In this document: one piece after another, positions 1-57,741 of the stretch
How the letters are laid out: each line of letters starts with the position of its first letter
Numbering within the stretch: position 1 is the first letter of the stretch
From: an uncultured Candidatus Saccharibacteria bacterium
GTDB lineage: Bacteria > Patescibacteriota > Saccharimonadia > Saccharimonadales > UBA10212
DNA: 57,741 bases
Direction: 5' to 3'
NCBI GenBank assembly: GCA_964625245.1
Contig: CAZVAN010000001.1
Coordinates: forward strand, 1-57,741
Notes under the pieces: generated by a model
What the model saw: the letters and a program-made list of their open reading frames with translations, nothing else
The model's database searches: none
What the model was told of the DNA's origin: nothing
Program-made: the position numbers and the translations under genes

Positions 1-232
<232 letters not shown>

Positions 233-492
233 AGAATCTGATTTAAAACTTCAGACTTGAACTGACGTTGATTTGCACTACCTAGTTTTCAATGAACATT
301 TCAGGGAGGTTACGCTCAAATGCCAACCGTTATGTCTTATCCAGTGTCTCAGAAATATGGAGACACGTTAAAAGAGCACCCTAAAATCTACATATCATGG
401 TAGCGCATAGTGGATCGCTTTGCAACGCCTTATATTACGATACCCGCGTTCGGCTCGGGCGCTGTACAGCTCTGCTGATGACTTCAGAAAAC

Positions 493-1800
493 TTATCTCG
501 CTAATGAAGGGTCAGAAGCTTGCTTATGAGCATCCTTGTACAGCTCTACTACTTCGGGTTGGACCTCGCCAAATTGGTCTATGAGGTCGCGAGCTCCTTG
601 CAATATACCGGACTTAATCTTATCGGGGTCAGTCCCAAGGTTAGTTAAACCAGACTCCGGCGGCCACAAAATACCTATGTCAACGTTGTTTTGTTTTTGA
701 ATCCATTCCAGCGATGCGCGAAGCTGATTCTTGGCACTTAAGAACTTCTCCATCGTACCGATTGAGGCTACGCTAGATACAGAACCAGCCGCCTTCAGAA
801 TATTGGAAAAGATGATTTCGCCAGGGGTAACTTCGAGCGATTCCATGCGCATAAAGGGAGTATTTGGCAGTATTAATATATCGTCGGGGTGCAATTCATC
901 AATGATCTTTTGAATAGGCATCGGATCAAAAGCGCCATCTATATAACGACCGCCATTAACCTCTATGGCTTCATTGTAAACCAGCGGAGCAGACATTGAA
1001 GCATGCACAGCAGCCGCCATATTAGGCTTAGCTGTTTTTGCGTTAATAAGCTTAGCCTCATAGGTCTCAGGGTCGGTCGCAACAACATAAAGCTCGGTTG
1101 GGGATTGCTCTACGGCCTTAAAGTCTACACTCTTTTCGCCGTGTGAGGCAGCATCAATAATATAACCGACATCCATAATCTGTTTAACTCGCTTAAAGTC
1201 GATGAAATTTTTGGTTGTAGCTTCGTTGTACCATATATCACCGCCAACACGGCTCTGTTCAGGACCGCCAAGGAAATATGTAGCTGGTCCGGCTCCGCCC
1301 GAAATACCCACCACAGCATCAAAGGCATTACCTAACCCAATTTCGTGCAGACCAATAGTTTGACCCACTGCATAGGGGCTTTTCATGCCACCGCCCATAA
1401 TTAGCATCACTACCTTCCTCTTTTGAGCTTCATGATTGCTGGGATCACGTTTTTCTAACAGATGCTTCATCACCACTTGGAGATTTTCTTGCCAGGCCAG
1501 ATATTCGGGATCTTTTTTCAGATCAAAGTACTCATCATCGTGCAGAGCTTCAGCATGCGCAAAATCGACTGCCGTGGGCGGACTTTCCCAACGATCACCC
1601 CTTTTCCAGTCAATGATCTTTTGGATTCGGCTGCGAGCCTGATATTTTTCGGCTAGATTCCTAAAACGTTGCTGATGAAACTCAAACTCGGCTGGTGGTT
1701 TTTGGTCGTGGTGGCCCTCGGTAGCAATCGAACCAAGTTCTTTCGTAGTGGATTCCGGCACGTTTGTTTGAACAGGTTCCGTAGATTCTTCGACTCGCAT
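493..1800 (-). CDS. Patatin-like phospholipase
   Basis: 435-aa ORF with three patatin hallmarks: a glycine-rich oxyanion loop (MGGGMKS), the nucleophile elbow G-x-S-x-G (GISGG), and the catalytic Asp motif DGAFD. Confidence 0.8.
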   Translation of the reverse strand: MRVEESTEPVQTNVPESTTKELGSIATEGHHDQKPPAEFEFHQQRFRNLAEKYQARSRIQKIIDWKRGDRWESPPTAVDFAHAEALHDDEYFDLKKDPEYLAWQENLQVVMKHLLEKRDPSNHEAQKRKVVMLIMGGGMKSPYAVGQTIGLHEIGLGNAFDAVVGISGGAGPATYFLGGPEQSRVGGDIWYNEATTKNFIDFKRVKQIMDVGYIIDAASHGEKSVDFKAVEQSPTELYVVATDPETYEAKLINAKTAKPNMAAAVHASMSAPLVYNEAIEVNGGRYIDGAFDPMPIQKIIDELHPDDILILPNTPFMRMESLEVTPGEIIFSNILKAAGSVSSVASIGTMEKFLSAKNQLRASLEWIQKQNNVDIGILWPPESGLTNLGTDPDKIKSGILQGARDLIDQFGEVQPEVVELYKDAHKQASDPSLAR

Positions 1801-1873
1801 TTTTTTGATTTCTATTTTTATTTAACTAGCCAAAGTTTACCACAAAAGATGTGAAAAGTCAACCTAGAGTACC

Positions 1874-2680
1874 CTAGTTTGTGGGTTCTGCGATCTCCTT
1901 GAGAAGCCTGATATCATCAGAGATTATTCCGTCCGCCCCAGACTTTAGGGCATTAGTGATAGCCAGCGGCGTATTAGTTGTCCAGATAAGCACCTTAATA
2001 TTGTGAGAATGAAGTAAATCAACCATCGCTCGGCTGACATGTGAGTGATGAAGGTGAACTCCATCGATATTCTTGGCTCTTCCCTCTTTTAGCATATCCA
2101 GATTCTTATTGGTAAGCCTAATGCCACGCCCGACAATAACCGCTGCTGTTACTTTATATGGCTCCAGTAACTTCAGCAGACGCTGCAGGCGCCTATAGTT
2201 AAATGAGTTGACGCACACTCTGTCCAATACCCGTAGACGTTTTAAGAGTTCTGCTAGCGGCTCCACGACTTCATCGGTTTTAGGGTCAATAAAAAATCTC
2301 ATTTTAGGCTGAGCTTTTAAGATATCTTCAAGGAGAGGAACTTTTTCGCCTCCAACACTAACATGCTCTAAAATTTTCTGAAATGACATTCGCTGTATAA
2401 CTGGACGCGAGGGACGTCCTTTCTTGAAAAAACTATCCAGTTTATTTTTTGAACCGTGCAGGGCGACAACTTTACCATCGCTGCTTAAAACTACATCCGT
2501 TTCACCATATTCATATCCGAGTTTCGAGGCAGCGCTAAAAGCCGCCAGAGTATTTTCCTTACTTACTCCAGCAGCATCTCCACCGCGGTGAGCGATTAGT
2601 ATAGGCTTCTCAGCCCCCCAGAAATTAGGCTTCTTGAACGGCTGGTTCGGCTGCAACTTCTTCTTCATCTTCATCAACAA
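1874..2680 (-). CDS. Glycerophosphodiester phosphodiesterase (GDPD family)
   Basis: 268-aa ORF with the GDPD signature IAHRGG...ENTLAAF...GYEYGETDV. The first ~19 codons overlap the gyrA 3' end, so the exact start is uncertain. Confidence 0.8.
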
Positions 2681-5147
2681 CTTCAGATTTATCCAGTAGG
2701 GCTAACGATACGACACTGTCGCCGTCGTTTAGGCGCATAATACGCACGCCTTGGGTTGCTCGGCCAAGCTCCGGAATGTTGGCCAGGCCGAGACGAATGG
2801 TCTGACCTTGAGCTGAAATAATAATTACTTCTTGGTCGTTACCAATTAGCGTTTTAACGCCTACGAGTTGGCCCGTTTTCTTATTTACAACAGCAGAGCG
2901 AATACCGACACCACCGCGTTTATGGGCTGTAAATTGGCTGACTTTAGTTCGTTTTCCGTAGCCATATTCACTAATTACAAAGATTGATGAATCTTTTTCT
3001 ACAATATCCATACCTATTACATAGTCACCTGTGCGCAGACGAATCCCTCGTACGCCTCTACTAGTGCGGCCCATTGGGCGGGCATCCTTTTCATGGAAGC
3101 GAATGGCTTGGCCTTGTGAGGTCGAAATGATAACTTCATTCTCGCCGCTAGTCATCCTTATCCACTTAAGTTCATCGCCCTCATCAAGACGAATGGCTAT
3201 CAAACCTGTTTGTCGTACGTTTTGATATTGCTCAAAAGGTGTTTTCTTGACTACGCCCTTGACCGTACACATCAATAAGTGCCCGGTTTGAGGGCCTTTG
3301 CTAACGTTTATAACAGATGAAACCACTTCTTCCGGCTGGAGTTGTAGTAAATTAACCAACGCTACTCCCTTAGCGTTTAAGCCAACAGCTGGAACCTCGT
3401 AGGTTTTAATACGGAAAACCCGGCCCTTATTGGTAAAGAATAGTAGAAAATCATGAGTTGAGGCATTCACAACGTGCTCTATGGCGTCTTCCTCGCGAGT
3501 GGCCATGCCCCTCCTACCCTTACCACCGCGGCCCTGACGCTTATAGTCGGCCAGAGAAGTGCGCTTAATGTAGTTGGCTGATGTAAGCGTTACAGCCACT
3601 TGCTCATCCGGCACCAAATCTTCATCACTTAGCCTGCCTAGTTCTTGAGGAATGATTTTGGTGCGTCGTTCGTCACCAAACTGTTTTTTCATCTCCTCAA
3701 GTTCGTCTTTAATAATTTTTAAAATTTTCTTCTCGTCGGCTAGAATAGTTTCTAATTTTCCAATTATTTTAAGAAGTTCAGCAAGCTCGTCCTCTATCTT
3801 CTTACGCTCCAACCCGGCTAGAGTACGGAGTTGCATTGCCAAAATTGCCCGTGCCTGAATTTCAGTAAGTTTAAACTTCTTTATAAGATTTTCCTGAGCT
3901 TCCTCTGTAGTCTGGCTAGCTCGAATTGTGGCTATGACTTCGTCAATGTGATCAAGTGCCGTCTTCAGACCTTCGAGAATATGAGCTCGCTCCCGAGCTT
4001 TTCGCAGTTCAAACTCAGTTCGCTTACGGACCACTACTTGGCGGTGTTTTATGTACTCTACCAGAATGTCTTGAAGACCAAGCACCCTTGGTTGTATGCC
4101 GTCAATCAAGGCCAGCATATTGTAGTGAAAGGCTGTTTGAAGCGGTGTAAGTTTATAAAGTTGGTTGAGTAACTTCTTAGGATAGGCGTCTTTTTTGAGG
4201 TCTACCACAATTCGAACGCTACCACGGGAACTCTCGTCACGAAGATCATTTATGCCAGATATCTTTTTATCACGGACCAGGTCAGCTATCTTCTCGACCA
4301 AGCCTGCTTTATTCACAGCGTATGGTATTTCAGTAATAACGATACGATGGCGACCCTTAGCGGTTTCTTCGATATCGGCTACACCACGAACAACTACACC
4401 CCCGCGACCAGTAGCAAATGCGGTGCGGATAGATTCTTTACCATAAACTACGGCGCCCGTCGGAAAATCTGGTCCCTTAACGTGCTGCATCAGATCGTCT
4501 AGTGTAGCCTCAGGATTATCTATTTGGGTAATAGTAGCATCTATCAGTTCGGTCAAGTTGTGGGGTGGTATATTGGTGGCCATTCCAACTGCAATGCCAA
4601 CCTGACCATTGAGTAGTAGGTTGGGCAGTTTGGCTGGCAAAACTTCCGGTTCCTGCTGAGAGCCATCGAAGTTATCACGAAAAGGCACCGTTTCTTTATC
4701 TATATCCTCAAGCAGTGCTTCGCTGGGTTTAGTCATGCGGGCTTCGGTGTAGCGATAGGCGGCTGCCGGATCGCCGTCCATGCTACCAAAGTTACCCTGG
4801 CCGTCTACAAGTGGATAGCGCGTAGCGAAGGGTTGAGCCAGGCGGACCATGGCGTCATAGATAGCCGTGTCGCCGTGCGGATGGTATTTACCCATGACGT
4901 CACCGACAATCTGGGCACTCTTAGAGTGTTTGCTACCGCTTCTAAGGTTATTCTTGTCCATGACGTACAAAATACGTCGGTGGACTGGTTTGAGGCCATC
5001 TCGGACATCTGGAAGCGCCCGAGCCACAATAACGCTCATTGAGTACTGGAGGTAGCTAGTCTCCATCTCTTCCTCAACTGAACGTGTGAGCACGGTCTTA
5101 GAGTGTTTGCCTATTGTGGGCAGGAGGCCTTTGCTTCTATCGTCCAT
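2625..5147 (-). CDS. gyrA: DNA gyrase subunit A
   Basis: 840-aa ORF with [11 protein letters not shown] (QRDR region), the [10 protein letters not shown] catalytic Tyr region, and a C-terminal repeat (beta-pinwheel-like) region. It lies directly downstream of gyrB. Confidence 0.97.
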
Positions 5148-5149
5148 AC

Positions 5150-7114
5150 CTAGATGTCCAGATCCTTGGCAAACTTGGCCCTTGATTGAATAAAGTTTTT
5201 GCGCATCTCTACCTCTGTCCCCATCAGTTTGCTAAAGATGGCATCAGCCTTTTCAGCATCCTCAATCTTCACTTGCATCAATACCCGATTGGCTGGATCC
5301 ATGGTAGTATCCCATAATTGCTCAGCATCCATCTCTCCCAAGCCCTTATAGCGCTGGACGCTGACGCCGGCCTGCTTGATGCGGTCTTCGTCATCATTTA
5401 TTTTTAGGCCCTTGGTTTTACGCTCTTCGATGATTTTGTCGATTATATCGTCCCTCTCTTCATCCGTATATGCATACTGCTTCTTCTTGCCAGCGCTAAT
5501 GGCAAAAAGCGGTGGTTGGGCTACGTAGACGTGGCCACCTTCAAGTATTGGCCGCATGTGGCGGAACAACAGTGTCATGAGAAGCGTTGTAATATGCGAC
5601 CCGTCAACGTCTGCGTCAGTCATTATGATGACGCGCTCATATCTCAAGCCGGCTATATCAAACTGTTCTTCAATACCAACCCCAAGGGCCTTAATAAGAT
5701 TCAATATCTCTTGGTTAGCCAACATTTTGTCCAGACGAGCTCGCTCCACATTCAGGACCTTGCCTCGCAGCGGCAGAATAGCTTGATAGAAGCTGTTGCG
5801 ACCGTCTTTAGCGGAACCGCCGGCTGACTGGCCCTCTACAATAAATAGTTCAGCCTGGGAACGATCCTTGGTAGCACAATCGGCCAACTTGCCGGGCAGA
5901 CTGGCACCCTCCAAAGCACCTTTTCGGATGATATTATCGCGGGCAGCGCGGGCAGCGCGGCGGGCTCTAGCCGACAGTAGTGCCTTATTGACTAGCTTGC
6001 GGGCAATAGCTGGATGCTCTTCAAAATAGTAAGAGAACCATTCGTTCATGACCTGTTCTACATAGCCGCGAACCTCTGGGTTGCCGAGTTTATTCTTGGT
6101 CTGTCCTTCGAATTGCGGATCTGGGATCTTAACAAGTATTATGGCAGTCAATCCCTCCCGACAGTCCTCGCCGGTTAGGTTCTCTTCCTTCTCTTTTAGC
6201 AGGCTGTTTTTTCGGGCATAGTCATTTATGACTCTGGTTAAGGCAGTTCTGAAGCCGGTCAGATGGGTGCCCCCGTCAGGATTATAGACATTATTAGCAA
6301 AGGCCATGACGGTCTCAGTGAAGCTATCATTGTATTGCAGAGAGACTTCAACCATGCCATCGCCAATAGCTTTCTCAACGTAAAAAATATCTTCGTCCAG
6401 AGCTTCTTTGCCACGGTTTAAATGACGTACGTAACTTTCTATACCGCCCTCAAAGTAAAAGGCGTAACTGTTGCCACTACGTTCGTCGTAAATCGAAGCT
6501 TTTACTCCTTTGGTTAAGTAGGCCTGATGACGCAGATAATTGGCCACCCAATCGTAATCAAATTCAGTTTCGTTGAAGATGGTTTCGTCCGGATAAAAGG
6601 TGATAGTCGTGCCATTCTCATCGCTTTTTTCGCCTTTACTAACTGGGGCTAGCGGCACACCCCTCTCAAATTCTTGATGCCACTTAAAGCCGTCTCTGCG
6701 GACTTCGGCGATTAATTTTGTGCTTAGAGCATTAACTACGCTCAAACCGACACCGTGCAGACCACTACTTACTTTGTAGCCACCGCTGCCAAATTTGCCA
6801 CCGGCGTGTAAGACAGTTAGTACAGTCTCAAGGGTACTTTTTTTAGTTTTAGGATGCATATCAACTGGGATTCCTCGGCCATTATCTACAACCGTAACGC
6901 TTCCGTCTTCGTTGATACTGACCGAAAGCTCGTTCGCAAAACCGGCAATAACTTCGTCAATACCGTTGTCTGCCAACTCTTTAATCATGTGATGCAGGCC
7001 CTCAAAACCAGTACTACCAATATACATACCTGGCCGCTTACGGACCGGGTCTAGGCCTTCTAGGACTTGGATTTGGCTAGAATCATAACTGCTTTTTTTT
7101 TGCTTCTCACTCAC
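5150..7114 (-). CDS. gyrB: DNA gyrase subunit B
   Basis: 654-aa ORF with a GHKL ATPase N-terminus ([16 protein letters not shown]) and TOPRIM motifs ([20 protein letters not shown]). There is a 2-nt gap to gyrA. Confidence 0.97.
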
Positions 7115-7277
7115 TAAAAATCAACCCTCTCATAGGAACTTGTTTATCTGTTTCCACTCTGTTTTGATTATACCCGAATACCCCTTTTAAAACAACCTTT
7201 TTCGGTTGTAAAATTAGTCATATTCCTGCTAAAAATGTGCTGCAAAATTTGTTAAACGCGATACTAAAAATGGAAGT

Positions 7278-10154
7278 TTATTCAGCAGAGTTAAGGTCGG
7301 TATCGGGGTCAACGTGTAGTACACCGGAGTCGGCTGGGGCGGTAGTATCTTCGTCTCTGGGAATCTTAAATTCGTTTGAGTTAGCGGTAGTCGACGGCTG
7401 GATAAACTGGGACTCTGGTTTTGGCCGCTCAGTAGGATGCTGAATTGTCTGATGGCTACTTGAATTCAAAGACTGTGATGTAGAACCTCGGGCGGTCGGA
7501 CTAGGCGAGATTGGGACTGAGCCGCCAGGGTTATCCTTACGCTTTTGTAGCCACTCATCTAAGAAAGAAGAAGGGTTGGCGGGACGGTTAATCGGTTTGG
7601 GACTAGCCGGTTGATTTACGGCGGTTAGGGTGGAACTCGGTCTGGCTGGAGGTAAACCGTATTTATCAAAGACGTTAGGCCCGGCAGCTGACGGCAGGCT
7701 AGGTCTACTGGGAGCGGTAGTAGCCAACCGCTTCGCTATATCAGCTCCTACGGTGGCTTTAGGACGCCCATACTTAGCTGCTGAGAGTTGTTTAAGAGCA
7801 TCAGCCAATTGTTTATTGGGGCTGCCCAGCGGCGGTAATGTGGCCATACTAAATGGTTGTACTGGCACTCCTCCAATCATCATTTTGACAGCTGTGTTGG
7901 CATTGGGCAGGAACTGAAGATCGTCTATATCAAAGGTGGGAGTCATCACTTTAGTTAGTAGCTCGGCGTCACTAGTTCCCAGTCGGAAAGCTACAACTGT
8001 ACCAACGTTACCGAAAACAGCGTCCCTAATTTCTTCCGACAGCTGAGTGGTAAACTGATTGGCTACAATCAGATTTAAATGATATTTCCTGGCCTGGCTC
8101 AAGATGTCAGCGAAGGAATCAGTAGAGAAATTTTGAAACTCATCAACGTATAAACAGAAGTCTCGGCGGTACTCTTCGGGGGTATCTGCCCGGCTCATAG
8201 CTGCCGCCTCAAACTTCATAACAAAAATCATACCTAGTAATTTTGAGTTGAGGTCTCCGGTCCGCCCGCGGCTAAGATTAACTAGCAAGATTTTGCCGTC
8301 ATCCATAACCTCGCGAAGGTCAAAGCTGCTTTTGGCTTGGCCAATAATGTTACGCATCATCTCGTTACTCAAAAAAGCACCAAATTTACTTACAAACCAG
8401 CTGGTAACCTCACCAAATTCGTTGGAACGTTGCGAAGCCGGCATTTCCTTGCGCCAGAACTCTAACACGTTAGGATCTGTGACATATTGCAGTTTCTGCT
8501 CGACAAATGCCGGATCTCGGAACAGCTTGGGAATATCTACAAAAGTACCGCCGGCTGGGTCAGCCATAACTGCCAGAGCGGCGTTTCTGAACAAATGCTC
8601 GTAGCGCGGACCAATAATGCCTTGGTGTTGCGGATCGTATAGCTTGTATAGCATGTTTATAGACTCTTGGATTAAAAAGTCTTTTTGATCTTCGTTGTGA
8701 TACTCAAACATATTCAAGCCGAGCGGATAGTCCATATCGGCCGGGCTGAAGTAAATAACGTCTTCTGTGCGCTCTTTTGGTACCATTGCTAGCAGTTTTT
8801 CAGCCGTATCGCCATGTGGATCAACAAACGCAAAACCACGGCCTTCTAGCATGTCCTGAAGGGCCAAATTTTCTAAATAGGTAGATTTACCGGTTCCTGT
8901 CTGCCCGACAACGTACATATGCCGTGCTCGGTCCTGTTCGGCCAATCTGATAGCTTTTTTGGCACCACGGAACATGTTGTAACCCAAGAGAAGGCCTTGT
9001 TCCGGAACGTTACGCGGACCATCAACCTGTTTACTGGCCTGGCGTTCAAGCTGGGAAGTCGGTATATTTTGCTGATCTGGAAAGTGGAATAGAGTAGCAA
9101 TCTCGGTTACATTTAATATGTTTGCTGAGTTCTCTTGCGGAAAAAATCTTAAGATGTAAGCAGTTACGAAACTCTCAATGTCCTTAGCCGGCACAAACTT
9201 GAAGCCGTTTCGGCCTGGAGCATCAAACAGCGCAAAGGTAGCTATCATGGTATTAAGAACGGTTTGTGCCCGGTGTGAGATATTAGACGAGGCCACAACC
9301 CGAATCAAGACTTCGTAGCCTGGCTGTTTAGTTTTTTCTTCTATAGCTTGGATAATAGATTGATCGAGTGAAGAAATATCCTTGGGTTGCTCGTCCTTGT
9401 CCTTCGCGTCCGGTGGTTTGACCAGAGCCGCAAATATCTGGCCAATTGCGTTGAAGAAGCCCTCAACTCCTGCAGTTGATTTTTTGTCACCTCGCTTATT
9501 TTTGGCCTCAGTTATAGCTGCTTTACGCCAGCCTTCTGGAGCTGGACGTAGCAAGATTTGGATACCGGCACCATCTTCTTTGGTTAAAGTCGATAAAGAG
9601 TTGAGTAGCGACTGCATGGTATCGCGCTTTAAGTCCTCATAAGTGGCTATCGGGTAAGCGAACTTTTCCTTAAGGACTAGTTCCCCGCCCAGAGTACCGG
9701 TTATACGACCAACTGGACTAAAAATATTGTGTTCAGGGGACTCCTCTAGGCGAGCCGTCGGGTAAGCGCTGATAATTGCTTGCTCAACTATTCCCAGAAG
9801 AGGAACCGGCACGGCGGCGTAAAAATGGACTGCTCCTTTGATAGCTACTATTTCTAGGCCTATGTGCCGCTGACCATAAAACTTTGATTTAAAACCTTTC
9901 TGGAAAGTGCTAGCCAATATGCTATAGAGGGTTTGGGCCCTACTTATATTCTCGTTCATGACGTCACGGACATCTCGGCCATTAATGTCGGTGTCATCGC
10001 TTGGTGGAGGCAGATGGATAAGTAGCGGCACCATTTTTAAACCACGTTCGTAGTTTTTTTGTTCACGAAAAAGTTTACGGACATAGAGGTAGCCAAAAGC
10101 GCTGCCAGCTAGAACCATAACTAAAAACGAGATCAATACTACAAGCACCATCAT
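7278..10154 (-). CDS. Membrane-anchored P-loop ATPase of the VirD4/TraG/TraD coupling-protein type (FtsK-HerA superfamily)
   Basis: 958-aa ORF with an N-terminal TM helix, Walker A VVGQTGTGKST, and Walker B-like CLYVDEFQNF. The C-terminal ~200 aa are a Pro/Ser/Thr-rich low-complexity tail. Family assignment is from motif layout only. Confidence 0.65.
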   Translation of the reverse strand: MMVLVVLISFLVMVLAGSAFGYLYVRKLFREQKNYERGLKMVPLLIHLPPPSDDTDINGRDVRDVMNENISRAQTLYSILASTFQKGFKSKFYGQRHIGLEIVAIKGAVHFYAAVPVPLLGIVEQAIISAYPTARLEESPEHNIFSPVGRITGTLGGELVLKEKFAYPIATYEDLKRDTMQSLLNSLSTLTKEDGAGIQILLRPAPEGWRKAAITEAKNKRGDKKSTAGVEGFFNAIGQIFAALVKPPDAKDKDEQPKDISSLDQSIIQAIEEKTKQPGYEVLIRVVASSNISHRAQTVLNTMIATFALFDAPGRNGFKFVPAKDIESFVTAYILRFFPQENSANILNVTEIATLFHFPDQQNIPTSQLERQASKQVDGPRNVPEQGLLLGYNMFRGAKKAIRLAEQDRARHMYVVGQTGTGKSTYLENLALQDMLEGRGFAFVDPHGDTAEKLLAMVPKERTEDVIYFSPADMDYPLGLNMFEYHNEDQKDFLIQESINMLYKLYDPQHQGIIGPRYEHLFRNAALAVMADPAGGTFVDIPKLFRDPAFVEQKLQYVTDPNVLEFWRKEMPASQRSNEFGEVTSWFVSKFGAFLSNEMMRNIIGQAKSSFDLREVMDDGKILLVNLSRGRTGDLNSKLLGMIFVMKFEAAAMSRADTPEEYRRDFCLYVDEFQNFSTDSFADILSQARKYHLNLIVANQFTTQLSEEIRDAVFGNVGTVVAFRLGTSDAELLTKVMTPTFDIDDLQFLPNANTAVKMMIGGVPVQPFSMATLPPLGSPNKQLADALKQLSAAKYGRPKATVGADIAKRLATTAPSRPSLPSAAGPNVFDKYGLPPARPSSTLTAVNQPASPKPINRPANPSSFLDEWLQKRKDNPGGSVPISPSPTARGSTSQSLNSSSHQTIQHPTERPKPESQFIQPSTTANSNEFKIPRDEDTTAPADSGVLHVDPDTDLNSAE

Positions 10155-10600
10155 TTGATTACCGGATCGTCAGCCTTGATCGATTTGTTGAAACGCCGAT
10201 GAATGTACTCAGCTTTGACTTTGCTCATCTCATTTTTCTGTTCATATGGATCATCCTTAGTTCGTTCGATTACCGTCTTAGCCTTGTCGACCCATTCTTT
10301 TTCAATCCTATCTGTATCACTGGCTTGAGTCGAGACAACGCTTGTAGTCAAAGCCATGTCATCACCAGCTAAACCGCTAGCTATAGTCTGAGAAGGTAGA
10401 GCCATATCGGTGGCAACCTGACTGCTGACTACCGTGGATTGGGTTTGCGGACGATTTTCAGGAGACGCCGTAACGTTCTTCTCGACAGCATTATTTGCTG
10501 CCTGCTCACTGCTAGAAGTAGGGGGCGTCGCCTCAATCTGACGCTGGTTTTCACCCACATTAGGACTCATAGTCTTTATTATACTCGAGCTTTGATGCAA
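10151..10600 (-). CDS. Hypothetical protein, translationally coupled to the downstream ATPase
   Basis: 149-aa ORF whose stop overlaps the ATPase start (ATGA at 10151-10154). The N-half is Ser/Thr/Gln-rich and the C-half is charged and helical. No family recognised. Confidence 0.5.
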   Translation of the reverse strand: MHQSSSIIKTMSPNVGENQRQIEATPPTSSSEQAANNAVEKNVTASPENRPQTQSTVVSSQVATDMALPSQTIASGLAGDDMALTTSVVSTQASDTDRIEKEWVDKAKTVIERTKDDPYEQKNEMSKVKAEYIHRRFNKSIKADDPVIK

Positions 10601-10614
10601 TCAGGAGTCAAAAA

Positions 10615-10977
10615 TTAACGACGGTAGCTAAAGTAGAAAATTGAACCCGCGAATATAAGTGTTAATACCAAAACGTCTATCAAGTTCAGCGATCCAGTAC
10701 TTCTTAGCATAAAACATATGATTAAAAAGCTAACGCCTAAGATTATCCGCCGTTTAGCCTTAGAACTGGCTTCACCCCTTTGAAGAATTAGTAACGAACT
10801 AGTAAGAGTGGTCAGGAATACAAAGAGTAGTAAGAAGAATTGAATCGCCCAAACAGTGTTATTAATAGGATTTGTAAATAGAGTTAGAAAAATTATAAAA
10901 ACTAAGCTACTAGCCGAGATGGTAAGAGGTAGCTTAATTTTATGTTGATGAACGCCCATGCCCACAATTGTAAACAT
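10615..10977 (-). CDS. Small integral membrane protein
   Basis: 120-aa ORF made almost entirely of hydrophobic helices. An AAGGG ribosome-binding site sits ~5 nt upstream of the ATG. Confidence 0.55.
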   Translation of the reverse strand: MFTIVGMGVHQHKIKLPLTISASSLVFIIFLTLFTNPINNTVWAIQFFLLLFVFLTTLTSSLLILQRGEASSKAKRRIILGVSFLIICFMLRSTGSLNLIDVLVLTLIFAGSIFYFSYRR

Positions 10978-11970
10978 AATGCCCTTGGCGGTAAATGCGC
11001 TCAGATAAGTATTACTTTATAGCGCTTACCGCCTTCAGGCTTTGACTGACCGCTCTTCAAAGCGAAGAGCGATATCCACTGCGCCCCTCCCGTTTGTAGC
11101 GCTCGTTCGTAAGTTTTTTGTTTTTTACTTACACGATAATGCTAGCAAAAAAGTCTGCTTTAGTCAATGTTAATTAGTTATATTATTTACAATGATTATC
11201 TGTTAGTTATATAAATTTCTGTATTTTTGTTGTAAAGATTCCGTTGTAATTATATATATTACTGTCCGACAGTTTAGTGTTTAGTAGTCAGCAAAGCAGC
11301 TTTTTCATGTCCCCTTATTGCCATATTCTCAGTAGCTCGGTTAAGTTAGTTTTTACAATTCAAAGTGTTCGTAAACCTGAATCATACAGCCAATACGTAC
11401 TGCCAACATGGTCAAAAATTACTGACATATATGCGCTAGATGTATTCAGATTATTTAGGGTGCGGAAAGCGGCTCCAGCCAGTCATAGCCAAGTAACTTG
11501 TTTAAGTTCTCAATAGTAACGGGGCTTTCCTCTGTCAGAACTAGTGCTCCTAACAAGTTCAGGTGTTAATCCTCTCACGTCTAGCAGATTACTGTCTAAA
11601 TACCGATTTTAATTATTTCAGCGTCGGTAAACCCTGAATAGGTACCTCTCCCGAGCTCATAGAGCGTTTGGCAGTCAACGAACTCAATGCTTCTGGTCTG
11701 GCAGACCATTTTTCTTAAATTCTGCTACCACGCGTGAACCTCCTGGTCCTTCTGCGCGCGGATTTTTAGTAGGTTCGTCTGGTCTTTCATAACTAAATCT
11801 ACGTCCCGGCATAAAGACTTTAAGCATCATGGCGAAAGCTGCCTGCACGCGGTGTGTCCCGTCGGCAGTATTGGCGCAAGATGAGGTCTCAGGCATACTA
11901 TCCGACCTACTTAATGGAATTTGGTGTCGCTAGCCTCAAAAGTTATGCACAGGTTTTTAACATAATCGTA

Positions 11971-11999
11971 TTGACACTCAAAAACACAATTTATAAGAT
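11971..11999 (+). promoter_or_regulatory. Sigma-70-like promoter
   Basis: TTGACA (11971-11976), 17-nt spacer, TAAGAT (11994-11999). Confidence 0.45.
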
Positions 12000-12005
12000 G
12001 AGGAT

Positions 12006-12175
12006 GGCACTTGAATAAAAAAAGTGCTCAAAAACAAAAACGACTTGTAACAACGGCTTCTCGCAAGCCGTTGTTCCATCCAAAAACGAACGCCAAATAA
12101 AAACGTTTTAATAAACATTAAAAACCCAAACTTTCAAAAGACACCCGGCTAAACCAGCCGGGTGTTTAAATTTTA
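12006..12175 (+). ncRNA. Candidate small RNA (~170 nt), unassigned family
   Basis: Bounded by the promoter above and a strong intrinsic terminator (ACACCCGGCT-AAACC-AGCCGGGTGT plus a T-rich tail, 12141-12175). It contains hairpins GCACTT/AAGTGC, CAACGGCTT/AAGCCGTTG and AAAACG/CGTTTT separated by A/C-rich linkers. The only ATG ORF is 6 codons. Confidence 0.4.
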
Positions 12176-12328
12176 TGGACAACTAGAAGTATCCTCTCAA
12201 CGTTCATCAGCAAAGCCAACCGTAGCTTGCCAAGGCACACAACCTACCCTCTTTCCTGAAAAGTTCTAGAAGAATTATTAATCGAAAATAAGCTCCAGCA
12301 ATTTTGCTCCGCGTTTAAAAGTGTCATA

Positions 12329-13855
12329 ATGCAGGCCATTATGGGCGGCTCTGTAAAAAGCATTATGGACTATTCTGGTACTTCATCAGTTTTAGTCAGT
12401 GTCGAGTGTCATATTACTAACGGCTTACCAGCTGTGCTTATCATTGGTTACGCCGGTAAGGCCGTAGACGAAGCCAAGGAGCGCCTGCGAGCTAGTTTCG
12501 CTAACTCCTCCATCCAATTTCCAAAAAAACGCATAACCATCAACCTATCCCCAGCCGATTTGCCCAAGGATGCTACCAGTCTAGACTTAGCTATGGCTGT
12601 GGCTATTCTGTTGGAGAGCAAACAAATAGACCAAACGGGTGTGGACTGGGTATTTCTTGGTGAGCTGGCTCTAGATGGCTCCCTAAATCCAGTGCGCGGC
12701 TTGATTGGAAGGATCCTAGAAGCTAAGCAAGCTGGTATAAAAAAGTTTTATCTTCCGGCTAGTAATCTTGATCAGGCTTTACTAATTCCAGAAATATCCG
12801 TCAAAGCTGCCCGCAATCTTAAAGATGTTTATCTAGACCTGTCGGGTATCATGCCCCTCAAATGGATGGATAGTTTGGCTGGTAGTCTGAGTAAGCCCCG
12901 TGAGAATGAAATCACGATGGACTTCTCGGAGATTTCTGGACAACCAATTGCCAAGCGAGCCTTAGAAATAGCCGCCGCTGGGCACCACAACATTTTACTG
13001 CATGGACCTCCGGGAACCGGAAAAACCATGTTAGCCAAAGCTATGTGTGGCATATTACCAACCCTTCAACACAGTGAGGTATTAGAAGTTACTCATCTTC
13101 ATAGTCTAGCTAGCGGTGGGCAAGGTAATATTATCAGCCAGCGGCCGTTTAGATCACCCCATCATACAATAAGCACCACAGCACTGGTCGGCGGCGGTTC
13201 ACGACCTCGACCTGGCGAGGCCAGTTTGGCCCATCGGGGTGTCCTGTTTTTAGATGAATTGCCGGAATTTAGCCATTCTTCACTTGAAGCTCTAAGACAA
13301 CCCCTCGAGGACAGGTCGGTGACTATTGCCCGTGTCAAAGATTCTGCCACCTATCCGGCCGATTTCGTCCTTGTAGCTACCCAGAACCCCTGCCCCTGCG
13401 GATACTACGGAACCAATAAACCCTGTGTTTGCAGTGCCGCTTCTATAGCCAAATATCAAAAGAGGTTGTCCGGCCCTTTGCTAGATAGAATCGATCTTCA
13501 TCTGGCTGTCAACGATATTGACCATAGCCGCATATTAGAAAAACGAACAGTTGTTGAGGAGAGCAAGCTTATCAGGTCTCGAGTCAACAAGGCTTACTCT
13601 CGTCAAATAGAGCGTTTTAGCTCTGCCCGGTTCAATTCAAGCATGAACAATAGAGAAATAAGAGAATTAGCCGAACTCTCAGAGACTGCTAAGGCGCTCC
13701 TCGACCAAGCGGCTACTAAGTTGAGTATTTCAGCTCGGGCTTACATCCGTACGGTGAGAGTTGCCCGAACAATTGCTGATTTAGCGAACTCCGATTCCAT
13801 AGACACCGAACATATAAGCGAGGCTTTACAGTACCGTCAACAAATTTACGTCTGA
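12329..13855 (+). CDS. comM: ComM/YifB-family Mg-chelatase-like AAA+ ATPase
   Basis: 508-aa ORF with an N-terminal Lon-like domain, Walker A LHGPPGTGKTML, Walker B VLFLDELPEF, and a C-terminal helical domain. Several in-frame Met codons lie near the start. Confidence 0.9.
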   Translation: MQAIMGGSVKSIMDYSGTSSVLVSVECHITNGLPAVLIIGYAGKAVDEAKERLRASFANSSIQFPKKRITINLSPADLPKDATSLDLAMAVAILLESKQIDQTGVDWVFLGELALDGSLNPVRGLIGRILEAKQAGIKKFYLPASNLDQALLIPEISVKAARNLKDVYLDLSGIMPLKWMDSLAGSLSKPRENEITMDFSEISGQPIAKRALEIAAAGHHNILLHGPPGTGKTMLAKAMCGILPTLQHSEVLEVTHLHSLASGGQGNIISQRPFRSPHHTISTTALVGGGSRPRPGEASLAHRGVLFLDELPEFSHSSLEALRQPLEDRSVTIARVKDSATYPADFVLVATQNPCPCGYYGTNKPCVCSAASIAKYQKRLSGPLLDRIDLHLAVNDIDHSRILEKRTVVEESKLIRSRVNKAYSRQIERFSSARFNSSMNNREIRELAELSETAKALLDQAATKLSISARAYIRTVRVARTIADLANSDSIDTEHISEALQYRQQIYV

Positions 13856-13919
13856 TGGCTATTGAAGATTATAATTACCTCTGTTATTATCAACTTACGA
13901 ATTTTATGGAGCGCGAGAG

Positions 13920-14486
13920 ATAAATAAGGCACCGCAAATAAACCAAGCTATCCGGGCTAGCAGCTTGCGTGTTATTGGTGGCGACGGCCAACAGTTGGGT
14001 GTTATTTCTCGCAGCGAGGCTCTTGAAGCAGCCGAACAAGCCGGACTAGATTTAATCTTAGTCTCCCCGGACGCCAACCCACCGGTAGCCAAAATCGTTG
14101 ATTGGGGCAAGTATAATTACCAGCGTACTAAACAGTTAAAGAAAAACCGTTCCAAGGGCAAGCCTCTGGAAATGAAGCAGATGAGGCTGGGACTGAAAAT
14201 CGGCGAACACGATCTTGATATCAAGATGCGCAAAGTAAATAACTTCTTAGAAGCTGGACATAAAGTGAAAATTACGCTAATCTATCGGGGACGAGAGCTA
14301 GCCCATAAAGAATTAGGCTTTAAGCTAGCAGAGAAAATCATAGAGGACTTTGGGGACGGCGTTGCTGTTGACCAACCACCTCAGTTTGCCGGTCGTCAAC
14401 TCAATTTTGTTATTAGGAGTAAGAATGCCAAAGCTAAAAACGCACAGCGGAGTGAAGAAGCGAGTCAAGCTAACCAAAACCGGTAA
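13920..14486 (+). CDS. infC: Translation initiation factor IF-3
   Basis: IF-3 N- and C-domains are readable ([34 protein letters not shown]...). The frame is open back to 13875, and IF-3-like residues ([15 protein letters not shown]) precede the listed TTG at 13965. A likely ATA start at 13920 lies 8 nt after GGAG. Confidence 0.85.
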
Positions 14487-14619
14487 GCTTGTACGCCGCC
14501 ACGCTGGTGGTGGTCACTTTTTAGAGAAGAAAAGCGCTTCACGTAAGCGTAAATTAGCTGGTATGGAAACTATGGCCGGAGCTCAAGTTAAAACCATCAA
14601 GCGCAAATTAGGAGTATAG
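14425..14619 (+). CDS. rpmI: 50S ribosomal protein L35
   Basis: [36 protein letters not shown]... with AGGAG 6 nt upstream. The start lies inside the 3' end of infC (62-nt overlap). Confidence 0.9.
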
Positions 14620-14622
14620 AGG

Positions 14623-14970
14623 ATGCGAGTTAAACGAGGCGTAGCCTCACACAAACGACACAACAAGATTCGTCGCCAGACGAAGGGGATGACGAAAGCC
14701 CATCGTTCTAGCGTAAAACGTGGTAAACAGGCTGTAACACGCTCATTGGCCTTTTCTTACAGAGATAGGCGGAACCGCAAGCGTACCTTCCGCAGTCTTT
14801 GGAATGCCAGAATTAATGCTGCCGCTCGTATGCACGAAACCACCTACAGTCATTTGATTGCCGGCATGAAAAAGTCTGGTATTAACCTAGATAGAAAAGT
14901 ATTGGCTGAACTAGCAGTCAATGAACCAGTAGCTTTCGAAGTCATCTTAAAAACCGCCATTAAAAAATAG
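14623..14970 (+). CDS. rplT: 50S ribosomal protein L20
   Basis: 115-aa ORF MRVKRGVASHKRHNKIRRQTKGM...; completes the conserved infC-rpmI-rplT order. Confidence 0.95.
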   Translation: MRVKRGVASHKRHNKIRRQTKGMTKAHRSSVKRGKQAVTRSLAFSYRDRRNRKRTFRSLWNARINAAARMHETTYSHLIAGMKKSGINLDRKVLAELAVNEPVAFEVILKTAIKK

Positions 14971-15049
14971 AGTTCTGGGCGCCAAGGCATTTTTCATTTT
15001 TAATGAGTTGTATCTGTTAAATCATAGTTTTTATGCTATAATTACTCCT

Positions 15050-15407
15050 AGCCCAGATTATCGGCTGATTGCCTGCTCTTTTAGTAGCAGGAGGAAAGTC
15101 CGGGCAGTATAGGGTAAAGGCAGTTGCTAACGGCAACCGGGGGTAACCCCAGGGAAAGTGCCACAGAAACGACACAACCATCCGCCGAGAAAGGCGGGTT
15201 GGAACTGGTGAAACGAGTGGGGTAAAAGCCCACAGTCCGTCTGGGTGACTTGGCGGAGAGGTAAACCCTGCCTACTGCAAGGAGATGTGTCGCAACAAGA
15301 GCTACCCGCTCGCGGCGCATCATAAGAACCGCTCGATCCTGCCGGCAACGGCAAGACTAGATAGATAATCAGCTAAAACAGAACCCGGCTTACGGATTTT
15401 CTGGGCT
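15050..15407 (+). ncRNA. rnpB: RNase P RNA (bacterial type)
   Basis: GAGGAAAGTCCGGGC at 15091-15105 and ACAGAACCCGGCTTAC at 15378-15393 (P4 strands). P1 pairs GCCCAGA (15051-15057) with TCTGGGC (15400-15406). An extended -10 TGCTATAAT sits at 15034-15042. Confidence 0.92.
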
Positions 15408-15427
15408 ACATGAAAAAACGCTTCTGC

Positions 15428-16231
15428 TTAGAAGTGTTTTTTCTTCCTCTCGTGTTCACTTTGATCTAAAATACGATTCACTTCTTTATCAGCGATTTTA
15501 TTAAGTTCTCTGGGCACATGTACGAAAATTACTTTTTCAAACGAATTCGCCAAGGCATTAATCTCCTGATGCAGGGGCGCTAATTCCTGATTCTTTACCT
15601 TATAAAAACCATTCATCTGGTTGACTACTAGCTGACTGTCGGAAAATAAGGTCACCTTATCAATCCCGAGGTCGCGAGCCCGTTCCAAACCCTTCTTAAA
15701 CCCGTAGTATTCTGCCTGGTTATTAGTGGCCATCCCCATATAGTATCCGGACTTTTCTACAACAGTATCGTCCATATCACAGATTACATAAGCACAAGCT
15801 GAGTCACCTGGGTTACCGCGTGAACCTCCGTCAGTATATAGCTTCGCCTCTTCTAGGAGCATAGCTGGGGTCGGTGTGTCTCCAGATGATGGCAGAAAGC
15901 TAAAGTTAATAATCTTGACTGGGGTCTCAAGAGTTACTCTATCGCCGTAATACTGCTTATAGGTACCGAGCATTTCTTCTTTTGAATCGAAGTGCTCATG
16001 CCCAGTCATATCTTCGGGGGTGACATCGCTCAATCTTTTCTCGACTACTTCATTCACCTTACCCTGTCCGATTACTTTCCAACTCTCAGGTGTATTGGGA
16101 TCTACTTTATCGATTATTTTTATTTTGTCATCAACTGACAGGTCTTTGTCATCATACAGGCGCCAGGTGGAAGTTTTTAAACCCTGCAGGATCATCTGGG
16201 CGAAGTCGTGATTAAATTTTAGTGTTTTCAT
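15428..16231 (-). CDS. ASCH domain - RNase HI fusion protein
   Basis: 267-aa ORF. The N-terminal ~115 aa are ASCH-like (LKFNHDFAQMILQGLKTSTWRLYDD). The C-terminal half is RNase HI with D-E-D-D residues in YTDGGSRGNPG, NNQAEY, FSDSQLVV and NKIADKE. Confidence 0.8.
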   Translation of the reverse strand: MKTLKFNHDFAQMILQGLKTSTWRLYDDKDLSVDDKIKIIDKVDPNTPESWKVIGQGKVNEVVEKRLSDVTPEDMTGHEHFDSKEEMLGTYKQYYGDRVTLETPVKIINFSFLPSSGDTPTPAMLLEEAKLYTDGGSRGNPGDSACAYVICDMDDTVVEKSGYYMGMATNNQAEYYGFKKGLERARDLGIDKVTLFSDSQLVVNQMNGFYKVKNQELAPLHQEINALANSFEKVIFVHVPRELNKIADKEVNRILDQSEHERKKKHF

Positions 16232-16293
16232 ATCCCTCTATCTTATAATACTTACCAGCTAATCCTTAAAGGAAAGGTTATCTCTTCGAGTCA

Positions 16294-16369
16294 CGGGGTG
16301 TGGCGCAGCTGGTAGCGCGTACGGCTGGGGGCCGTGAGGCCGCAGGTTCAAGTCCTGTCACCCCGACCA
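16294..16369 (+). tRNA. tRNA-Pro (anticodon GGG), CCA encoded
   Basis: Cloverleaf read by hand: acceptor CGGGGTG/CACCCCG, anticodon arm TACGG-CTGGGGG-CCGTG, T arm GCAGG-TTCAAGT-CCTGT, 3' ACCA. TATAAT at 16244-16249. Confidence 0.9.
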
Positions 16370-16390
16370 CGTCAGAACTGATTTCGACCC

Positions 16391-16430
16391 CATATAAAAA
16401 GCCCGGGGTTTAATCCGGGCTTTTTATATG
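16391..16430. terminator. Bidirectional intrinsic terminator
   Basis: Perfect palindrome CATATAAAAAGCCCGG-GGTTTAAT-CCGGGCTTTTTATATG. Confidence 0.7.
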
Positions 16431-16587
16431 GTCGGTGTCGAGCACTTAAATTTACCTCTGCAAGTTTTATGCAAAGTGGGTGCCCTCACAGCCGGACCAC
16501 GGTCCGAACTGCATAGTTGAGCTCCCTTATAAATTTTATTGAGAAAATTTAAACGTGCACTAACCGACCACTATCATTATACACCCG

Positions 16588-17220
16588 TTAAAAAACATTA
16601 GCGCCAAGCAGAGTGTTACTGAGACTATTAATAATGCTTGAGATAGGAACTGATAATACTGTAAAAACAATGAGCATGAAAATTATCAGGCCGTTAACCC
16701 CCATTCTCTCAATCGACTCCATGAATTCTTGAAGGGGTTTGGGTGCAAAGGCGTAAAGAAGCCTGGAGCCGTCAAGAGGAGGCCACGGTATACTGTTAAA
16801 AACAAAGAAGCCAACGTTCACTGCCACACCATAAGCGAATATTTTGAACACTGTCTCCGAAGTGACCTGGGTATGTCTGAATATGGTAGCTACAATTACT
16901 GCAAGTAACAGATTAGTTAAGGGGCCTATCATGCCAACAATCGCGCCCCCAAACTCGCCAAACCTAAGGCGGGCAAAGTTCACCTGGACTGGCTTGGCAG
17001 CCCCAAATGGTACCCCTAGAGTAAGAATTGCCAGTAGGGGCAACGCCACTGTGAAAAAAGGATCAATATGGCGCAGGGGGTTAAGAGTTATTCGCCCTTG
17101 GTGATAGGCTGTATCATCGCCTAACCAATGGCTAGCATAGGCATGCATCATCTCATGGATAGACATTGAAATTAGGACAATTGGCAGCACAATCAGAACT
17201 TTAGACAGCGTGTCACTCAT
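16588..17220 (-). CDS. Site-2 protease family (M50) zinc metalloprotease
   Basis: 210-aa polytopic membrane ORF with HEMMH (HExxH) in the first TM region and the typical RITLNPLRHIDP segment. Confidence 0.8.
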   Translation of the reverse strand: MSDTLSKVLIVLPIVLISMSIHEMMHAYASHWLGDDTAYHQGRITLNPLRHIDPFFTVALPLLAILTLGVPFGAAKPVQVNFARLRFGEFGGAIVGMIGPLTNLLLAVIVATIFRHTQVTSETVFKIFAYGVAVNVGFFVFNSIPWPPLDGSRLLYAFAPKPLQEFMESIERMGVNGLIIFMLIVFTVLSVPISSIINSLSNTLLGANVF

Positions 17221-17252
17221 TGTACTTAAGTATAGCAGGCACGGCTAAGGTG

Positions 17253-17281
17253 TTGACTTTATGCCCCTACCGAAGTAAAGT
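17253..17281 (+). promoter_or_regulatory. Sigma-70-like promoter for rpmB
   Basis: TTGACT (17253-17258), 17 nt, TAAAGT (17276-17281), then a GGAG RBS before the ATG at 17295. Confidence 0.5.
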
Positions 17282-17294
17282 GGAGCGTTGAACT

Positions 17295-17483
17295 ATGCAA
17301 AGATTAGAGTTTGATAAAAAAGGCAAGCAGTACGGTAATAACGTCAGCTTCTCCCAGCGCCATACAAAGAAGGTATGGAAGCCTAATTTGCAGACCAAAA
17401 CTTTAACAGTAGATGGTAAAAAGTTAAAGGTCAAAGTCAGTACCTCTGCTATCCGTTCCATGAAGAAAAAAGGCCTTCTCTAA
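17295..17483 (+). CDS. rpmB: 50S ribosomal protein L28
   Basis: 62-aa ORF ...GNNVSFSQRHTKKVWKPNLQTKTL..., the typical L28 core. Confidence 0.9.
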   Translation: MQRLEFDKKGKQYGNNVSFSQRHTKKVWKPNLQTKTLTVDGKKLKVKVSTSAIRSMKKKGLL

Positions 17484-17487
17484 AGCT

Positions 17488-18114
17488 CTACTGTCGTTCT
17501 ACAACCACAAGCTGAGTGGCATCAGTTAGCTCGCTCGATTTTAGCTTCAACTTGGCAACAGTCTCGGTGGGCTCCATGGCAAGACCCTTCAGAGCATCGG
17601 CTAGCTCAGCTTGCGGCACCTCGTATTTAATAGACTTATCCGCATAATGAGTTGGAATAATCAACTTAGGTTCCAGTTTCTTAATTATTTGAAGTGCCCC
17701 CACCCCATCGAGTGTATAGCCGTTGCCACCTACAGGAACTATTACGACATCTACATGACCAATTTGCTCTACCTGATCATCGCTGAGATCTGGGAAAATA
17801 TGACCCACAATAGCAACCCGGAGGTCTTCGGCCTCAATTGTATAAACAATGGCCGCATTATTACCTTCTTCGTCTATATGAGCCCTGGCTGCCACTCCAT
17901 GAACAATAACCCCTGCAACCTCATATTCGCCGGGAGATTCAGCACCGAAACGGGCAATCTTGTCCCGAGATAGATTTTTGGAGGTATGAAGGCTTATATC
18001 TGTTGGCTTCGTGATACTCTTAAGACCCAGCTTATCTAAGTTATCATCTATTACTATAGATGCCTTCTTGGTGGTAATCCGCACACAATTAGCTCCGTAG
18101 TATTGTAGTTCCAC
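17488..18114 (-). CDS. MBL-fold metallo-hydrolase-like protein
   Basis: 208-aa ORF. N-terminus MELQYYGANCVRITTKKASIVIDD and overall layout resemble the short UlaG-like beta-lactamase-fold family. Assigned from memory of the family, not a search. Confidence 0.6.
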   Translation of the reverse strand: MELQYYGANCVRITTKKASIVIDDNLDKLGLKSITKPTDISLHTSKNLSRDKIARFGAESPGEYEVAGVIVHGVAARAHIDEEGNNAAIVYTIEAEDLRVAIVGHIFPDLSDDQVEQIGHVDVVIVPVGGNGYTLDGVGALQIIKKLEPKLIIPTHYADKSIKYEVPQAELADALKGLAMEPTETVAKLKLKSSELTDATQLVVVERQ

Positions 18115-18135
18115 TATAAAATTCCCCTTTGAGAT

Positions 18136-18753
18136 TTAGCTCGGTATTGCCTGGTTATTAATTATAATCTGTTTTTTGGACGCCATAACGTTATTAATAA
18201 AGCGGTCATTTATCTGGATTCTATACTGATAGCTAGTCAGAGGCATGGAGGTGTAGCGAAGTTCCTTGTTCTCTTCTTTTTCAAGATCGGCTATAAACTT
18301 AGCCAGTTTGGCCTGGTTTACATCGCCGACAATCAGTACATCAACGCCACCTGTTTCATCGCGCGTGAACTGTCCAGTTAAAAAGGCAATTTCTACCCTG
18401 CCCAATGCCCGTACCGGCCGCGCCAGTGGATGTTCGGCCACAAGCTCCGGCTCGGTTTCTTGATCCTGGTTTTTGGCTTTCTTAGCTCTCTTTTCAGCCC
18501 TAGGACCAAAAACCATCGAGAGCGGCTTATAGTGCTCGTAGTCTTGGTTAACCTCGTAGTACAACCTGTTGTTATTGCTCTCGGACGTAATGATACCAAT
18601 GCTCAGTAAATTAGCCAGTTCACGGCGAACCGAATTAATCTGTTCCTCTACCTTACGAGTAATTTCACGTACGTAAAACGCGCGGTTAGGATTACTGTAA
18701 AACAGCTGCAGTAGCTTTACCCTGGTTTTTGACCCAAATAGTTGCTCAAACAT
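18136..18753 (-). CDS. Winged-helix (ArsR-like) transcriptional regulator-like protein
   Basis: 205-aa ORF. N-terminus LFGSKTRVKLLQLFYSNPNRAFYVREITRKVEEQINSVRRELANL is a typical wHTH segment. The C-terminal domain is unassigned. Confidence 0.6.
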   Translation of the reverse strand: MFEQLFGSKTRVKLLQLFYSNPNRAFYVREITRKVEEQINSVRRELANLLSIGIITSESNNNRLYYEVNQDYEHYKPLSMVFGPRAEKRAKKAKNQDQETEPELVAEHPLARPVRALGRVEIAFLTGQFTRDETGGVDVLIVGDVNQAKLAKFIADLEKEENKELRYTSMPLTSYQYRIQINDRFINNVMASKKQIIINNQAIPS

Positions 18754-18811
18754 TACTCACCTCTTAACGTTCTCAACTCTATTGTAACAAATTTGTTCGG
18801 AGAGAGCTGTA

Positions 18812-19690
18812 CTATTTATTTAACGCTTTACTAACAGAGGTGAAAGCTTCTTCCCCGTTTACATACCAATGAATAAATTTATTCCTTTTAAACCAGGTCT
18901 TCTGTCGCCTGGCATACTGCCAATCGGCTTTTTTAAACAACTCGACGGCCTCTTCTACGGTGAGCTCTCCCTTAATCAATCGGCTGGAAAACGTATAGAC
19001 AATTCCACCTGTTCGTTTAAGTTTTTTTTCACCGTACTTTTTGAGCAAACTTTTAGTTTCGGGTATGATTCTTAGCTCAAACATCTCTTCAGCCCTCAAG
19101 TTAATTCTCTGTCTAAGAACGTCGTCTGGCGGCATAAGACCAACCAGCACTGTGCCACGTGCTAACTCTGACTGTCTGGAGCCTAATCTACCATTACGCC
19201 CCAATACATTCACTAGATGGCGCTTATTAAACTGGTTTTCGGGCAATGGCCAGTCCCTTAGCTGGATCTCTTTTTGCAACTTATTAATTGACCAAGTTGA
19301 ATAGATAAAACGCTTTAGTCTATTTGCCCCGACAAAAGAGAAGTTAAACAACACACTGTCTATATACAGACCCGTTCCGCCAACTAGTACTGGCAATTTT
19401 CCTCTACTCTGGATTTCGGCTATTTTAGCTACGGCGTAGTCTTTGAACTTGGCAGCGCTAAAATTCTGACCCGGCTCAATTAAATCTATTCCCCAGTGTG
19501 GGACTAATATTTGCTCTTCTGAACTTGGTTTTGCTGTGCCAATGTCCATACCCTTATAGATAGTCCTGGAGTCGGCGGCGATAATTTCACCGTCAAAGTT
19601 CTGAGCTATTTTAAGTGCCAACCCTGATTTCCCGCTGGCTGTTGGGCCAACTATAACAAGGAGCTTTGGTTTTTCAGGGGTGGATGCCAC
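18812..19690 (-). CDS. miaA: tRNA dimethylallyltransferase
   Basis: 292-aa ORF with P-loop GPTASGKSGLA followed by IIAADSRTIYKGMDIGTAKP. Confidence 0.9.
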   Translation of the reverse strand: MASTPEKPKLLVIVGPTASGKSGLALKIAQNFDGEIIAADSRTIYKGMDIGTAKPSSEEQILVPHWGIDLIEPGQNFSAAKFKDYAVAKIAEIQSRGKLPVLVGGTGLYIDSVLFNFSFVGANRLKRFIYSTWSINKLQKEIQLRDWPLPENQFNKRHLVNVLGRNGRLGSRQSELARGTVLVGLMPPDDVLRQRINLRAEEMFELRIIPETKSLLKKYGEKKLKRTGGIVYTFSSRLIKGELTVEEAVELFKKADWQYARRQKTWFKRNKFIHWYVNGEEAFTSVSKALNK

Positions 19691-19992
19691 AATAGCTCAT
19701 TAATCCTAATCTTATATTCATCATCTACACAAATCCCTTCGGCTTCTAAATCTCTCTTGTGCCCCTCAAAGCCCCCGGGGTAGCCCCTGGCCAGACCGCC
19801 ACTTTTATTGACCACTCTCTGCCAAGGTAAATCAGACGGACCAGTATGGGCAATCTGACCAACTTCCCAAGCCGCCCAAGCCGCTCCTGCCATAGCTGCG
19901 ACTTGGCCATAGGTCATTACTTTGCCTTTTGGTATCTGGGACACAATCTCGTAGACGCTATTCTTAAATTCCGAATCAACTCTGCTCATCAA
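19651..19992 (-). CDS. Alkyltransferase-like protein (MGMT DNA-binding fold lacking the acceptor Cys)
   Basis: 113-aa ORF ...VMTYGQVAAMAG...LPWQRVVN.... The canonical PCHRV site reads PWQRV (Cys to Trp), as in ATL proteins. It overlaps miaA by 40 nt. Confidence 0.7.
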   Translation of the reverse strand: MMSRVDSEFKNSVYEIVSQIPKGKVMTYGQVAAMAGAAWAAWEVGQIAHTGPSDLPWQRVVNKSGGLARGYPGGFEGHKRDLEAEGICVDDEYKIRINELLWHPPLKNQSSLL

Positions 19993-20617
19993 AATACTCC
20001 AAAACTTCTTGCCAATTCTTAGCTCTAGTCATATTTGGAAGAAGTTTGGTCTCGCGGTTCCAGCTATAATCACCAAATAAAACCGTTTTAATACCTACCT
20101 CTGCTGCAGCGATACAGTGTTTGGGTTGGTCATCTATAAGATAGTCTGCGCCTATTTGGCGTAGCACCTCTGTTTTGGTAGCTTGAATTCTTTCTTTAGT
20201 CACTTCATCCCAGATCTTTGCGTAATGTATTTCGCTAAACAGATCGCCAAAGTGATTATTAATCCAGGCTTTTGTGTCACTTTGAAAGCGTGTACGCCTT
20301 GCTGTAGCTATTACTAATTTGTAGGTTTGGGATAGCTCGGTAAGGACTTCCAGGGCGTCTTTATGGCTCTTTACCAGATGGTTGGAGTGCTCTATGTATT
20401 CAATAGCCAATCTGTCTGCCTCTTCTTCATTATCGATTTTCCATACCTTGGCCCAGTGTTCGTCGTAATCCTCTACTGTCAGCTTGGTGCCCCACTTTTT
20501 ATTCGTATAGCGAATAAACTCATCGGCTGAAAGACCCAAAACATCATCTATGTCAACGGCTATGGTGGGTTTATTTGCGGGTTTTGGCATCTTGTGATAG
20601 CTTTTCCAGGAATTCAT
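19976..20617 (-). CDS. HAD-superfamily hydrolase, 5'(3')-deoxyribonucleotidase-like
   Basis: 213-aa ORF with HAD motif I in IAVDIDDVLG and a late DD motif (YLIDDQPKH). It overlaps both neighbours. Confidence 0.6.
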   Translation of the reverse strand: MNSWKSYHKMPKPANKPTIAVDIDDVLGLSADEFIRYTNKKWGTKLTVEDYDEHWAKVWKIDNEEEADRLAIEYIEHSNHLVKSHKDALEVLTELSQTYKLVIATARRTRFQSDTKAWINNHFGDLFSEIHYAKIWDEVTKERIQATKTEVLRQIGADYLIDDQPKHCIAAAEVGIKTVLFGDYSWNRETKLLPNMTRAKNWQEVLEYFDEQS

Positions 20618-21818
20618 CCACCGTAAAAGATTCTTTTTCCAGCTTCAAGTCACTCCGAACTCGAGGCGACACCTGGCCGGATTCCACCTCTTTGCCACCA
20701 ACCACTACTGTATAAGGTACCTTCATAACCTCGGCCTCACGAATTTTCTTGCCAACCGATTCATTGGCATTATCCAGCTCTACTCTCAGACCTAACTCCT
20801 TGGCTTTATCCAGTATTTCCCAACATTTATGTATTACTCCCTTGTCGTCGTTCAAAGATATCACTCGCAGCTGTTCAGGCGCCAGCCAGACCGGGAAGTT
20901 GCCGCCAACATGTTCTATATAAACTGCTAAGAAGCGCTCGATTGACCCCATGATCGCGCAGTGGATCATCACTGGTCGCTCCGTTTTACCTTTTTCGTCA
21001 ATATAACCTAGATCAAGGCCTTCAGGTTGAGCGAAGTCGAGCTGAATTGTGGCCACTTGCCACTCCCGGCCAAGAGAGTCTTTTGCAATAAAATCGAGTT
21101 TAGGACCATAGAATGCCGCCTCGCCAGCTCCGTCGTCTCTGTGGTCTATGCTAGTTATCTTCTTGAGGACTTCACCTAATTGACTCTCGGCATAATCCCA
21201 TTGCTTGGCTTTGCCAGCGTAAGCATCAAGATTGCCCTGATCCCGCATAGATAAGCGAACAGATAGGGGCAGGTTCACAACATCGTAAAAGCGACTCACG
21301 ATATCCCAAATCTTTAGTACCTCACCCTGAATTTGGTCCTCACGGCAAAAAACATGGGCGTCATCCTGAGTGAAAGCTCTTGGCCTAAGGATGCCGTTGA
21401 GTTCTCCAGTTTGCTCATCCCTGTAGTCCATGGTTGTTTCTCTATAGCGTATGGGCAATTCTTTGTAGCTACGGGGGCGACTGGCGTAGATTTGAGTATG
21501 GTGGGGACAATTCATTGGTTTTAGAGCAAACTCGTGTTTCTCGCGACTTGTAATCTTAAAGAGTTCATCGCTGAATTTTTTCCAGTGTCCACTCCGTTCG
21601 TATAAGTCTCGTTTTGTGATATGTGGTGTGGTTATGGCTTGAAAACCATGCTCGTCTCGCATTTCCTGGACAAAACGATCAAGTTCATTACGTAGTACCG
21701 TGCCTCGAGGTGTCCACAGGGGCAGACCTGGGCCAACTAAATCTGAAAAGACAAATAGATCGAGCTCTCTACCAAGCTTCTTGTGGTCATTTTCTTCTAG
21801 CTTCTGTGGTTTATCCAT
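20571..21818 (-). CDS. thrS: Threonyl-tRNA synthetase, catalytic core plus anticodon-binding domain only
   Basis: 415-aa ORF that begins at the DHKKLGRELDLF motif, which normally follows the TGS/editing domains. Class II core and C-terminal anticodon-binding region are present. Confidence 0.9.
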   Translation of the reverse strand: MDKPQKLEENDHKKLGRELDLFVFSDLVGPGLPLWTPRGTVLRNELDRFVQEMRDEHGFQAITTPHITKRDLYERSGHWKKFSDELFKITSREKHEFALKPMNCPHHTQIYASRPRSYKELPIRYRETTMDYRDEQTGELNGILRPRAFTQDDAHVFCREDQIQGEVLKIWDIVSRFYDVVNLPLSVRLSMRDQGNLDAYAGKAKQWDYAESQLGEVLKKITSIDHRDDGAGEAAFYGPKLDFIAKDSLGREWQVATIQLDFAQPEGLDLGYIDEKGKTERPVMIHCAIMGSIERFLAVYIEHVGGNFPVWLAPEQLRVISLNDDKGVIHKCWEILDKAKELGLRVELDNANESVGKKIREAEVMKVPYTVVVGGKEVESGQVSPRVRSDLKLEKESFTVDEFLEKLSQDAKTRK

Positions 21819-21859
21819 CTTGATTTACATCATAACAGTTATGACGGGCGCTCAAAAGT

Positions 21860-21913
21860 CCCTAAAACTGAAAAACCGGCTTAAGCAGTCTCGCAACTTG
21901 CTCAAACCGGTTT
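21860..21913 (-). promoter_or_regulatory. Terminator-like hairpin inside the thrS 5' leader (possible attenuator)
   Basis: On the minus strand, a 14-bp stem AAACCGGTTTGAGC/GCTTAAGCCGGTTT (two G-U pairs) with a 13-nt loop is followed by TTTTTCAGTTTT. It ends ~40 nt upstream of the thrS start codon. Confidence 0.45.
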
Positions 21914-22081
21914 ATATAGCCGTTAACACATCGGCAAAACTCAACCTACGTAGGAGTATATATATACTAGCCGGAAAATGCTAGTACTTTTTTGGTCTCT
22001 TATCCACAGTTTTAGTTTTTGGATTTTTATATCATATATGAGTATTTATTAGATACCATATTTGAGATAGTATAATTAGTC

Positions 22082-22207
22082 TTGGTCTTAAGACTTTTCA
22101 AAATTCCGCAGTGCAGTATTTTGAAAAGTCTAGAGGGGCAACCTAGCCGAGGCTGCAAGTGATTTCTGAATAAGAAATTACGAAGGCCGACGCCTGGGTT
22201 GCGACGA
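22082..22207 (+). ncRNA. Structured leader/ncRNA element directly 5' of tRNA-Val (copy A of a two-copy motif)
   Basis: TATAAT at 22071-22076. A 14-bp hairpin AGACTTTTCAAAAT/ATTTTGAAAAGTCT carries the loop TCCGCAGTGCAGT. A long-range stem GCAACC/GGTTGC encloses hairpin TGATTTC/GAAATTA. It ends with GACGA abutting the tRNA. Homologous to 28852-28982. Confidence 0.5.
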
Positions 22208-22284
22208 GGGCACATAGCTCAGCTGGCTAGAGCGCCACATTGACGTTGTGGATGTCGGGGGTTCAAATCCCTCTGTGCCCACCA
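22208..22284 (+). tRNA. tRNA-Val (anticodon GAC), CCA encoded
   Basis: Acceptor GGGCACA/TGTGCCC, D arm GCTC-AGCTGGCTA-GAGC, anticodon arm CCACA-TTGACGT-TGTGG, T arm GGGGG-TTCAAAT-CCCTC, 3' ACCA. Confidence 0.92.
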
Positions 22285-22316
22285 TATAAAAAACCTACTT
22301 TGTAGGTTTTTTATAT
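22285..22316. terminator. Bidirectional intrinsic terminator (shared by tRNA-Val and tgt)
   Basis: Palindrome ATATAAAAAACCTAC-TTT-GTAGGTTTTTTATAT. Confidence 0.7.
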
Positions 22317-22322
22317 GGCAGC

Positions 22323-23432
22323 TCACCTTAACTGGTACTGTTCGCAGATTCTAGCCAAATAACGGAGGTTGTGGATGGAAGCCAATGTGCCAGCTAGGGG
22401 ATCTTCTACCTTAAAGAGGTGCCGCAGCAGAGCCCTGCTGTATTCGTTAGCGCAGGCATAGCAATCACAATTCTTATCCATGGGCGATTTATCGGCCGCG
22501 AAGATTAGGTTTTTCAAGTTTAACTTCTTATCATTCACCCAAACCGTGCCGTGACGGGCGTTGCGAGTTGGCATTACGCAATCCATCATGTCGATGCCAT
22601 TTTCGAGGGCATATTTAAAGTCTATAGGGTCACCGACACCCATCAGATAGCGCACTTTACTGGGGTCGTACAATGGCGCCAAAAACTTTAGCATGCTATG
22701 CATCTCCCGCCGGCTTTCGCCGACCGATAATCCACCGATTGCTACCCCGTCAACTGATCGAGACTGTACGAATTCTAGGCTCCTAGTCCGCAATTCCCTA
22801 TCAAGGCCCCCCTGGACGATGCCGAATAATAGAGGCCTCTTATCGCCTTTTAAATCCTTAGTCAGTTTCCTGAATTCGGTTATACAGCGGTCCAGCCAAC
22901 GATGGGTTCTCTCTACAGCTTCCTCTGTACGTTCACGAACTTTAGGCGATAAGCCGGTCAAATCATCGAAGGCCATGATAATGTCCGATCCCAGTTTAAA
23001 CTGGATTTGCATCGACTTTTCAGGAGTAATGAAGACTATGTCACCAGTTCTTGGATCTTTAAACTCCACACCTTCTTCATTAATCTTACGGACATGTGCT
23101 AAAGAGAAGACCTGGAAACCGCCCGAATCGGTCAAAATGGGGCCTTCCCATCTGTTAAAAGCGTGTAGGCCGCCCAGCTTTTTAATGAGTTTCTCGCCGG
23201 GTTGAAGATGTAGGTGGTAGGTATTAGACAACAGCACCTGAGCCCCGGTGGCGGCAATCATATCTGTTGGTACCCCTTTCACTACTCCACGGGTTGCTAC
23301 CGGCATAAAAAAGGGCGTTTTGACCTTCCCGGCTCTAGTGTTGAGAAAACCACTTCGGGAAAGTTTAACAGAAGGGCTAATCTGTTGAAAATGATTATCT
23401 TGCATCCCAGTTATTGTATCAGGCATTGACAC
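22323..23432 (-). CDS. tgt: Queuine tRNA-ribosyltransferase (tRNA-guanine transglycosylase)
   Basis: 369-aa ORF with TPFFMPVATRGVVKG, LLSNTYHLHLQPG, ILTDSGGFQVFSL and a C-terminal Zn-site CDCYAC. The start is either GTG at 23432 or ATG at 23426. Confidence 0.93.
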   Translation of the reverse strand: MSMPDTITGMQDNHFQQISPSVKLSRSGFLNTRAGKVKTPFFMPVATRGVVKGVPTDMIAATGAQVLLSNTYHLHLQPGEKLIKKLGGLHAFNRWEGPILTDSGGFQVFSLAHVRKINEEGVEFKDPRTGDIVFITPEKSMQIQFKLGSDIIMAFDDLTGLSPKVRERTEEAVERTHRWLDRCITEFRKLTKDLKGDKRPLLFGIVQGGLDRELRTRSLEFVQSRSVDGVAIGGLSVGESRREMHSMLKFLAPLYDPSKVRYLMGVGDPIDFKYALENGIDMMDCVMPTRNARHGTVWVNDKKLNLKNLIFAADKSPMDKNCDCYACANEYSRALLRHLFKVEDPLAGTLASIHNLRYLARICEQYQLR

Positions 23433-23454
23433 TAGGGGCCGTGGGTGATAACGT
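23426..23454 (+). promoter_or_regulatory. Candidate sigma-70-like promoter divergent from tgt
   Basis: TTGACA (23426-23431), 17 nt, TAACGT (23449-23454). It has the same ATTGACACT -35 context as the promoter at 11971. Confidence 0.35.
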
Positions 23455-23479
23455 TGTTCCGTTAATAGTGAGGTGAGAG

Positions 23480-23602
23480 TTGAGTACCAAGAAAATTGGT
23501 GACCCGCTTGATGCGTTCAAGCTGTTCTACGAAGAAATTACATCCGTAAAACCGAACCAAAACAGGTTACGACGGATGCGACCGCTGAAATCAACAGCAT
23601 AA
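23480..23602 (+). CDS. Candidate 40-aa small protein (or coding-looking part of an sRNA)
   Basis: TTG start 3-4 nt after GAGGTGAG. Translation: MSTKKIGDPLDAFKLFYEEITSVKPNQNRLRRMRPLKSTA. It is flanked by the candidate promoter and a strong terminator, and is below the ORF-track size cutoff. Confidence 0.3.
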   Translation: MSTKKIGDPLDAFKLFYEEITSVKPNQNRLRRMRPLKSTA

Positions 23603-23616
23603 CTACAGCCAAAGAC

Positions 23617-23647
23617 CCCGGTTTCATAAAAGAAATCGGGTTTTTTT
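23617..23647 (+). terminator. Intrinsic terminator
   Basis: 9-bp stem CCCGGTTTC/GAAATCGGG, loop ATAAAA, followed by TTTTTTT. Confidence 0.65.
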
Positions 23648-23739
23648 ATGGCTTTTAACAGAGGTGGTTTTGACTTTGTGCACTATATAAACTGACTTTT
23701 CCACTAGCGTTTTATATAGCGTTATGACAATATGTTGAC

Positions 23740-24150
23740 ATGGTATGTGTATATTGCAGGAGTGAGACCCAAGTAGTCAACAGTCGGCATCAGAGAAGGA
23801 GTAATCAGGTGTGGAGACGACGCAAATGTCTTTCCTGCCAAGCCGTTTTTACCACTTTGGAAGGTGTTAATCTAAGCACAACCCTCCGAGTTGAAAAAGA
23901 TGACAGCCTGAAACCTTTTTTAACCGATTTATTGTTTGTAGAGATACTATTCGCTCTGTCTGACCGTAAAAACGCTTATATCGACGCTAGAGAGGTCACA
24001 AACACTATAATCCAAACTCTTCTAGCATTACCCTCTGCACCGGTTTTTTTATCTACGGAAATAAGCCAAACGACAGCTACTGTGCTTAAACGTTTTGATG
24101 GGCGGGCCTGGCATCGTTACACAGCTGATCATCCTTCCCTAGTAACCTAA
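23740..24150 (+). CDS. nrdR: NrdR-like transcriptional repressor
   Basis: 136-aa ORF with the N-terminal zinc ribbon CVYC...17 aa...CLSC and the FTT(L/Y)E motif. The C-terminal ATP-cone region appears divergent. Confidence 0.75.
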   Translation: MVCVYCRSETQVVNSRHQRRSNQVWRRRKCLSCQAVFTTLEGVNLSTTLRVEKDDSLKPFLTDLLFVEILFALSDRKNAYIDAREVTNTIIQTLLALPSAPVFLSTEISQTTATVLKRFDGRAWHRYTADHPSLVT

Positions 24151-24151
24151 G

Positions 24152-25738
24152 TTATTTTTTAACGGCCTTCTCTGTGACATCGAACCTATCTAGGTACCAG
24201 CCAAACATCAACCGGGTCTGGGAAGTAATGGCCGCAAACGAACTATAGACAATAGTGGTAAAGGGTAAATAGACCCATTGCAGCATCATCCAGAGCGTTC
24301 GGCGACGCTTATAGCGCTCTGGTTTAGGTGGCAAGGATTTAACACTTAGAAAGAGTGTGACTAAAATACCAAACATGGCCACTTCTTGCAGCTTGCTAGC
24401 CACTTGAGGTAGTTGATTAGCCAGGTAACTTTGGGGATGTAGGAAGAATGGCACCAGGGCGGCTAGGAGAAGTATCAAAGGCGACGTAGCCCAACTGATG
24501 TGGCCCTCTAGCAATCGCAGGAATTTGGACCATATTTTATATCGAGGAATATTATTTGGCTTTATAAAACCTGTGTAAGCTACATAAGCTATATCGGAAG
24601 CTCCCCAGGCCCAACGCCGCAGTTGAATAAATTGAGCTTTTAGAGTACGTTTGTAGCCCTCGGCTAAAACCGCGTCCTGATAAATTGGTGCAAATATGGG
24701 GTAGACGTCGTGTTTGCCGTCGTATCGGAACCAAGTCCGCCAATATTGATGGCCATCTTCTACAATGGTCCGGACGCTCCAAAAATCAGTATCAATCAGG
24801 GCCGACATTGGTTGAGCGTGAGCCGAAAAATTCCGGAGAGTGTGCGGCCTAAGTGCTTGGACCACTTGCCAAAATGAATTACCGGTAGCGATGACTCTCA
24901 TAGGAGCCGGGGCGTCCCAGATGTTGTTAGTGTACATAGTAATCGGCTGGTAAGACGCATATTTTGGCTCTTCGGTAGAGCAGAATGTGTAGGTTAGCGC
25001 CGCTAGGTATTGTTTGTCTGGGCGATTATCAGAATCCAGGGTGGTTACCAGTACGCGTGACGGGTCAATCTTTTCATGCTCCAAGTACTTCTGCAGTTCG
25101 CGGCCAGCATACGAAACATTACCGCCTTTGCCACGTACTTCTCCAGGAGTTAACGGATGCTTTATAGCTAATGACGCCATGAAATCTTTGCCGTACTTCT
25201 TAACTAGGTCCTTAGCCGCCGTTTCCGACTGAGCTCCGTCCCTACCCTCATAGGCTAAAATCACGATGATTTTTTTCATGTCGTAATTACTGGCTAAGAC
25301 TGACTGGAGGGTTGGCTCCAAAACATCCTTAGATTCGTTATAGGCGGCAATGATAATGGCGTGAATAACCTCGCTGGGTTTAATTCGGTTATGCGCCATG
25401 TTTCGTTTAACCCTGGCCACATTGCGAGCGTGCCAGCGCGGAGCCCCGGCTGTCTTAGCCACTAGGTCCTCCAAGTCCTGATTCAGTTTTTCCCAGGCTA
25501 AGCTGCGATGTTCGTTCATACTCCTGTGGCCCTGGAGCATTCGCAGGTCTAGAGCTAAGGCTCTTATGAACCACATCAACAAATAGGCAACTATGAAATA
25601 GGCGGCCAACTTAGGGCTGATAAGACTCAGGACGACCGGTAGGGAAAGAATTGTCCAGGTTAGGGCGCCAGGCAAAATTTCAAAAAGTCTATACCGCCAG
25701 TCCCTGTCTTCGGGCTGTGGAATTTCTATAGAGCGCAT
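24152..25738 (-). CDS. Family-2 processive beta-glycosyltransferase (cellulose/chitin/hyaluronan-synthase-like), polytopic membrane protein
   Basis: The ORF track lists 24152-25801. Met-22 (MRSIEIP, 25738) is the likely start because it avoids overlap with the upstream gene. Motifs: AAYNES, TLDSDN and Q-x-x-R-W (IQLRRWAWG). Confidence 0.8.
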   Translation of the reverse strand: MRSIEIPQPEDRDWRYRLFEILPGALTWTILSLPVVLSLISPKLAAYFIVAYLLMWFIRALALDLRMLQGHRSMNEHRSLAWEKLNQDLEDLVAKTAGAPRWHARNVARVKRNMAHNRIKPSEVIHAIIIAAYNESKDVLEPTLQSVLASNYDMKKIIVILAYEGRDGAQSETAAKDLVKKYGKDFMASLAIKHPLTPGEVRGKGGNVSYAGRELQKYLEHEKIDPSRVLVTTLDSDNRPDKQYLAALTYTFCSTEEPKYASYQPITMYTNNIWDAPAPMRVIATGNSFWQVVQALRPHTLRNFSAHAQPMSALIDTDFWSVRTIVEDGHQYWRTWFRYDGKHDVYPIFAPIYQDAVLAEGYKRTLKAQFIQLRRWAWGASDIAYVAYTGFIKPNNIPRYKIWSKFLRLLEGHISWATSPLILLLAALVPFFLHPQSYLANQLPQVASKLQEVAMFGILVTLFLSVKSLPPKPERYKRRRTLWMMLQWVYLPFTTIVYSSFAAITSQTRLMFGWYLDRFDVTEKAVKK

Positions 25739-25742
25739 AAAT

Positions 25743-26099
25743 TTATTGTAATGAAATAAGAGCGTTAGAGACAATGATGGAGACAACCAGCAGAAAAACA
25801 CCAGCTGATAGCATGAATACTGATAGCGATCTTCTAACTACATAGGTCCGGCTGCTCAGCAGTACGGCACTGGCTCCAGTCAGCAACATAAAGACTGCCA
25901 AGCTATATATATCTATAGGTTTGCCGCTTTGGTACTGGGAACCGGTTATGTTGGGTCTGTAAGCCACGGTAGTGGTTGGGTTTCGGGAGGAGTCAAACCT
26001 AATAAGAACCAGACTGACTCCAACTACTACTAAAATTGCCAGCAGGGTTATGAGTAGTAACACAGCGCGGTCATGCAAAAATTTCTTCGGAACATCCAT
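25743..26099 (-). CDS. Small membrane protein upstream of the GT2 synthase
   Basis: 118-aa ORF with three or four predicted TM helices. Its stop is 4 nt from the GT2 start. Confidence 0.5.
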   Translation of the reverse strand: MDVPKKFLHDRAVLLLITLLAILVVVGVSLVLIRFDSSRNPTTTVAYRPNITGSQYQSGKPIDIYSLAVFMLLTGASAVLLSSRTYVVRRSLSVFMLSAGVFLLVVSIIVSNALISLQ

Positions 26100-26141
26100 A
26101 TTCTTTGTTCTATTGTACGAAAGCTTATTGGATTTAGCGAG

Positions 26142-26215
26142 TGGTGCGAGTGACGGGAATTGAACCCGTATCTCTAGCTTGGGAAGCTAGCATACTACCA
26201 CTGTACTACACTCGC
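26142..26215 (-). tRNA. tRNA-Gly (anticodon CCC), CCA encoded
   Basis: The reverse complement folds as GCGAGTG...CTAGC-TTCCCAA-GCTAG...ACGGG-TTCAATT-CCCGT-CACTCGC-ACCA. Confidence 0.88.
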
Positions 26216-26291
26216 TGGAGCCGTCGACCGGGATCGAACCGGTGACCTACGCTTTACGAAAGCGCCGCTCTACCAACTGAGCTACGACGGC
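26216..26291 (-). tRNA. tRNA-Thr (anticodon CGT), CCA encoded
   Basis: Reverse complement: GCCGTCG-TA-GCTC-AGTTGGTA-GAGC-G-GCGCT-TTCGTAA-AGCGT-AGGTC-ACCGG-TTCGATC-CCGGT-CGACGGC-TCCA. Its CCA end directly abuts tRNA-Gly. Confidence 0.9.
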
Positions 26292-26318
26292 ATTAACAGA
26301 TAGAAGTATAGCAAAATT

Positions 26319-26346
26319 TAAAAAACCTCTTTCAAAGAGGTTTTTA
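26319..26346. terminator. Bidirectional intrinsic terminator
   Basis: AAAAAACCTCT-TTCAA-AGAGGTTTTT. Confidence 0.6.
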
Positions 26347-26404
26347 CTGGCGGACCTTAGTGGAGGGAGTCTGGAACTATTTTATTGAGCCCGTGGGTGA
26401 TAAT

Positions 26405-26857
26405 TTATGATTCGATCGTACGATCGACAATATTATTCAAGGCTTTAATTATTTTCCCTGGTTCAGGTTCTTGATACGGTCTATCAATGGGTTTTCCGTC
26501 AATGCTTTTAACCACGTAGAGTGGGCTTAGCCGGTTGGTTCTGCCACGATCAGCAGGGGCTGTACCATCCTCGACTTCAACTATAACATCTTTTCCAGAA
26601 GCCTTTAGTTCGGCGTTAGTAGCAAGCTCTAAACTGGAAAGATCCGTCCTGTAGAGCCCACCGATAGCAGGTATTCTCCGAAGACTTGGGTAGCCGGCGT
26701 GATATCCTCTTTCGGCCCACTTAACAACATAGGGGGCTACGCGGGTAGCTTGCTTGGCAGTTCTATGGGCCTCTTCTAGAGCAAGGCTATGGGCTTCTGC
26801 TCTTCGAGCGTCATCCAAACCTTTGTATTCTAGTTGTGCCGGGGCTACGTTTTTCAT
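26405..26857 (-). CDS. Hypothetical protein
   Basis: 150-aa ORF with no recognisable family. A strong promoter lies immediately upstream. Confidence 0.5.
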   Translation of the reverse strand: MKNVAPAQLEYKGLDDARRAEAHSLALEEAHRTAKQATRVAPYVVKWAERGYHAGYPSLRRIPAIGGLYRTDLSSLELATNAELKASGKDVIVEVEDGTAPADRGRTNRLSPLYVVKSIDGKPIDRPYQEPEPGKIIKALNNIVDRTIES

Positions 26858-26864
26858 CGTGCTT

Positions 26865-26893
26865 ATTTTAGCATAAGCCTGTTAATTTGTCAA
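26865..26893 (-). promoter_or_regulatory. Sigma-70-like promoter, apparently giving a leaderless mRNA
   Basis: On the minus strand: TTGACA, 17 nt (ending TGC), TAAAAT, then only 7 nt (AAGCACG) before the ATG at 26857. No Shine-Dalgarno sequence. Confidence 0.5.
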
Positions 26894-26955
26894 TGTAGTT
26901 AAGCCGTTTTGCGCGGAGCTGCGCAAATTTAGCGGGGTTGATATTAGATGCAACG

Positions 26956-27031
26956 TGGCGGGCCGGACGGGATTTGAACCCGCGACCTTCTCCGTGACAG
27001 GGAGACGAGCACTCCGCTGCTCCACCGGCCC
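26956..27031 (-). tRNA. tRNA-Asp (anticodon GTC), CCA encoded
   Basis: Reverse complement: GGGCCGG-TG-GAGC-AGCGGAGT-GCTC-G-TCTCC-CTGTCAC-GGAGA-AGGTC-GCGGG-TTCAAAT-CCCGT-CCGGCCC-GCCA. Confidence 0.9.
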
Positions 27032-27095
27032 ATGGTCTAATTATGTTTTCTGAACAGGTGTAAGTTTAGCAATTTAACCCCTGAAAGGCAACGAG

Positions 27096-28232
27096 CTAGA
27101 ACTTTACATAATTTTGGGGTGGGTGTTGTTTGCGGAGGTCATTTACGTAGGTAGATGTATCTTTGAGGTTAAAAACAATATGAGAAGCAGTGACTGATTT
27201 ACCATCATTCTGAGTAACTTTGACTATCTGCAGCGTTGGAGGGGCCCCGGCAATTACGGGGCTAGCCAAAACAATACCAGACACTTGGCCGGGTCTTAAC
27301 TTGAACATAGCATCGACCACTTCGGGCGGAATGTTTGGGTTGGTCTTGGTGATACTAAAGCCAAAATCCCCGCCGTTAGCTTTATTTGGATCGTCTGATA
27401 CAGCCTTGGCAACTTCGCTAAAATCGGCGCCAGCTTTGATTTGGGCTAGGGCGGCGGCGGCGCGAGCATTGGCTGTTTTGTCTAGCTTGGCGGCCACTTT
27501 TTCGGTTAGAATTTCCTGCTTAAGAGAACGCTTAAAGTCAGAGACCGACCAGCCCCAATAATCGCGCAGAACGTCAGCAAAAACCTTGCTGTTATTACCA
27601 AGGCGGTTCTGGTTGCGGACTTCAACTATACGAGCATCTACCTCTTTATTGGTTACAGTAACTCCATTTTGGCGAGCTAACTGTTTAACATAGGCGATGT
27701 TGATAGCACTATCAAGAGCCTGTTGTCTAAAGCGGATAAGTTGTTGGTGATCAGAGCCGTTGAAATTTAGTTGCTGTTGGGTTTGGTAATAGTGTACGAA
27801 GTGCCTGAGCTCAAACAGATAGTTCTCGTAGCTAACAAAGTTGCCCTCAACTTTGGCAATCGGGAATGGCACAACCTGTGTTACACGGTATAAAAAGGTG
27901 TTGTATTGGTAAAAATGATAGAGGGCCAAGCTGCAATAGACCAAAAAGGCTACTATAGCAGCGGTGGCCAGACTCAGCGTTACTACTACTATTCTGCGTT
28001 TAGAATGTTGCAGGGGGTAGATATATTTACGGGCGCCTTTTAAAACCTCTTCACGGTGTTCGGTAATAGTTTCATTGGTAATCCTTGGAACATTTTCAAT
28101 GACCTGTGGCTCAGCCGGCGGCTGTAGGGGGTGCAGAGTCATCGCCCGCTCGGCCATTGAATCAGGAATAAGTTCGCGCACCTTTCGAGTATGTCGCGTT
28201 AACTTCAGTTTTTTAAACCTTTTCTTGACCAT
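27096..28232 (-). CDS. Membrane-anchored parvulin-type peptidyl-prolyl isomerase (PrsA/SurA-like)
   Basis: 378-aa ORF with one N-terminal TM helix. The C-terminal rotamase segment reads FSEVAKAVSDDPNKANGGDFGF...MFKLRPGQVSGIV. Confidence 0.72.
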   Translation of the reverse strand: MVKKRFKKLKLTRHTRKVRELIPDSMAERAMTLHPLQPPAEPQVIENVPRITNETITEHREEVLKGARKYIYPLQHSKRRIVVVTLSLATAAIVAFLVYCSLALYHFYQYNTFLYRVTQVVPFPIAKVEGNFVSYENYLFELRHFVHYYQTQQQLNFNGSDHQQLIRFRQQALDSAINIAYVKQLARQNGVTVTNKEVDARIVEVRNQNRLGNNSKVFADVLRDYWGWSVSDFKRSLKQEILTEKVAAKLDKTANARAAAALAQIKAGADFSEVAKAVSDDPNKANGGDFGFSITKTNPNIPPEVVDAMFKLRPGQVSGIVLASPVIAGAPPTLQIVKVTQNDGKSVTASHIVFNLKDTSTYVNDLRKQHPPQNYVKF

Positions 28233-28247
28233 AAACCTCTTTAATAG

Positions 28248-28814
28248 TTAGTCGTTATCGGACAGGGGCCGCTGAGTCGGGTGCACACCAAGTTCACGCA
28301 AAATATGAACCATCTCCCTCTGGACTCGCGCCGGATGATGCACGTCGTGGATAACTAAATCACCCACATATGTCTGCACAATTATTGTACCAAAGCCCAG
28401 CATTGTTTCTTGCAGGCCGGCAATTTGATAGTTTATCATTTGGATTTGCTCCAGTCCTAAATCGACAACATTAACTTGAAGCAGGCTGCGCGTTTGCTGG
28501 ATAAAACGCTGGTTGGTCATGATATAGACACTGAAGTACCAGCGGACCCAGAATGGCAATATAAGTATTGCCCCTAACACAAAGCCAGCAATTAGCCCAC
28601 CAATAAAGACACTGTATTCCGGTTTAATTAGGGCTGGGATTACCCCTATGAGCAAGCCAGCCATTGCCAGAATAAGACCTTTGCGCATCACTACCGGGTG
28701 TTTTCGGAAAACCAGCAGAGTTTCTTCATCATCAAACTGTTCTTTGAAGTGTCTCTTTTTATTAGATTTTTCGTCGACTTCCGGCTCTGGTTCGGCCGAC
28801 TGTTGTTGGCTCAT
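28248..28814 (-). CDS. Membrane protein with bacterial PH (YdbS/YdbT-like) domain
   Basis: 188-aa ORF with FRKHPVVMRKG followed by two TM helices and a C-terminal beta-rich domain. Family assigned from recalled architecture. Confidence 0.55.
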   Translation of the reverse strand: MSQQQSAEPEPEVDEKSNKKRHFKEQFDDEETLLVFRKHPVVMRKGLILAMAGLLIGVIPALIKPEYSVFIGGLIAGFVLGAILILPFWVRWYFSVYIMTNQRFIQQTRSLLQVNVVDLGLEQIQMINYQIAGLQETMLGFGTIIVQTYVGDLVIHDVHHPARVQREMVHILRELGVHPTQRPLSDND

Positions 28815-28851
28815 GCCTATATTGTAACCAAAGATGGCTCGAATAGTTAGA

Positions 28852-28982
28852 TTGGTCTTGTTTACAATTTTACAAATTTCCGCACTGCAGTAATTCGTAA
28901 AATTGAGAGAAGGAGGCGACTTAGGGACCGAAAGTAAGTTAAAATACTAACTTACGGAGGTCGATGCGTCGACTCCGACGAA
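28852..28982 (+). ncRNA. Structured leader/ncRNA element directly 5' of tRNA-Arg (copy B)
   Basis: Candidate promoter TTGTAA-16 nt-TAGTTA (28822-28849). Hairpin CAATTTTACAAA/TTCGTAAAATTG carries the loop TTTCCGCACTGCAGTAA. Long-range stem GGAGGCGAC/GTCGACTCC encloses hairpin GTAAGTTA/TAACTTAC. It ends with GACGAA abutting the tRNA. Confidence 0.5.
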
Positions 28983-29057
28983 GCCCCTGTAGTTCAATGG
29001 ATAAAATAGCTCCGTCCTAAGGAGAAGCTAGAGGTTCGAATCCTCTCGGGGGCACCA
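28983..29057 (+). tRNA. tRNA-Arg (anticodon CCT), CCA encoded
   Basis: Acceptor GCCCCTG/CGGGGGC, anticodon arm (G)CTCC-GTCCTAA-GGAG(A), T arm AGAGG-TTCGAAT-CCTCT, 3' ACCA. The D arm is atypical, so isotype confidence is moderate. Confidence 0.8.
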
Positions 29058-29060
29058 ATT

Positions 29061-29564
29061 TTATTCAGATTGTAGAGTCAAATGTTCGTGGACTGTCTTG
29101 TAGGAAAACAGTTCATCATCTGTAAACCAATGCTCAATTTCTTGTTTAGCTTCCCCTACGTCGCCGGAGGCATGAACAATATTAGGCAAGCCAACTTTCC
29201 TCTCATTGGCGTAGTTGATAGTCATATGAGCGTAATCGCCCCTAATAGTGCCTGGTGCAGCCGCCTTTGGTTCGGTATCGCCCACCATCTTTCGCACTAC
29301 GCCTACTGCTTCAACACCCTCTAGTACCAGAGCTATGACCGGGCCGCTCATCATGAATTGGCTATTCTTTTTATAAACATCTTCGCCTCGTCGGGAAATT
29401 AGCTTACTAACCGTCTCATAGTGATGATGATAGTGAGCTTCGTCCGGTTGCATCATTTTTAAACCGATGATTTTAAGTCCGGCTTTCTCAAATCTGGTAA
29501 TGACTTCACCGGCAATGCTTCGCTTGATGGCATCGGGCTTAAGTAAAACTAAGGTTCTTTCCAT
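29061..29564 (-). CDS. ndk: Nucleoside diphosphate kinase
   Basis: Begins MERTLVLLKPDAIKR at Met-55 of the listed ORF. The NDK active-site region reads NIVHASGD. The upstream 54 codons of the ORF-track call look like read-through of the intergenic region. Confidence 0.9.
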   Translation of the reverse strand: MERTLVLLKPDAIKRSIAGEVITRFEKAGLKIIGLKMMQPDEAHYHHHYETVSKLISRRGEDVYKKNSQFMMSGPVIALVLEGVEAVGVVRKMVGDTEPKAAAPGTIRGDYAHMTINYANERKVGLPNIVHASGDVGEAKQEIEHWFTDDELFSYKTVHEHLTLQSE

Positions 29565-29659
29565 ATTGAGAATGATTATAACAGATAGAGGTGTTGATTC
29601 AAATTGAATAATATATGTGCTCACGGACTCGATTTTCTTTTCTCTGTTAGAATAGGCTA

Positions 29660-30577
29660 ATGAGCTACGAACAAGCCACTGCGGAATTTCTGGAATACCT
29701 AGAACTGGAGCAAAATCGCTCACCAAAGACCATACAAAATTATAGTCATTACCTTATCCGTCTTAGTGATTTTGCCGGTGATATAAAGGTAGAGGATATA
29801 AATCCGGAATTGATTAGAAAATGGCGTTTATGGCTAAACCGCCTGGGCACTAATACTAGCGATGAGCTTTCAAAGACCACACAAAACTACCACCTAATTG
29901 CGCTAAGAAGTTTCCTTAGATTTTGTATTAAGAGAGGTTACACTGCCCTACCCCCCGACCAGATAGAACTAGCACGGACTACCCGCCCCCAGGTGACTTT
30001 TTTAACGCCGGAGGAGCTTGAGCGCCTAGCTTCCCAGCCCAATACGTCCAACCCTACTGGTCTACGCGACCGGGCCATTATAGAACTTTTGTTTTCCAGC
30101 GGACTACGCGTTAGTGAGCTGGTGGGGCTAGATCGTGACCATATTAACCTGAAGCGACGCGAGTTTATGGTACGTGGCAAAGGCCAAAAAGATCGGCCGA
30201 TCTTTATCAGCGCCGAGGCAGCGGGTTGGATAGACCAGTATCTGCAAAAACGCCAAGACAATACCAAGCCCCTTTTTATTAGATACAGTGGGTCTAAAAA
30301 AGTAGATTTATCGGGTAATTTTCACCGTTTGACGGCCCGTAGCGTGCAGCGAATGGTGGCCAGATACGCTCGGCTAGCCGGAATTACCAAACACGTTAGC
30401 CCGCATACGCTGCGGCATTCTTTTGCGACGGACCTTTTGATGAACGGGGCTGACCTAAGGAGTGTGCAGGCCATGCTGGGCCATAGTAACATCGCTACCA
30501 CTCAAATTTATACTCATGTTACAGATCCCCACTTAAAAGCCGTTCATGAAAAGTTCCACCGAACAAAAAATAATTAA
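29660..30577 (+). CDS. Tyrosine recombinase, XerC/XerD family
   Basis: 305-aa ORF with an N-terminal SAM-like core-binding domain, catalytic R...HxLRH (SPHTLRHSFAT) ...GH, and the Tyr in TTQIYTHV. Confidence 0.85.
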   Translation: MSYEQATAEFLEYLELEQNRSPKTIQNYSHYLIRLSDFAGDIKVEDINPELIRKWRLWLNRLGTNTSDELSKTTQNYHLIALRSFLRFCIKRGYTALPPDQIELARTTRPQVTFLTPEELERLASQPNTSNPTGLRDRAIIELLFSSGLRVSELVGLDRDHINLKRREFMVRGKGQKDRPIFISAEAAGWIDQYLQKRQDNTKPLFIRYSGSKKVDLSGNFHRLTARSVQRMVARYARLAGITKHVSPHTLRHSFATDLLMNGADLRSVQAMLGHSNIATTQIYTHVTDPHLKAVHEKFHRTKNN

Positions 30578-30698
30578 ATAAGCCAAAAACATAACTAATT
30601 TTATTTGACTGTCAGCCGTTATAGAATTTGCTGTAGCGATTCTTCCCTCGCAAAAGCTTTAGCTAGTACCCCAACAACCAGGAAAGGTGGGTGGATCA

Positions 30699-31769
30699 AT
30701 GTTCGGCAAGACCAAGCTGCAAACATGGGCAGCTTTGGGCGGCTGTGTCTGCGCCGCCACCGGGTTTGGAGCCCAGAATTCCAAGAGTGCCCCGGCCAAC
30801 GAATCAGGAGCGACAACCAGCTGTTCCGATTACAACTTGATCGACGTACACGGTTCAGGTGCAGCCTCGTACACCGAAAGTCCGGCCGGGAGCGTCCTGG
30901 CAGAGCAGCTCCAGATGAGTTTGTCGCCGAAGCAAGTGGAGGTGGATACCGTCCCGTTTGAAGCGGCCGGTGGCCCAATTACCCTGGCGGGAGCGGCTTT
31001 GAAGTTGCCGCGCGGCTACCACCAGTCAGTAGTGAAAATCAAGAACTGGCTGCGGGAATGGCTTCAGGCTCTACCCGGGGACTGCCCGAACGCCAAGGTC
31101 ATCCTGGTCGGCTACAGCCAGGGGGCACAGGCGGTAGGCGACGTCTATCAGGAGCGAGCTTGGAAGCAAGTGGTCGGGGTTGTATTGTTCGGAGACCCCT
31201 ACTACAACCACGCTGACAGTTCAGACCGCTTCGGGCTCAACTTCCAGCCGAAGCAGAGGATCAAGACCAAGCTGGACGGAGCCCTGGTGGGGCGCAAACC
31301 AAGGGATGCCTTCAACAGCTCCCTGGTGCAGAGCTACTGCCACCAAGAGGACTTCGTATGCCAGGCTCCCCTGAGCAAGTACGAGCTGGTTCGATACGGC
31401 AAGAGCCAGCACAACAACTACACCGGGTTCGGGGAGCCGGAGAAGGCGGCCAAGTACCTGATGGGCCTAATTGGTTCAAGCGGCAGCCCAAAACCGTCGC
31501 CCAAACCACTGGGCAAATGGCCCACCAACCGTCACGATGGCCCACCGGCTCTCTTCTTGATGCTGGGAGCCAACTTCATCAGTCCAGATTGGTCGAGCTG
31601 TGACCCGGCTTACTGCATCGTTGGGTCCGATAACACGGTCTACGTGTTTTCGGTCGACCAGGGCATCAACGAAAAGGGGACAATCCCTCTTGGGTACACA
31701 GACCCCGCGGAGGGACTGGGGGAACTAAAAGTTCCAAAACCGGACATCGACAAGCTGCTGGCTCCGTGA
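30699..31769 (+). CDS. Cutinase-family serine esterase, predicted lipoprotein, high-GC (foreign composition)
   Basis: The ATG at 30699 follows AGGAAAGGTGGG. The signal peptide has lipobox LGGC. Cutinase nucleophile motif GYSQGAQ is present. G/C-ending codons run throughout, with shadow ORFs on both strands. Confidence 0.75.
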   Translation: MFGKTKLQTWAALGGCVCAATGFGAQNSKSAPANESGATTSCSDYNLIDVHGSGAASYTESPAGSVLAEQLQMSLSPKQVEVDTVPFEAAGGPITLAGAALKLPRGYHQSVVKIKNWLREWLQALPGDCPNAKVILVGYSQGAQAVGDVYQERAWKQVVGVVLFGDPYYNHADSSDRFGLNFQPKQRIKTKLDGALVGRKPRDAFNSSLVQSYCHQEDFVCQAPLSKYELVRYGKSQHNNYTGFGEPEKAAKYLMGLIGSSGSPKPSPKPLGKWPTNRHDGPPALFLMLGANFISPDWSSCDPAYCIVGSDNTVYVFSVDQGINEKGTIPLGYTDPAEGLGELKVPKPDIDKLLAP

Positions 31770-31780
31770 AGAAGCAAGAC

Positions 31781-31814
31781 GCCCGGGTGAGCGGATTTTC
31801 ACGCTCACCCGGGC
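31781..31814 (+). terminator. GC-rich stem-loop without U-tail (foreign-style terminator)
   Basis: 13-bp stem GCCCGGGTGAGCG/CGCTCACCCGGGC with an 8-nt loop. Confidence 0.5.
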
Positions 31815-31833
31815 TAGGCGAAGGAAGAATTGT

Positions 31834-31862
31834 AAGACCCCGCTCGTGGGTCTTTTAATTTT
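31834..31862 (+). terminator. Native-style intrinsic terminator
   Basis: AAGACCC-CGCTCGT-GGGTCTT followed by TTAATTTT. Confidence 0.55.
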
Positions 31863-31896
31863 AACCTTGGGGTGTAATAATTAAGCGTAAGAAGTT

Positions 31897-32553
31897 ATGA
31901 AAAAGACTCAAAGAGGGTTTGGAGATATAAAGCTAATAGGAATCGGTGTATTGATTCTAGTGCTAATCGTTGCTGGCGGATATGCTTACCATAGACGTAG
32001 TGGTTCTTCTTCTAATTCTAATACGAGCATCTCGGTGGGTTGGTCTCTGTACAAAAGCGATAAGTATGGGTTTGAGTTTAGTTATCCTAATGATTGGGGT
32101 GGCCCGACTACGACAGAGGTAAGTAATTCAGCAAGTAAGCAGTATGTGGTTGCCTTCCCCACCGATTCAACAAAATCGATAAAAATTGAGATGGACTCTG
32201 GTCTATCCAACAATAAGGATTGCGACCCGGGCAAGGGATGTACAACAGGTGAGGTAAGCAAAGCTTATATAGAAAGTAGGCTGAAGAATGATAAATCCGA
32301 CTTGGCTGCTAGTGATACGACTTCGTTTGCTAACGTTGTTAGTGTTCCCAAACAAGTAAGCGGATTGAGCGTTTATAGGATAGTGAGTGTTCCAAAGATT
32401 AAGACTGATGCTGCTAGGTTAAGCTATGTAGTTACCAGCGCAGGCGTTAGCTGCCCTCAAAACGGCTTTGCCCCAACTAGCACTGAAGGCTGTGTTACAA
32501 AGGATACATATGTTGTGGCCGATCAAGTTATAAAGAGCCTGCAATCACTTTAA
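31897..32553 (+). CDS. Membrane-anchored hypothetical protein (native composition)
   Basis: 218-aa ORF with one N-terminal TM helix and then a YKSDKYGFEFSYPNDWGG-type extracytoplasmic domain. Low GC, like the bulk genome. Confidence 0.55.
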   Translation: MKKTQRGFGDIKLIGIGVLILVLIVAGGYAYHRRSGSSSNSNTSISVGWSLYKSDKYGFEFSYPNDWGGPTTTEVSNSASKQYVVAFPTDSTKSIKIEMDSGLSNNKDCDPGKGCTTGEVSKAYIESRLKNDKSDLAASDTTSFANVVSVPKQVSGLSVYRIVSVPKIKTDAARLSYVVTSAGVSCPQNGFAPTSTEGCVTKDTYVVADQVIKSLQSL

Positions 32554-32682
32554 GTTCTACTTATTTTAATAAGCTCTAGCATTTTACTTATTAGCTAAAA
32601 TATTCTAGGATAGGTTTATGATCTCTTTTGATCCAAGGTCTAAGTAAACCAGCTCCTCTCATACGTAGTTCAAGAAAGGTAG

Positions 32683-33681
32683 GTGATTCCCGTGAAGGGG
32701 ATCCGTATCACCGCGTGCCTCGTGGCACTGGTGCTCTCGTGCCTCGTCGTCGCTTCGGTGACGGCATCCGCGCACGCAATCACCAAGAACGACCCACCGG
32801 TTGTCCGGTACAGCGATGGGTCCCTGACCCTCGATGGCCAGCCCTACTTCCCAATCATGGCTCTGATCACTCGCTGCCCAAGTAGCGACGTGATCAATCA
32901 GATGGTCAAGGTGGGCGTCAACACCGTCGACGGCTATGCCCTCAGCTGTGGTACCGGCAAGGGTACGCAAGAGTTCGTCGACAAGCTTCACACCGCTCTT
33001 CAAGACCGCGTGAAGTGGATGGAGCATGACACGAGCGTCGGCTACTGGCCGACGGGACTTCCCGAGCTGACGAAGTGGCTGGCTCCCATCCAATGGGACA
33101 CCCACGACGGCCAGCAGCTCAAGTCGTGCAGTGACCACTCAGCAGTCTCGGTCTACACGGGAGTCAACAACCTCAGCAAGAGGGGGCCGGTGATCCTGCG
33201 AATTCCGATCGCTGTCGCTGGCGGTCTCGACGGCCAGGACGTCAATTGCCTGACCGGAGCCCGTGTCTCGGCTCTCCTCTGGGGAGCCGTGGCAACCACG
33301 AAGCTCGTTGGTATCGAGTACCTCGCACAGGACAAGGGACAAGATGCCCCGCTGTTCGACGTTCCGACCAGCGTGCAGGCGCAGGCACCGAAGGATGCAG
33401 CCCTGCTCAAGCTGATCCTGCCGGCGATGGAGAACGGCACCGTTGTCACATCGCAAGTCAACGTGACCGGCGGCGTGAAGGTCGGAGCTTGGAAGTACAA
33501 CGGCTCGACCGTCATCGTGGCCGTGAACATGGTCGACACACCGGCTTCTGCAAGCTTCACACTGCCAAGCTCACTGAAGAACGTTCGCGTTCTGAAGGAG
33601 ACCAGCGGGGTGAAGATCAGCGGCCGGAAGTTCACCGACCATTTCCCTGGGCTGAGCAAGCACATCTACGTGGTGCAGTAA
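32683..33681 (+). CDS. Secreted protein, possibly glycoside-hydrolase-like, high-GC (foreign composition)
   Basis: 332-aa ORF with a GTG start after GAAAGGTAGG and signal peptide ...LVVASVTASAHA. The LTLDGQPYFPIMAL segment is reminiscent of TIM-barrel glycosidases (weak). Strong GC3 bias. Confidence 0.6.
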   Translation: MIPVKGIRITACLVALVLSCLVVASVTASAHAITKNDPPVVRYSDGSLTLDGQPYFPIMALITRCPSSDVINQMVKVGVNTVDGYALSCGTGKGTQEFVDKLHTALQDRVKWMEHDTSVGYWPTGLPELTKWLAPIQWDTHDGQQLKSCSDHSAVSVYTGVNNLSKRGPVILRIPIAVAGGLDGQDVNCLTGARVSALLWGAVATTKLVGIEYLAQDKGQDAPLFDVPTSVQAQAPKDAALLKLILPAMENGTVVTSQVNVTGGVKVGAWKYNGSTVIVAVNMVDTPASASFTLPSSLKNVRVLKETSGVKISGRKFTDHFPGLSKHIYVVQ

Positions 33682-33714
33682 GACGCAAGGGGGCCTTCGG
33701 GCCCCCAACCGTCT
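33681..33714 (+). terminator. GC-rich stem-loop without U-tail (foreign-style terminator)
   Basis: AGACG-CAA-GGGGGCC-TTCG-GGCCCCC-AAC-CGTCT. Confidence 0.5.
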
Positions 33715-33749
33715 TTCTAGAAAAGAGGAGTTGAATCAGGAGATCTTAC

Positions 33750-33777
33750 AGAGCCCGCAAGGGCTCTTTCTCTTTTT
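33750..33777 (+). terminator. Native-style intrinsic terminator
   Basis: AGAGCCC-GCAA-GGGCTCT followed by TTCTCTTTTT. Confidence 0.6.
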
Positions 33778-33778
33778 A

Positions 33779-36721
33779 TTAGGGCAATCTAGAATCGTCG
33801 AATTCGTTAACATAGGGATTTGTACATGTAAGGAAGAACCCTGGACTCCATGCCCCTACCCACCCAGTACCACTCCCCCATGAACCACTCAAGCCAGTTC
33901 GGAAATTAGAACCATATTGGGTATCCACGTGACAGCTTGTCGAACCAGAATCATCAACACCGCCGCCGGAAACAGATATAGAATAGCTTCCATCTCCACC
34001 ACACACTATCCATCGGTGGATGCCATCTGCACAGGGACCGGGGTTATAGGTAGCGCTGTTTCTGCAATACCATAAGTTATAATATCCTGTGCTTGAAGGA
34101 CATTGATTGGGTCCTTCATCCCAAATTGCTCCTCTATTGAAGGAGTTTTCCCGAATGGGTGGATGTATGGTGAAACATTGACTGGCGCCTGCGAGGAAAC
34201 CCCACGGATCAGCGCCGGAAGAAAACTGTACGCAGTAATTACCTACTCCTAAACCAACCGACCCACTGCTGCCTACCCAGCCTCCTGAACCAATTGACCC
34301 ACAATTAACCCCCGAGCAGTCGTGAAGGAGGTAGTAACCTCTGCCGGAGTTAGCGGGTGGACAAGAACCAGACCAACTAAAGCCACCTGATCCGTTACGG
34401 TTGTCATACGCAGATACGTTTGCGCTACAAGATGCATTGCCATTTTGTCCTGGGGCGTAGGGGGTAGCACACGCCTGATTACTGGCCAAAGCCCCCCAAG
34501 GTGTAAGGCTATCCGTTAAGGTCAAGCAGAACTGGCTGGTTCTAAGTCCAGGAGTTGTACCACTTCCGGTTCGGCTCGTAGAACTGAAGCCACCATCGGT
34601 ACTGCTTGTAACGCTGTAGGTACCAAGATTAACGTTACCAAGAGCTGGACAAGCACCGGACCAGGAGTAATTAACAGCAGCATCCTGATTGTCACTAGCG
34701 CTTACGCTAGCAGTGCAAGCAGGAGGCAGGATGGGACGAGGCCCTCCTCTGCTAAAGACAATTGTTTGTGGTCCCGAAGAGCGGCCTATTGGATCAAAAC
34801 ATTCTACTGTGAACGTTTTGGTTGAATCATCTTGAGGACCAATGCTCATGGTTTGATTCTGAGTAGCTATTGGAGCGCCGCTGGGGTTATTGTAGCTGGT
34901 AGTTGAGGTCCAGTTGCCGGTTAGGTCGCAGCGGCTGGCATTATTAGCCGACCAGCTAACAACATAAGGTGCGTCGGCAGAAATAGATGCCGGGCCGGAT
35001 ATTGAAGCTGCTGGTGTTGGCCAGGCAGTGACAGTTTGAGTACCACCGGCGTTATTGATGGTGGAATAAGGCGTATTACCACCACCTACCCTGCTACAAA
35101 GCATGCTGAAGCTTGTAACGCTTGAGATAGGACCAAAAGTTTGAGGACGACCGGTGCCATTAAGTGCTGGATTTCCAGTAAAGTCCATGACCGTAGTTTT
35201 ATCGGGCGGGCTGGCCCATCCAGGCATACCGCCGCTGGCCGTGCAAGAGGTAGCATCGGCGGTTGTCCATTTAAGGGTGACGTTATTGCCACTATCTATG
35301 TAGGTTGTGCCCTTGTGGGTGGCATCCGGGGTGGATTCGTTATAGTGCTTAGCCGTTCCATTGTTGGCTATAGCCGGGAAGAGAGGGGTCTCGTTGGCTG
35401 GGCCGGTGTTACCAGTAATGGTCAGATCCAGAGATGGAACGGGGTCGGATACGCAACCACTGCCAGCGCAGGCGCCGGCATCGTGACAAACGTTGGGAGG
35501 AGTATCAAAACTGACGTAGCTATAGAAGCTAACAGTCTGGACAACGCGCTTACAGAGCGCGTTGGCCGTACGGACTGATTGTTCTGGAATGGAATCACTA
35601 CTTGAGGAAATATTGGTATCTATGCCGCCACCTGTGGATGACAAGCTGCTGGTGTCTACCCTGGCCTGCAGGCGCTTGGCAACGCCACCTGATTGGGCAG
35701 TGGCGTCAATCACAGCCTGAACATTTATAAACTTAAGGGTTTGCGTCCATATGTCATTGGCCCGTATTTTTACATCAGCCTGGTTATAAATTGGCGTGAC
35801 TTTCATATATACATAATCCAGGGTGTTGGGAGATATTGAAGTGCTAAGGTCTTTAATAATCAGATTACAGGTGTAATCAGACTTGTTATTAGGCACACCG
35901 TTGAAATCAACCACTCCAGACGTAGTCCCAACCGTAGTTGTACAGCTAACCGGCAAAACGCTGCCGTCCGCAAGTGACGCGTAGGACGGGTGCGGTATGG
36001 TCCCGCTACCGCCACTGTTTTGGGGGTATAGAAACAACGTTTTAGAATTAGCCTGGAGATTTGTTAGGTCGCCGGTGGTAGGGATTGGATAAATACTGAC
36101 TCTTAACATTGGTATGAAGTTGTTGGCAGAGGAAGTCCAGCTAGTGATGTCAGTAAAGCTAGGGCTGTTGGGCGGATAGCCGGTGACGCTGGGGTTGCTA
36201 GGTTGCCAGGAGAGCATGAGTTTATCAAAAGAACCGCTGAAGGCCGAGGTAGTAACTTTCACCACCTGCGACTTATTAGAACTAATCTGCTGATAAGCCA
36301 AATCTGTTGGAGTAGGATCAAGTATTAGACAGGTGTAGTGAGTCGAGGCCGGGTTATCTTTAGCCAAGTTTGAGTCGTTATAAAATGGACCGGGTGTTTG
36401 GGCGTTGCCTATAAGGGTACTGGCGCCGTTACAGTTTGCAGAGCTGGCATACGGATGTAACAGCGCTCCGGTTGCCGGATCTTTTTGTCTTAAATAGCCC
36501 GCCACGTCATTAATGGCTGATTGGGTGGCATAAGTAGCCGCAGCACTAAATTGGCGATTGGTGGCATTGCTCAATGTGCGGCTCATTAGACGGGCGAAGC
36601 CAATACTTATAAGTGTTACCACTATAACAAGAATGGATACAACAACTATTGACGCCATACCCTCCTGAGACTTGCGGTGCATATGCCCAATTTTACTACG
36701 CTTGAACTTAAAATACACCAC
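33779..36721 (-). CDS. Large PilX-like pilus-associated protein / putative tip adhesin
   Basis: 980-aa ORF. N-terminus QEGMASIVVVSILVIVVTLISIGFARLM resembles the PilX N-terminal helix. The remainder is Ser/Thr/Gly/Cys-rich with repeated C..SA.DN......SWSG.CP modules. It is the last gene of the pilin block. Confidence 0.55.
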   Translation of the reverse strand: MVYFKFKRSKIGHMHRKSQEGMASIVVVSILVIVVTLISIGFARLMSRTLSNATNRQFSAAATYATQSAINDVAGYLRQKDPATGALLHPYASSANCNGASTLIGNAQTPGPFYNDSNLAKDNPASTHYTCLILDPTPTDLAYQQISSNKSQVVKVTTSAFSGSFDKLMLSWQPSNPSVTGYPPNSPSFTDITSWTSSANNFIPMLRVSIYPIPTTGDLTNLQANSKTLFLYPQNSGGSGTIPHPSYASLADGSVLPVSCTTTVGTTSGVVDFNGVPNNKSDYTCNLIIKDLSTSISPNTLDYVYMKVTPIYNQADVKIRANDIWTQTLKFINVQAVIDATAQSGGVAKRLQARVDTSSLSSTGGGIDTNISSSSDSIPEQSVRTANALCKRVVQTVSFYSYVSFDTPPNVCHDAGACAGSGCVSDPVPSLDLTITGNTGPANETPLFPAIANNGTAKHYNESTPDATHKGTTYIDSGNNVTLKWTTADATSCTASGGMPGWASPPDKTTVMDFTGNPALNGTGRPQTFGPISSVTSFSMLCSRVGGGNTPYSTINNAGGTQTVTAWPTPAASISGPASISADAPYVVSWSANNASRCDLTGNWTSTTSYNNPSGAPIATQNQTMSIGPQDDSTKTFTVECFDPIGRSSGPQTIVFSRGGPRPILPPACTASVSASDNQDAAVNYSWSGACPALGNVNLGTYSVTSSTDGGFSSTSRTGSGTTPGLRTSQFCLTLTDSLTPWGALASNQACATPYAPGQNGNASCSANVSAYDNRNGSGGFSWSGSCPPANSGRGYYLLHDCSGVNCGSIGSGGWVGSSGSVGLGVGNYCVQFSSGADPWGFLAGASQCFTIHPPIRENSFNRGAIWDEGPNQCPSSTGYYNLWYCRNSATYNPGPCADGIHRWIVCGGDGSYSISVSGGGVDDSGSTSCHVDTQYGSNFRTGLSGSWGSGTGWVGAWSPGFFLTCTNPYVNEFDDSRLP

Positions 36722-37461
36722 TAGTGTAATCCTCTGAAGACAGCAGTGTTGATTTGACTGACAGCACAGAATTCACCGCCCTTGGTGATTTTGCAAACAG
36801 GTGCCGTGGGGTTTGTCAGATCCATAAGATCATCATCGCCGTAGGCTACCACTATATTTACGTTGTAGATGTTCGGATTTTGGGTATTTGGGTTGGTGAT
36901 ACTTATATTGGATAACCTCATCTTCTCACCTAGCAACTCCGTAGGGTTATTCAACCTAAGGCTAGGCGGAGTACAAGCACCCAGGGGCACTGTGTCCGTG
37001 CATGGCGTGGCACAGGCCGAACTACCGGGCAGTACATCTTTGAGTACCCCAAAATTGCCTCCGGAGCCATTATATGGATGATTGGGCGCCGAATGATTTG
37101 GGGTTGCGCTAAGTCCTATTTCATAACCAAGATTATAGGTATAACGAGCATTGCCGATGCAGAAATAGCTATAGCCGCTAGCGCTATCGGTTTGCGGCGG
37201 TGAAACATTAGCCGCAGTCTGGAAATTACCGTCTATATCCTGAAAGATGTGAGTGGCAATTTCTTGGGTTTGAGCCAAGGAGACACCCTTATAGAAGATA
37301 TGGCCAATTTGTAAGAAGCCAGCCAGAGCAACCAGCAATATGATTGAGAAAACGGAGGTAGCAATTAAAAGCTCAACAATAGTAAACCCGCTAGGGTTCA
37401 TGCGAGACCTTGATAGGCTGAACTTGTGCCCAAAAACCCTTTTCATCTTAGCTATAATCAT
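36721..37461 (-). CDS. Minor type IV pilin (prepilin-type N-terminal cleavage/methylation domain)
   Basis: MNPSG|FTIVELLIATSVFSIILL has Glu at +5. The internal Met at 37401 would give a canonical 5-aa leader. The stop overlaps the downstream start. Confidence 0.72.
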   Translation of the reverse strand: MIIAKMKRVFGHKFSLSRSRMNPSGFTIVELLIATSVFSIILLVALAGFLQIGHIFYKGVSLAQTQEIATHIFQDIDGNFQTAANVSPPQTDSASGYSYFCIGNARYTYNLGYEIGLSATPNHSAPNHPYNGSGGNFGVLKDVLPGSSACATPCTDTVPLGACTPPSLRLNNPTELLGEKMRLSNISITNPNTQNPNIYNVNIVVAYGDDDLMDLTNPTAPVCKITKGGEFCAVSQINTAVFRGLH

Positions 37462-37492
37462 AAGCTATTTAAGACTGCTTTTCCAGAGGTAT

Positions 37493-38722
37493 TTAGTAGT
37501 GCTGTTTCGCGCCTTCCCTACACGTAGGCTGCCACTCAGACGGAAGCTGCAGACAGTAACTGTCGACCTTCTGGGGGTTAGGCGTGGGAGTTTGGATCCA
37601 GGCGTATTGCCCAATACTGCTATAGCAATCTTTTTGAAAGGTGGTACCCACTAGACCGCAAAATTTAGCAGACCGAGTAAAATCAAGGCCATCAAGCGCC
37701 AAAATGTTAAAAACTGAACCTATGACACAGTTACTGGTGTATGGTTTAGGGACTTCCTGACATAGTAACCAGGCGTTAGATTCAAGATCGCCGGCATCCT
37801 GGCCCTTAAGTAGTAAAGGCTGCCAAGCCTCCCCAGAAGCCGACAACCCTAAGCTCTCTACACAAACTCCTGCATTCGGCCCGGCTGCTACGCAAGCCTG
37901 AGCCGCCTTACGAAAGTCATTATTATATAAATTAAATAAGTAACCTTCTTGATTCATATAGCACTGGGTTACGTACTTTTCGGCAACGTTGTCGCACGGC
38001 GCCATGGGGTCAGTCTTAGAAAAGGTGCCATTGTCGGTTATTCTACTAACATAACCCCATTCGTTCTCCATAAATGCTCCTTGCCAGCAGCCAGTTTGAG
38101 CTATCTGGTTGCCAAATGCATCGCATTGGTCAAGAGCCGCGGTCAAATTGTAATCTACGTCTTCCATTATGGCGTGGCCGATGCCATGGTAGCAGAAATG
38201 TTTCTGGTTATATGTGTAGCTAGAGCTTGCAAGGATAGGCCGGCATAGCTCGTCAGCTAAACTGCTGGCCGAGCTGCCTTTAATTTGGTCCTCGGCCTCT
38301 TCTATATAGCCGTGCATACAGCCGTTATTAAAGTCGCTTCCACACCTTAAAAAGGCCTTGGTGTTCAATCCATTTGATAAAAATATTTGTTTTCCTACAT
38401 GGTGTGCTCGCAAATGATTATCGCCGGGTAAGTAATTGGCAATGTCGTGGACATAGTAATTTAAACTTGCCAGAGCTGCCTCCGGCCCCACATTTGCCGT
38501 TATGCTTTGCAGACCCTGGTCTATACATGCCTCCGTATAACACTGAGCCAGCCACTTGGTAGTTAGGGTCTTGATGAATCTATCGTCAGGCGAAGCCTGC
38601 GCGGCCGGATGACGAGCGTCAGCTAAATTAATGGCAAGGATGGCAACGACTATAGCCATTAAACCAAACAGGAACCTGCTGCGCTGCTTGGCTCTTAGCT
38701 TCAGCGACCCCAGTCCGATCAT
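37493..38722 (-). CDS. Secreted Cys-rich repeat protein, unknown function
   Basis: 409-aa ORF with a signal/anchor helix and then a recurring C-x-x-G-containing helical motif (CMHGYIE, CYHGIGHA, CWQGAFME, CVESLGL, CVIGSVF, CYSSIGQ). Confidence 0.5.
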   Translation of the reverse strand: MIGLGSLKLRAKQRSRFLFGLMAIVVAILAINLADARHPAAQASPDDRFIKTLTTKWLAQCYTEACIDQGLQSITANVGPEAALASLNYYVHDIANYLPGDNHLRAHHVGKQIFLSNGLNTKAFLRCGSDFNNGCMHGYIEEAEDQIKGSSASSLADELCRPILASSSYTYNQKHFCYHGIGHAIMEDVDYNLTAALDQCDAFGNQIAQTGCWQGAFMENEWGYVSRITDNGTFSKTDPMAPCDNVAEKYVTQCYMNQEGYLFNLYNNDFRKAAQACVAAGPNAGVCVESLGLSASGEAWQPLLLKGQDAGDLESNAWLLCQEVPKPYTSNCVIGSVFNILALDGLDFTRSAKFCGLVGTTFQKDCYSSIGQYAWIQTPTPNPQKVDSYCLQLPSEWQPTCREGAKQHY

Positions 38723-39579
38723 GTGTATAGTTTTAAGCTGTCAAGCACCGTCTGCCAGGTGGTGATGTTTTGAGTCCAATTATCCTCTGTTACCATCAGT
38801 GAAAAGTAGTAGATAGTGCCAGGACCAAGCACATAAACAAGCTTGCCTTTCATGGGCTTTATTGTCGGGTCGGCGTTAGTTATGTCCAGGTCAAAACTCC
38901 AGGCATTCTTCTTTATATTGGCATTGGTAAATTTATGAGGTGCACTGAGCGTTGCATCGTAGCCCGGGTAGCTGTCAAAAACTTGTTTTTTAATAGCGTC
39001 TATGTAGTCCGCGCTGTAAGAGTTTTTGACGGCCCCGGACATGAAATCGTTAATGCCCTTTATATACTCCGCATCGTTAGTGTGGCTGTCTTTATAAGAA
39101 AATACGAATATGTAGCTGAGCGGATAATTGCGCGAGCCAAAATGTGCAAAAGACTCAGTACTGTAGTTTTGGTCACTTTTTTTAGCTGTGGCGGTAAACT
39201 CCGACGGTTTTGAAAATAACATACCTCCGGCCTGCACGGTCGAAAATTCATCGCCGTTAGCATTTTGATAATTGTATTTAGTCACACTGCTCCCGCCGAC
39301 ATTGATCAATCCTGTAGTCAAAGTTAAGTAGCCTATAGTGCCGAGGATGGACGCTACTAATAATGTGATGATTAGAGGAACTTTCCTTGGCCTTTTGCTT
39401 TTTATACCAACAACAAGAGCTACTATTAATCCCAGTGGTGGGATTAATAGTGCAACAATAATGGCTAATATCGGAGATCTTTTGAGGTTCCTTATTGAAG
39501 AGCTTTTGGACGATGTGCTCGCACTAGTCACCGCCGGCTTGGCGGAATTGTTATTTTGGGGATTGGACGTTGGGGTCAT
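38719..39579 (-). CDS. Membrane protein, unknown function
   Basis: 286-aa ORF with a Ser/Thr-rich N-terminus, two TM helices and an extracytoplasmic domain. It overlaps the downstream gene by 4 nt. Confidence 0.5.
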   Translation of the reverse strand: MTPTSNPQNNNSAKPAVTSASTSSKSSSIRNLKRSPILAIIVALLIPPLGLIVALVVGIKSKRPRKVPLIITLLVASILGTIGYLTLTTGLINVGGSSVTKYNYQNANGDEFSTVQAGGMLFSKPSEFTATAKKSDQNYSTESFAHFGSRNYPLSYIFVFSYKDSHTNDAEYIKGINDFMSGAVKNSYSADYIDAIKKQVFDSYPGYDATLSAPHKFTNANIKKNAWSFDLDITNADPTIKPMKGKLVYVLGPGTIYYFSLMVTEDNWTQNITTWQTVLDSLKLYT

Positions 39580-39636
39580 TTTTCTTCCTTTTCTTAAGTA
39601 TAAAGTTGCTCATTTATAAGCACAAGCATATTTCAT

Positions 39637-41355
39637 CTATAGACAAACCCGAGCTATATGCAGTAATGGCAGCGATCTTGGTAGCCCATAAATTGAAGCG
39701 AAAGTTGGATAGGTAATCTTGCCCGGAGTGATGTTGATTCCGCAAGGACATCCAGGCACACAGTAACCGCTCTGGTAGGAACCGGTGTAGGTGGTGGTGT
39801 AGGTGCCGACATAACCGCCGGTATAACCCCCGGTATAACCCCCGGTATAACCCCCGGTATAACTGCCGGTGTAGGAGCCGGTGTAACCGCCGGTGTAGGA
39901 GCCGGTGTAACTACCAGTGTAGGAGCCGGTGTAGGAAGCTGGTGGCGGAGGCCCTGTGCTAAAGGCAGTTCCATTAGAGCAGACTGTACCCCCCACATTT
40001 GTGGCGCAAAGTTTAAAGTAGTAGGTTACGCTGGAGCCGAGACTAACACCGGCGCTTACCGTACCACCTGCTGTAGGATTACAATCAATTGAACTACCAC
40101 TTGAGGGGACGGTATTGCCATCGTTATAAGACGAGGTGCCATACCAGAATTTACAATAGCTCAAAGGGTAACCGTTAGGATTGGCTGAGCCATTGAGGGT
40201 GGCTGAATTATAAGTAACTGATGATGCCGAACCGGCGGATACTGATGGTAACGACAGCGTGGTAAAAGTAGCGTCGGCTCCACAAGTGGTTCCGCCAACA
40301 TTGTTGGCGCATATTCGGAAATGATAGACAATTCCCATACTAAGGCTGCCGATACTACTACTTGAAGCTACAGGGGCCAGTCCTGAGCCTGCAGAAGAGG
40401 TAGAACTAGTAGAACCGTAGGATGTAGAAGTGCCATACTGGAAGTAGTAGGTGCTAGCCAGTCCGCTAGGGTTGACGGTTCCATTAAGTGTTGCTGAGTT
40501 AATAGTTACGGAGGTAGCTGAGCCAGTAGCAACAACTGGAGCCGGAGCCGCTCCAACGGTAACGTGGGCGACGGCGGGGGTTGTAACAGTACTATCAATT
40601 CCTACGCACGTTAGGGTAAAATCGGTCGTTGAGGTTAGCGGACCAATGTTGCCAGGTGTACCGCCAATCGGGTTGCTAAGAGGTTTAGAGCCGCTCCAAG
40701 GACCGGCCGTTGCCGAGCAGCTGGTGGCGTATACTGTGCTCCAGCTAAGGTTAGATGAACCGTTGTAGTTAATCGATGCTGGCGAGGCTATGAAATTGTT
40801 TATCTGTGGGGGTGGTGGTGGAGTGGTGGTGCCAGCGTTGGGTGAGGCCGTTGAGTTTGGAGTAGAAACATAGCTGTCATTAGCCTTGTAGTAAACGACT
40901 GTTTGCTCTGGGTGATTATCGGCTGAGGTCCAGCCGACCACAATTTTGAAGGTTTTACATGGAGTGGCGGGAGTTGCGCTAGTACAGTCGGTGCCGTAGG
41001 TATCGGTAACCGAGAAGTTACCATTAGCGCTATTATCGATTATTGAGGCCGGGCAGCTTCCAACCGCTACTGCAAGAGTGCCATCAGACTTCAAGCAAAA
41101 GTTACCGGTTTGTGCTGTGAGATTGCTTATGGTCGAGTGATTGTCGGCATTTTTAATCAGCTCTAGCTGTTGTTGAGCCACTGAGACAGCTTGGTCACGG
41201 TATTGAGAGTCTACGCTGGAATGAAGGCTACGGGTAGAAGTTGCATAGGCAACGGTTATAACTATGGTGAGGACGGCCATGCTTATCATAACCTCAACTA
41301 TAGTGTCGCCTAGTTGACCGAGGTTACGTTTTCTAAAAAGGTTAAGGCTTTTCAT
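39637..41355 (-). CDS. Giant pilin-like adhesin (paralog 1) with FN3-like modules and a (G/S)YTG repeat tail
   Basis: 572-aa ORF. The prepilin-like N-terminus LGQLG|DTIVEVMISMAVLTIV has Glu at +5 but Asp at +1. It carries two ...SATLNG..NPNG....F.YGT...YG... modules and a C-terminal ~14x (G/S)YTG tract. Confidence 0.7.
   Translation of the reverse strand: MKSLNLFRKRNLGQLGDTIVEVMISMAVLTIVITVAYATSTRSLHSSVDSQYRDQAVSVAQQQLELIKNADNHSTISNLTAQTGNFCLKSDGTLAVAVGSCPASIIDNSANGNFSVTDTYGTDCTSATPATPCKTFKIVVGWTSADNHPEQTVVYYKANDSYVSTPNSTASPNAGTTTPPPPPQINNFIASPASINYNGSSNLSWSTVYATSCSATAGPWSGSKPLSNPIGGTPGNIGPLTSTTDFTLTCVGIDSTVTTPAVAHVTVGAAPAPVVATGSATSVTINSATLNGTVNPSGLASTYYFQYGTSTSYGSTSSTSSAGSGLAPVASSSSIGSLSMGIVYHFRICANNVGGTTCGADATFTTLSLPSVSAGSASSVTYNSATLNGSANPNGYPLSYCKFWYGTSSYNDGNTVPSSGSSIDCNPTAGGTVSAGVSLGSSVTYYFKLCATNVGGTVCSNGTAFSTGPPPPASYTGSYTGSYTGSYTGGYTGSYTGSYTGGYTGGYTGGYTGGYVGTYTTTYTGSYQSGYCVPGCPCGINITPGKITYPTFASIYGLPRSLPLLHIARVCL
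39775..39937 (-). repeat. 12-nt tandem repeat tract encoding (G/S)YTG
   Basis: Plus strand shows iterated CCGGTGTA/CCGGTATA + 4 nt units (for example ggtataacccccggtataacccccggtataaccccc). It also produces an artefactual PTPA/VIPG shadow ORF (39654-39998). Confidence 0.85.
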
Positions 41356-41603
41356 TGGTCTATTTTAATACTATTAATAAACGTAGTCCACTGTTCGACA
41401 TTATTGTCCCAGGGGCCATAATTTTTCTGACTTGCTCATTAATTATCTGCATTCCAGTTGCGCCTTGTTTGGTTAAAGATTTCTAATAATTCCCGTGCCA
41501 TATTTAAATCCTTACGCTTAATAGTAAACAAAATGTGAATTTATTGCCATAAGTTCTCATTTTGCCTTCATGCTATGATTAACATGATAAAGAATGAGCT
41601 TAT

Positions 41604-42155
41604 ATGACACTAGGTAGACCATTCTCAGGTTATAGAGCGCTGGCCGGGTTAATTATTGCAATATTGTTGTTGGTTGGCGCAGGATATTTGCTTTTTAATC
41701 ACACCGACAAAAAACTCACACCCGCCAACCCTCAAAATACCGCTGTAACAAGTATTAACAAGCTTGTTGTTAAAGATTTGGGCGTCGAGATTACTCTATC
41801 CAACCCGCTTATTGGCACAACTACCGATACCACTACCCCGCCTAGCTCAACTAAATCCACACCTCTCCCAATTACAAATTTTAGACTGATTCAATATTCG
41901 TATCTGGTTCAAAAATGCTTGGACGCTAAGTACAATTTCAGGACTCCTTATGCTAGCTTTTCAAAAATATCTGGCAAAGCAGCGACGGGTGATGCGCAGC
42001 TAATGAAACAGTTCAACGGATTTTATATCGAGCGGATTGGCGCTGGTTTAAAGTTAACTTGCAAAGACCAAACTACTCAGGCATCTTTGGATGACCTAAA
42101 TATTAAATATGACCAAGCGCTTAAAGATGCTTTTGCCAGCGCCCAGCCGATTTAA
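41604..42155 (+). CDS. Membrane-anchored hypothetical protein on the opposite strand, splitting the pilin block
   Basis: 183-aa ORF with an N-terminal TM helix. It is convergent with the upstream pilin-like gene (13-nt gap). Confidence 0.5.
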   Translation: MTLGRPFSGYRALAGLIIAILLLVGAGYLLFNHTDKKLTPANPQNTAVTSINKLVVKDLGVEITLSNPLIGTTTDTTTPPSSTKSTPLPITNFRLIQYSYLVQKCLDAKYNFRTPYASFSKISGKAATGDAQLMKQFNGFYIERIGAGLKLTCKDQTTQASLDDLNIKYDQALKDAFASAQPI

Positions 42156-42168
42156 ATTTTGACTTAGA

Positions 42169-43749
42169 CTAATACCAGTGACCCTGGATATCCATGCACC
42201 TTACATAAGCTGAGGCTGGACTGTTTACGCTACCACTAGAGCCGTATTGGCCTAGCGATCCGCCGCCGCTGTTAAAGACATTGCACTGCGAAATAGTTAC
42301 GCCGCATGGATTATTACCCGTAATCCCAGAACTCCAGCTCATGTGCCCGCTATAATTAACATAACCGCCATGATCGTTGCAGTTTGGCGGTGGTGGCGGT
42401 GGTGGGTTAACGCTAACAACCGTAGAGGCACTGGTGTTGCCTCCCGGTCCGCTGCAATTGACTGTGTAACCGGTGTTGCCATATAAGGCTCCTGTATAGA
42501 CATTGCCAACAGACCCTCCCCAAGTGCAGGACGTGGTGTTATTACTGCTCCAGTAAAGATATGTGGCGCTGCCGTAGCCTATAGGATTTGGACTAGGATA
42601 AAAATAGTTCATTGAAGGCACGGGTAGGTTTGCAGTCGTGAACGTGTTGTCGTTGCCGCAAGCCGTTCCGTAGGTATTGGTAGCACAAAGCTGAAAGTGA
42701 TAGGTAGTGAGAGCGGCTAGACTGCCGATCGCGGCACTGACGCTTACAGTTGAACCCCCGGCACCAGCCGAGGTAACCGCGGTGGTTGAACCATAACTAG
42801 CGGTTGTTCCGTATTTAAACTGGTAGGTAGTAGCGTAGCCGTTGGGGTTAACGGTCCCGTTGAGAGTGGCCGAGTTATAAGTAATGGAAGTAGTTGAACC
42901 GGTTGTGACGGATGGTACCGGAGCGGCGCCGACCGCGACAACGGCGTTACCGTCGGCATTAGAGCCATCAAACGCGATGCAGTGTAGCGCAAAAGTTATA
43001 TTACCCGAAGTAGTAAGAGAGCTGGACGCATGGCCGCTCACGTCGGTTGTAGATGGAAAACTTCCACTCCAAAAACCAGCCGGACTCGAGGAAGCTGTGC
43101 AGTTAGTGCTCTTCACATTCAGGAGTGTCCATTTTAGACTCGTGGTATTTCCAAAGGTAACTGAGTTAGGAGCGGCCGTTAGAATGTTTGAGAAAGCCGG
43201 TGGACTTGTTGTGGTAGACGAGTCGGGAGCGGTGGCGGACCCGGGAGTGGAAACATAACTGTCATTGGTTTTATAGTAAATAACTGCCTGTTCTGGTTGG
43301 TTATCGGCTGAGGTCCAGCTAACAGTTACTTTAAAGGTTTTAGTGCCGTTTGGTACTCCAGGCGGATTTCCAGTATAGATATTAGCTACAGTGAAGGTTT
43401 TATCTCCAGAAGAACCCCAACCACCTAGGGCTATCTTGCAGCTGGCACCAGTTAAGGTAGCAGTGGTGTCGCTGGGACTTATGCAAAAAGAGCCAGGCAA
43501 GGTTTTATAGGTATTTATTAGAGCTGAACTGCTGCTGTCGGCACTCTTAATTAGCTCCAGTTGTTGCTGGGCAAAGCTTACGGCTTGGTCACGATATTGT
43601 GAATTCAGGCTGCTGTGGAAACTACGGGTGGAAGTGGCGTAGGCAATTGTAATCACTATTGTGAGTACGGCCATGCTTATCATGACCTCGACTATGGTGT
43701 CGCCGGTTTGGCGGAAAGTGCGTTTTTTAGAAAGGTTAAGGCTCCTCAT
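42169..43749 (-). CDS. Giant pilin-like adhesin (paralog 2)
   Basis: 526-aa ORF. The N-terminal ~170 aa are near-identical in pattern to 39637-41355 (FRQTG|DTIVEVMISMAVLTIVITIAYATSTRS...). It has one FN3-like module, a PPPPPPP linker and a C-terminal domain. Confidence 0.7.
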   Translation of the reverse strand: MRSLNLSKKRTFRQTGDTIVEVMISMAVLTIVITIAYATSTRSFHSSLNSQYRDQAVSFAQQQLELIKSADSSSSALINTYKTLPGSFCISPSDTTATLTGASCKIALGGWGSSGDKTFTVANIYTGNPPGVPNGTKTFKVTVSWTSADNQPEQAVIYYKTNDSYVSTPGSATAPDSSTTTSPPAFSNILTAAPNSVTFGNTTSLKWTLLNVKSTNCTASSSPAGFWSGSFPSTTDVSGHASSSLTTSGNITFALHCIAFDGSNADGNAVVAVGAAPVPSVTTGSTTSITYNSATLNGTVNPNGYATTYQFKYGTTASYGSTTAVTSAGAGGSTVSVSAAIGSLAALTTYHFQLCATNTYGTACGNDNTFTTANLPVPSMNYFYPSPNPIGYGSATYLYWSSNNTTSCTWGGSVGNVYTGALYGNTGYTVNCSGPGGNTSASTVVSVNPPPPPPPNCNDHGGYVNYSGHMSWSSGITGNNPCGVTISQCNVFNSGGGSLGQYGSSGSVNSPASAYVRCMDIQGHWY

Positions 43750-44690
43750 AATGGGCAGTTAGTCCCACTCATATCCAATCTGGTAGTTATGCCGGCCGCG
43801 GTGCCGCCGAGGCTTAGTTTGGCTTTGCGAGCGCCGTCGCTTAAACATAAGTCCAGACTAATATTATTGACGTAGGTGGTTGACGCGGGTCCGCCACAGC
43901 TTGGCGATGTTGACGATTGGATGCAACTCCGGAGGGTTGCCACATCATTAGAGGTAAATGTTTTTTGGTAGGAACTGACCGTAATATCATTGCCGGAGGT
44001 GTTGCTGTTTTGAAGACTGGAGTAAAGAGTTAATAGATCGTTCTCGCTGGCGGTGTTGCTAGCTTTAGCTGTCTTTATGGTTAGAGCGTTAATAAGGTTG
44101 TAAGTTTCAGCCAGTACAGGCGTGCCGGAACTGTCCACGGCCAAATCGGCGTTTGCCTGACCGGCGTTAGATGGAAAAATGCAGCTATTTTGGCAGGAGT
44201 CAGCACCACCGGAGTGCACAGTTCTAAGACCAAAAACCGGATACGAATAAATTGTGGTCCCACCGTTGCTGATTAGCTGTATGGCCTGCCCCAGGTATAT
44301 ACAGGGCTGATTAGTGGCCACACCGGTGACATTCTGCAAAACCGGGCCACTGCCGGTGCTGTTAACCTGGCAGGTGTATTGATCAAGGCCGGGAACGGAA
44401 GCTGAGCTAACACTATTGGCCCAGCTCTGTAGTTGTGACTGAAGGTCGTAAACCGCTTGTGAAAATTCGGTGGCCTGGCGCCTACCGTTGAAAATACCGG
44501 CTGCCGACACCAGCATTAGGGAACTTATGCCCAGGACAATCATAACTTCAACTATAGTAAATCCGGCGAGATTTAGTTTTAATTGCCTAATTCTACTAAG
44601 TACATGAAGGCTGTGGGGATATCCCCGTTTCGCCCTAAACTTGTTTTTATTTAGTTTCCGGCGAGCTAAGCCGCGCTGGACGCCCATCAT
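43746..44690 (-). CDS. Minor type IV pilin-like protein
   Basis: 314-aa ORF with LNLAG|FTIVEVMIVLGISSLML. The listed ATG gives an unusually long (~43-aa) basic leader, so the true start is uncertain. Confidence 0.68.
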   Translation of the reverse strand: MMGVQRGLARRKLNKNKFRAKRGYPHSLHVLSRIRQLKLNLAGFTIVEVMIVLGISSLMLVSAAGIFNGRRQATEFSQAVYDLQSQLQSWANSVSSASVPGLDQYTCQVNSTGSGPVLQNVTGVATNQPCIYLGQAIQLISNGGTTIYSYPVFGLRTVHSGGADSCQNSCIFPSNAGQANADLAVDSSGTPVLAETYNLINALTIKTAKASNTASENDLLTLYSSLQNSNTSGNDITVSSYQKTFTSNDVATLRSCIQSSTSPSCGGPASTTYVNNISLDLCLSDGARKAKLSLGGTAAGITTRLDMSGTNCPL

Positions 44691-44725
44691 AAACTAAATT
44701 ATAGCATAAGCCCTAAGAAGTAATA

Positions 44726-45529
44726 CTAGGGTAAGAACAGGTTCTGGTACCAACTAATTAAACTGTCCCCGAAAACTATGCAAAGATAAGTTGAGAAGAT
44801 CAGGAAAGGACCGTAGGGCAGCTTGGCGCTCAGGCTCTTCTTGCCTGTCGCTAGTAGCGGTAGTACGGCCAGACTGCCGAGAACCGAGGCCAGAAATATC
44901 ATTAACAAGCTTTTGCCGGGTGTCTGTAGCAGTGTGCCGGTTATAAGCCCTAGTCGTACATCACCGTAGCCTATCCACCGGCCACTGGAGACGGTAAAAA
45001 TAATCAAAAATATACCACTGGCCACAGCCACAGCCGCCAGCCAGCTAAGTCCGTAGTGCAGCTTGTTGGGCGCATAGCCTATCAGGTATATAAACTGGCC
45101 AACGATTGCCACAAGCAGCGTAGGATATAAAATTTTGCTGGGCAGGAGCATCCACTTCAGGTCGTATAGGGCTAAGGCAACCAAACCAACTGAGCAAATA
45201 AGCCAAGTAACGAATAAAACCAGGTTGCCTGCTAGGTCTAGCGAAGTGGGCCAAAACAGGTACGATAATACAAAGATAGCGGCCGTAGTTAGCTCCACAA
45301 GCGGCATTTCCATGGAGATTGGCTTGCCGCAGTAGCGACATTTACCCTTTAGGTAAAGCCAGCTAAATAGAGGTATCAAGTCTTTAGGCTCCAGAATATG
45401 GCCGCAGATATCACATTGGCTCCGAGCTTTAACAAAATCCATATTTTTATGGATACGCCAAGTCAGAGCACCCACGAAGCTACCAAAACATAGACCTAAA
45501 ATAAATAAATAGACAGCCAGAGAAATCAC
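44726..45529 (-). CDS. pilD: Prepilin peptidase (A24 family)
   Basis: 267-aa polytopic ORF with an N-terminal Cys pairs motif (CDIC...CRYC) and the GYGDVRLG catalytic Asp motif. Confidence 0.9.
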   Translation of the reverse strand: MISLAVYLFILGLCFGSFVGALTWRIHKNMDFVKARSQCDICGHILEPKDLIPLFSWLYLKGKCRYCGKPISMEMPLVELTTAAIFVLSYLFWPTSLDLAGNLVLFVTWLICSVGLVALALYDLKWMLLPSKILYPTLLVAIVGQFIYLIGYAPNKLHYGLSWLAAVAVASGIFLIIFTVSSGRWIGYGDVRLGLITGTLLQTPGKSLLMIFLASVLGSLAVLPLLATGKKSLSAKLPYGPFLIFSTYLCIVFGDSLISWYQNLFLP

Positions 45530-45545
45530 TAAGCCTTATGATACC

Positions 45546-45583
45546 AAAAATCCACCCAGGGTCCTCTTCTGGGATGGATTTTA
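45546..45583 (-). terminator. Intrinsic terminator after the pilin genes
   Basis: AAAAATCCA-CCCA...TGGG-A-TGGATTTT hairpin flanked by A and T tracts. Confidence 0.5.
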
Positions 45584-45596
45584 GTATTTCAGCTAT

Positions 45597-46091
45597 CTAA
45601 GCGGCTACACATTGAAGTGTAGTGGCCGATACGGGTTCTAGGTAGTAAACGACTATGATGCTTCTGAGACTACCCCCGGCAGTGACGGAAGAAGGACCAT
45701 TACAGGTAGCTTTGCTGAATACGTAGAATGTGTCGGCAGCAGGCGAAGCAGGTGCTACATAAGGCGTAGTAACCGTGTTGGCGCCACCGGTTGGCTTGGT
45801 GAAGATAGCGAAGTTTTCGTTCGTAAGGTCAGGACCGGCTGCGCCAGTCGAGTCGTTTACGTTGGTGAGAGGCGTCCCGCCACGGTTGGCTTTCCATTCT
45901 GAGTAAAGTCCAGCCAGGTGAGCCGAGTCGCTTTTACGCTGGGTGTTTCGTGAGTTACGTTGTAGTGCTGGAACGGCTAGAAAGACCACTAGCATGATGA
46001 GTCCGGCGATAGCCAGGACTATCAAGACTTCGATGATTGTGAAGCCTTGATTGTTTTGTTTATTTAACTGTTTTAGGAAGCGGCTACACAT
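45597..46091 (-). CDS. pilA: Major type IV pilin, copy 2 (distal copy of a tandem duplication)
   Basis: Mature sequence is identical to copy 1. There is no ATG or RBS at the homologous position. The only ATG (46091) lies inside the copy 1 3' end and gives leader MCSRFLKQLNKQNNQG|FTIIE. Confidence 0.6.
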   Translation of the reverse strand: MCSRFLKQLNKQNNQGFTIIEVLIVLAIAGLIMLVVFLAVPALQRNSRNTQRKSDSAHLAGLYSEWKANRGGTPLTNVNDSTGAAGPDLTNENFAIFTKPTGGANTVTTPYVAPASPAADTFYVFSKATCNGPSSVTAGGSLRSIIVVYYLEPVSATTLQCVAA

Positions 46092-46555
46092 TGAAGTGTA
46101 GTGGCCGATACTGGTTCTAGGTAGTAAACGACTATGATGCTTCTGAGACTACCCCCGGCAGTGACGGAAGAAGGACCATTACAGGTAGCTTTGCTGAATA
46201 CGTAGAATGTGTCGGCAGCAGGCGAAGCAGGTGCTACATAAGGCGTAGTAACCGTGTTGGCGCCACCGGTTGGCTTGGTGAAGATAGCGAAGTTTTCGTT
46301 CGTAAGGTCAGGACCGGCTGCGCCAGTCGAGTCGTTTACGTTGGTGAGAGGCGTCCCGCCACGGTTGGCTTTCCATTCTGAGTAAAGTCCAGCCAGGTGA
46401 GCCGAGTCGCTTTTACGCTGGGTGTTTCGTGAGTTACGTTGTAGTGCTGGAACGGCTAGAAAGACCACTAGCATGATGAGTCCGGCGATAGCCAGGACTA
46501 TCAAGACTTCGATGATTGTGAAGCCTTGATTGTTCTGTTTATTTAATTGTTTTGA
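45600..46555 (-). repeat. Tandem direct duplication, period 479 bp, two copies
   Basis: 45600-46076 and 46079-46555 align base for base with only three mismatches seen by eye (for example acgggttc vs actggttc, gttttg vs gttctg, taactg vs taattg). Confidence 0.9.
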
Positions 46556-46558
46556 CAT
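46073..46558 (-). CDS. pilA: Major type IV pilin, copy 1
   Basis: 161-aa ORF MSKQLNKQNNQG|FTIIEVLIVLAIAGLIMLVVF with Glu at +5. It has an AAAGGGGG RBS and its own promoter. Confidence 0.85.
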   Translation of the reverse strand: MSKQLNKQNNQGFTIIEVLIVLAIAGLIMLVVFLAVPALQRNSRNTQRKSDSAHLAGLYSEWKANRGGTPLTNVNDSTGAAGPDLTNENFAIFTKPTGGANTVTTPYVAPASPAADTFYVFSKATCNGPSSVTAGGSLRSIIVVYYLEPVSATTLQCVAAS

Positions 46559-46618
46559 TTCGCAAATGCCCCCTTTGCATTATTAAAGCATCTGTTATTA
46601 TTGCTGCTTATGCTTGTA

Positions 46619-46647
46619 ATCCTACTTGTTGTCGATTTAAATTGCAA
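46619..46647 (-). promoter_or_regulatory. Sigma-70-like promoter for the pilin gene(s)
   Basis: On the minus strand: TTGCAA, 17 nt, TAGGAT, ~60 nt upstream of the pilin ATG. Confidence 0.45.
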
Positions 46648-46670
46648 GCCTAATTCTGACAACATGTGGA

Positions 46671-47885
46671 TTACCCGCCTCCCAGGTTTTTGCCAGCCAA
46701 GCCATAGATAGGTAACAATACAGCGGCTACGATTATTAAGGCTATGACACCGACTACAATCATAAGCACCGGCTCGATAATAGTATTTATGGCTTTTATC
46801 TGGCTGTCCACCTCTTTTTCATAGTATTCGGCCAAGCGAACAAGCATTTTCTCTAGAGCCCCAGATTGCTCGCCAATGCTTATCATATTAGGAACTAGGT
46901 CTAGAAAATGGGGATCACTTTCAAGAGCGGAAGAAAGCGTTTTGCCGCCCTTTACCTCTTCTACGGCTTTATGAATAGAATTGGATATTAGACTGTTGCC
47001 GACGGCCTCAGCCGTGGTATTGAGCATTTTAATCATTGGTACTCCTGCCCCAACCAATGTGCTGGCGGTGCGAGCAAAACGGGCCATATATAGTTTCATA
47101 AACAGCGGCCCAATTGGCCAGATGGTCATTTTTAGCCGATCAATGAAAATTACACCACTGGAGCTTTTTATAAACCGCCGCGCAAAGAAAGCAGCTGCTC
47201 CCAGGGCAATGACCATCAACCACCAAAAGTGAGTAAAGAATTTAGAGAAATCCAGAAGTAGAGTGGTTATAAATGGCAATTGAGTTCCAGGTAATGACTT
47301 ATAGAGACTACTCACCTGGGGTAGAACAGTTGTAGTCATGAAAATAAGGATTCCAAAAAGTACAACCAGAACTATTGCCGGGTAAATCATGGCGCCTCTG
47401 ACTTTGCTTATTACCTCGGCATCCTTCTCCTGTTGAGTCGACAGACGGTCTAGCGACACATCCAACGAGCCGGAGGCCTCACCGGCTGTTACCAAACTTA
47501 TGTAAACATTGTTAAAGACAGTTGGGTATTTGGCCATGGCCGACGCTAGGCTGGAGCCAGCCTCTACGTCTGTCATAATCTTGGAAATTATTTCTTTAAG
47601 GACTTTTTGTTTGGTTTGTTTTTCGACGGTACTTAGACTTTGAAGCATTGGCAGGCCGGCATTAATTAGAGTTGAAAGCTGCCTGGAAAAAATAATTTTT
47701 TGCTTTGTTGGCACCCGACTACGAAACCCAATAGCAGATTTTTCAGATTTAAGGGTAATGTCTAGAGGAGACAACCCCCGGTCAATCAAAAGTTTGGCCG
47801 CCGATTTTTCGTTTTCAGCTTCAATTTCGGCTTTTATTTTTTGGCCGGAGGCCGGATTCAGGGCGGTATAGGCATAGGTAAGCAT
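46671..47885 (-). CDS. pilC: Type IV pilus platform protein PilC (GspF family)
   Basis: 404-aa ORF with two GspF repeats and three TM segments. It sits next to pilT and pilB. Confidence 0.9.
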   Translation of the reverse strand: MLTYAYTALNPASGQKIKAEIEAENEKSAAKLLIDRGLSPLDITLKSEKSAIGFRSRVPTKQKIIFSRQLSTLINAGLPMLQSLSTVEKQTKQKVLKEIISKIMTDVEAGSSLASAMAKYPTVFNNVYISLVTAGEASGSLDVSLDRLSTQQEKDAEVISKVRGAMIYPAIVLVVLFGILIFMTTTVLPQVSSLYKSLPGTQLPFITTLLLDFSKFFTHFWWLMVIALGAAAFFARRFIKSSSGVIFIDRLKMTIWPIGPLFMKLYMARFARTASTLVGAGVPMIKMLNTTAEAVGNSLISNSIHKAVEEVKGGKTLSSALESDPHFLDLVPNMISIGEQSGALEKMLVRLAEYYEKEVDSQIKAINTIIEPVLMIVVGVIALIIVAAVLLPIYGLAGKNLGGG

Positions 47886-47889
47886 GCGC

Positions 47890-48954
47890 CTAGCCCCTCA
47901 TCAATCTGTCTAGTTCTTCAACGTCTACCGCATAATTTCTAGCTTCGTCGTAGCTGATTTTCCCGGAATGCACCAGGCCTATCAGAGTATGATCCATGCT
48001 TTGCATGCCATGCTCAACGCCTGTTTGGATAACCGCCTCCAGTTGATAGTTTTTACCTTCGCGGATGATATTACGCACGGCTGGGGTGGCGATTAGGATT
48101 TCAGCTGCCGGTACACGACCACCGCCAAGAGCCGGAATTAGTCGCTGCGAGCAGACAGCCATCAATATATTGCCGAGTTGGGCCCGGACCTGGGGTTGCT
48201 GGTGGGGTGGAAAAACATCAATCATGCGGTCAATACTTTGGCTGGCGCTGTTGGTGTGCAGAGTGGCAAAAACCAGATGTCCGGTTTCGGCGATTGTAAT
48301 AGCCGCCGCTATGGTCTCAAGATCGCGCATTTCACCAATCAGAACTACATCCGGGTCCTGGCGCAGAGCCGAACGCAAAGCCGAACTAAAACTATAAGTA
48401 TCGTAGTGGACTTCCCGCTGTACAACCACCGAGTGTTTAGATTTATGGGTATACTCAATTGGATCTTCGATGGTAATAATATGCACGGCTTTTTCGGTAT
48501 TTATCTTATCTACCATGGCAGCTAGGGTCGAGCTTTTACCGGAACCGGTCGGCCCAGTAATAAGAACCAAGCCGCGAGGGTATTCGGCGAACTTATTCAG
48601 GATTTGTGGCAGACCAAGGTTCTCTATAGACTTGATTTCATTTGATATCAGTCGCATGGCCGCCGCTAGGTTACCCCGCTCGTGGAAAGCGTTAACCCTG
48701 AAACGACCCAGATCGCCAAAGGCAAAGCTAAAATCAAATTCCTTGTCACGCAGTAATATCTGTTTTTGGTCCTCATCAAGCAAACCGAAGACCAAACCTT
48801 CAACTGTTTGTTCGCTCAGAGCATCCTGTGCTGGTATAGGCAACAATGCGCCATCAACCCTTATAACAGGCGGTAAGCCAACCTCCAAATGAAGGTCGGA
48901 TGCCTTGCGTTTGACAACTTCTTCCAGTAAGAATTCTATTTTTGGTGGTTGCAC
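47890..48954 (-). CDS. pilT: Twitching-motility retraction ATPase PilT
   Basis: 354-aa ORF with Walker A GPTGSGKSST, Asp box, Walker B VLIGEMRD, His box ATLHTNSA and the AIRNIIREGK-type motif (AVRNIIREGK). Confidence 0.93.
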   Translation of the reverse strand: MQPPKIEFLLEEVVKRKASDLHLEVGLPPVIRVDGALLPIPAQDALSEQTVEGLVFGLLDEDQKQILLRDKEFDFSFAFGDLGRFRVNAFHERGNLAAAMRLISNEIKSIENLGLPQILNKFAEYPRGLVLITGPTGSGKSSTLAAMVDKINTEKAVHIITIEDPIEYTHKSKHSVVVQREVHYDTYSFSSALRSALRQDPDVVLIGEMRDLETIAAAITIAETGHLVFATLHTNSASQSIDRMIDVFPPHQQPQVRAQLGNILMAVCSQRLIPALGGGRVPAAEILIATPAVRNIIREGKNYQLEAVIQTGVEHGMQSMDHTLIGLVHSGKISYDEARNYAVDVEELDRLMRG

Positions 48955-48966
48955 TTTTTAACTCCC

Positions 48967-50772
48967 CTAACTATCCGCTGAAGCTACACGGTTTACTTCT
49001 AGCAGAGTGGTCTTGCCAGCCAAAGCCTTTAGGTAGCCGTCCTGGCGCATAGTCACCATCCCCTGTGCTTGGGCTTGCCTTTGGATAGCCGAGCTGGTGG
49101 CGTGTTTGATGATTAGGTCCTGTATTGGTTCTGTGATTTCAAAGACCTCGTAAAGCCCTACTCGACCCACATAGCCGGCGGGATTATCGGGTGTTTCTCT
49201 ACCCTTAAACAAAGTATAAGCGTTTTCGTTCCCAAGTGGCAAGGCAGAATAACCGAGGTCTTTGGACACCTTATCTACATCTGCACTGGTTTTGGGTAGT
49301 AGATTTCCAAGAACTTTATGAATGTCGTCGGTTTCAACATTGTTTGAAGCGTAGGTTTCTTTATCATCCACTATTTTTCTGACCAAACGCTGGCCAATTA
49401 CGGTGTGGACGGTGCTGGCAATCAAAAACGGTTCAATACCCATATCAAGCAAACGGGGCAAAATTCCAGCGGCGCTGTTGGTGTGCAGAGTGGCAAAAAC
49501 CAGATGTCCGGTTAAAGCCGCCTGAACTGCCAGGCTGGCAGTTTCTTTGTCGCGAATTTCGCCGACCATTACTACGTCTGGATCCTGGCGCAGAATTGAC
49601 CTGAGTCCAGTCGCAAAAGTTAGTCCGACGTCCGGATTTACTTGGATTTGGTTGACCCCGTCAATCTTATACTCTACGGGGTCTTCCAAGGTGACTATAT
49701 TAACTGAATCGTTTTTTATTTCCTGAATCATGGCATACATCGAGGTTGACTTACCCGAGCCAGTCGGGCCTGAAGTGAGTATCATGCCGTGCGGCAACCT
49801 AAGACTCTCACGTATGAGTCTCAGCGCCCGGCCGGTATAACCCATATCTTCTAGGTTAAAGCTGCTACCGCTCTTATCCAAAAGACGCATGACAACTTGC
49901 TCGCCCCAGACTACCGGACTTATGGCTACACGGATGTCTATAGCGTTCTCTTCGATCTTGATGGTAAACTGTCCGTCCTGTGGAATTCTATGCTCGTCAA
50001 TCTTTAAATTGGATAAAATTTTTATTCGACTCACTAGGGCTGGCTCGGCACTTTTGGGCAATTTCATAATCTCTCTGAGCACCCCGTCAACCCTAACTCT
50101 TATCTTGAGCATGTTCTCCAGAGGCTCAATATGGATGTCGCTGGAACGGGTCCTGGCGGCATAGTTCATTATGGCGCTTAAGGCTTTCGCTATCGGGGAG
50201 TCCTGAACTATAGTCTGGACTTTTTGGTTAGCATCAGCCGATTTAGCCTGCCCCGCGGTGTCACCCTTCTTGTCCGCCAACAACTCGTCAACCATTTGGG
50301 GTTTGGTGAGTATATCGGTTATGTTGCGGGTCTGGTCATACTTTTCCAGTATGTGCTTTATACCGGACTCGCTGGCGGCGTAGACTTTCAGGGGCCGGCT
50401 TATCTTATTACTTAGAAAATCTACAGCTTGAAGGTTATCAGCATCGAGCATGGCTACCACTAGTCGCTTGTCCATCTCACCAATCGGCACAGCCATGTAG
50501 TGCTCGGCGACATCCTTATCGAGCAAATCCAATATTTTGGGGTCAATGTTGGCGGTTGTAAGGTTTACATAGGGAACATTGTTAGCAATAGCTAAGGCTT
50601 TTGTTAGCTGCTCGTCACTGATATGTCCATCATTAAGTAGAACACTAAAAAAAGGCTGCTTACTACTTTTAGCCTGGTTTTTAAGCAAGTTAAGCTTGTC
50701 TTTATCTAGTAGGCCCTCTTGAAGCAGTACATCCTCTGTTTTTACCTGAATCTGAGGCGACAGGACATTCAT
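48967..50772 (-). CDS. pilB: Type IV pilus assembly ATPase PilB (GspE family)
   Basis: 601-aa ORF with an N-terminal GspE_N domain, Walker A GPTGSGKSTS, Walker B VMVGEIRD and His box ATLHTNSA. Confidence 0.93.
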   Translation of the reverse strand: MNVLSPQIQVKTEDVLLQEGLLDKDKLNLLKNQAKSSKQPFFSVLLNDGHISDEQLTKALAIANNVPYVNLTTANIDPKILDLLDKDVAEHYMAVPIGEMDKRLVVAMLDADNLQAVDFLSNKISRPLKVYAASESGIKHILEKYDQTRNITDILTKPQMVDELLADKKGDTAGQAKSADANQKVQTIVQDSPIAKALSAIMNYAARTRSSDIHIEPLENMLKIRVRVDGVLREIMKLPKSAEPALVSRIKILSNLKIDEHRIPQDGQFTIKIEENAIDIRVAISPVVWGEQVVMRLLDKSGSSFNLEDMGYTGRALRLIRESLRLPHGMILTSGPTGSGKSTSMYAMIQEIKNDSVNIVTLEDPVEYKIDGVNQIQVNPDVGLTFATGLRSILRQDPDVVMVGEIRDKETASLAVQAALTGHLVFATLHTNSAAGILPRLLDMGIEPFLIASTVHTVIGQRLVRKIVDDKETYASNNVETDDIHKVLGNLLPKTSADVDKVSKDLGYSALPLGNENAYTLFKGRETPDNPAGYVGRVGLYEVFEITEPIQDLIIKHATSSAIQRQAQAQGMVTMRQDGYLKALAGKTTLLEVNRVASADS

Positions 50773-50792
50773 GGTGCTTTAAATGTCTCCTT

Positions 50793-51059
50793 TTATTGTG
50801 GGCTGCCGTTAAATGGCGTTTGGTTTTGGGTGTTGCCGAGTTGCAGCGGTTGGGCTGGATCCAGTGCGCCCTTGTTGAAAATAGTGTTGTAGTTAGAGTC
50901 GTTTTTGATATCCGGGAAAGTCGCGGATATACTGTTGGCCGTATGTACAGTCAGGCTGTGGTTCACCGGTATCCTGAATATCAAACTAGTTAGTATGAAG
51001 GAAAGGACCGCCGTTACCCCGGCAATCATAGCTAAAGTAATTATGTCTTTTCGTTTCAT
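50793..51059 (-). CDS. Small single-pass membrane protein in the pilMNO block
   Basis: 88-aa ORF with one TM helix. Its start overlaps the pilO-like stop by 1 nt. Confidence 0.5.
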   Translation of the reverse strand: MKRKDIITLAMIAGVTAVLSFILTSLIFRIPVNHSLTVHTANSISATFPDIKNDSNYNTIFNKGALDPAQPLQLGNTQNQTPFNGSPQ

Positions 51060-51748
51060 TATTTTATCTCCTTGCCAGTTATGATGACGGTTTTAGGTGG
51101 CTGATAATAGGTTGTAAGATTGAGACTGACTGTTAGGTTTTCCGCATTACCGGTTAGAGTCAGGTGCGTAACGTCCATCGGTCTAATTGAGCGCTGAAAA
51201 TCGGCTATTAATTGGGCTACTGAGTCATATTTACCGGTGCCGCTAAGCGTCAGATCAATCTTAGAAGGCGTAGGATTGGCCGAAGGCTCTGATTTTACAG
51301 TGCTGGAATCATCAGTTCCGCCTATGCTTGGATTGCTTATACCCGCGGAGCTTAGAATTGTGGAGACGCTTGTGAGTAGCGCCGGAAAATCGTAACTGGT
51401 TGGCAAGGCATCCAGGACAATTCGGCCATTGTCGACATCTGGAGATACGGCGTTAGGGCTTGTGTCATTTGTATGATCGATAATATTTTTAGTGGAGCTA
51501 CCAATAAAGACCTCGTTGTACTGAGTGACTAGGTTGTTGGCATTTTTAATGTTAGCGTTCAGTTGGACGACCGAAGCCTGTCTTGCGTTAATAACCCGTC
51601 GCTGATATAGCGCCTGCCCCGCCAGAACTTTTGCGCTAACCAAACAAAATACTGTAGTTACAGTAGCGCCCACTATTATGCCAATAATTTTTTGTTGAGT
51701 CTTATCTATTTGCAAAGACTTGCCGCTAAGTTTGGACTTAATTTTCAC
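51059..51748 (-). CDS. pilO: PilO-like pilus assembly protein
   Basis: 229-aa ORF with one TM helix and then a coiled-coil plus periplasmic-type domain. Called mainly from its position after pilM-pilN. Confidence 0.55.
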   Translation of the reverse strand: MKIKSKLSGKSLQIDKTQQKIIGIIVGATVTTVFCLVSAKVLAGQALYQRRVINARQASVVQLNANIKNANNLVTQYNEVFIGSSTKNIIDHTNDTSPNAVSPDVDNGRIVLDALPTSYDFPALLTSVSTILSSAGISNPSIGGTDDSSTVKSEPSANPTPSKIDLTLSGTGKYDSVAQLIADFQRSIRPMDVTHLTLTGNAENLTVSLNLTTYYQPPKTVIITGKEIK

Positions 51749-52516
51749 CTACCTACCCTCCGTGCTTGTCTGGCTACTATTAAACAATGTACTGGCTGGG
51801 TCGTTTAGTCTAGATGGCGGGTTGGTTTGTTTGACTGATAGATCTAGGGATACAGCTTTGCCTTGAGTGTCAACTAAGTTATTGGCGAATAGCTTAGTGT
51901 CATATTGTAGATTTATAGTATAGCCGGCATTAGTTGGATTAATGCTAAAAGAGCTTTCTACCACCGACGGGAAGGCCGTTTGGCTACAAACTTTCTTATC
52001 ATTATTCCACTGCCCGCTAGCGGACGAACAGCCTTTTTGATCCTTTACATCGGGTATCGCGTAGGTAGTCGTTTTGAGAGTGTCCACAAAAGTGTTAACG
52101 GCTTGCTGAGAGTTGGCCGTACCTGAAATAATCATCGTTGATTGGGTTGTATCAATGTCCAATTTATTGATACTGACGTCAGCCGGTGTTATTTCCGGAA
52201 GATATACGAAAATTTGTGATAGGGCGTGCTTGCTTTGGTGTAGCTGGGATAAAGCTTGAAGTTGACTCTGGACCGTAATTATCTGGTCAATTCCAGGTAT
52301 AGCTTTAAGTTTCTGACTGGCCGCGTCAACTGCCTTACTGGAATTATCCATCTGTCTCTTCTGCACCACATTGACCATTAAAAGCATGGTTAGAAAAATC
52401 GCCAAACTAACCACCCCGGCTAGAAGGGATAGTCGAACTACCGTCTTTTCCAGATGTTTAGTGCGGTTATACTCCAACTTGACGTCGGGCAGCAGATTGA
52501 ACTGTACTTTGCTCAT
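51749..52516 (-). CDS. pilN: PilN-like pilus assembly protein
   Basis: 255-aa ORF. The N-terminal FNLLP motif is followed by one TM helix. It overlaps pilM by 4 nt. Confidence 0.68.
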   Translation of the reverse strand: MSKVQFNLLPDVKLEYNRTKHLEKTVVRLSLLAGVVSLAIFLTMLLMVNVVQKRQMDNSSKAVDAASQKLKAIPGIDQIITVQSQLQALSQLHQSKHALSQIFVYLPEITPADVSINKLDIDTTQSTMIISGTANSQQAVNTFVDTLKTTTYAIPDVKDQKGCSSASGQWNNDKKVCSQTAFPSVVESSFSINPTNAGYTINLQYDTKLFANNLVDTQGKAVSLDLSVKQTNPPSRLNDPASTLFNSSQTSTEGR

Positions 52517-53556
52517 GGGTTTCTCTCCGCTAGTCCTGCTGCGATGGCAAAAGTATTGGATACCGCGTCCAGCTCATTCTGGCGAGCCGGCGGTATGCTA
52601 ATATTGCGCCAAGCGCTACCTATCTCAACGCTAATGCCAAACTTATTTGCCAGATATATTGGAAACTCTGGCAGAACAGACGCTCCACCTGTAACTATAA
52701 TTCGTTCTATCTTGAGGGTCGGATAGCGTCCTTGAAAGAATTTTATGGACTTGTCTATTTCAATAGCCAGACCTTCAATAATACTAATAATGGAGCTATA
52801 TACCTTCCCTTCCAACTTGTCTTTCCCTATACCAAACTTAAAGACGAACTGCCGGGCTTGTTCGCGGTCAATGCCAAGGTGCTGAGCCGTAGCCGTAATA
52901 AGCGCCTGATGCCCAATTGGTATTGATCTTGAAAGGTGAGGGACACTACCAACAGCTATGACAATATCGCTAGCGGCGCTACCTATATCTATAAGGACTT
53001 GCGCCAAGTTATTATCCGCCGGTACTAAAGACCGAGCCATGGCCATGGTGTCGGGTTCAAAAGCAATTACGTTCAGTCCGATAGACTCCAGCATCTCAAG
53101 CCGGCTTTCTACATAACTATTGGCAATCGACGAAAGCAGGACTTCAATTTTTTTGGGATCTTTGGGCGAGTCGCCGATTACCGCCCAGTCAATCTTAGAT
53201 TCGGCCAGAGGTGTAGGTATGTAAGAATCAGCTTGAAAACGGATAGTTTTGGCCAGCTCATTTTCCGGCAGGCGGTCCATGTCTATAACGGTGGTAAAAA
53301 CCCGGCTGGAAGCCAGATTAACAGCTACGTTCCTGGTAGATATACCGCTGCTCTTCAAAAGTTGGCTGATTACAGCCATAACTTTGGCCTGGTCAGCCTT
53401 GGCCTCGCTCAGGGCAACCGTCCCCTCAAACGGCGCATAGCCGTAGCGCGATAACTCCCTCAAGGGACCACTGCCTTTGAGTTCTACAGCCCTAGCAGCT
53501 GTTATACCTAGATCTAAGCCAAAAAAATCAGATTGCCCACTCAGTGTACGGATCAT
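52513..53556 (-). CDS. pilM: Type IV pilus assembly protein PilM (actin-like ATPase fold)
   Basis: 347-aa ORF with FGLDLG at the N-terminus, DIGSAASD, and IIVTGGAS motifs of the FtsA/PilM family. Confidence 0.88.
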   Translation of the reverse strand: MIRTLSGQSDFFGLDLGITAARAVELKGSGPLRELSRYGYAPFEGTVALSEAKADQAKVMAVISQLLKSSGISTRNVAVNLASSRVFTTVIDMDRLPENELAKTIRFQADSYIPTPLAESKIDWAVIGDSPKDPKKIEVLLSSIANSYVESRLEMLESIGLNVIAFEPDTMAMARSLVPADNNLAQVLIDIGSAASDIVIAVGSVPHLSRSIPIGHQALITATAQHLGIDREQARQFVFKFGIGKDKLEGKVYSSIISIIEGLAIEIDKSIKFFQGRYPTLKIERIIVTGGASVLPEFPIYLANKFGISVEIGSAWRNISIPPARQNELDAVSNTFAIAAGLAERNP

Positions 53557-53610
53557 ACTTATTGTTGATTATAGCATGAGCGCTTTACTCGCCCACCCTT
53601 GTTTTTAATT

Positions 53611-54807
53611 TTAAAATACCGGGGGTAGTGAGGTTATGCTATCGACCGGTAGACCAGCGGCCGAATTAGAGCTAGTAGAGCCGCTGAAGAAACTGCCGCC
53701 CATTATTACATCGGGGGTGTAGTTGATAATTTCGGCAACGTTACACGTTGCTGGCGCTGGCGGGGTGCAGCTACCTCCCGGCGCAGTGAAGGTGTTGATT
53801 GAATCTTCGCCGGGGTTAGGAGTTGTTATGTCGCCCTTCACCCGCAAGAAGTTAACCTGTTTGGCAATAAAAGCACCGTTAACCAACAGAGGGTTGGTGC
53901 AGGTCGGCGGATAGAAATAATCTAGCGTGAGCGAATTATTGGGATGGCAAGTCCAAATAGTACCGTCATCAGCATTAATCGTGTTGGCGTCATTAGTCGC
54001 CGGTTCGGCGATATATACACCGTCCAGTTGCGTCACGGCCGGGTCTATGTAAATACTGCCGCTAGCCACCAACGAAAACTTGGGCACATTGTTGGCATTG
54101 TGCGGTGCATAGGTAATGTTACTAGGGATATAAGCATTACCTTTCACAAAAACGGTGATGTGCTTACCAGCGGGAATTGCAATGCCAGCGGGATTAATGA
54201 CTGCATTTGAGCCGCTCGACGGCGTCATTAAATATTGACCGTCAGCATTATTAAGGTCTATAGAGTCACCGTAAGCAGTTATGTTGCAGCAACTTTGGGG
54301 AGAATTTTGCTTTGTGCCAAAATAATCCGGAATACAGTTGCTTTGACGAACATTGCCTTCATATAGCCCTCCCCAGGTATTGCCGCTATGGTTATTAGAA
54401 AAAGCTAGAGCCCAAGGGAATGTAGGAGTGGTTGCGGCCTGGGCGCCAGCACTGTTAAAACCATCGTTTTGTGTGGCGTCTCCATCAATTGAGCCAAGCG
54501 AGAAAGCCGCATATTGAGATGACGCGCCGTTTGTTTGTAGATAACTTACATTGTTGTTAACTCTGGCATAAGTTAAAATTCCGCCATTTCTGATATCAGC
54601 CCCGCCCTGCGGGTAGTTTGAGTCCTGGTAATAACCGGAGGATTGAGCTGGGCAGCTGTTACCGGACTTATACCAACCGCCAGTCATAACATCGCCACCG
54701 TATGTCTTAAAATACGGCTGGTTAGCTGAAACCGTGCCCAAAGAGGCCAGTAATAGCAGTGCACTTACAATAAGCGCAGGTAGTCTTTTAAGGTGTTCTA
54801 CCTTCAT
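53611..54807 (-). CDS. Secreted protein of unknown function at the head of the pilus locus
   Basis: Likely start is MKVEHLK (Met-18 of the listed ORF). Signal peptide ...LLLLASLGTVSANQ. Gly/Asn/Ser-rich mature part; no family recognised. Confidence 0.5.
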   Translation of the reverse strand: MKVEHLKRLPALIVSALLLLASLGTVSANQPYFKTYGGDVMTGGWYKSGNSCPAQSSGYYQDSNYPQGGADIRNGGILTYARVNNNVSYLQTNGASSQYAAFSLGSIDGDATQNDGFNSAGAQAATTPTFPWALAFSNNHSGNTWGGLYEGNVRQSNCIPDYFGTKQNSPQSCCNITAYGDSIDLNNADGQYLMTPSSGSNAVINPAGIAIPAGKHITVFVKGNAYIPSNITYAPHNANNVPKFSLVASGSIYIDPAVTQLDGVYIAEPATNDANTINADDGTIWTCHPNNSLTLDYFYPPTCTNPLLVNGAFIAKQVNFLRVKGDITTPNPGEDSINTFTAPGGSCTPPAPATCNVAEIINYTPDVIMGGSFFSGSTSSNSAAGLPVDSITSLPPVF

Positions 54808-54871
54808 ACATAAGCAGTATACAGCTATCCACTTTTTTGCAAAAGAGCTGGCAACCAAGAGATGGGATTAA

Positions 54872-55939
54872 CTAACTTCTCTTGAGCGGTTGCTTAGGAA
54901 GAAGTTTGATTTTTTTCAACGAGCCTAAATTCCTGGGCAACGGTTTCAGATTGATTGGTGTGTTTAGTTTCTGCACAATGGTTTCTGGGGCAGTCTTGAC
55001 GTTTTTACGGCCGCCGGCAATAGCTAGTTGGACTATTTGTCTGGCAATGTTAACTTTGGCTATGCTCTCGATAGCAAAACCAGGACTGGTGTTAACCTCT
55101 ATGACTACCCGCTTAGTCCCGGACGGCATGATGTCTACGCCTGCAACAGCTAGACCTACTGCCCGGGCGGCACGTTCTGCCAAATTAATCTCTTCCTCGT
55201 TTGGATTATAGCTATGACCAACTCCGCCGAGCGAAATGTTGGCCCTTATTTCGTCCCTTCGAGCTGAGCTGCGCATCATGGTGCCTACCAACTTTCCGCC
55301 AACTATAATAAAGCGCAAATCAACATATCTATCTTTTTTTGTCGGCTCTATAAATTGCTGCAGCAAAATCGGTATGTTATTGGCCAAAAAGCCATCAACG
55401 ATAGCCCTGGCATCGCCGCGAGAATCCGCTGGCATTACGCCCCGACCATGGGTGCCGGTATTGGTTTTAATGATCAAACGTTTATAAGTGATGGGTTCGA
55501 CAATCTTCAGAGCCTTATCAACGTCCAGTTCGTAGGCTTCGGTACCCGTTATGGCGGCGCTGCGGGGCACCGGTACACCAGCGGCAGCCAACGCCATAAG
55601 GCTGCTAATCTTATTTTTGGCTAGTCTGATTGCCGTAGGCGAAGCTGTGGAATAAACCCCATTACTTATTAATACTTCCAGAGCCAGGGTCGCCAGATTT
55701 ATGCTTTGCTCATCGGCCTCATTAATTCTGGGAATAACGGCATCAACCTTAACCTGAAGCAGCGTCCCTCTCTTGTTTGGCTGGTACAAAATCCGCTTAT
55801 TTTTAGTTGTCACGACAACGGTTTTGCGATAATTAATAATCCGGGCCCGATGGCCCTTTAGTCTAATCTCCCGAACCAGCCGTTTATTCTCGTAAACGTC
55901 CTCACGGCCTAATTCAGCCGAGAGTATACCAATGCGCAT
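54872..55939 (-). CDS. RimK-family ATP-grasp ligase
   Basis: Collinear with RimK from MRIGILS (Met-19 of the listed ORF) through the ATP-grasp core (...RANISLGG...VAGVDIM...VIEVNTSPG...). It has a basic C-terminal tail. Confidence 0.8.
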   Translation of the reverse strand: MRIGILSAELGREDVYENKRLVREIRLKGHRARIINYRKTVVVTTKNKRILYQPNKRGTLLQVKVDAVIPRINEADEQSINLATLALEVLISNGVYSTASPTAIRLAKNKISSLMALAAAGVPVPRSAAITGTEAYELDVDKALKIVEPITYKRLIIKTNTGTHGRGVMPADSRGDARAIVDGFLANNIPILLQQFIEPTKKDRYVDLRFIIVGGKLVGTMMRSSARRDEIRANISLGGVGHSYNPNEEEINLAERAARAVGLAVAGVDIMPSGTKRVVIEVNTSPGFAIESIAKVNIARQIVQLAIAGGRKNVKTAPETIVQKLNTPINLKPLPRNLGSLKKIKLLPKQPLKRS

Positions 55940-56023
55940 ACTTGGAATGATACTCCAGCTTGGAGTTTTATGCTTCAGTGTTCCCGGCTCCACAGGTCCT
56001 CGCTGCTCACAAGGGTGAGACCG

Positions 56024-56269
56024 CTAACGGGCGCTCGTCAGACTTATTGGCGGATACTCGCTAAGGTCAGTAGATAATTCATACCACTGTGGACTGTAGC
56101 CGTATTCAAACTTGATTGGCGATGGCACGGCCGGAGCTGGCTCCGCTTGAGACGTAGCTAAATCATTATTAGCACTCTCTGCATGAACGCTGCAGACAGC
56201 CAAGGCTATAGTGACAAGTGAAAGTATAAAAATATAGGTAACAAAAAAGCAACGTAAAAACGCAGTCAT
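56024..56269 (-). CDS. Small secreted/membrane protein
   Basis: 81-aa ORF with a signal-like N-terminal hydrophobic segment ending ...VHAES. Confidence 0.4.
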   Translation of the reverse strand: MTAFLRCFFVTYIFILSLVTIALAVCSVHAESANNDLATSQAEPAPAVPSPIKFEYGYSPQWYELSTDLSEYPPISLTSAR

Positions 56270-56392
56270 AGCACCTCCTTGTTATAATATACACTTTATT
56301 GTTTAATATGTATATTGCATATGCTTATAAGGGGGTGTCGCCCGCTAGGCTCGGGAATATGCTATCCTGAGCTCAAGAAGCGAAAGACAAAG

Positions 56393-57741
56393 ATGGTAAG
56401 TGTAATTAAAAAGCAGCCAAAAACTCCACTAACCGCTGCTCCCTCGGCAGAAAACACTCTGGTTCAAGAAATTGAAAAAACTCTGTGGCGGGATAAATGG
56501 CTGTCGGTACCCATTTTTGCGGGACTGGTATTGGCCGCAGTTATTAGTGGTTTCTTGTGGATATACCACGGCTCGTTAGCTCCTGTTTATGTGGCCAACT
56601 TACGAGTATCGGCTCACCAAAATCAGACGGATTTGCAAAGTAAGTTAATCGCCAGCACCTCAGATTACAAGTTGTCGATTCAGGATGAAAACGGCCACAC
56701 CGCAAAGTATCCGCTGGCCAAGGTTGGCATGTCAGTTGATATTAAAAAATCGGCTCAAGCTGCCAAAGCCCAGTTCACCGGCGACGCCCTAGCCCGCCTG
56801 CAATGGTGGCAGCCTATAAAAGTTGACTTGGTAGTAAATACTAATAAGGACGCCCTGGATAATTTTTTACACCAATCAGTCATTAAGCTGGATCAGCCCT
56901 ATCAAAACGCATCACTAAGCGCGGACAACGGCCAAGCAGTCATAACGGCCGATAGCACTGGCAAAGGATGGGATTTGGCTAACCCTTATTATGACGTGCC
57001 TGAGGCTGTTGCCAACCTGTCTACCAAACCACTCAAGCTTCAGAAAATGACTATTCCGCCGGCCATAAAACGGTCTGAGCTAAACGATGAGCTAGCCAAG
57101 CTTCAAAACATACTGAACCAGAAAATTGTGCTCAATGTTGGTAGTGGTAGCAGCGTTACGGCTACGCCAGCCGACATTGCCAGCTGGCTGGATTTAAACC
57201 CTGTAGAGCACGCTAAAACCGTCGACATAAGCGTAAACAGCGGACGGGTTCTGGATTATTTAAATAAAATTGCTAAGCCATACATACAGCCGCCCCGAAG
57301 TCGGCTGGTCCAAACCCAAACCGACGGCTCGGTTACGGTTTTAGACCCCGGTACCAACGGCATCGACATCGTTAACAAAGACAAGACGGCTGGCGATATT
57401 GCCAAATTGGTACTGGCTGGCAGAGGTGTAAATCAAAACCTCGATATCGACTATGCGGCTGCTAAGACAGTGGAGGTTCAACCCTACGACAGATGGATAG
57501 TGGTTGATACAACCGCTAAGCGGATGTATGCCTACGAAAAGAGTACTCTGGTGCATAGTTTTCTAGTCTCCGCCGGCGCACCGGCTACACCAACAGTACT
57601 TGGGCAATACGCCATTTATTCCAAGATTCGGATTCAGGATATGCAGGGCGCCAACGCCGACGGCAGTCGCTACTACCAACCAAACGTGGAGTGGGTAAAT
57701 TATTTCTACGCCGACTATGCCATTCATGGCAACTATTGGCG
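56393..57741 (+). CDS. L,D-transpeptidase (YkuD domain) with N-terminal TM anchor; 3' end outside the window
   Basis: Hand translation from the ATG at 56393 stays open to the window edge. It has a TM helix (WLSVPIFAGLVLAAVISGFLWIY), and the C-terminal part reads VVDTTAKRMYAYE...SAGAPATPTVLGQYAIYSK...DYAIHGNYW (YkuD HG motif). Confidence 0.8.
   Translation, partial: MVSVIKKQPKTPLTAAPSAENTLVQEIEKTLWRDKWLSVPIFAGLVLAAVISGFLWIYHGSLAPVYVANLRVSAHQNQTDLQSKLIASTSDYKLSIQDENGHTAKYPLAKVGMSVDIKKSAQAAKAQFTGDALARLQWWQPIKVDLVVNTNKDALDNFLHQSVIKLDQPYQNASLSADNGQAVITADSTGKGWDLANPYYDVPEAVANLSTKPLKLQKMTIPPAIKRSELNDELAKLQNILNQKIVLNVGSGSSVTATPADIASWLDLNPVEHAKTVDISVNSGRVLDYLNKIAKPYIQPPRSRLVQTQTDGSVTVLDPGTNGIDIVNKDKTAGDIAKLVLAGRGVNQNLDIDYAAAKTVEVQPYDRWIVVDTTAKRMYAYEKSTLVHSFLVSAGAPATPTVLGQYAIYSKIRIQDMQGANADGSRYYQPNVEWVNYFYADYAIHGNYW

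Follow-up and report, generated by a model that had tools for sequence, protein, structure and literature searches.

A lineage-restricted family of structured RNA elements fused to the 5' ends of tRNA genes in one subclade of Saccharimonadales

Noncoding RNAs that are matured through an adjacent tRNA or tRNA-like fold include MALAT1/mascRNA, MEN-beta, the tRNA-miRNA units of MHV68, the tRNA-snoRNA dicistrons of plants and the co-transcripts of tRNA and C/D box RNA in Nanoarchaeum. Bacterial RNase P likewise has substrates and products other than tRNAs, such as pre-4.5S RNA, pre-tmRNA and the C4 antisense RNA of phages P1 and P7, and the spacers of tRNA operons give rise to small RNAs, an example being the 3'ETS-leuZ sponge of E. 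coli. To our knowledge, the 5' leaders of bacterial tRNAs have been treated as short, unstructured throw-away sequence, and our search of the literature found no description of a conserved structured tRNA leader family.

The element described here resembles the MALAT1/mascRNA-type and Nanoarchaeum cases in that a structured noncoding RNA is fused to a tRNA or tRNA-like fold and a tRNA-processing enzyme would set one of its ends, and in that it occurs in an organism with a very small genome. Unlike the MALAT1/mascRNA-type cases, it lies upstream of the tRNA, where RNase P would make its 3' end, whereas most of the known RNAs lie downstream or use RNase Z; it is also bacterial, and multiple diverged paralogues occur per genome at different tRNAs. 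It has no sequence or fold similarity to RNAs of the MALAT1/mascRNA type, and its processing is predicted. As with pre-4.5S RNA, pre-tmRNA and C4, a cut by RNase P is predicted to generate a small RNA, but in those systems the functional RNA is the tRNA-like substrate downstream of the cut, whereas the element is the leader upstream of it, and the Rfam model of C4 gave no match to the element. Like 3'ETS-leuZ, the leader is a candidate for a by-product of tRNA processing that serves as an RNA in its own right; RNAs of that kind are short, little structured, encoded at single loci and act by base pairing, whereas the element is a covarying, two-domain RNA of 120 nt with many paralogues.

Homologues of the TGT encoded in the window (the whole stretch of 57,741 nt that we analysed) placed the contig in Candidatus Saccharibacteria (Saccharimonadales), and the neighbouring genes in the window encode a class II aaRS, TGT, NDK, a SurA-like PPIase and a XerC/D-type recombinase. 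A sequence-only reading of this DNA had proposed that two paralogous leaders of about 125 nt precede tRNA-Val and tRNA-Arg, and we located both as described (Table 1). The layout comprises, in order, a tRNA promoter, an AU-rich 41-nt hairpin (P1), a purine linker, an irregular 65-nt rod, the tail GACGA and tRNA +1. The TATAAT box named in that reading is present upstream of copy 1, 131 nt from the tRNA, while a different hexamer, only -10-like, takes its place at copy 2; similarly, GACGA directly abuts tRNA-Val as claimed, and the Arg copy carries one extra A. A simple sigma-70 scan left the -10 box of tRNA-Val uncalled, as there is no good -35, and the rule of our terminator scan left the hairpin behind tRNA-Val uncalled as too AT-rich.

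Table 1. Positions in the window of the two copies of the element, their parts and associated genes.
Feature	Position	Strand	Basis or remark
Copy 1 of the element	22082-22207	+	directly before tRNA-Val
-10 box TATAAT, tRNA-Val promoter	22071-22076	+	read from sequence
TTGGTCTT, start-site-proximal motif, copy 1	22082-22089	+	variant of clade-wide CTGTTC
P1, AU-rich 41-nt hairpin, copy 1	22091-22131	+	MFE fold; covariation
P1 apical mini-helix, copy 1, TTCCGCAGTGCAGTA	22104-22118	+	MFE fold
Purine linker AGAGGG, copy 1	22132-22137	+	conservation in family; family consensus AGAGGA
Rod, irregular 65-nt hairpin P2-P6, copy 1	22138-22202	+	fold; covariation
Tail GACGA, copy 1, flush with tRNA +1	22203-22207	+	predicted RNase P junction
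tRNA-Val(GAC), encoded CCA	22208-22284	+	ARAGORN; Rfam tRNA, 68 bits
Terminator-like hairpin and T-run behind tRNA-Val, AAAAACCTACTTTGTAGGTTTTTT	22289-22313	+	read from sequence
Copy 2 of the element	28852-28982	+	directly before tRNA-Arg
-10-like TAGTTA, copy 2	28844-28849	+	read from sequence
TTGGTCTT, copy 2	28852-28859	+	read from sequence
P1 hairpin, copy 2, 41 nt	28865-28905	+	fold; R3 match
P1 apex, copy 2, TTCCGCACTGCAGTA	28878-28892	+	fold; exact block
Purine linker AGAGAA, copy 2	28906-28911	+	read from sequence
Rod, copy 2, 65 nt	28912-28976	+	fold; covariance-model match
Tail GACGAA, copy 2	28977-28982	+	flush with tRNA +1; one extra A relative to GACGA of copy 1
tRNA-Arg(CCT)	28983-29057	+	ARAGORN; Rfam tRNA
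RNase P RNA, class A	15053-15408	+	Rfam RF00010, 235 bits, full length

The predicted folds of the Val and Arg leaders resemble each other, and both are far more stable than those of shuffled sequences (z = -6.2 for the Val copy and -3.95 for the Arg copy). In the rod of copy 1, a variable tip is combined with conserved internal loops, in which GNAR lies opposite GNA beside GGCY/RGCC. Between the two copies, stem sequences have diverged in a compensatory way (for example CAAC/GUUG vs CGAC/GUCG, and GGCU/GGCC vs GACC/GGUC). The pair is not a recent duplication, in agreement with the earlier view that a duplicated segment does not account for their likeness. The block TTCCGCA[G/C]TGCAGTA (15 nt), previously described as a conserved loop, does occur exactly twice in the window with zero mismatches (at 22104 and 28878), but most of it forms an apical extension of P1, made up of C-G, C.A, G-C and C-G pairs and a triloop. 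The C.A mismatch of this extension is a U-A pair in two relatives (L247 and L258), and the P1 apex of the window copies recurs in the tRNA-Asp leader of a third (L333). Within the window, no targets of the P1 apex were found above chance. The loop pattern TTCCGCANTGCAGTA returned chance matches only in genome and viral contigs, its 14 specified bases being too few, and a pattern for the 3' half had 0 matches in viral contigs; one of the chance matches to TTCCGCANTGCAGTA fell in a Saccharibacteria coding region.

A covariance model built solely from seven elements of other genomes, with the window copies left out (R3), independently recovered both copies from the 57.7-kb window (28858-28981, 81.7 bits, E ~2e-16; 22094-22207, 70.3 bits, E ~7e-14) and found nothing else across the whole window up to E = 10. 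Syntenic loci were gathered by means of TGT homologues and one metagenome scan, and the 5' flanks of all tRNAs in them were compared. Two further models, R1 for the full element (from alignment A3) and R2 for the rod only (from alignment A2, with a hand-written structure), yielded about 21-22 significant matches in ~443 kb of Saccharimonadales loci, and no member among TGT loci of other phyla (616 kb searched; best E 0.9). Members were limited to relatives whose TGT is at least ~67% identical to that of the window. In these relatives the element precedes tRNA-Val (L246, L254, L257, L258, L261 and L331), tRNA-Asp (L121, L266, L333 and L335), tRNA-Arg (L123, L247 and L266), tRNA-Thr (L247 and L267), tRNA-Pro (L253) and tRNA-Gly (L250); six tRNA species carry it, and it has no bond to particular tRNAs. 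The best account of these members is a family of structured 5' leader RNAs of tRNA genes that is confined to one subclade of Saccharimonadales.

Since the rods fall into three structural sub-types, we used a hand-written structure of the A type for the analysis of covariation. RNAalifold alone recovers the rod in the A-type set, and one consensus structure forced on a plain MAFFT alignment of all rods gave a poor RNAalifold result. When the A-type structure was laid over a MAFFT alignment of 17 rods made without structural guidance, 76% of cells were paired, vs 30-45% when the partners were slid, and 19 of the 22 rod pairs had changed on both sides. At most 5 of 500 column shuffles of the rod alignment reached any of the five observed measures, and for three of the measures none did. 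Alignments fitted to a model, which are biased towards that model by construction, gave 88% paired with both sides changed in 27 of 35 pairs (A4) and in 21 of 22 pairs (A5). In P1, both sides had changed in 7 of 9 pairs (A4). The sequence-only reading had looked to further homologues with covariation for its confirmation, and about 20 such homologues were found, with abundant covariation. Fold, covariation and the fixed junction described below bear out its main claim of a structured RNA element fused to tRNA 5' ends, and we regard that reading as supported in part and largely right in kind.

Sub-type A consists of the helices P2-P3-P4-P5, sub-type B has an AUA/GNRA loop and a 4-bp helix, and sub-type C has GAAA/GUYA together with AGCU/AGCU. 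The sub-types intergrade, as the rods at tRNA-Val in the window (A) and in L261 (B) have the same outer helix. Common to all of them are the outer helix P2, the helix GGCY/RGCC (P5), a loop of G-N-A-R opposite (C)G-N-A, and the variable tip P6. Among unpaired positions, AGAGGA, GACGA and the loop of GNAR and GNA are kept across the three sub-types, and at least 70-90% of 22 members retain the bases of the purine linker. GGC[A/G]AC and TAG, which had been listed among the blocks shared by the window copies, do not line up when the family is aligned by structure, and so do not occupy homologous positions. We suggest that the linker, through its GGA, and the tail, through its GAC, extend P2 by a G-C pair and tandem sheared G.A pairs, and RNAalifold finds the lone G-C pair between linker and tail. 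This extension would explain why both flanks are conserved, and it would leave just 2 nt single-stranded before the tRNA.

For 17 of 21 members, the sense strand of the element folds more stably than the antisense strand; the difference averages -4.6 kcal/mol (Wilcoxon p = 0.002), an energy gap that points to a strand-specific fold, that is, to an RNA. Counts of G.U vs A.C pairs, a second test of strand, gave 68 vs 22 in A4, a figure inflated by a doubtful U.G helix, and 36 vs 35 in A5, where every sub-type was made to adopt the A-type structure and the count is not decisive; as the A5 count is even, our strand argument is based on the energy comparison. The earlier statement that no ORF is present has to be amended, as a mechanical ORF of 62 aa (22027-22215, minus strand) overlaps copy 1, but the absence of a coding role holds. 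Rod lengths range from 71 to 87 nt among members, with differences that are not multiples of three, and these lengths together with the compensatory changes rule out coding by this ORF; no ORF conserved across members was found. A mini-ORF led by a Shine-Dalgarno sequence was also dropped, as no start codon follows GGAGG.

The junction between element and tRNA is fixed, with the last model position 0-1 nt before tRNA +1 in 18-19 members across six tRNA species. Almost every tRNA gene of the clade, whether or not it carries the element, has the layout TAtAAT-N4-6-CTGTT(C/A) in front of it, and where the element is missing, about 6-8 nt separate the CTGTTC motif from the tRNA, an arrangement seen in the same genome as well. 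In a relative whose flank is near-identical to that of the window (L251), CTTGTTCTG stands where the window has TTGGTCTT. The octamer TTGGTCTT had been taken as the first block shared by the two copies, and it is indeed present in both. Its counterpart CTGTTC also occurs at element-free tRNA genes; TTGGTCTT is the local form of CTGTTC and thus belongs, at least in part, to the promoter or start site, and it probably supplies the first transcribed bases of the leader. Lying between the predicted start site and the tRNA, the element would have to be transcribed whenever the tRNA is made. With the promoter upstream of the element and 5 nt between rod and tRNA +1, which leaves no room for a separate tRNA promoter, position strongly suggests that leader and tRNA are co-transcribed. 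In folds of the whole pre-tRNA, leader and cloverleaf stay separate domains. The sequence of tRNA-Val is the same or nearly so whether it follows an A-type leader, a B-type leader or none, and so the tRNA shows no adaptation to the leader, nor does the leader compensate for an odd tRNA.

No known family accounts for the element. As the sequence-only reading had expected, a search of Rfam 15 (4227 models) with both window copies gave no match at the gathering threshold, nor at E up to 5-10, and two further members (L254 and L258) had none either; the adjacent tRNAs alone scored. The geometry and conserved cores of K-turn, loop E, SRP RNA, 5S rRNA, 6S RNA and a CsrA sponge do not fit the element, and Rfam returned nothing for them. 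Pairing of the leader with its cognate tRNA was considered and rejected, as the 6-bp AGAGGG/CCCUCU match of the window tRNA-Val copy does not generalise; pairing with the tRNA 3' ACCA fits the GGUC variants only, and for pairing with RNase P RNA there is no UCGUC in that RNA. An integron attC site was rejected because the ends bear no R''/R' core sites and the neighbours are housekeeping genes in conserved synteny. Neither copy had a BLAST match among phage or plasmid records.

We tentatively propose that leader and tRNA share one transcript, from which RNase P frees the leader as a small, structured and stable RNA, a reading that we would put close to an even prospect. Position, fold, covariation, strand preference, the fixed junction and the distribution of the element are backed directly. 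Transcription would start at an ordinary tRNA promoter (TATAAT, then CTGTTC/TTGGTC), and would continue across P1, linker, rod and GACGA tail until it reaches the tRNA. Cleavage by RNase P at tRNA +1 would mature the tRNA and, in the same step, give the leader a precise 3' end (...GACGA-OH), with the tRNA serving as the 3'-end processing signal of the leader. The freed RNA would be ~115-130 nt long; as a hairpin would lie close to the 5' triphosphate and no more than 2-5 nt would overhang the long rod on the 3' side, it should resist exonucleases. It would then most likely act as a small structured RNA that docks, by its conserved purine-rich internal loops and the base of the rod, onto a partner common to the family, for which a protein is the most plausible candidate. 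Release by RNase P, stability and action in trans are what we infer beyond co-transcription, and the fixed junction, the independent fold, the short 3' overhang, the conserved unpaired purines and the indifferent tRNA fit this model, as does the RNase P RNA encoded in the window. Against it, the element is dispensable at any one locus, being absent from both tRNA-Val and tRNA-Arg in one relative (L121), and the three inverted copies described below cannot be matured by RNase P at tRNA +1. Also against it, the pairing suggested for linker and tail, with 2 nt free before the cut, could hinder rather than help RNase P. A broader version, in which 'tRNA punctuation' gives rise to a family of structured small RNAs that scaffold a protein in trans, with the variable tips of P1 and P6 providing specificity and a module that can move and invert, is more doubtful but still a serious possibility.

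Among relatives, the element has been kept, lost and moved. In the closest of them (L121, TGT 82% identical), the leaders of tRNA-Val and tRNA-Arg are short and plain, and the element is found at tRNA-Asp; in L251 (TGT 81%), tRNA-Val is preceded by a P1-like hairpin only, and in L246 by a rod without P1, so that P1-only and rod-only forms exist and modules are lost singly. The nearest sequence neighbours of a leader are mostly orthologs at the same tRNA (81% identity between the tRNA-Arg leaders of the window and L266, 82% between those of L123 and L247, and 79% between the tRNA-Val leaders of L257 and L258), which indicates long-term purifying selection in place, and the main pattern is thus vertical descent with loss. 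Modules have also been exchanged, as P1 of the window tRNA-Arg copy resembles that of the tRNA-Asp leader of L333, and sub-type C occurs at Arg, Thr and Asp. The spacer between tRNA-Thr and tRNA-Gly is usually 0-4 nt long, but in L250 it contains a copy in sense orientation and in L266 an inverted one (6815-6933, abutting the CCA end of tRNA-Thr). Two more copies are inverted relative to a neighbouring stable-RNA gene, one in L331 (4674-4792), where the Asp ortholog is flipped inside the leader, and one in L333 (16537-16660), directly next to the 3' end of a 6S-like gene. L125, L335 and L336 have a Y1 transposase gene in synteny, and the tyrosine recombinase nearby is found both at loci that carry the element and at loci that lack it.

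These exchanges and inversions, together with the three different states of tRNA-Val among three close relatives and the syntenic Y1 gene, are what would be expected of a selfish or neutral repeat, that is, a MITE- or PATE-like DNA element or a spacer module shuffling among the transcribed flanks of stable-RNA genes, whose hairpins are kept for mobility or because a self-folding insert spares the folding of the tRNA. Like REP/BIME, Correia, BOX, ERIC and the IS200/IS605-derived PATEs, the element is a modular hairpin unit of 100-150 bp in transcribed intergenic DNA, patchy in distribution and occasionally inverted. Unlike those repeats, its copies are old and diverged with compensatory changes, and its position and orientation at tRNA +1 are nearly fixed, with about 19 copies in one orientation and 3 in the other. 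Comparison of filled and empty sites revealed no terminal repeats or target duplications as marks of a MITE, PATE or REP, and no terminal inverted repeats; empty sites have the G[T/G]TC of the left edge too, as part of their promoters, and so this motif is uninformative on mobility. Copies in the same genome are ~60-70% identical, with changes that are compensatory and not random decay, the same-tRNA orthology of nearest relatives does not fit free shuffling, P1 and rod are dissimilar, unlike the paired end hairpins of IS200/IS605, and the genomes that bear Y1 are not the richest in elements. We judge a selfish or neutral origin of this kind unlikely. A leader that matters only while attached to its tRNA, either tuning the rate of RNase P maturation or shielding the precursor from 5' exonucleases or Rho, and that is degraded after the cut, seems to us rather unlikely, if somewhat less so. 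The strictly fixed distance from rod to tRNA, the capacity of the GAC of the tail to extend the rod to position -3, where the RNase P protein normally needs a single-stranded leader, and the constant placement of the element downstream of the tRNA promoter agree with such a role in cis. Against it, tRNAs are unchanged with or without the leader and their orthologs manage without it, other tRNAs of the same genome have leaders of 6-8 nt, and protection alone leaves the conservation of internal loops and linker across sub-types unexplained.

Two further readings have far less in their favour. Conserved junction and loop bases amid variable stems, and a location exactly at the cleavage site, might suggest a riboswitch or attenuator that senses a ligand or tRNA, or a self-cleaving ribozyme that makes the 5' end of the tRNA. 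T-box leaders are likewise long and structured, with conserved purine-rich internal loops (AGAGA-like) and a link to tRNA, but they precede aminoacyl-tRNA synthetase or amino-acid genes, bind tRNA in trans and have a terminator/antiterminator or sequestering helix, which the element does not. A T-box was dropped because RF00230 gave no match in the Rfam search of the element, no terminator precedes the tRNA and the downstream gene is itself a tRNA. A terminator scan found none within the elements or between element and tRNA, nor is there any other expression platform in that interval; P1 runs into AGAGGA and the rod into GACGA, with no U-run as an intrinsic terminator needs. At permissive E thresholds, Rfam 15 gave no riboswitch match and none to self-cleaving ribozymes (hammerhead, twister, twister-sister, pistol, hatchet, HDV-like and hairpin). 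A ribozyme would also leave a 5'-OH on the tRNA, the genome encodes an RNase P RNA, and most tRNAs are without the element. We therefore consider sensing or self-cleavage very improbable. The element could also be a degenerate tandem tRNA, or a tRNA-like remnant, upstream of the functional one, as B-type rods start like the 5' part of a tRNA (for example GCACC-AUAGCUC in L246) and a half-tRNA-like leader precedes tRNA-Arg in L125, L259 and L267. The tRNA covariance model found nothing inside the element at E up to 10, ARAGORN called the downstream tRNAs only, and the covarying fold is a rod with a separate hairpin, without a T arm or anticodon arm. Descent from a tRNA is, in our view, already largely refuted and scarcely credible.

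The element is an uncatalogued, lineage-restricted structured RNA family. Its interest comes mainly from its obligate fusion to tRNA 5' ends, and what is unusual is that a covarying 120-nt fold is locked to the RNase P cleavage site. The two covariance models are a ready tool for a genome-wide census, and the fixed GACGA/tRNA junction makes the release hypothesis directly testable. If the leader acts in cis, it would represent a new means of tuning the maturation of individual tRNAs. If it is freed as a stable RNA, tRNA processing would be a general route to small-RNA 3' ends in bacteria that are without much of the usual RNase repertoire, and the poorly understood Saccharibacteria would have a new class of RNA. 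Should 'tRNA punctuation' prove true, the family would provide a bacterial, upstream-oriented counterpart of MALAT1/mascRNA-type biogenesis in ultra-small episymbionts.

In the loci fetched from relatives (L-numbers), we observed that all tRNA genes of this clade share a promoter in which TAtAAT is followed, after 4-6 nt, by CTGTT(C/A), and that only ~6-8 nt separate this second motif from tRNA +1 where there is no insert. CTGTT(C/A) resembles the start of the Gram-positive boxA (TGTTCTTT); however, the clade motif is placed at the likely start site.

Between the tRNA-Val promoter and the start of the class II aaRS gene, we observed a non-coding stretch of ~175 nt that is kept in all relatives (...GTTAACACATCGGCAAAACTCAACC...) and has no match in Rfam. 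The DnaA box that follows its terminator-like hairpin is the sole perfect one in the whole window, and some relatives carry an inverted pair of DnaA boxes.

We also observed what is probably a gene for a small RNA, ~150 nt long, which has a separate promoter (TGTATAAT) and is clearly closed by a terminator, GCCCGGATTAAACCCCGGGC and a T-run. The 5' end of this RNA pairs with its 3' end to form a rod that is opened in the middle by a bubble. Rfam 6S gave no match to the window gene; its ortholog in L333, with which it has GAGGGCACCCACTTTGC in common, matches Rfam 6S weakly (21 bits, below the gathering score). We regard the window gene as a candidate divergent 6S RNA.

In three relatives, a Y1 transposase gene (IS200/RAYT-type, PF01797) adjoins the cutinase gene at the same syntenic position. 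Because this gene is single and syntenic, we suggest that it is a domesticated RAYT; no link between it and the tRNA leader element was established. Separately, Rfam RF04354 (Plastid-ycf2 5'UTR) matched the reverse complement of ordinary tRNAs at 23-32 bits, below its gathering score, and its model seems to capture antisense tRNA.

Coordinates of features in the window and in loci from relatives
Feature	Locus	Position	Strand	Remark
Clade tRNA promoter	window	16240-16293		example
Clade tRNA promoter	window	26292-26320	-	example
Clade tRNA promoter	window	27032-27060	-	example
Non-coding stretch	window	21819-22008	+
Terminator-like hairpin and T-run	window	21965-21986	+	3' end of non-coding stretch; terminator scan
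Perfect DnaA box TTATCCACA	window	22000-22008
Small-RNA gene	window	16396-16590	-	probable
Small-RNA ortholog	L333	16392-16543
Y1 transposase gene	L125	690-1331
Y1 transposase gene	L335	273-938
Y1 transposase gene	L336	273-938
RF04354 match	window	22208-22282	-	sub-threshold
RF04354 match	window	28983-29055	-	sub-threshold
RF04354 match	L258	2267-2341	+	sub-threshold
16S rRNA gene, 5' end	window	1-232	-	cut by left contig edge; Rfam match
Alternative tRNA-Arg(CCT) leader	L125	~4589-4700	-
Alternative tRNA-Arg(CCT) leader	L259	~3400-3484	+
Alternative tRNA-Arg(CCT) leader	L267	~1390-1473	+
tRNA-Pro(GGG) leader	L121	~16400-16488
tRNA-Pro(GGG) leader	L267	~18170-18256
tRNA-Pro(GGG) leader	L333	~16700-16784
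tRNA-Pro(GGG) leader	window	16250-16293		short form

The tRNA-Arg(CCT) genes of L125, L259 and L267 have a leader different from the element studied here, composed of a part resembling a tRNA 5' half (acceptor and D arm), in which ARAGORN called no tRNA, and then a hairpin, CCCCGCAAAAT...ATTTTGCGGGG. The tRNA-Thr/tRNA-Gly spacer of L267 also contains a CCCC/GGGG hairpin similar to this one. In several relatives, tRNA-Pro(GGG) is preceded by its own conserved leader (UAGGGAAAGGUAGUAGC ... GUUGAAGGAAAAC ... AGGUUGUCCUUCAA), the sequence of which bears no relation to the element at tRNA-Val and tRNA-Arg, and which may represent a second structured tRNA-leader family.

Follow-up and report, generated by a model that had tools for sequence, protein, structure and literature searches.

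Bacterial tRNA 5' leaders are generally regarded as short, disposable spacers. Functional by-products of tRNA precursor processing are known, such as the 3'ETS-leuZ sRNA sponge of E. coli, MALAT1/mascRNA and the plant dicistronic tRNA-snoRNA genes; in the case of MALAT1/mascRNA, RNase P generates the 3' end of the upstream RNA by cutting at a tRNA-like structure. RNase P performs best on leaders that are single-stranded at least from -1 to -4 (PMC7897497). T-boxes are located upstream of aminoacyl-tRNA synthetase or amino-acid genes and end in a terminator/antiterminator; they recognise tRNA in trans by means of a specifier codon and a UGGN bulge. Rickettsia palindromic elements and small structured MITE-like repeats, finally, are non-coding, foldable sequences of 100-150 nt that are scattered harmlessly in reduced genomes.

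The DNA analysed here (a stretch of 57.7 kb, referred to as the window) is assigned to a soil Candidatus Saccharimonadales (TM7, CPR), as inferred from the protein names of homologues. It harbours six tRNA genes, the RNase P RNA and the 5' end of the 16S rRNA. A cutinase-family gene at 30687-31769 has a G+C content of 58-60%, compared to 42-50% in its neighbours, and was possibly acquired horizontally; overlapping ORFs rich in Arg, present on both strands at 30605-30978, are probably spurious. Immediately 5' of tRNA-Arg(CCT) lies a non-coding block of ~120 nt (copy B), and a similar block precedes tRNA-Val(GAC) (copy A); the coding-potential check found no conserved ORF in the leader. A single fold is common to both copies (Table 1): in the 5' part, hairpin P1, which has 14-15 bp and carries a small extension at its apex, is followed by a short AGAG junction; the 3' part is a stem of three tiers (P2-P3-P4) that does not branch and whose internal loops are G/A-rich; and a single-stranded tail of 5-6 nt, GACGA(N), reaches tRNA +1. 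No pseudoknot is predicted for this combination of a hairpin and an unbranched rod. Folded alone, copy A has a minimum free energy (MFE) of -53.9 kcal/mol (z -7.2) and copy B of -40.6 kcal/mol (z -3.7), and for neither copy does any shuffle fold as well.

Table 1. Features of the two leader copies, their transcription units and the RNase P RNA in the window; pairing and promoter assignments are predictions.
Feature	Coordinates	Strand	Basis and remarks
RNase P RNA, bacterial class A	15053..15408	+	Rfam RF00010, 235 bits; role in cutting the leader inferred
-10 box TATAAT, tRNA-Val unit, copy A	22071..22076	+	Alignment with L035, L036, L012; flanks kept in leaderless relatives
Copy A, entire element	22088..22207	+
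Copy A P1 hairpin (AGACUUUUCAAAAU / AUUUUGAAAAGUCU, apical block UCCGCAGUGCAGU)	22091..22131	+	Fold and family alignment
Copy A junction J1/2 AGAGGG	22132..22137	+	Family consensus
Copy A P2 (GCAACCUAG/CUGGGUUGC), 2-bp P2b, P3 (GGCU/GGCC), P4 (GUGAUUUCU/AGAAAUUAC)	22138..22202	+	Fold and family alignment
Copy A tail GACGA, ends at tRNA +1	22203..22207	+	Sequence, family consensus and folding
tRNA-Val(GAC)	22208..22284	+	ARAGORN, Rfam; followed by an intrinsic-terminator-like hairpin, ~22289-22315
Candidate -10 box TAGATT, tRNA-Arg unit, copy B	28848..28853	+	Aligns with TAGAAT of orthologous L035, L038, L039; inferred, no experiment
Copy B, entire element	28862..28982	+
Copy B P1 hairpin (CAAUUUUACAAAUU / AAUUCGUAAAAUUG, apical block UCCGCACUGCAGU)	28865..28905	+	MFE fold
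Copy B junction J1/2 AGAGAA	28906..28911	+	Consensus of 9 non-redundant copies; AGA invariant in family
Copy B three-tier domain P2-P3-P4, G/A-rich internal loops	28912..28976	+	Fold, RNAalifold and family alignment
Copy B P2 (GGAG-G-CGAC / GUCG-A-CUCC), P3 (GACC/GGUC), P4 hairpin (GUAAGUUA/UAACUUAC)	within 28912..28976	+
Copy B tail GACGAA, ends at tRNA +1	28977..28982	+	Predicted mostly unpaired; GACGA invariant
tRNA-Arg(CCT), CCA encoded	28983..29057	+	ARAGORN; Rfam tRNA model, 52.5 bits

An initial annotation of the window had described two copies of a tRNA-leader element whose stems differ while pairing is maintained. Both copies are present at the places it gave, and the P1 arms and internal hairpins it quoted are correct. 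The stems do differ between A and B yet stay paired, each copy adopting the same fold, with 13 of 37 pairs compensatory when RNAalifold is given these two copies only. A covariance model run with filters off over the 57.7 kb bore out the statement that only tRNA-Val(GAC) and tRNA-Arg(CCT) carry the element in the window, the Pro, Gly, Thr and Asp tRNAs being without it. Other claims hold in part. The interval given for the second copy, 28822-28982, is too long, as the element proper begins at ~28862 and 28822-28861 comprise promoter and spacer. The example of a stem that reads CAAC/GTTG in A and CGAC/GTCG in B does not match the register of the family alignment, in which GCAA-C-CUAG/CUGG-G-UUGC of A stands opposite GGAG-G-CGAC/GUCG-A-CUCC of B; the stem is nonetheless kept by compensatory changes. 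The P1 loop block UCCGCAsUGCAGU is shared by A and B, but it is not conserved family-wide. The annotation had also favoured a functional RNA fold over a DNA-level repeat, a claim to be checked with RNAalifold and homologues; this check recovered the same helices with abundant compensatory changes, and the claim is supported by seven further independent homologues, which keep the helices via many double-sided substitutions. The suggested link to rare-codon isoacceptors fails, because AGG accounts for ~14% of Arg codons and GTY for ~55% of Val codons, and because tRNA-Asp(GTC) carries the element in relatives.

Of the seven additional independent copies, all located on metagenome contigs of related Saccharimonadales, five precede tRNA-Arg(CCT) and two tRNA-Asp(GTC). 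Loci of relatives were fetched by synteny, via the neighbouring PH-domain protein and tgt, and a metagenome scan for GACGA-N combined with tRNA-Arg(CCT) features returned five loci, of which four (L038, L039, L041 and L042) carry the element. A covariance model built from seven copies found two non-seed copies, both before tRNA-Asp(GTC) (L014, 87 bits; L035, 54 bits), as well as a weak antisense copy in L016; a second model, run later, revealed no further copies in ~190 kb of related DNA. All nine intact copies in this DNA are co-oriented with the tRNA and end exactly at tRNA +1. The Arg leader of L037 retains the architecture with an almost wholly different sequence (z -6.9), conservation being limited to AGAG and the tail. 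Patterns built from the blocks conserved between A and B detected nothing real in GTDB genomes or viral contigs: the pattern combining the P1 loop and the J4/3 block gave 5 genome-contig and 13 viral-contig matches, all by chance and none near a tRNA, and these scans failed because the P1 loop is not conserved family-wide. A P2 consensus pattern gave 15 chance matches on viral contigs, none of which fits the covariance model, and BLAST against phages matched the tRNA part alone. The family thus far comprises only ~10 independent sequences, and since four of them were recovered by a pattern requiring the GACGA tail, part of the tail's invariance stems from the search itself. Within the species, the sequences from another sample differ from copy B by one G>U in J1/2 (L006:9833-9953) and from copy A by an extra A in the P1 5' arm near the apical block (L006:16607-16728), i.e. 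this population variation is confined to unpaired or loop-proximal positions.

RNAalifold applied to an unguided MAFFT alignment of seven copies recovered P1, P2 and P4 with 25 of 33 pairs compensatory. In the model-based alignment of 11 sequences, which are 31-73% identical, 94.3% of cells pair versus 73.5% in shuffles (0/500), and double-sided changes are seen in 32 of 36 pairs; sliding the partner by 1-3 columns as a control brings pairing down to 29-48%. By helix, double-sided changes in the family alignment affect 11/14 pairs of P1, 7/8 of P2, 4/4 of P3 and 8/8 of P4. On the tRNA strand 20 G.U pairs are found versus 9 A.C mismatches, and the reverse strand matches only the palindromic P1, not P2-P4. 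The constraint acts at the RNA level, on the sense strand, and compensatory evolution in place speaks for a functional RNA rather than junk. Besides AGA and GACGA, the family consensus contains no conserved single-stranded seed, so that no target can be proposed. In all likelihood, the element represents a true structured RNA domain of ~115-125 nt that has been maintained in evolution and is encoded between the promoter and the mature tRNA 5' end in certain Saccharimonadales tRNA genes.

In the Arg and Val copies, 10-20 nt separate P1 from the candidate -10 box upstream, which places P1 within ~0-8 nt of the likely transcription start, the starts being inferred from sequence alone. In the Asp copies and L042 the distance between the -10 box and P1 is somewhat larger, and across all copies it ranges from 10 to 33 nt. 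A scan limited to the two window leaders detected no terminator-like site inside them. One requirement for a tRNA-punctuated, RNase P-released non-coding RNA, a transcription unit shared with the tRNA, is satisfied as far as the sequence shows: a candidate promoter is located upstream, no terminator intervenes (window leaders), and the junction abuts tRNA +1 in 9/9 intact copies. Leader and tRNA folded jointly have an MFE equal to that of both parts added up, fewer than one inter-domain pair is expected in 6/9 copies, the tRNA cloverleaf is kept in most copies, and positions -1 to -6 are predicted to be mostly unpaired. As the domains fold independently and the tail is mostly unpaired, and as RNase P prefers a single-stranded stretch from -1 to -4, the layout looks made for cutting by RNase P; this is an inference. 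Leader-to-tRNA complementarity was considered and rejected: the loop sequence CUGCAG of copy B could pair with positions 5-10 of tRNA-Arg, with no equivalent in A or L041 and no inter-domain pairing predicted. Pairing of a 5' UGGU with the 3' ACCA end, likewise rejected, is predicted in copy A only. Most tRNA genes in the window and in L012, L014, L016, L017, L035 and L037 display a -10 box (TAAACT, TATAAT or TATACT) followed, after 2-4 nt, by (T)CTGTTC, and the native leaders after this pattern are merely ~5-25 nt long.

Occupancy differs among close relatives. At the Val locus the ~125-nt block is absent from L035 and L036 (tgt 82% and 80% identical, respectively), L037 and L012, in all of which the ThrRS terminator and the promoter are conserved up to the -10 box; at the Arg locus L035, L020, L012, L016 and L018 are without the element. 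The window carries it at Val and Arg and not at Asp, as opposed to L035, which carries it at Asp and not at Val or Arg. The element is dispensable, as close relatives exist without it at Val and Arg. Comparison of the Asp sites of L017 (...ctgttccaatac/GGG) and L035 (...ctgttccaaatc, then the element, then GGG) places the insertion at -1/+1, between the old leader and the tRNA. At the Arg locus, copy B and L038 precede orthologous tRNA-Arg(CCT) genes that share a flanking gene and are near-identical; the leaders are 65% identical and every helix is kept. Four different tRNA-Arg acceptor sequences are represented among the lineages with Arg(CCT) copies, and the subtypes of the leader follow these tRNA types. 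Copies A and B are 65% identical as well; intragenomic copying from B to A was rejected, A being no closer to B than to the copies of other genomes. The 'empty' Arg sites of L035 (TCTACAA/CCAATGA) and L012 (CTACAATTTAGAGTAAC) resemble internal-deletion remnants, which may point to loss rather than gain; the matches are short and the indication is only suggestive. Near-identical tRNA-Arg(CCT) genes in L017 (1-70), L018 (295-371) and L040 (762-836) are leaderless and located after ndk, inverted relative to the ndk and PH-domain genes when compared to window 28983-29057. The inversion of this gene relative to its flanks in some close relatives indicates that the locus rearranges locally.

In L016 a degraded copy of 129 nt (14931-15059, minus strand) sits in antisense orientation exactly between the CCA end of tRNA-Thr(CGT) and the +1 of tRNA-Gly(CCC), where the spacer of relatives measures 0-3 nt. 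It scores 34-37 bits with a fold z of -1.9, and its GACGA tail abuts the tRNA-Thr CCA end. In the window (26215/26216, minus strand) the CCA of tRNA-Thr(CGT) is directly followed by G1 of tRNA-Gly(CCC) with zero spacer; relatives show the same or 1-3 nt. A cDNA (retro-insertion) origin of the L016 copy was rejected: the insert includes a discriminator-like TGGTCT, which is upstream of the likely transcription start in B and L038, and DNA-level copying is for this reason at least as likely. Two evolutionary signals coexist: vertical maintenance, seen in the Arg copies, and turnover, seen in the differing occupancy of Val, Arg and Asp and in the Thr/Gly insert.

The preferred reading is that the element is a functional RNA domain that is transcribed together with the tRNA and removed from it by RNase P, the released RNA being the selected product. 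A probability of ~0.4 is assigned to it, i.e. it leads its competitors without reaching even odds. Fold, conservation, tRNA linkage, modularity and patchy distribution are shown; co-transcription, release, stability and a function in trans are inferred. The released RNA could be produced in the following manner: The domain would be transcribed as the 5' part of the pre-tRNA and fold independently into P1 and the P2-P3-P4 rod. The always-unpaired GACGA(N) linker of 5-6 nt to the tRNA would leave the RNase P site accessible. Cleavage at tRNA +1 would then separate the mature tRNA from a discrete leader RNA that begins with a hairpin and terminates in a defined GACGA(N)-3'OH. This RNA, made in step with its tRNA, would be the product under selection and would most likely act via a bound protein or a tertiary interaction, not via a long antisense seed. 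Support for release by RNase P is confined to the accessible linker and the presence of RNase P RNA in the window. Against this reading, the released leader may, in the absence of expression data, simply be degraded, and the element is dispensable and lacks a conserved seed. The occupation of different tRNAs in different genomes does not discriminate, as it suits a mobile or neutral cassette just as well as a functional RNA.

Another possibility is that the element regulates its own tRNA in cis, the leader binding a protein or small ligand or packing onto the acceptor stem via the AGA/GACGA junction and thereby controlling how accessible the RNase P site is, how fast the 5' end matures or how stable the precursor is; it would be the natural counterpart of an engineered RNase P riboswitch. 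The cleavage site is flanked by the invariant AGA (J1/2) and GACGA (-1 to -6), for which RNAalifold suggests a connecting G-C pair that would leave 2-3 free nt before +1; every copy in the window and the related DNA searched is attached to a tRNA, none being free-standing; and leader structure controls RNase P cleavage in designed constructs (PMC7897497). However, the leader is not predicted to pair alternatively with the tRNA, and the tail remains largely unpaired; the G-C pair lacks covariation and is broken in L039 and the L006 variant; the same leader precedes Arg, Val and Asp tRNAs without tRNA-specific change, the AGG-containing junction being unaltered; and no Rfam riboswitch matches at E<=10.

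Less probable is a selfish or formerly mobile cassette at the -1/+1 junction, which would be tolerated since RNase P removes it, much like splicing removes an intron, and which would keep its fold for its own propagation. Patchy occupancy among close relatives (Val and Arg in the window, Asp in L035), empty Val sites with flanks conserved right to the -10 box, the Asp insertion precisely at -1/+1 (L017 versus L035) and the decayed antisense copy exactly in the Thr/Gly junction of L016 favour this explanation. On the other hand, copies within one genome are just 65% identical, which excludes a recent burst; terminal inverted repeats, target duplication and a linked transposase or reverse transcriptase are lacking; the Arg copies seem to descend vertically, with compensatory changes arising in place; the 'empty' Arg sites of L035 and L012 look like internal-deletion remnants; precise insertion could reflect survivorship because these leaders are only 5-20 nt long; and the viral contigs scanned contain no copies. 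A bolder version, still less probable, holds that the cassette moves among tRNA genes via the exact RNase P junction (-1/+1) and is erased from every transcript by RNase P. It would constitute a bacterial 'outron', akin to a mobile intron of tRNA leaders, either still selfish or domesticated as an RNase P-gated control of tRNA supply. Least credible of all is a DNA-level palindromic repeat (REP-, attC- or recombination-site-like) with an incidental RNA fold. P1 is a near-perfect palindrome that scores 25-35 bits on the opposite strand too, and a XerC-like recombinase gene is located nearby (29660-30577); but P1 alone, not P2-P4, is matched by the reverse strand, G.U pairs outnumber A.C mismatches on the sense strand (20 vs 9), orientation relative to the tRNA is fixed in 9/10 copies, and the xerC-like gene is also present in relatives without the element. 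The modular RNA released by RNase P is accordingly ranked above the cis regulator, the tolerated mobile cassette and the DNA-level repeat, in this order; the first three cannot be separated by the present data.

With a covarying domain of ~120 nt at the RNase P site, some pre-tRNAs would contain either a further functional RNA or a means of controlling their maturation, neither of which is, to our knowledge, known in a pre-tRNA leader outside engineered constructs. The RNA biology of the candidate phyla radiation is believed to be little studied, and the element adds a well-supported orphan RNA family to it. Its gain and loss among the tRNA genes of close relatives provide a tractable system for the spread of non-coding cassettes in reduced genomes.

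Rfam 15, searched with 300-nt slices, identified the tRNAs only and nothing over the leaders even at E<=10, and the full-text literature searched contained no description of the element. With T-boxes it shares a long 5'-leader RNA with stacked helices, purine-rich junctions and a functional tie to tRNA. None of the distinguishing T-box features named above is seen: no T-box model matches, the two window leaders lack a terminator-like site, and a T-box-like specifier was rejected, AGG being found in the junction of all copies including those of Val and Asp. The purine-rich junction does not change between the Arg, Val and Asp copies, so that it offers no specifier that would follow the identity of the tRNA. 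No match at E<=10 was obtained for small self-cleaving ribozymes (hammerhead, twister, twister-sister, pistol, hatchet and HDV-like). A riboswitch would require a conserved aptamer and an expression platform with mutually exclusive folds; the element has a conserved fold, for which ligand binding is no more than possible, and neither the tRNA nor the tail is predicted to enter an alternative pairing. In boxA/boxB rRNA leaders, too, a promoter-proximal hairpin is combined with a short motif, and TGGTCTT before P1 (A, B, L038 and L016) resembles the boxA UGCUCUUUUAAC of the window. This reading was rejected: a transcribed UGCUCUUUAACAA-like boxA would be required in all members, and TGGTCTT occurs only in these four and overlaps the predicted discriminator; it is probably upstream of the transcription start because it directly abuts the -10 box in B and L038. 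The boxA-like sequence itself belongs to the 16S rRNA leader (367-378, minus strand) and is followed by a hairpin GUGUCUC...GAGACAC; compared to the Rfam model, the 16S 5' region contains an insertion of ~89 nt near model positions 80-83.

Like the Rickettsia palindromic elements, the leader element is a small, non-coding, foldable insert in a reduced genome. Those elements and MITE-like repeats reside in many kinds of genes and are recognisable by sequence, whereas the element occurs at tRNA 5' ends only, in fixed orientation and with mainly its structure conserved. The criteria for MITEs, IS200-IS605-derived PATEs and REP-like repeats are not met: copies are 31-73% identical, the inverted repeats are internal stems only, and orientation is fixed in 9/10. 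The synthetic RNase P riboswitch (PMC7897497) demonstrates that a structured element directly 5' of a tRNA can decide RNase P cleavage, the single-stranded stretch from -1 to -4 being key; it is an engineered device in which a theophylline aptamer is combined with a sequestor hairpin pairing with the leader, whereas in the natural element the tail is unpaired and no alternative fold is predicted. The by-products of tRNA precursors (3'ETS-leuZ, MALAT1/mascRNA and tRNA-snoRNA transcripts), none of which is homologous, share with the inferred release and function of the element a non-tRNA RNA that is co-transcribed, has an end set by a tRNA-processing nuclease and is a spacer RNA with a separate function. 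The element differs from them in that it is a 5' leader with a covarying two-domain fold and forms a family across several tRNAs and genomes.

Follow-up and report, generated by a model that had tools for sequence, protein, structure and literature searches.

The two GC-rich genes in the 57,741-nt stretch of DNA analyzed here (the window), which comes from a Saccharimonadales (Saccharibacteria) genome, are probably parts of an ancient three-gene module of secreted proteins whose GC richness has been maintained in one Saccharimonadales subclade. They would be its first and third genes, the module comprising a cutinase-family esterase (gene A), an anchored protein resembling PsbP and a glycoside-hydrolase-like protein (gene B), placed between the housekeeping gene xer and the distal end of a type IV pilus cluster. 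The GC richness is not a leftover of recent transfer. The initial annotation had correctly attributed the genome to Saccharibacteria, but had regarded the two genes as independent single-gene inserts; they are instead parts of one conserved arrangement. The features discussed are listed in Table 1.

Table 1. Features of the variable site and its borders (positions in the window)
Feature	Position	Strand	Description
xer	29660..30577	+	Housekeeping XerC/D-type tyrosine recombinase; bounds the variable site on the left
Putative cutinase promoter and leader	30578..30698	+	AT-rich; TATA(G/A)AAT-like box near 30620-30627; Shine-Dalgarno sequence AGGAAAGGTGG near 30681-30691
Inverted repeat of the cutinase gene, left arm	30639..30651	+	ATTCTTCCCTCGC; at or just past the predicted transcription start
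Gene A	30699..31769	+	Predicted lipoprotein-type secreted cutinase-family serine esterase, 356 aa; GC 0.59, GC3 about 0.73
GC-rich perfect hairpin, gene A	31781..31814	+	13-bp stem, 85% GC; 8-nt loop; 11 nt past the stop codon; no U-tail
Inverted repeat of the cutinase gene, right arm	31818..31830	+	GCGAAGGAAGAAT; between GC hairpin and terminator
Native-type intrinsic terminator, gene A	31834..31864	+	GACCCC...GGGTC, then T-tract
Middle gene	31897..32553	+	218 aa, N-terminally anchored, PsbP-like
Putative gene B promoter and leader	32554..32691	+	AT-rich; TATTCTAGGAT/TATTATAA-type box; extended Shine-Dalgarno sequence GAAAGGTAGGTGATTCC; from an alignment of 8 species
Gene B left repeat arm (weak, tentative)	near 32617-32630	+	GATCTC core
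Gene B	32692..33681	+	Predicted secreted 329-aa protein of an uncharacterised family; GC 0.61, GC3 0.78
GC-rich hairpin, gene B	33682..33713	+	Directly past the stop codon; core GGGGGCC-TTCG-GGCCCCC at 33689-33706; no U-tail
Native-type terminator	33750..33777	+	T-tail; common to gene B and the convergent 980-aa protein gene
980-aa protein gene	33779..36721	-	Pilin-like hydrophobic N-terminus; final gene of the type IV pilus cluster; bounds the variable site on the right

Composition and Integrity of the Locus

Measured over 200 nt at a time, GC content ranges from 0.57 to 0.61 over 30.7-31.8 kb and from 0.59 to 0.64 over 32.7-33.7 kb, against 0.36-0.46 between the two stretches and about 0.46 for the whole window. 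The steepest steps lie near 30645, 31851, 32689, and 33712, and the abrupt changes that had been claimed for four junctions are indeed sharp boundaries. Of the two hand counts offered in their support, 40/60 G+C for 33241-33300 is exact, and the one for 32281-32340 should read 25/60, not 26/60. Among the 48 ORFs of the window (mean GC3 0.472, SD 0.071), genes A and B are the only ones lying beyond two standard deviations (0.72-0.73 and 0.784, at an overall GC of about 0.60), and both are compositionally foreign, as had been suggested. The gene between them, with a GC3 of 0.379, is native to AT-rich in composition, also in agreement with the earlier description. The dense shadow ORFs on both strands of the GC-rich genes were seen again. 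They are misleading: in two ENA assemblies the gene callers broke gene B up into two ORFs, one of 159 aa on the minus strand and one of 163 aa on the plus strand.

The initial annotation had itself raised the caveat of an assembly chimera, in which GC-rich fragments of another organism would have been joined to a Saccharibacteria contig. Beyond the composition itself nothing points to such an artifact, and it can practically be dismissed. Three further ENA assemblies have contigs that agree with the window at 99.9%-100% identity, and all four junctions are spanned in four independent assemblies (L003 bridges both junctions of the first insert and L004 both of the second). Over 15 additional contigs, obtained in other studies and with other assemblers, show the same pattern; one of them measures 733 kb.

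The Encoded Proteins

Residues 45-242 of the gene A product match the PF01083 domain with 74.5 bits (cut-off 25.9), which upholds its identification as a cutinase-family esterase with a GYSQG nucleophile motif. GYSQGA aligns with the nucleophile motif of the Humicola cutinase 4oyy, and in an alignment of 20 homologues S140, D218, H238, and the C214/C221 pair are invariant; the predicted Ser-Asp-His catalytic triad is thus intact. The N-terminus has an L-x-G-C lipobox-like motif, and at the other end lies a conserved domain of ~110 aa that belongs to no known family, is present in 19 of the 20 homologues, and contains the motif KWPT..DG...W..C..YC.VG. The open frame reaches back to a GTG at 30687, but a start at the ATG of position 30699 is consistent with the spacing from the Shine-Dalgarno sequence and agrees with the deposited protein P0001. 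Among phages, gene A matches the lysis family PHROG 102 (E = 4e-14), and its sole tblastn match among 50,697 phage records, a marginal one (E = 8e-4, 29% coverage), is the lysin B of Gordonia phage Camerico.

Gene B has no match in Pfam or NCBIfam. Its family counts 99 representatives at E < 1e-30, in which four cysteines are kept at 97%-98% and the N-terminal signal sequence LCLVVA..TAQA is conserved; the secretion that had been predicted for both proteins is borne out. The frame is open back to a GTG at 32683, but the N-termini of the family and the position of the Shine-Dalgarno sequence favor the GTG at 32692 as the start. In the AlphaFold2 model (pLDDT 88, pTM 0.85) the fold resembles that of glycoside hydrolases, with a reduced (beta/alpha)-barrel followed by a C-terminal beta-sandwich. 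All 50 Foldseek matches listed are glycoside hydrolases of this architecture, the best TM-scores being 0.54-0.58 (GH140, GH5-like), and in relatives of gene B the C-terminal sandwich yields weak amylase-C-type Pfam matches. The model and the structural matches are in line with the earlier suggestion of a possible glycosidase. No sequence similarity to any solved structure is detectable. Among 60 members of the family, the position of E114 is D/E in 62% and that of E128 in 78%, and there is neither an invariant acidic residue in the barrel nor a clearly conserved catalytic carboxylate pair; lacking such a pair, gene B may not be an enzyme.

The product of the middle gene matches PF18933 (PsbP_2) just above the cut-off (27.4 bits against 27, E = 3.9e-6). 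Orthologues with 25%-41% identity occupy the same position in L005, L020, L085, L088, L089, L168, L172, and L175.

Flanking Genes and the Insertion Site

The left border of the site is formed by a recombinase with the Pfam Phage_integrase and SAM-like domains and an NCBIfam XerC/XerD score of about 257 bits. In 80 Saccharibacteria MAG loci, most of them without an insert, xer is 77%-88% identical and has the same ndk-xer context. It was rejected as an island integrase, being conserved and syntenic in at least 80 species with or without inserts. The tRNA-Arg(CCT) gene (28983-29057) was rejected as an insertion site, as it lies 1.6 kb from the first insert with ndk and xer in between. The earlier statement that the inserts stand beside tRNA-Arg is corrected accordingly. 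No att-like direct repeats were found at the insert junctions, and the 200 nt downstream of xer contain no conserved site or shared motif (the best 9-mer is found in 8 of 99 loci). Participation of Xer or tRNA-Arg in the insertion is accordingly not supported. The same 200 nt share no dif-like motif of the kind expected for Xer-dependent IMEX or pdif modules. Integron gene cassettes fare no better: integron-integrase models stay below their cut-offs (137 bits against 265 and 85 bits against 435), and as to attC sites, the 3' hairpins of the two cassettes in the window are perfect GC palindromes without common sequence.

On the right, a homologue of the 980-aa protein gene directly follows xer in most of the 80 Saccharibacteria loci. 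The type IV pilus cluster extends over 36.7-50.8 kb and includes N_methyl pilins, PilD (Peptidase_A24), PilC (T2SSF), and PilT and PilB (T2SSE).

Distribution and Age of the Module

The gene order xer, cutinase, PsbP-like gene, gene B, type IV pilus cluster is found in at least four other Saccharibacteria species, and partial versions in about ten further ones. In the window, L005, L089, and L168/L169 the module is complete, and in L020, L085, L088, L172, and L175 it is partial; a cutinase gene also lies directly 3' of xer in L090, L093, L095, L096, L103, and L111. The GC3 of the cutinase and of gene B is 0.60-0.82 throughout, that of their neighbors 0.41-0.55. Strong GC3 outliers are rare around xer (6 of 1064 ORFs), and four of the six are directly downstream of it. 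Two more GC-rich secreted families occur at the same site.

Between species the four-fold degenerate sites of xer are only 22%-40% identical, which is near saturation. At such sites the identity between L005 and L168 is 0.40 for gene B and 0.40-0.44 for xer, ndk, and the 980-aa gene, and between the window and L085 it is 0.38 for the cutinase and 0.39 for xer, values that are noisy and near-saturated and that enter a simple model of amelioration. Because the synonymous divergence of the GC-rich genes equals that of the flanking native genes, they must be regarded as old. Their arrival thus predates the divergence of the sampled species, with at least one later replacement, that of the cutinase in L005. 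This cutinase is 41% identical to that of the sister L168 and 50%-54% identical to genes on high-GC contigs, whereas every other gene is consistent with L005 and L168 being sisters.

Architecture of the Gene Ends

What is new here is the GC hairpin common to the 3' ends of all these genes and a covarying 5'/3' inverted repeat that frames the cutinase genes. The initial annotation had described, 3' of each gene, a GC stem-loop without U-tail followed by a native-type terminator, and both pairs were found, the terminators with their T-tails at 31834-31854 and 33750-33767. The hairpin of gene A is the sole long GC-rich perfect hairpin in the window. Behind the cutinase gene, 13 of 13 species examined have an equivalent hairpin of 12-17 bp, with differing sequences, and GC hairpins of 12-18 bp are found at the same place 3' of the gene B homologues of L005, L020, L089, L168, L172, and L175. 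The median folding energy of the 55 nt past the stop codon is -27.5 kcal/mol for GC-rich genes versus -8.3 for others (p = 2e-11).

The two arms of the cutinase repeat pair at 12 of 13 positions, and the right arm holds a conserved AGGAAGAAT(C/T)G motif. In other species the left-arm sequence differs, yet it still complements its own 3' arm, that is, the arms covary. In sequence, the 5' arm is similar to the tail of the 16S rRNA, and the 3' arm to a Shine-Dalgarno sequence. For gene B an inverted repeat is tentative, since it measures only 10-11 nt and is near background, including in the window. The layout upstream of the cutinase aligns across 14 species, and from this conservation we infer a promoter; a consensus scan gave no call. 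The genes thus seem domesticated, each with a predicted AT-rich promoter, a Shine-Dalgarno sequence, and a native-type terminator. They also have a common end architecture: a GC hairpin past each stop and, in the cutinases, a leader start complementary to the segment before the terminator.

Origin of the GC-Rich Genes

The cutinase homologues closest to gene A among those with inspected context (48%-61% identity) share its GC anomaly, and the low-GC contigs that bear them are Saccharibacteria or Saccharibacteria-like; outside this set, the best match is P0002 (69%), on a 2.1-kb contig. Homologues on high-GC contigs are more distant (33%-44% identity). They include the cutinases of L091, L092, L094, L097, and L170; a gene B relative is found in L174. 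As both families thus also occur on uniformly high-GC contigs, high-GC bacteria would be the most likely source of the GC-rich genes. No donor taxon emerged from the genes flanking them on these contigs, which gave only IS transposases and one ADOP permease. In a crude neighbor-joining tree a high-GC clade is nested inside the Saccharibacteria cutinases, and the direction of some transfers could therefore be either way.

The initial annotation had argued for recent transfer of each gene, separately and with its composition still unameliorated, from an Actinobacteria host. Cultivated Saccharibacteria are naturally competent epibionts of Actinobacteria, and such transfers would account for the GC3 of 0.72-0.78 with its sharp boundaries, for 3' hairpins without U-tails, which are common in high-GC bacteria, and for the homologues on high-GC contigs. 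This explanation is nevertheless already largely refuted, and we consider it very improbable. The same genes have the same site and the same anomaly in many species, with a synonymous divergence like that of their flanks, and their expression signals (promoters, Shine-Dalgarno sequences, terminators) are native-type. As for the donor, none of the 43 matches to gene A is a named Actinobacteria protein, and gene A reaches 21 bits with the mycobacterial Culp6 equivalog model NF050160 (cut-off 570). The initial annotation had stated that closest homologues in CPR genomes would speak against it, and this is largely what the inspected contigs show. At the other extreme, there may have been no transfer in at all, both families being native to Saccharibacteria, their GC richness adaptive or due to bias, and the copies on high-GC contigs exports. 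Eight of the nine gene B family members inspected are at the Saccharibacteria xer site, the signal sequence is kept across that family, and L086 has a paralogue of native composition. However, the cutinase is widespread outside CPR, most matches of a metagenome scan being on contigs of 0.59-0.77 GC whose surroundings the gene resembles, and nothing native is known that would produce a GC3 of 0.8 in a genome of 46% GC. Such a native origin is improbable, if a little less so than recent transfer.

A more serious competitor, although still unlikely, is recurrent replacement in place by GC-rich homologues from high-GC neighbors or hosts, for which no selection on composition is needed. The cutinase of L005 is a case in point, high-GC and low-GC contexts are interleaved in the tree, and different GC-rich families fill the site in different species. 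Furthermore, an IS200-type Y1 transposase gene (Y1_Tnp) adjoins the GC-rich genes in L015, L086, and L093. The window has no such transposase, though it has the hairpins, and no repeats or attachment sites were found that could direct precise swaps. Gene B (L005-L168) and the cutinase (window-L085) have diverged at synonymous sites as much as their neighbors, which is what vertical descent predicts. An ancient module with maintained composition thus remains the preferred reading. Both the GC richness and the end architecture would then have been maintained, either by selection, for instance for an mRNA that is stable or gated in translation, or by GC-rich homologues repeatedly taking the place of the resident copies.

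Proposed Function and Implications

A Saccharibacterium is reported to depend on pili for attaching to its host's mycolic-acid layer (PMC11880426). The esterase and gene B would act at the contact made by the pilus. The esterase, presumably a lipoprotein tethered to the epibiont surface, would hydrolyze ester-linked lipids of the host envelope, and gene B could bind or cleave wall polysaccharides. The module therefore provides testable candidates for envelope attack or scavenging by CPR epibionts, namely a lipid esterase and a wall-glycan-type protein encoded beside host-attachment pilus genes.

One may speculate, at rather long odds, that host-attack genes are kept deliberately GC-rich, with the 3' hairpin and the pairing of mRNA ends as a clamp, all actively maintained for mRNA stability or for translation of complete transcripts only. 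If true, such a design would run counter to the rule by which atypical GC is taken as a sign of recent transfer. More generally, calls of recent transfer based on GC content can mislead. Because the anomaly is found in orthologues near synonymous saturation and the gene ends are conserved and covary, they point to a composition-keeping force that is absent from current models of amelioration.

Comparison with Known Systems

The PF01083 family (carbohydrate esterase family 5) includes fungal cutinases, lysin B of actinophages, and the cutinase-like proteins of mycobacteria (Culp; the trehalose dimycolate hydrolase Rv3451). Gene A resembles them in its domain score, its GYSQG motif, its Asp flanked by a Cys pair, its His, and its secretion signal, but it is no more than about 34% identical to any solved or named member, over part of the domain, and it differs by the lipobox-type signal and the additional C-terminal domain. 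With lysin B, a mycolylarabinogalactan esterase, the kinship is at the family level only. Gene B shares its architecture with glycoside hydrolases that combine a (beta/alpha)8 barrel and a C-terminal beta-sandwich (GH140, GH5-like, GH13, GH29, GH30), but its barrel is shortened and the TM-scores remain modest.

Base-pairing between 5' and 3' untranslated regions is known in bacterial mRNAs, such as icaR of Staphylococcus aureus, as are stabilising 3' hairpins and REP elements. As in icaR, a leader segment of the cutinase genes is complementary to a segment preceding the terminator, and like REP elements and stabilising hairpins, a strong GC hairpin follows the stop codon of the GC-rich genes. 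The cutinase architecture is known here from DNA sequence alone, and the repeats may have a role at the DNA level. Finally, the module is similar to compositional genomic islands in its sharp GC and GC3 anomaly, its secreted accessory functions, and its variable site between conserved genes. It differs from them in having no island integrase, tRNA insertion site, or flanking direct repeats, and in an anomaly that, against the prediction of amelioration, is common to orthologues across species near synonymous saturation.

Two GC-Rich Genes at a Variable Site

Two stretches of the window, 30.7–31.8 kb and 32.7–33.7 kb, rise to a GC content of 0.57–0.64 from about 0.37–0.46; between them the GC content drops to 0.36–0.46, and the entire window stands at about 0.46. 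Each holds one gene, a cutinase (gene A) and a glycosidase-like gene (gene B), and these are the sole GC3 outliers (0.723 and 0.784, respectively) among the 48 nonoverlapping ORFs of the window (mean 0.472, SD 0.071). The PsbP-like gene between them, hereafter the middle gene, has a GC3 of 0.379. The abrupt change of composition described in the initial annotation is thus real, and its stem-loops and terminators at both genes, its shadow ORFs, and, approximately, its hand counts of G+C are all present. The assembly chimera that it had raised is ruled out: three further ENA assemblies have contigs 99.9–100% identical to the window, and independent short contigs bridge both junctions of each insert (one for insert 1, one for insert 2), so that all junctions are crossed in four assemblies. 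In two ENA records (contigs L001 and L002; L-numbers denote contigs or loci of other assemblies and metagenomes, P-numbers proteins), the gene callers swapped gene B for two shadow ORFs of 159 aa (minus strand) and 163 aa (plus strand). The real protein is absent from these records, and its 90% cluster includes a fragment, P0045.

The recombinase upstream of the cutinase (xer) is 77–88% identical to genes of 80 Saccharibacteria/Saccharimonadales MAGs and always adjoins ndk; it is accordingly the housekeeping XerC/D-type enzyme. The homolog of the 980-aa protein gene, the last of the pilus cluster, comes straight after xer in the majority of the 80 species, so the three genes at 30.7–33.7 kb occupy a variable site that has a conserved block on either side. 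Their position near a Xer recombinase and tRNA-Arg might suggest a role for both in insertion. Xer as an island integrase, or a dif-like site 3′ of its gene, is rejected, as the region downstream of xer has no conserved motif, and a search of the junctions for att-type direct repeats found none, which leaves both the Xer role and the tRNA-Arg link unsupported.

In the spacer between ndk and xer, about 40 of 99 loci have an ATTGTACGACA-containing motif and about 22–24 have related TATAACAGATA-type words; a shared divergent promoter and a recombinase site are both possible readings. Elsewhere in the window, two 17-bp perfect hairpins with common outer arms (CCATATAAAAA...TTTTTATATGG), one about 20 nt past tRNA-Pro and the other overlapping the final bases of tRNA-Val, look like a repeated terminator-like element.

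Coordinates of the features discussed, in the window and in contigs from other assemblies and metagenomes
Feature	Sequence	Position	Remark
16S rRNA gene, part	Window	1–232	Minus strand; first 146 model positions
RNase P RNA	Window	15053–15408	Complete, bacterial class A
17-bp hairpins	Window	16390–16431 and 22282–22318	
ndk-xer spacer	Window	29565–29659	TATAACAGATA-type word at about 29577–29587
xer	Window	29660–30577	
Inverted-repeat arms, cutinase gene	Window	30639–30651 and 31818–31830	
Gene A (cutinase)	Window	30699–31769	Plus strand
Middle gene	Window	31897–32553	
Region of shadow ORFs called for gene B	Window	32659–33734	L001 11961–12983; L002 4916–5938
Gene B	Window	32692–33681	Plus strand; signal peptide 32692–32780
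980-aa protein gene	Window	33779–36721	Minus strand
Type IV pilus cluster	Window	33.8–50.8 kb	Pilins, PilD, PilC, PilT, PilB
Y1 transposase genes	L086, L093, L015	5978–6595, 11174–11932, 4423–5103	
GC-rich secreted family	L085, L011, L006	3026–4015, 7062–8009, 10976–11935	
Other GC-rich secreted family	L103, L111, L096	7380–8369, 11891–12919, 11433–12326	
Cutinase homolog	L089	7151–8176	JGI copy
Tandem cutinase-family genes	L170	10001–12881	

The Proteins of the Module

The cutinase identity of gene A, proposed from its GYSQG motif, is confirmed by a match to PF01083 (74.5 bits) and by the invariance, in 20 homologs, of the nucleophile Ser of this motif, an Asp between two Cys, and a His. The protein starts with a lipobox-like signal (L-x-G-C) and ends with a domain of ~110 aa that matches no known family and that 19 of these 20 homologs share; among solved structures, fungal cutinases come nearest (E = 2e-7). 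The cutinases begin MFG..KL..AL.GC.CAA, akin to the start of the gene B family. The only named close homolog, P0010 (HVO86628.1), carries the label Candidatus Binatia. The JGI copy on L089 falls in its 90% cluster, and this contig is clearly from Saccharibacteria, the neighbors of the cutinase matching genes of Saccharibacteria at 70–88% identity; a mis-binned contig is the probable source of the Binatia label. In the literature we found no paper tying cutinases to the biology of Saccharibacteria.

Gene B has no match in Pfam, NCBIfam, or PDB sequences, and a word-index search returned only itself, or five proteins with a profile query. It is not an orphan, since an exhaustive profile search gave 99 family representatives (E < 1e-30). 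Its AlphaFold2 model (pLDDT 88, from a 60-sequence alignment) has only glycoside hydrolases as top Foldseek matches, with a barrel and a beta-sandwich, the best TM-scores being 0.54–0.58 (GH140 and GH5-like enzymes). Four cysteines are 97–98% conserved in the family, and a catalytic carboxylate pair was sought in it and none stands out; hence, of the possible glycosidase of the initial annotation, the predicted fold stands and the catalytic pair is not evident, and we call the protein glycosidase-like. With that qualification, the feature is real and both proteins had been well named. The most conserved part of the family (P0057–P0125) is the signal peptide, ..R..AL..LCLVVA(S/T)(V/A)TAQA, the mature proteins being only about 30% identical. 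The product of the middle gene is N-terminally anchored and has a weak likeness to PsbP.

Distribution of the Module

The full order of xer, cutinase, middle gene, gene B, and opposite-strand pilus gene is found in L005, L089, and L168/L169. In L020, L172, and L175 the cutinase is missing and only the middle gene and gene B are present; in L085 the cutinase and the middle gene are accompanied by another, GC-rich gene for a secreted protein; and L088 has the cutinase with two paralogs of the middle gene. A cutinase straight after xer is also found in L090, L093, L095 (a 733-kb contig), L096, L103, and L111. In every carrier, the cutinase and gene B have a GC3 of 0.60–0.82, against a GC content of 0.41–0.55 in the flanks, and the middle gene is AT-rich. 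The cutinase homologs of L086 and L087 (57–58% identity) lie elsewhere in low-GC contigs and form GC islands there too. Among 1,064 ORFs at the 80 MAG loci, six are strong GC3 outliers, and the four of these that lie immediately 3′ of xer all carry signal peptides. The module is old and common to several Saccharibacteria species, and GC-rich genes for secreted proteins have a conserved hot spot at the site between xer and the pilus gene. Two further GC-rich secreted families (GC3 0.68–0.81, ~300–340 aa), both unrelated to gene B and to the cutinase, occupy this site in other species.

Age and Origin of the GC-Rich Genes

The initial annotation proposed a recent transfer from an actinobacterial host, but the genes are not recent, and that donor is not borne out. 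At four-fold degenerate sites, xer genes of module species are 22–40% identical, against 25–28% expected from composition alone. In the closest pair, L005 and L168, this identity is 0.40 for gene B, 0.40 for xer, 0.44 for ndk, and 0.41 for the pilus gene; between the window and L085, it is 0.38 for the cutinase and 0.39 for xer. With a synonymous divergence equal to that of their neighbors, the GC-rich genes are as old as the species splits compared. The exception is the cutinase of L005, which shares 41% identity with its L168 counterpart and is nearer to genes on high-GC contigs, indicating a replacement. Pairwise identities of gene B and xer are not significantly correlated, because most pairs are saturated and only the closest are informative. 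Under simple neutral amelioration, the identity still left implies that only about one-third of an ancestral GC3 excess would survive per lineage, and the excess of 0.31 of gene B in the window would require an impossible ancestral GC3, these numbers being noisy and model dependent. The GC richness has lasted through species divergence.

A foreign origin, from high-GC bacteria, is nonetheless likely, because contigs of uniformly high GC carry members of each family (L091/L092, L094, L097, and L170 for the cutinase; L174 for gene B). In a crude neighbor-joining tree, high- and low-GC contexts are interleaved. An actinobacterial host as donor is a hypothesis to which the neighboring genes on the high-GC contigs, only IS3 and IS256 transposases and one ADOP permease, bring no taxonomic signal; cluster look-ups of the queried homologs gave no organism names, and the cluster members P0047 and P0048 had no entry on record. 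The 120-kb contig L170 (0.64 GC) has two cutinase-family genes in tandem, near an ABC transporter with two FHA domains, a type typical of Actinobacteria. One metagenome, Ga0265338 (source of L092, L093, L095, L096, L097, L099, L103, and L111), has both several Saccharibacteria contigs with a GC-rich cutinase after xer and high-GC contigs with native-looking homologs, so possible donors and recipients share a habitat.

Architecture of the Gene Ends

The retained composition is accompanied by distinctive, co-varying gene ends. Each GC-rich gene is preceded by an AT-rich, promoter-like region that contains a conserved TATAAT-type box as well as a GAAAGGTGG-type Shine-Dalgarno. About 10 nt past the stop codon lies a perfect GC hairpin, of 12–18 bp in most species (only a 7-bp core for gene B in the window), whose structure is kept between species while its sequence differs. 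The median folding energy of the 55 nt past the stop is −27.5 kcal/mol for GC-rich genes versus −8.3 for others (16 loci; p = 2e-11). Between the hairpin and the native terminator sits the motif AGGAAGAAT(C/T)G, whose reverse complement forms a motif at the leader start. Occurrences of AGGAAGAATCGA in the window alone are not above chance; what sets it apart is its position and its conservation across species.

Duplex-energy z-scores for long windows at the 5′ and 3′ ends gave no information, the energy being dominated by the GC hairpin, and were replaced by an ungapped inverted-repeat scan that compared the upstream with the downstream regions of 218 genes. Of the eight longest complementary matches (13–16 nt), six flank cutinase genes, and their arms vary in sequence between species and retain complementarity; the repeat of gene B, of only 10–11 nt, is near background. 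The arm at the 5′ end looks like the 16S rRNA 3′ tail, that at the 3′ end like a ribosome-binding site. The two mRNA ends would pair, giving stability or gating translation. The repeats may act at the DNA level, and alongside this reading we note a Y1 (IS200-type) transposase beside GC-rich genes in three loci. These transposase genes (IS200/IS605-type, in L086, L093, and L015) adjoin xer or GC-rich genes and have native composition; the one of L086 is flanked by a 25-nt inverted repeat, and no copy lies within the window.

Functional Implications

The product of gene A has a match in the phage lysis family PHROG 102, and tblastn against phages gave a single hit for it, the lysin B of a Gordonia phage; phage lysin B is a cutinase-fold enzyme. 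With their genes next to the pilus cluster, the lipoprotein esterase and the glycan-directed protein would open or harvest the host envelope. Such a role would fit, by analogy, two known systems: the mycobacterial mycolate hydrolases with a cutinase fold, among them Rv3451 (PMC10115798), and a cultivated Saccharibacterium that attaches to the mycolic-acid layer of Gordonia via type IV pili (PMC11880426).

Follow-up and report, generated by a model that had tools for sequence, protein, structure and literature searches.

Between positions 33779 and 54858, the minus strand of the window (the whole stretch of 57,741 nucleotides analysed here, from a Saccharibacterium) carries a complete locus for a type IVa-like pilus without a secretin, which upholds the central claim of the initial annotation. 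It is a standard retractile type IV pilus cluster of ultrasmall Saccharibacteria, of a type familiar from work on the oral strain TM7x. We consider it very probable that the locus codes for a retractile type IVa-like pilus of this Saccharimonadales bacterium and that, judged by gene content and gene order, it is the counterpart of TM7x T4P-1, with pilins that are modular and enlarged.

Gene order and assembly machinery

The genes named earlier, namely pilM, pilN, a pilO-like gene, that of an 88-aa transmembrane protein, pilB, pilT, pilC, two copies of pilA and pilD, were all found in their places, as was the opposite-strand gene which splits the block. The features are listed below from head to tail (↓, end of the prepilin leader).

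54816..54843, minus: candidate promoter of the locus (TTTGCA, 16-nt spacer, TATACT, upstream TG; consensus scan)
53611..54807, minus: p415 (398 aa from the ATG at 54807), Sec-type secreted protein, first gene of the locus
52513..53556, minus: PilM (347 aa), actin-like cytoplasmic alignment protein (PF11104, 1.2e-38)
51749..52516, minus: PilN (255 aa; PF05137, 2.3e-6, above cut-off)
51059..51748, minus: PilO-like protein (229 aa; PF04350, 5.5e-4, 20.5 bits, just below the 22-bit cut-off)
50793..51059, minus: p88, single-pass membrane protein of 88 aa, its gene conserved between pilO and pilB
48967..50772, minus: PilB extension ATPase (601 aa; T2SSE 4.5e-121, N-terminal MshEN 1.3e-13)
47890..48954, minus: PilT retraction ATPase (354 aa; T2SSE 2e-50)
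46671..47885, minus: PilC platform protein (404 aa; two T2SSF domains, 3.4e-61)
46073..46558, minus: major pilin copy 1 (161 aa; leader MSKQLNKQNNQG↓FTIIE; N_methyl 4.2e-8)
45597..46091, minus: major pilin copy 2 (164 aa), second of two duplicated head-to-tail 479-bp units
44726..45529, minus: PilD prepilin peptidase / N-methyltransferase (267 aa; A24_N_bact 6.1e-28, Peptidase_A24 1.1e-9)
43746..44690, minus: minor pilin 1, p314 (314 aa; LNLAG↓FTIVE; N_methyl 1.2e-3), N-terminus GspH/ComGD-like
42169..43749, minus: minor pilin 2a, p526 (526 aa; G↓DTIVE; N_methyl 5.5e-4 and PilV TIGR02523 3.3e-3, both below cut-off)
41604..42155, plus: p183, small anchored or secreted protein, encoded between the PilV-like paralogues
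39637..41355, minus: minor pilin 2b, p572 (572 aa; G↓DTIVE; AF2 model, Foldseek and profile search)
38719..39579, minus: p286, membrane protein with two transmembrane segments and an external domain, conserved accessory gene of the minor-pilin block
37493..38722, minus: p409, Cys-rich secreted protein (18 Cys), an insertion in the pilin block
36721..37461, minus: minor pilin 3, p246 (246 aa; NPSG↓FTIVE; N_methyl 7.1e-6 and TIGR02532 8.4e-5, both above cut-off)
33779..36721, minus: PilX-like terminal minor pilin, p980 (980 aa; QEG↓MASIVVV, without Glu+5), last gene of the block

Every machinery gene was identified by Pfam and NCBIfam profiles, the PilO and PilV assignments coming from sub-threshold matches. 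About 15 related Saccharimonadales loci share the order p415-PilMNO-p88-PilB-PilT-PilC-PilA-PilD-p314-PilV-like-(p286)-p246-PilX-like. Identity to relatives is 54-71% for PilM and 77-85% for PilT, which is the only PilT-sized protein among the four T2SSE matches of the genome, the other three being PilB-sized. The place of the PilO-like gene after PilN is conserved in relatives, and the 88-aa protein, which matched no family, has homologues at the same position in nine related loci.

The head protein p415 gave no Pfam match and no PDB sequence match; its family, which has no name, shares an invariant SLPPxF at the C-terminus and has members directly upstream of pilM in related loci. The A3 profile of this family matched 87 of the 101 genomes of the order, and among the matches listed a family member lies within 2 kb of a PilM match in 70 of 86 genomes. 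Across genomes, the sizes of the p415-type head protein and of the PilX-like pilin vary inversely. The candidate promoter, a pattern match from a consensus scan that as a whole stood at chance level, ends 8 nt before the p415 ATG, which suggests a leaderless mRNA or one with a very short leader; the string TGTATACTGCTTATGTATG at this site is kept in the window and in five related loci.

The absence of a PilQ secretin was borne out, as profile PF00263 gave no match in the genome itself (826,667 bp, 92.6% complete) and none in the 101 genomes searched from the order; the controls did give matches. The PilP profile PF04351 was silent in the genome and equally so in the control genomes. A secretin would be unnecessary here because the envelope is expected to have no outer membrane.

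Pilin genes and their duplications

After PilD come five pilin-like genes with a few non-pilin genes interspersed. Relatives carry the same four minor pilins, to which the present genome adds one paralogue, and their sizes range from 151 to 673 aa for the PilV-like and from 390 to 1059 aa for the PilX-like pilin. The earlier description of an unusually large complement was therefore overstated, the locus having four canonical minor pilins and one paralogue of sizes inside the family range. The initial annotation had also counted at least five prepilin-type N-termini. This holds for p314, p526, p572 and p246, each with G-1 and E+5 (N_methyl is above cut-off for p246 only, with E about 1e-3, below cut-off, for the other three), but p980 has G-1 and V+5, and is of the PilX/GspK type rather than a canonical GFxxxE prepilin.

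The p314 protein matched GspH (2.3e-5) and ComGD (1.6e-3), both under their cut-offs; its orthologue follows pilD in all relatives, and 7 nt before the p314 ATG there is a promoter-like TGCTATAAT box. The p246 orthologue precedes the PilX-like gene, again in all relatives. Both PilV-like pilins have Asp at +1 in a G↓DTI(V/I)E motif conserved across relatives, and their processing by PilD is assumed.

Among the non-pilin genes, p183 matched no family; two other genera (L017/G121 and L018/G108) have a homologue at the same position, flanked by a duplicated PilV-like pair, and no homologue accompanies a single-copy PilV-like pilin. No credible family match was obtained for p286, which has homologues in nine related loci; these follow the PilX-like gene in some and separate the PilV-like gene from that of p246 in others. 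The Cys-rich p409 is absent from all related pilus loci, and its homologues in 12 of 41 relatives occur at unrelated places, with a paralogue on contig C24 of the same genome; it is probably not a pilus component.

The two major pilin genes are identical at 473 of 476 nt, all three differences being synonymous, and TRF (tandem repeat analysis) returned a period of 479 with 2.0 copies. Copy 1 has its own AAGGGGG ribosome-binding site, while copy 2 has none, its sole ATG lying inside the last codons of copy 1, and pilA is single in all related loci examined. These features would agree with a reading of the two pilA genes and the two PilV-like pilins as partly an assembly artefact, in which strain variants of the metagenome bin had been joined in tandem. 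We regard this as very improbable. The pilA junction (gccgctt-cct-aaaacag) is absent from both the 5' and the 3' flank of a single-copy gene, which means that strain variants would not lead a graph assembler to create it. Moreover p526 and p572, whose pilin modules are sisters, are only 44% identical over their full length and differ in module number, and the duplicated PilV-like pair enclosing a p183 homologue is shared with the two other genera.

Architecture of the large pilins

AF2 (AlphaFold) models of p980 and p572 showed an N-terminal pilin helix of about 54 residues followed by beta domains and tandem Ig/FnIII sandwiches. In p572 (mean pLDDT 75) the helix (18-71) and a small head are followed by a poly-Pro linker, three Ig/FnIII beta-sandwiches (184-267, 274-365 with pLDDT about 97, and 371-466), a (G/S)YTG repeat tail and a Cys-rich end; TRF found a 12-nt repeat at 39763-39933. 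Foldseek aligned it with FnIII arrays at probability 1.0, and its profile matched titin FnIII at 1e-16. The layout of p526 is alike, with a PilV-like pilin module, Ig/FnIII-like modules and a Cys-rich end. In p980 (mean pLDDT 66, the last ~230 residues at low confidence) the helix (24-77) leads into a conserved beta core that ends near residue 360. Ig-like sandwiches come next, with tandem Ig/FnIII arrays as Foldseek matches, and a poorly conserved Cys-rich C-terminus closes the protein. G21 (G-1) is invariant among the 23 members of its family, two of which were named PilX by JGI; PilX_N matches three of the 23. Identity of p980 to its homologues is 68% at the N-terminus and declines to about 23% at the C-terminus, and outside the family only the ~360-aa core was found.

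The giant minor pilins had been proposed as host-binding tip adhesins. They are real modular pilins and their distal ends are the least conserved parts, but no lectin, jelly roll or propeller domain was recognised in them. FnIII/Ig arrays are generic and can act as plain spacers rather than binding modules. An adhesin role is plausible by analogy to TM7x PilX1, and p980 is a candidate cap or adhesin subunit.

It could be argued that these proteins are not pilus subunits at all, and that they are surface proteins which use a prepilin leader and PilD for membrane insertion or release only, the machine resembling a type II secretion pseudopilus. The atypical Asp+1 of p526 and p572, the lack of both E5 and an N_methyl match in p980, and mature parts of 500-960 residues, which might fit poorly in a thin filament, speak for such a reading, which we nevertheless hold to be improbable. 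The G↓DTI(V/I)E and G↓MASIV motifs are conserved in relatives and in each case stand in front of a ~54-residue pilin helix, to which a small head or core domain is joined. The four genes that follow pilD have the order of the canonical minor-pilin set, and PilT is present while T2SS-specific genes are not. Subunits of the GspK/PilX type normally lack E5. Modular pilins of comparable size are, furthermore, incorporated into Streptococcus sanguinis pili (PMC8179133).

As pilus subunits, the proteins would assemble as follows. The major pilin and the minor pilins p314, p526/p572 and p246 have short basic leaders that PilD would remove; these minor pilins would form, with the Glu5-less PilX-like p980, a priming complex that remains at the tip of the filament. 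Beneath this complex PilB would polymerise PilA, working on the PilC platform, which PilM-N-O would hold in place, and depolymerisation by PilT would result in twitching. In the enlarged pilins the conserved pilin module would anchor in the filament, with the lineage-specific Ig/FnIII-type modules and Cys-rich ends projecting outward, likely as the parts contacting surfaces or cell walls.

Relation to known pili and probable function

The closest system is T4P-1 of TM7x (Nanosynbacter lyticus; 'T4P locus one', TM7x_00415-00475; Grossman et al., ISME J 2025, PMC12206443; bioRxiv 10.64898/2026.10.06.756255), the likeness being one of architecture. In both, pilM-N-O, pilB, pilT, pilC and pilD share a single locus with the major and minor pilins, the terminal one being a large PilX-type protein that lacks a canonical PilD site. 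The PilT encoded there is the genome's only one, no secretin is present, and a second machinery lies beside recA/recX at another place in the genome. The present locus departs from T4P-1 in its tandem pair of major pilin genes, in its two PilV-like pilins, which bear FnIII/Ig modules, and in the inserted genes p409 and p183. PilX1, of which p980 is the positional counterpart, is the T4P-1 adhesin of TM7x and binds peptidoglycan (bioRxiv 10.64898/2026.10.06.756255); it has a jelly-roll, lectin-like domain, whereas none was recognised in p980 with its Ig-like arrays. We infer the tip location, adhesion and twitching, as well as the equivalence to TM7x T4P-1.

PilB and PilC of S. sanguinis (PMC8179133) similarly join an N-terminal class III signal peptide and pilin module to a grafted C-terminal module, in a secretin-less T4aP with PilT and two tandem major pilin genes. 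The grafted modules there are vWA or lectin, in contrast to the FnIII/Ig-type sandwiches and Cys-rich ends here, and the two have no sequence relationship. The four consecutive minor-pilin genes after pilD also recall the T4aP/T2SS priming complex (FimU/PilV/PilW/PilX; GspH/I/J/K), the first having a GspH-like N-terminus and the last and largest lacking Glu+5 like GspK and PilX. However, the subunits here are 2-5 times larger, the PilV-like one has an invariant Asp+1, and the family assignments are sub-threshold except for the N-terminal methylation motif.

The claim that this locus is the main host-interaction organelle found no support, as the genome has a second pilus system, with PilB2-PilC2-PilA2 and a modular pilin beside recA-recX on contig C10, and PilM2N2O2 and pilins on contig C19. 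Its architecture is that of TM7x T4P-2, for which a contribution to host binding has been demonstrated, while the PilT-bearing T4P-1 is essential in TM7x and powers twitching (PMC12206443).

A primary role in DNA uptake, with PilT retraction pulling DNA to the cell surface and ComM acting downstream, would agree with the presence of PilT and with comM, which had been noted in the window and indeed lies at 12329-13855. Mutants of TM7x T4P-2 keep wild-type competence (PMC12206443), so T4P-1 is the remaining candidate if uptake needs a pilus. We consider such a primary role unlikely all the same. The comM gene is outside the locus, about 20 kb away behind many unrelated genes and tRNAs, and ComM is a cytoplasmic helicase present in many genomes. 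Besides, recA and recX adjoin the other pilus system, no ComEA or ComEC linkage was seen at the locus, and the function assigned experimentally to T4P-1 is twitching; DNA uptake would be an added role, not an exclusive one.

The preferred reading of the locus, a retractile T4P-1-like pilus, thus extends known biology and does not define a new system: in this Saccharibacterium one pilin gene has been duplicated and several pilins have been enlarged by added antibody-like domains.

Machinery genes and class of the pilus

The genome G000 (826,667 bp in 46 contigs, completeness estimate 92.6%), of which the window is the entire contig C1, has Candidatus Saccharimonadales/Saccharibacteria MAGs as its closest public relatives in a PilD scan (PilD identity 48-63%). 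Pfam and NCBIfam family matches showed that the gene list and coordinates of the initial annotation were correct from 54807 down to 33779. The genes that precede the minor-pilin block, in which proteins without an established name are called by their length, are as follows.

Head, machinery and major-pilin genes of the locus, with family matches
53611-54807, minus strand: p415, secreted protein, 398 aa from ATG 54807; no family match
52513-53556, minus strand: PilM; PF11104, 1.2e-38, above cut-off
51749-52516, minus strand: PilN; PF05137, 2.3e-6, above cut-off
51059-51748, minus strand: PilO-like; 5.5e-4, slightly below cut-off, position conserved
50793-51059, minus strand: p88, 88-aa membrane protein; no family match
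48967-50772, minus strand: PilB, extension ATPase; T2SSE, 4.5e-121, and MshEN
47890-48954, minus strand: PilT, retraction ATPase, 354 aa; T2SSE, 2e-50
46671-47885, minus strand: PilC, platform; T2SSF, 3.4e-61
46073-46558 and 45597-46091, minus strand: major pilin, two copies; N_methyl, about 4e-8 each
44726-45529, minus strand: PilD, prepilin peptidase; A24_N_bact, 6e-28, and Peptidase_A24, 1e-9

PilB, PilC and PilD are thus accompanied by PilT, by PilM-PilN-PilO and by a major pilin whose class III signal (G-1, F+1, E+5) reads ...NNQG|FTIIE in both copies, the bar marking the cleavage site; this is the gene set of a type IVa pilus (T4aP). Two other primary identities, a type II secretion system and a Com pilus, were considered and rejected, because the locus has PilT and PilMNO, Gsp-specific genes are absent and recA/recX lie with the other pilus system of the genome. 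The comM gene, which had been brought into connection with the locus, does lie in the window, but 20 kb away and among unrelated genes; that this pilus takes part in DNA uptake is conceivable.

The claim that the locus lacks a secretin was borne out. The Secretin model PF00263 gave no match in G000, itself 92.6% complete, and none in a sample of 101 genomes from across the order (0/101), while six diderm control genomes were positive; the absence is therefore a trait of the lineage and nothing particular to this locus. The PilQ secretin is required in diderm bacteria only, and its absence here fits a monoderm-type variant of T4aP. The PilP model PF04351 was also unmatched in G000, and was equally silent in all control genomes.

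The two pilA copies (45599-46553) form a head-to-tail duplication of 479 bp, identical at 473/476 nt, with all three differences synonymous. At the junction copy 1 has acquired a Ser and a TAA; copy 2 is without a ribosome-binding site, and its only start is an ATG that lies within the last part of copy 1. The sequence of the junction is unique and absent from both flanks, which speaks for a true duplication rather than an artefact of assembly. All related loci have a single pilA.

The ATGs of p415 and of the pilin-like p314 are preceded at 7-8 nt by extended -10-like boxes, TGTATACT (54816-54843) and TGCTATAAT (about 44698-44706), and the ATG of the pilin-like p572 at 6 nt by a plain -10-like box, TAAAAT (41362-41390); the box of p415 is conserved in five related loci. 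The boxes suggest leaderless mRNAs and three transcription units in the locus. A promoter and terminator scan across the locus gave counts at chance level, and of its output nothing but these boxes next to the three start codons was retained as a lead. Beyond the end of the locus, the stretch 29660-33681 is GC-rich (0.52-0.54 vs about 0.46) and encodes a Xer-type recombinase together with three other proteins, namely a cutinase-family esterase, one that is PsbP-like and one of 332 aa; the genes of these three also adjoin the gene for the PilX-like pilin (the p980 family) in related loci (L006/L025, L017, L019, L021). The head of the locus is flanked by a RimK-type ATP-grasp ligase and an L,D-transpeptidase with PG_binding_4 (54872-55993 and 56315-57739), homologues of which are missing on either side of the related loci used for comparison.

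The minor-pilin block and its relatives

After PilD the block runs p314, p526, p183 (opposite strand), p572, p286 (with two TM segments), p409 (Cys-rich), p246 and p980. Prepilin motifs are G|FTIVE in p314 and p246 and G|DTIVE in p526 and p572; the N_methyl model scored above its cut-off for p246 and the major pilins only, and at about 1e-3 for p314, p526 and p572. No credible Pfam or NCBIfam match was obtained for p980, p409, p415, p286, p183 and p88, even at E <= 5. For comparison we used seven loci from a PilD-based scan and ten regions around PilX-like matches in relatives of the same family, some of the ten sharing genomes with the seven. A common order recurs in them, namely p415-like, PilM, PilN, PilO, p88, PilB, PilT, PilC, one PilA, PilD and then the minor pilins p314-like, PilV-like (the family of p526 and p572), p246-like and PilX-like, with the p286-like gene before p246 or after PilX. 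Identity between the window and these relatives declines from machinery to pilins (PilT 77-85%, PilB 68-77%, PilC 51-72%, PilM 54-71%, PilD 46-63%, PilA 30-52%, minor pilins 28-56%). In relatives the smallest PilV-like pilins are bare, at 151-176 aa, and the largest has 673 aa; PilX-like pilins there span 390 to 1059 aa. What had been described as an unusually large complement of giant pilins therefore comes down to the canonical set of four minor pilins and one paralogue, none of them outside the size range of the family.

The PilV-like pilins (39637-41355 and 42169-43749 here, together with those of 13 related loci) have an invariant Asp at +1, the motif G|DT[ILV][IV]E being present in 15/15, and a PilD substrate does not usually carry Asp at this position. 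In two loci of two other genera (L017, L018) the PilV-like gene is likewise present twice, and its copies enclose a p183 homologue that lies on the opposite strand. In a tree of the pilin modules p526 and p572 are sisters (support 95/97), as are the two copies in L018; since copies pair within a genome, they would be in-paralogues, or else their pilin modules are being homogenised. The p183 gene (41604-42155; 7867-9238 in L017; 6912-7628 in L018) was seen only where the PilV-like gene is duplicated, always between the copies, in three genera, in one of which it is present twice. The p409 gene (37493-38722), whose product has 18 Cys and which has a paralogue elsewhere in G000 (C24:1802-2335), stands within the minor-pilin block here. 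It was rejected as a pilus component, being missing from every related pilus locus, and is patchy in relatives (12/41), where it lies at unrelated places; on this distribution p409 is regarded as a probable insertion and not a part of the pilus.

The AF2 model of p572, built with a 38-sequence alignment (mean pLDDT 75), shows a helix of 54 residues (18-71) and a small head of beta structure (86-156), then a poly-proline linker and three beta-sandwich domains at 184-267, 274-365 (pLDDT about 97) and 371-466. The tail (475-572) is disordered and contains (G/S)YTG repeats and a Cys-rich end; the (G/S)YTG part is coded by a 12-nt (24-nt) tandem repeat at 39763-39933, the unit of which is in frame, so that slippage would alter the length of the tail. 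Foldseek returned tandem FnIII/Ig arrays with probability 1.0 (PTP-delta 2e-10; fibronectin FnIII 10-12, 3e-9), the family profile matched titin FnIII domains at 1e-16, and database homologues of the middle part of p572 carry fn3/PhoD_N-type Pfam matches. Full-length relatives found through the PilV-like pilin module are 430-614 aa long; several of them are named PilV by JGI and two have PA14.

The terminal pilin p980 (33779-36721), the PilX-like pilin of the locus, carries the motif G|MASIVVV, with V at +5 and no Glu there in 23/23 aligned homologues; G21, A23, S24, I25 and V28 are invariant in the family. Neither N_methyl nor the PilX_N (PF14341) or GspK models matched p980 itself; PilX_N matched 3/23 of its homologues (best 2e-4), and two members of the family bear the name PilX at JGI. 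The protein is the largest minor pilin and the product of the last gene of the block, a position kept in most related loci, while in some others a p286-like gene sits downstream; the lack of Glu+5, the size and the terminal place in the minor-pilin operon are those of a cap pilin of PilX/GspK type. Its AF2 model (23 homologues, mean pLDDT 66) has a helix (24-77), a beta-rich core (127-356, pLDDT about 80) followed by a low-confidence linker, and sandwiches at about 430-545, 555-660 (pLDDT about 88) and 660-720, the last roughly 230 residues being poorly modelled. Foldseek with the whole model found only generic tandem Ig/FnIII-type arrays (GhpA grappling hook, PTP-delta, SiiE) at low TM scores, and the p980-family profile had no match among PDB sequences. 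Both p572 and p980 show, by AF2 and Foldseek, the architecture of modular pilins, that is, an N-terminal pilin module with grafted domains. None of the three large pilins p526, p572 and p980 had a recognisable domain of lectin-like, jelly-roll or propeller type, though residues 750-980 of p980, which are mostly of low confidence (large stretches with pLDDT < 50), may hide a binding fold. Identity of p980, which has 28 cysteines, to its homologues falls from 68% (21-80) to 49% (81-360), then to about 36% (431-660) and finally to about 23% in 661-980, where the alignment has many gaps. Because the PilX-like pilin of other families of the order consists of the core of about 350-410 aa only, the C-terminal 590 or so residues of p980 are an addition at the level of the family. 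Taken with PilT, PilM-N-O and PilD, a four-gene minor-pilin set that ends in a Glu5-less pilin most likely makes this a retractile T4aP of monoderm type.

The head-of-locus protein p415

The p415 family was detected in 87/101 genomes of the order with its own profile, and among the matches listed its gene lies within 2 kb of pilM in at least 70/86 genomes. The family has no Pfam match, and its profile found nothing among PDB sequences. Outside the family of this genome the p415 domain forms the C-terminal 350 or so residues of secreted proteins of 630-1630 aa (loci L030-L035 and L039-L042), and these large head proteins end in SLPP[VIT][FL], with one exception (GLAPVF); across the family the extreme C-terminus is conserved as SLPPxF. 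In this clade the PilX-like pilin has 700-1060 aa and the head protein is the constant domain of about 360 aa, as against a pilin of about 370 aa, the core alone, and a head protein of 630-1630 aa in other clades. Among 31 genomes, 13/13 of those with a PilX-like pilin of at least 650 aa have a head protein of less than 500 aa, and 16/18 of those with a pilin below 650 aa have one of at least 500 aa, an inverse relation of sizes (Fisher's test, 5e-7) in which phylogeny is ignored and which may reflect a single switch.

A simple transfer of domains between pilin and head protein is unsupported, since BLAST found no similarity of the C-terminal modules of p980, p572 and p526 to the N-terminal modules that large head proteins have in other genomes. 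It is conceivable, though we consider it rather improbable, that in the secretin-less T4P-1 of Saccharibacteria the PilX-like cap pilin has in the p415 family an obligatory partner that is not itself a pilin, the variable host-facing modules being carried by either of the two and never by both. Such a partnership, if true, would be a two-protein tip complex of a kind undescribed for any type IV pilus, and of all the observations made here only the inverse relation of sizes may lead to undescribed biology.

A second pilus system and the comparison with TM7x

A second system, resembling T4P-2 of Nanosynbacter lyticus TM7x and without PilT, is divided between two contig ends of G000. On contig C10 (1-7347) PilB2, PilC2, a T2SSG-type PilA2 and a modular pilin with CarboxypepD_reg, Big_1 and SpaA-like domains are encoded beside RecA (4.7e-141) and RecX, and on contig C19 (16176-21338) PilM2/N2/O2 and three pilins, one of 529 aa without Glu5. 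An orphan third PilB-like T2SSE ATPase (561 aa, 9e-91) is encoded at C2:4381-6066 with no pilus genes around it.

In TM7x, locus one (TM7x_00415-00475) is assigned to a thick, essential pilus, T4P-1, which drives twitching; the second machinery, which is without PilT and adjoins recA/recX, makes a thin pilus, T4P-2, with a share in host binding (PMC12206443). According to a 2026 preprint (10.64898/2026.10.06.756255), PilX1, the large minor pilin of T4P-1, binds peptidoglycan and is a generalist motility adhesin, and PilX2 of T4P-2 binds host cell-wall polysaccharide. The present locus, like locus one of TM7x, holds pilMNO, pilB, pilT, pilC, pilD and major and minor pilins together, and as in TM7x a separate second machinery without PilT stands next to recA/recX elsewhere in the genome. 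PilX1 has a C-terminal, lectin-like jelly-roll domain; in p980 Ig/FnIII-type sandwiches were seen, and its residues 750-980, of low confidence, may contain a binding fold. By analogy, the locus would be the motility pilus and the other system the more host-specific binder. The proposal that the locus is the main host-interaction organelle is therefore not upheld, given that G000 has a T4P-2-like system and that T4P-2, by analogy with TM7x, contributes to host binding. Since PilX1 and PilX2 of TM7x are reported to bind cell-wall material and the same duality of systems is seen here, an adhesin role for p980, and possibly also for p526 and p572, is reasonable by analogy.

Saccharibacteria and other CPR live attached to host bacteria, and type IV pili are their best-supported organelles of attachment and motility. 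On the comparison with TM7x the locus is probably a Saccharibacteria T4P-1, a kind already known, with local elaborations, and it leaves the present picture of Saccharibacteria pili unchanged. What it shows is the extent to which T4P-1 is elaborated in a soil or environmental lineage, with duplicated major and PilV-like pilins, pilins decorated with FnIII/Ig domains and a putative cap pilin of 980 aa, and the C-terminal modules of p980, p572 and p526 are candidates for binding studies like those on PilX1 and PilX2 of TM7x.
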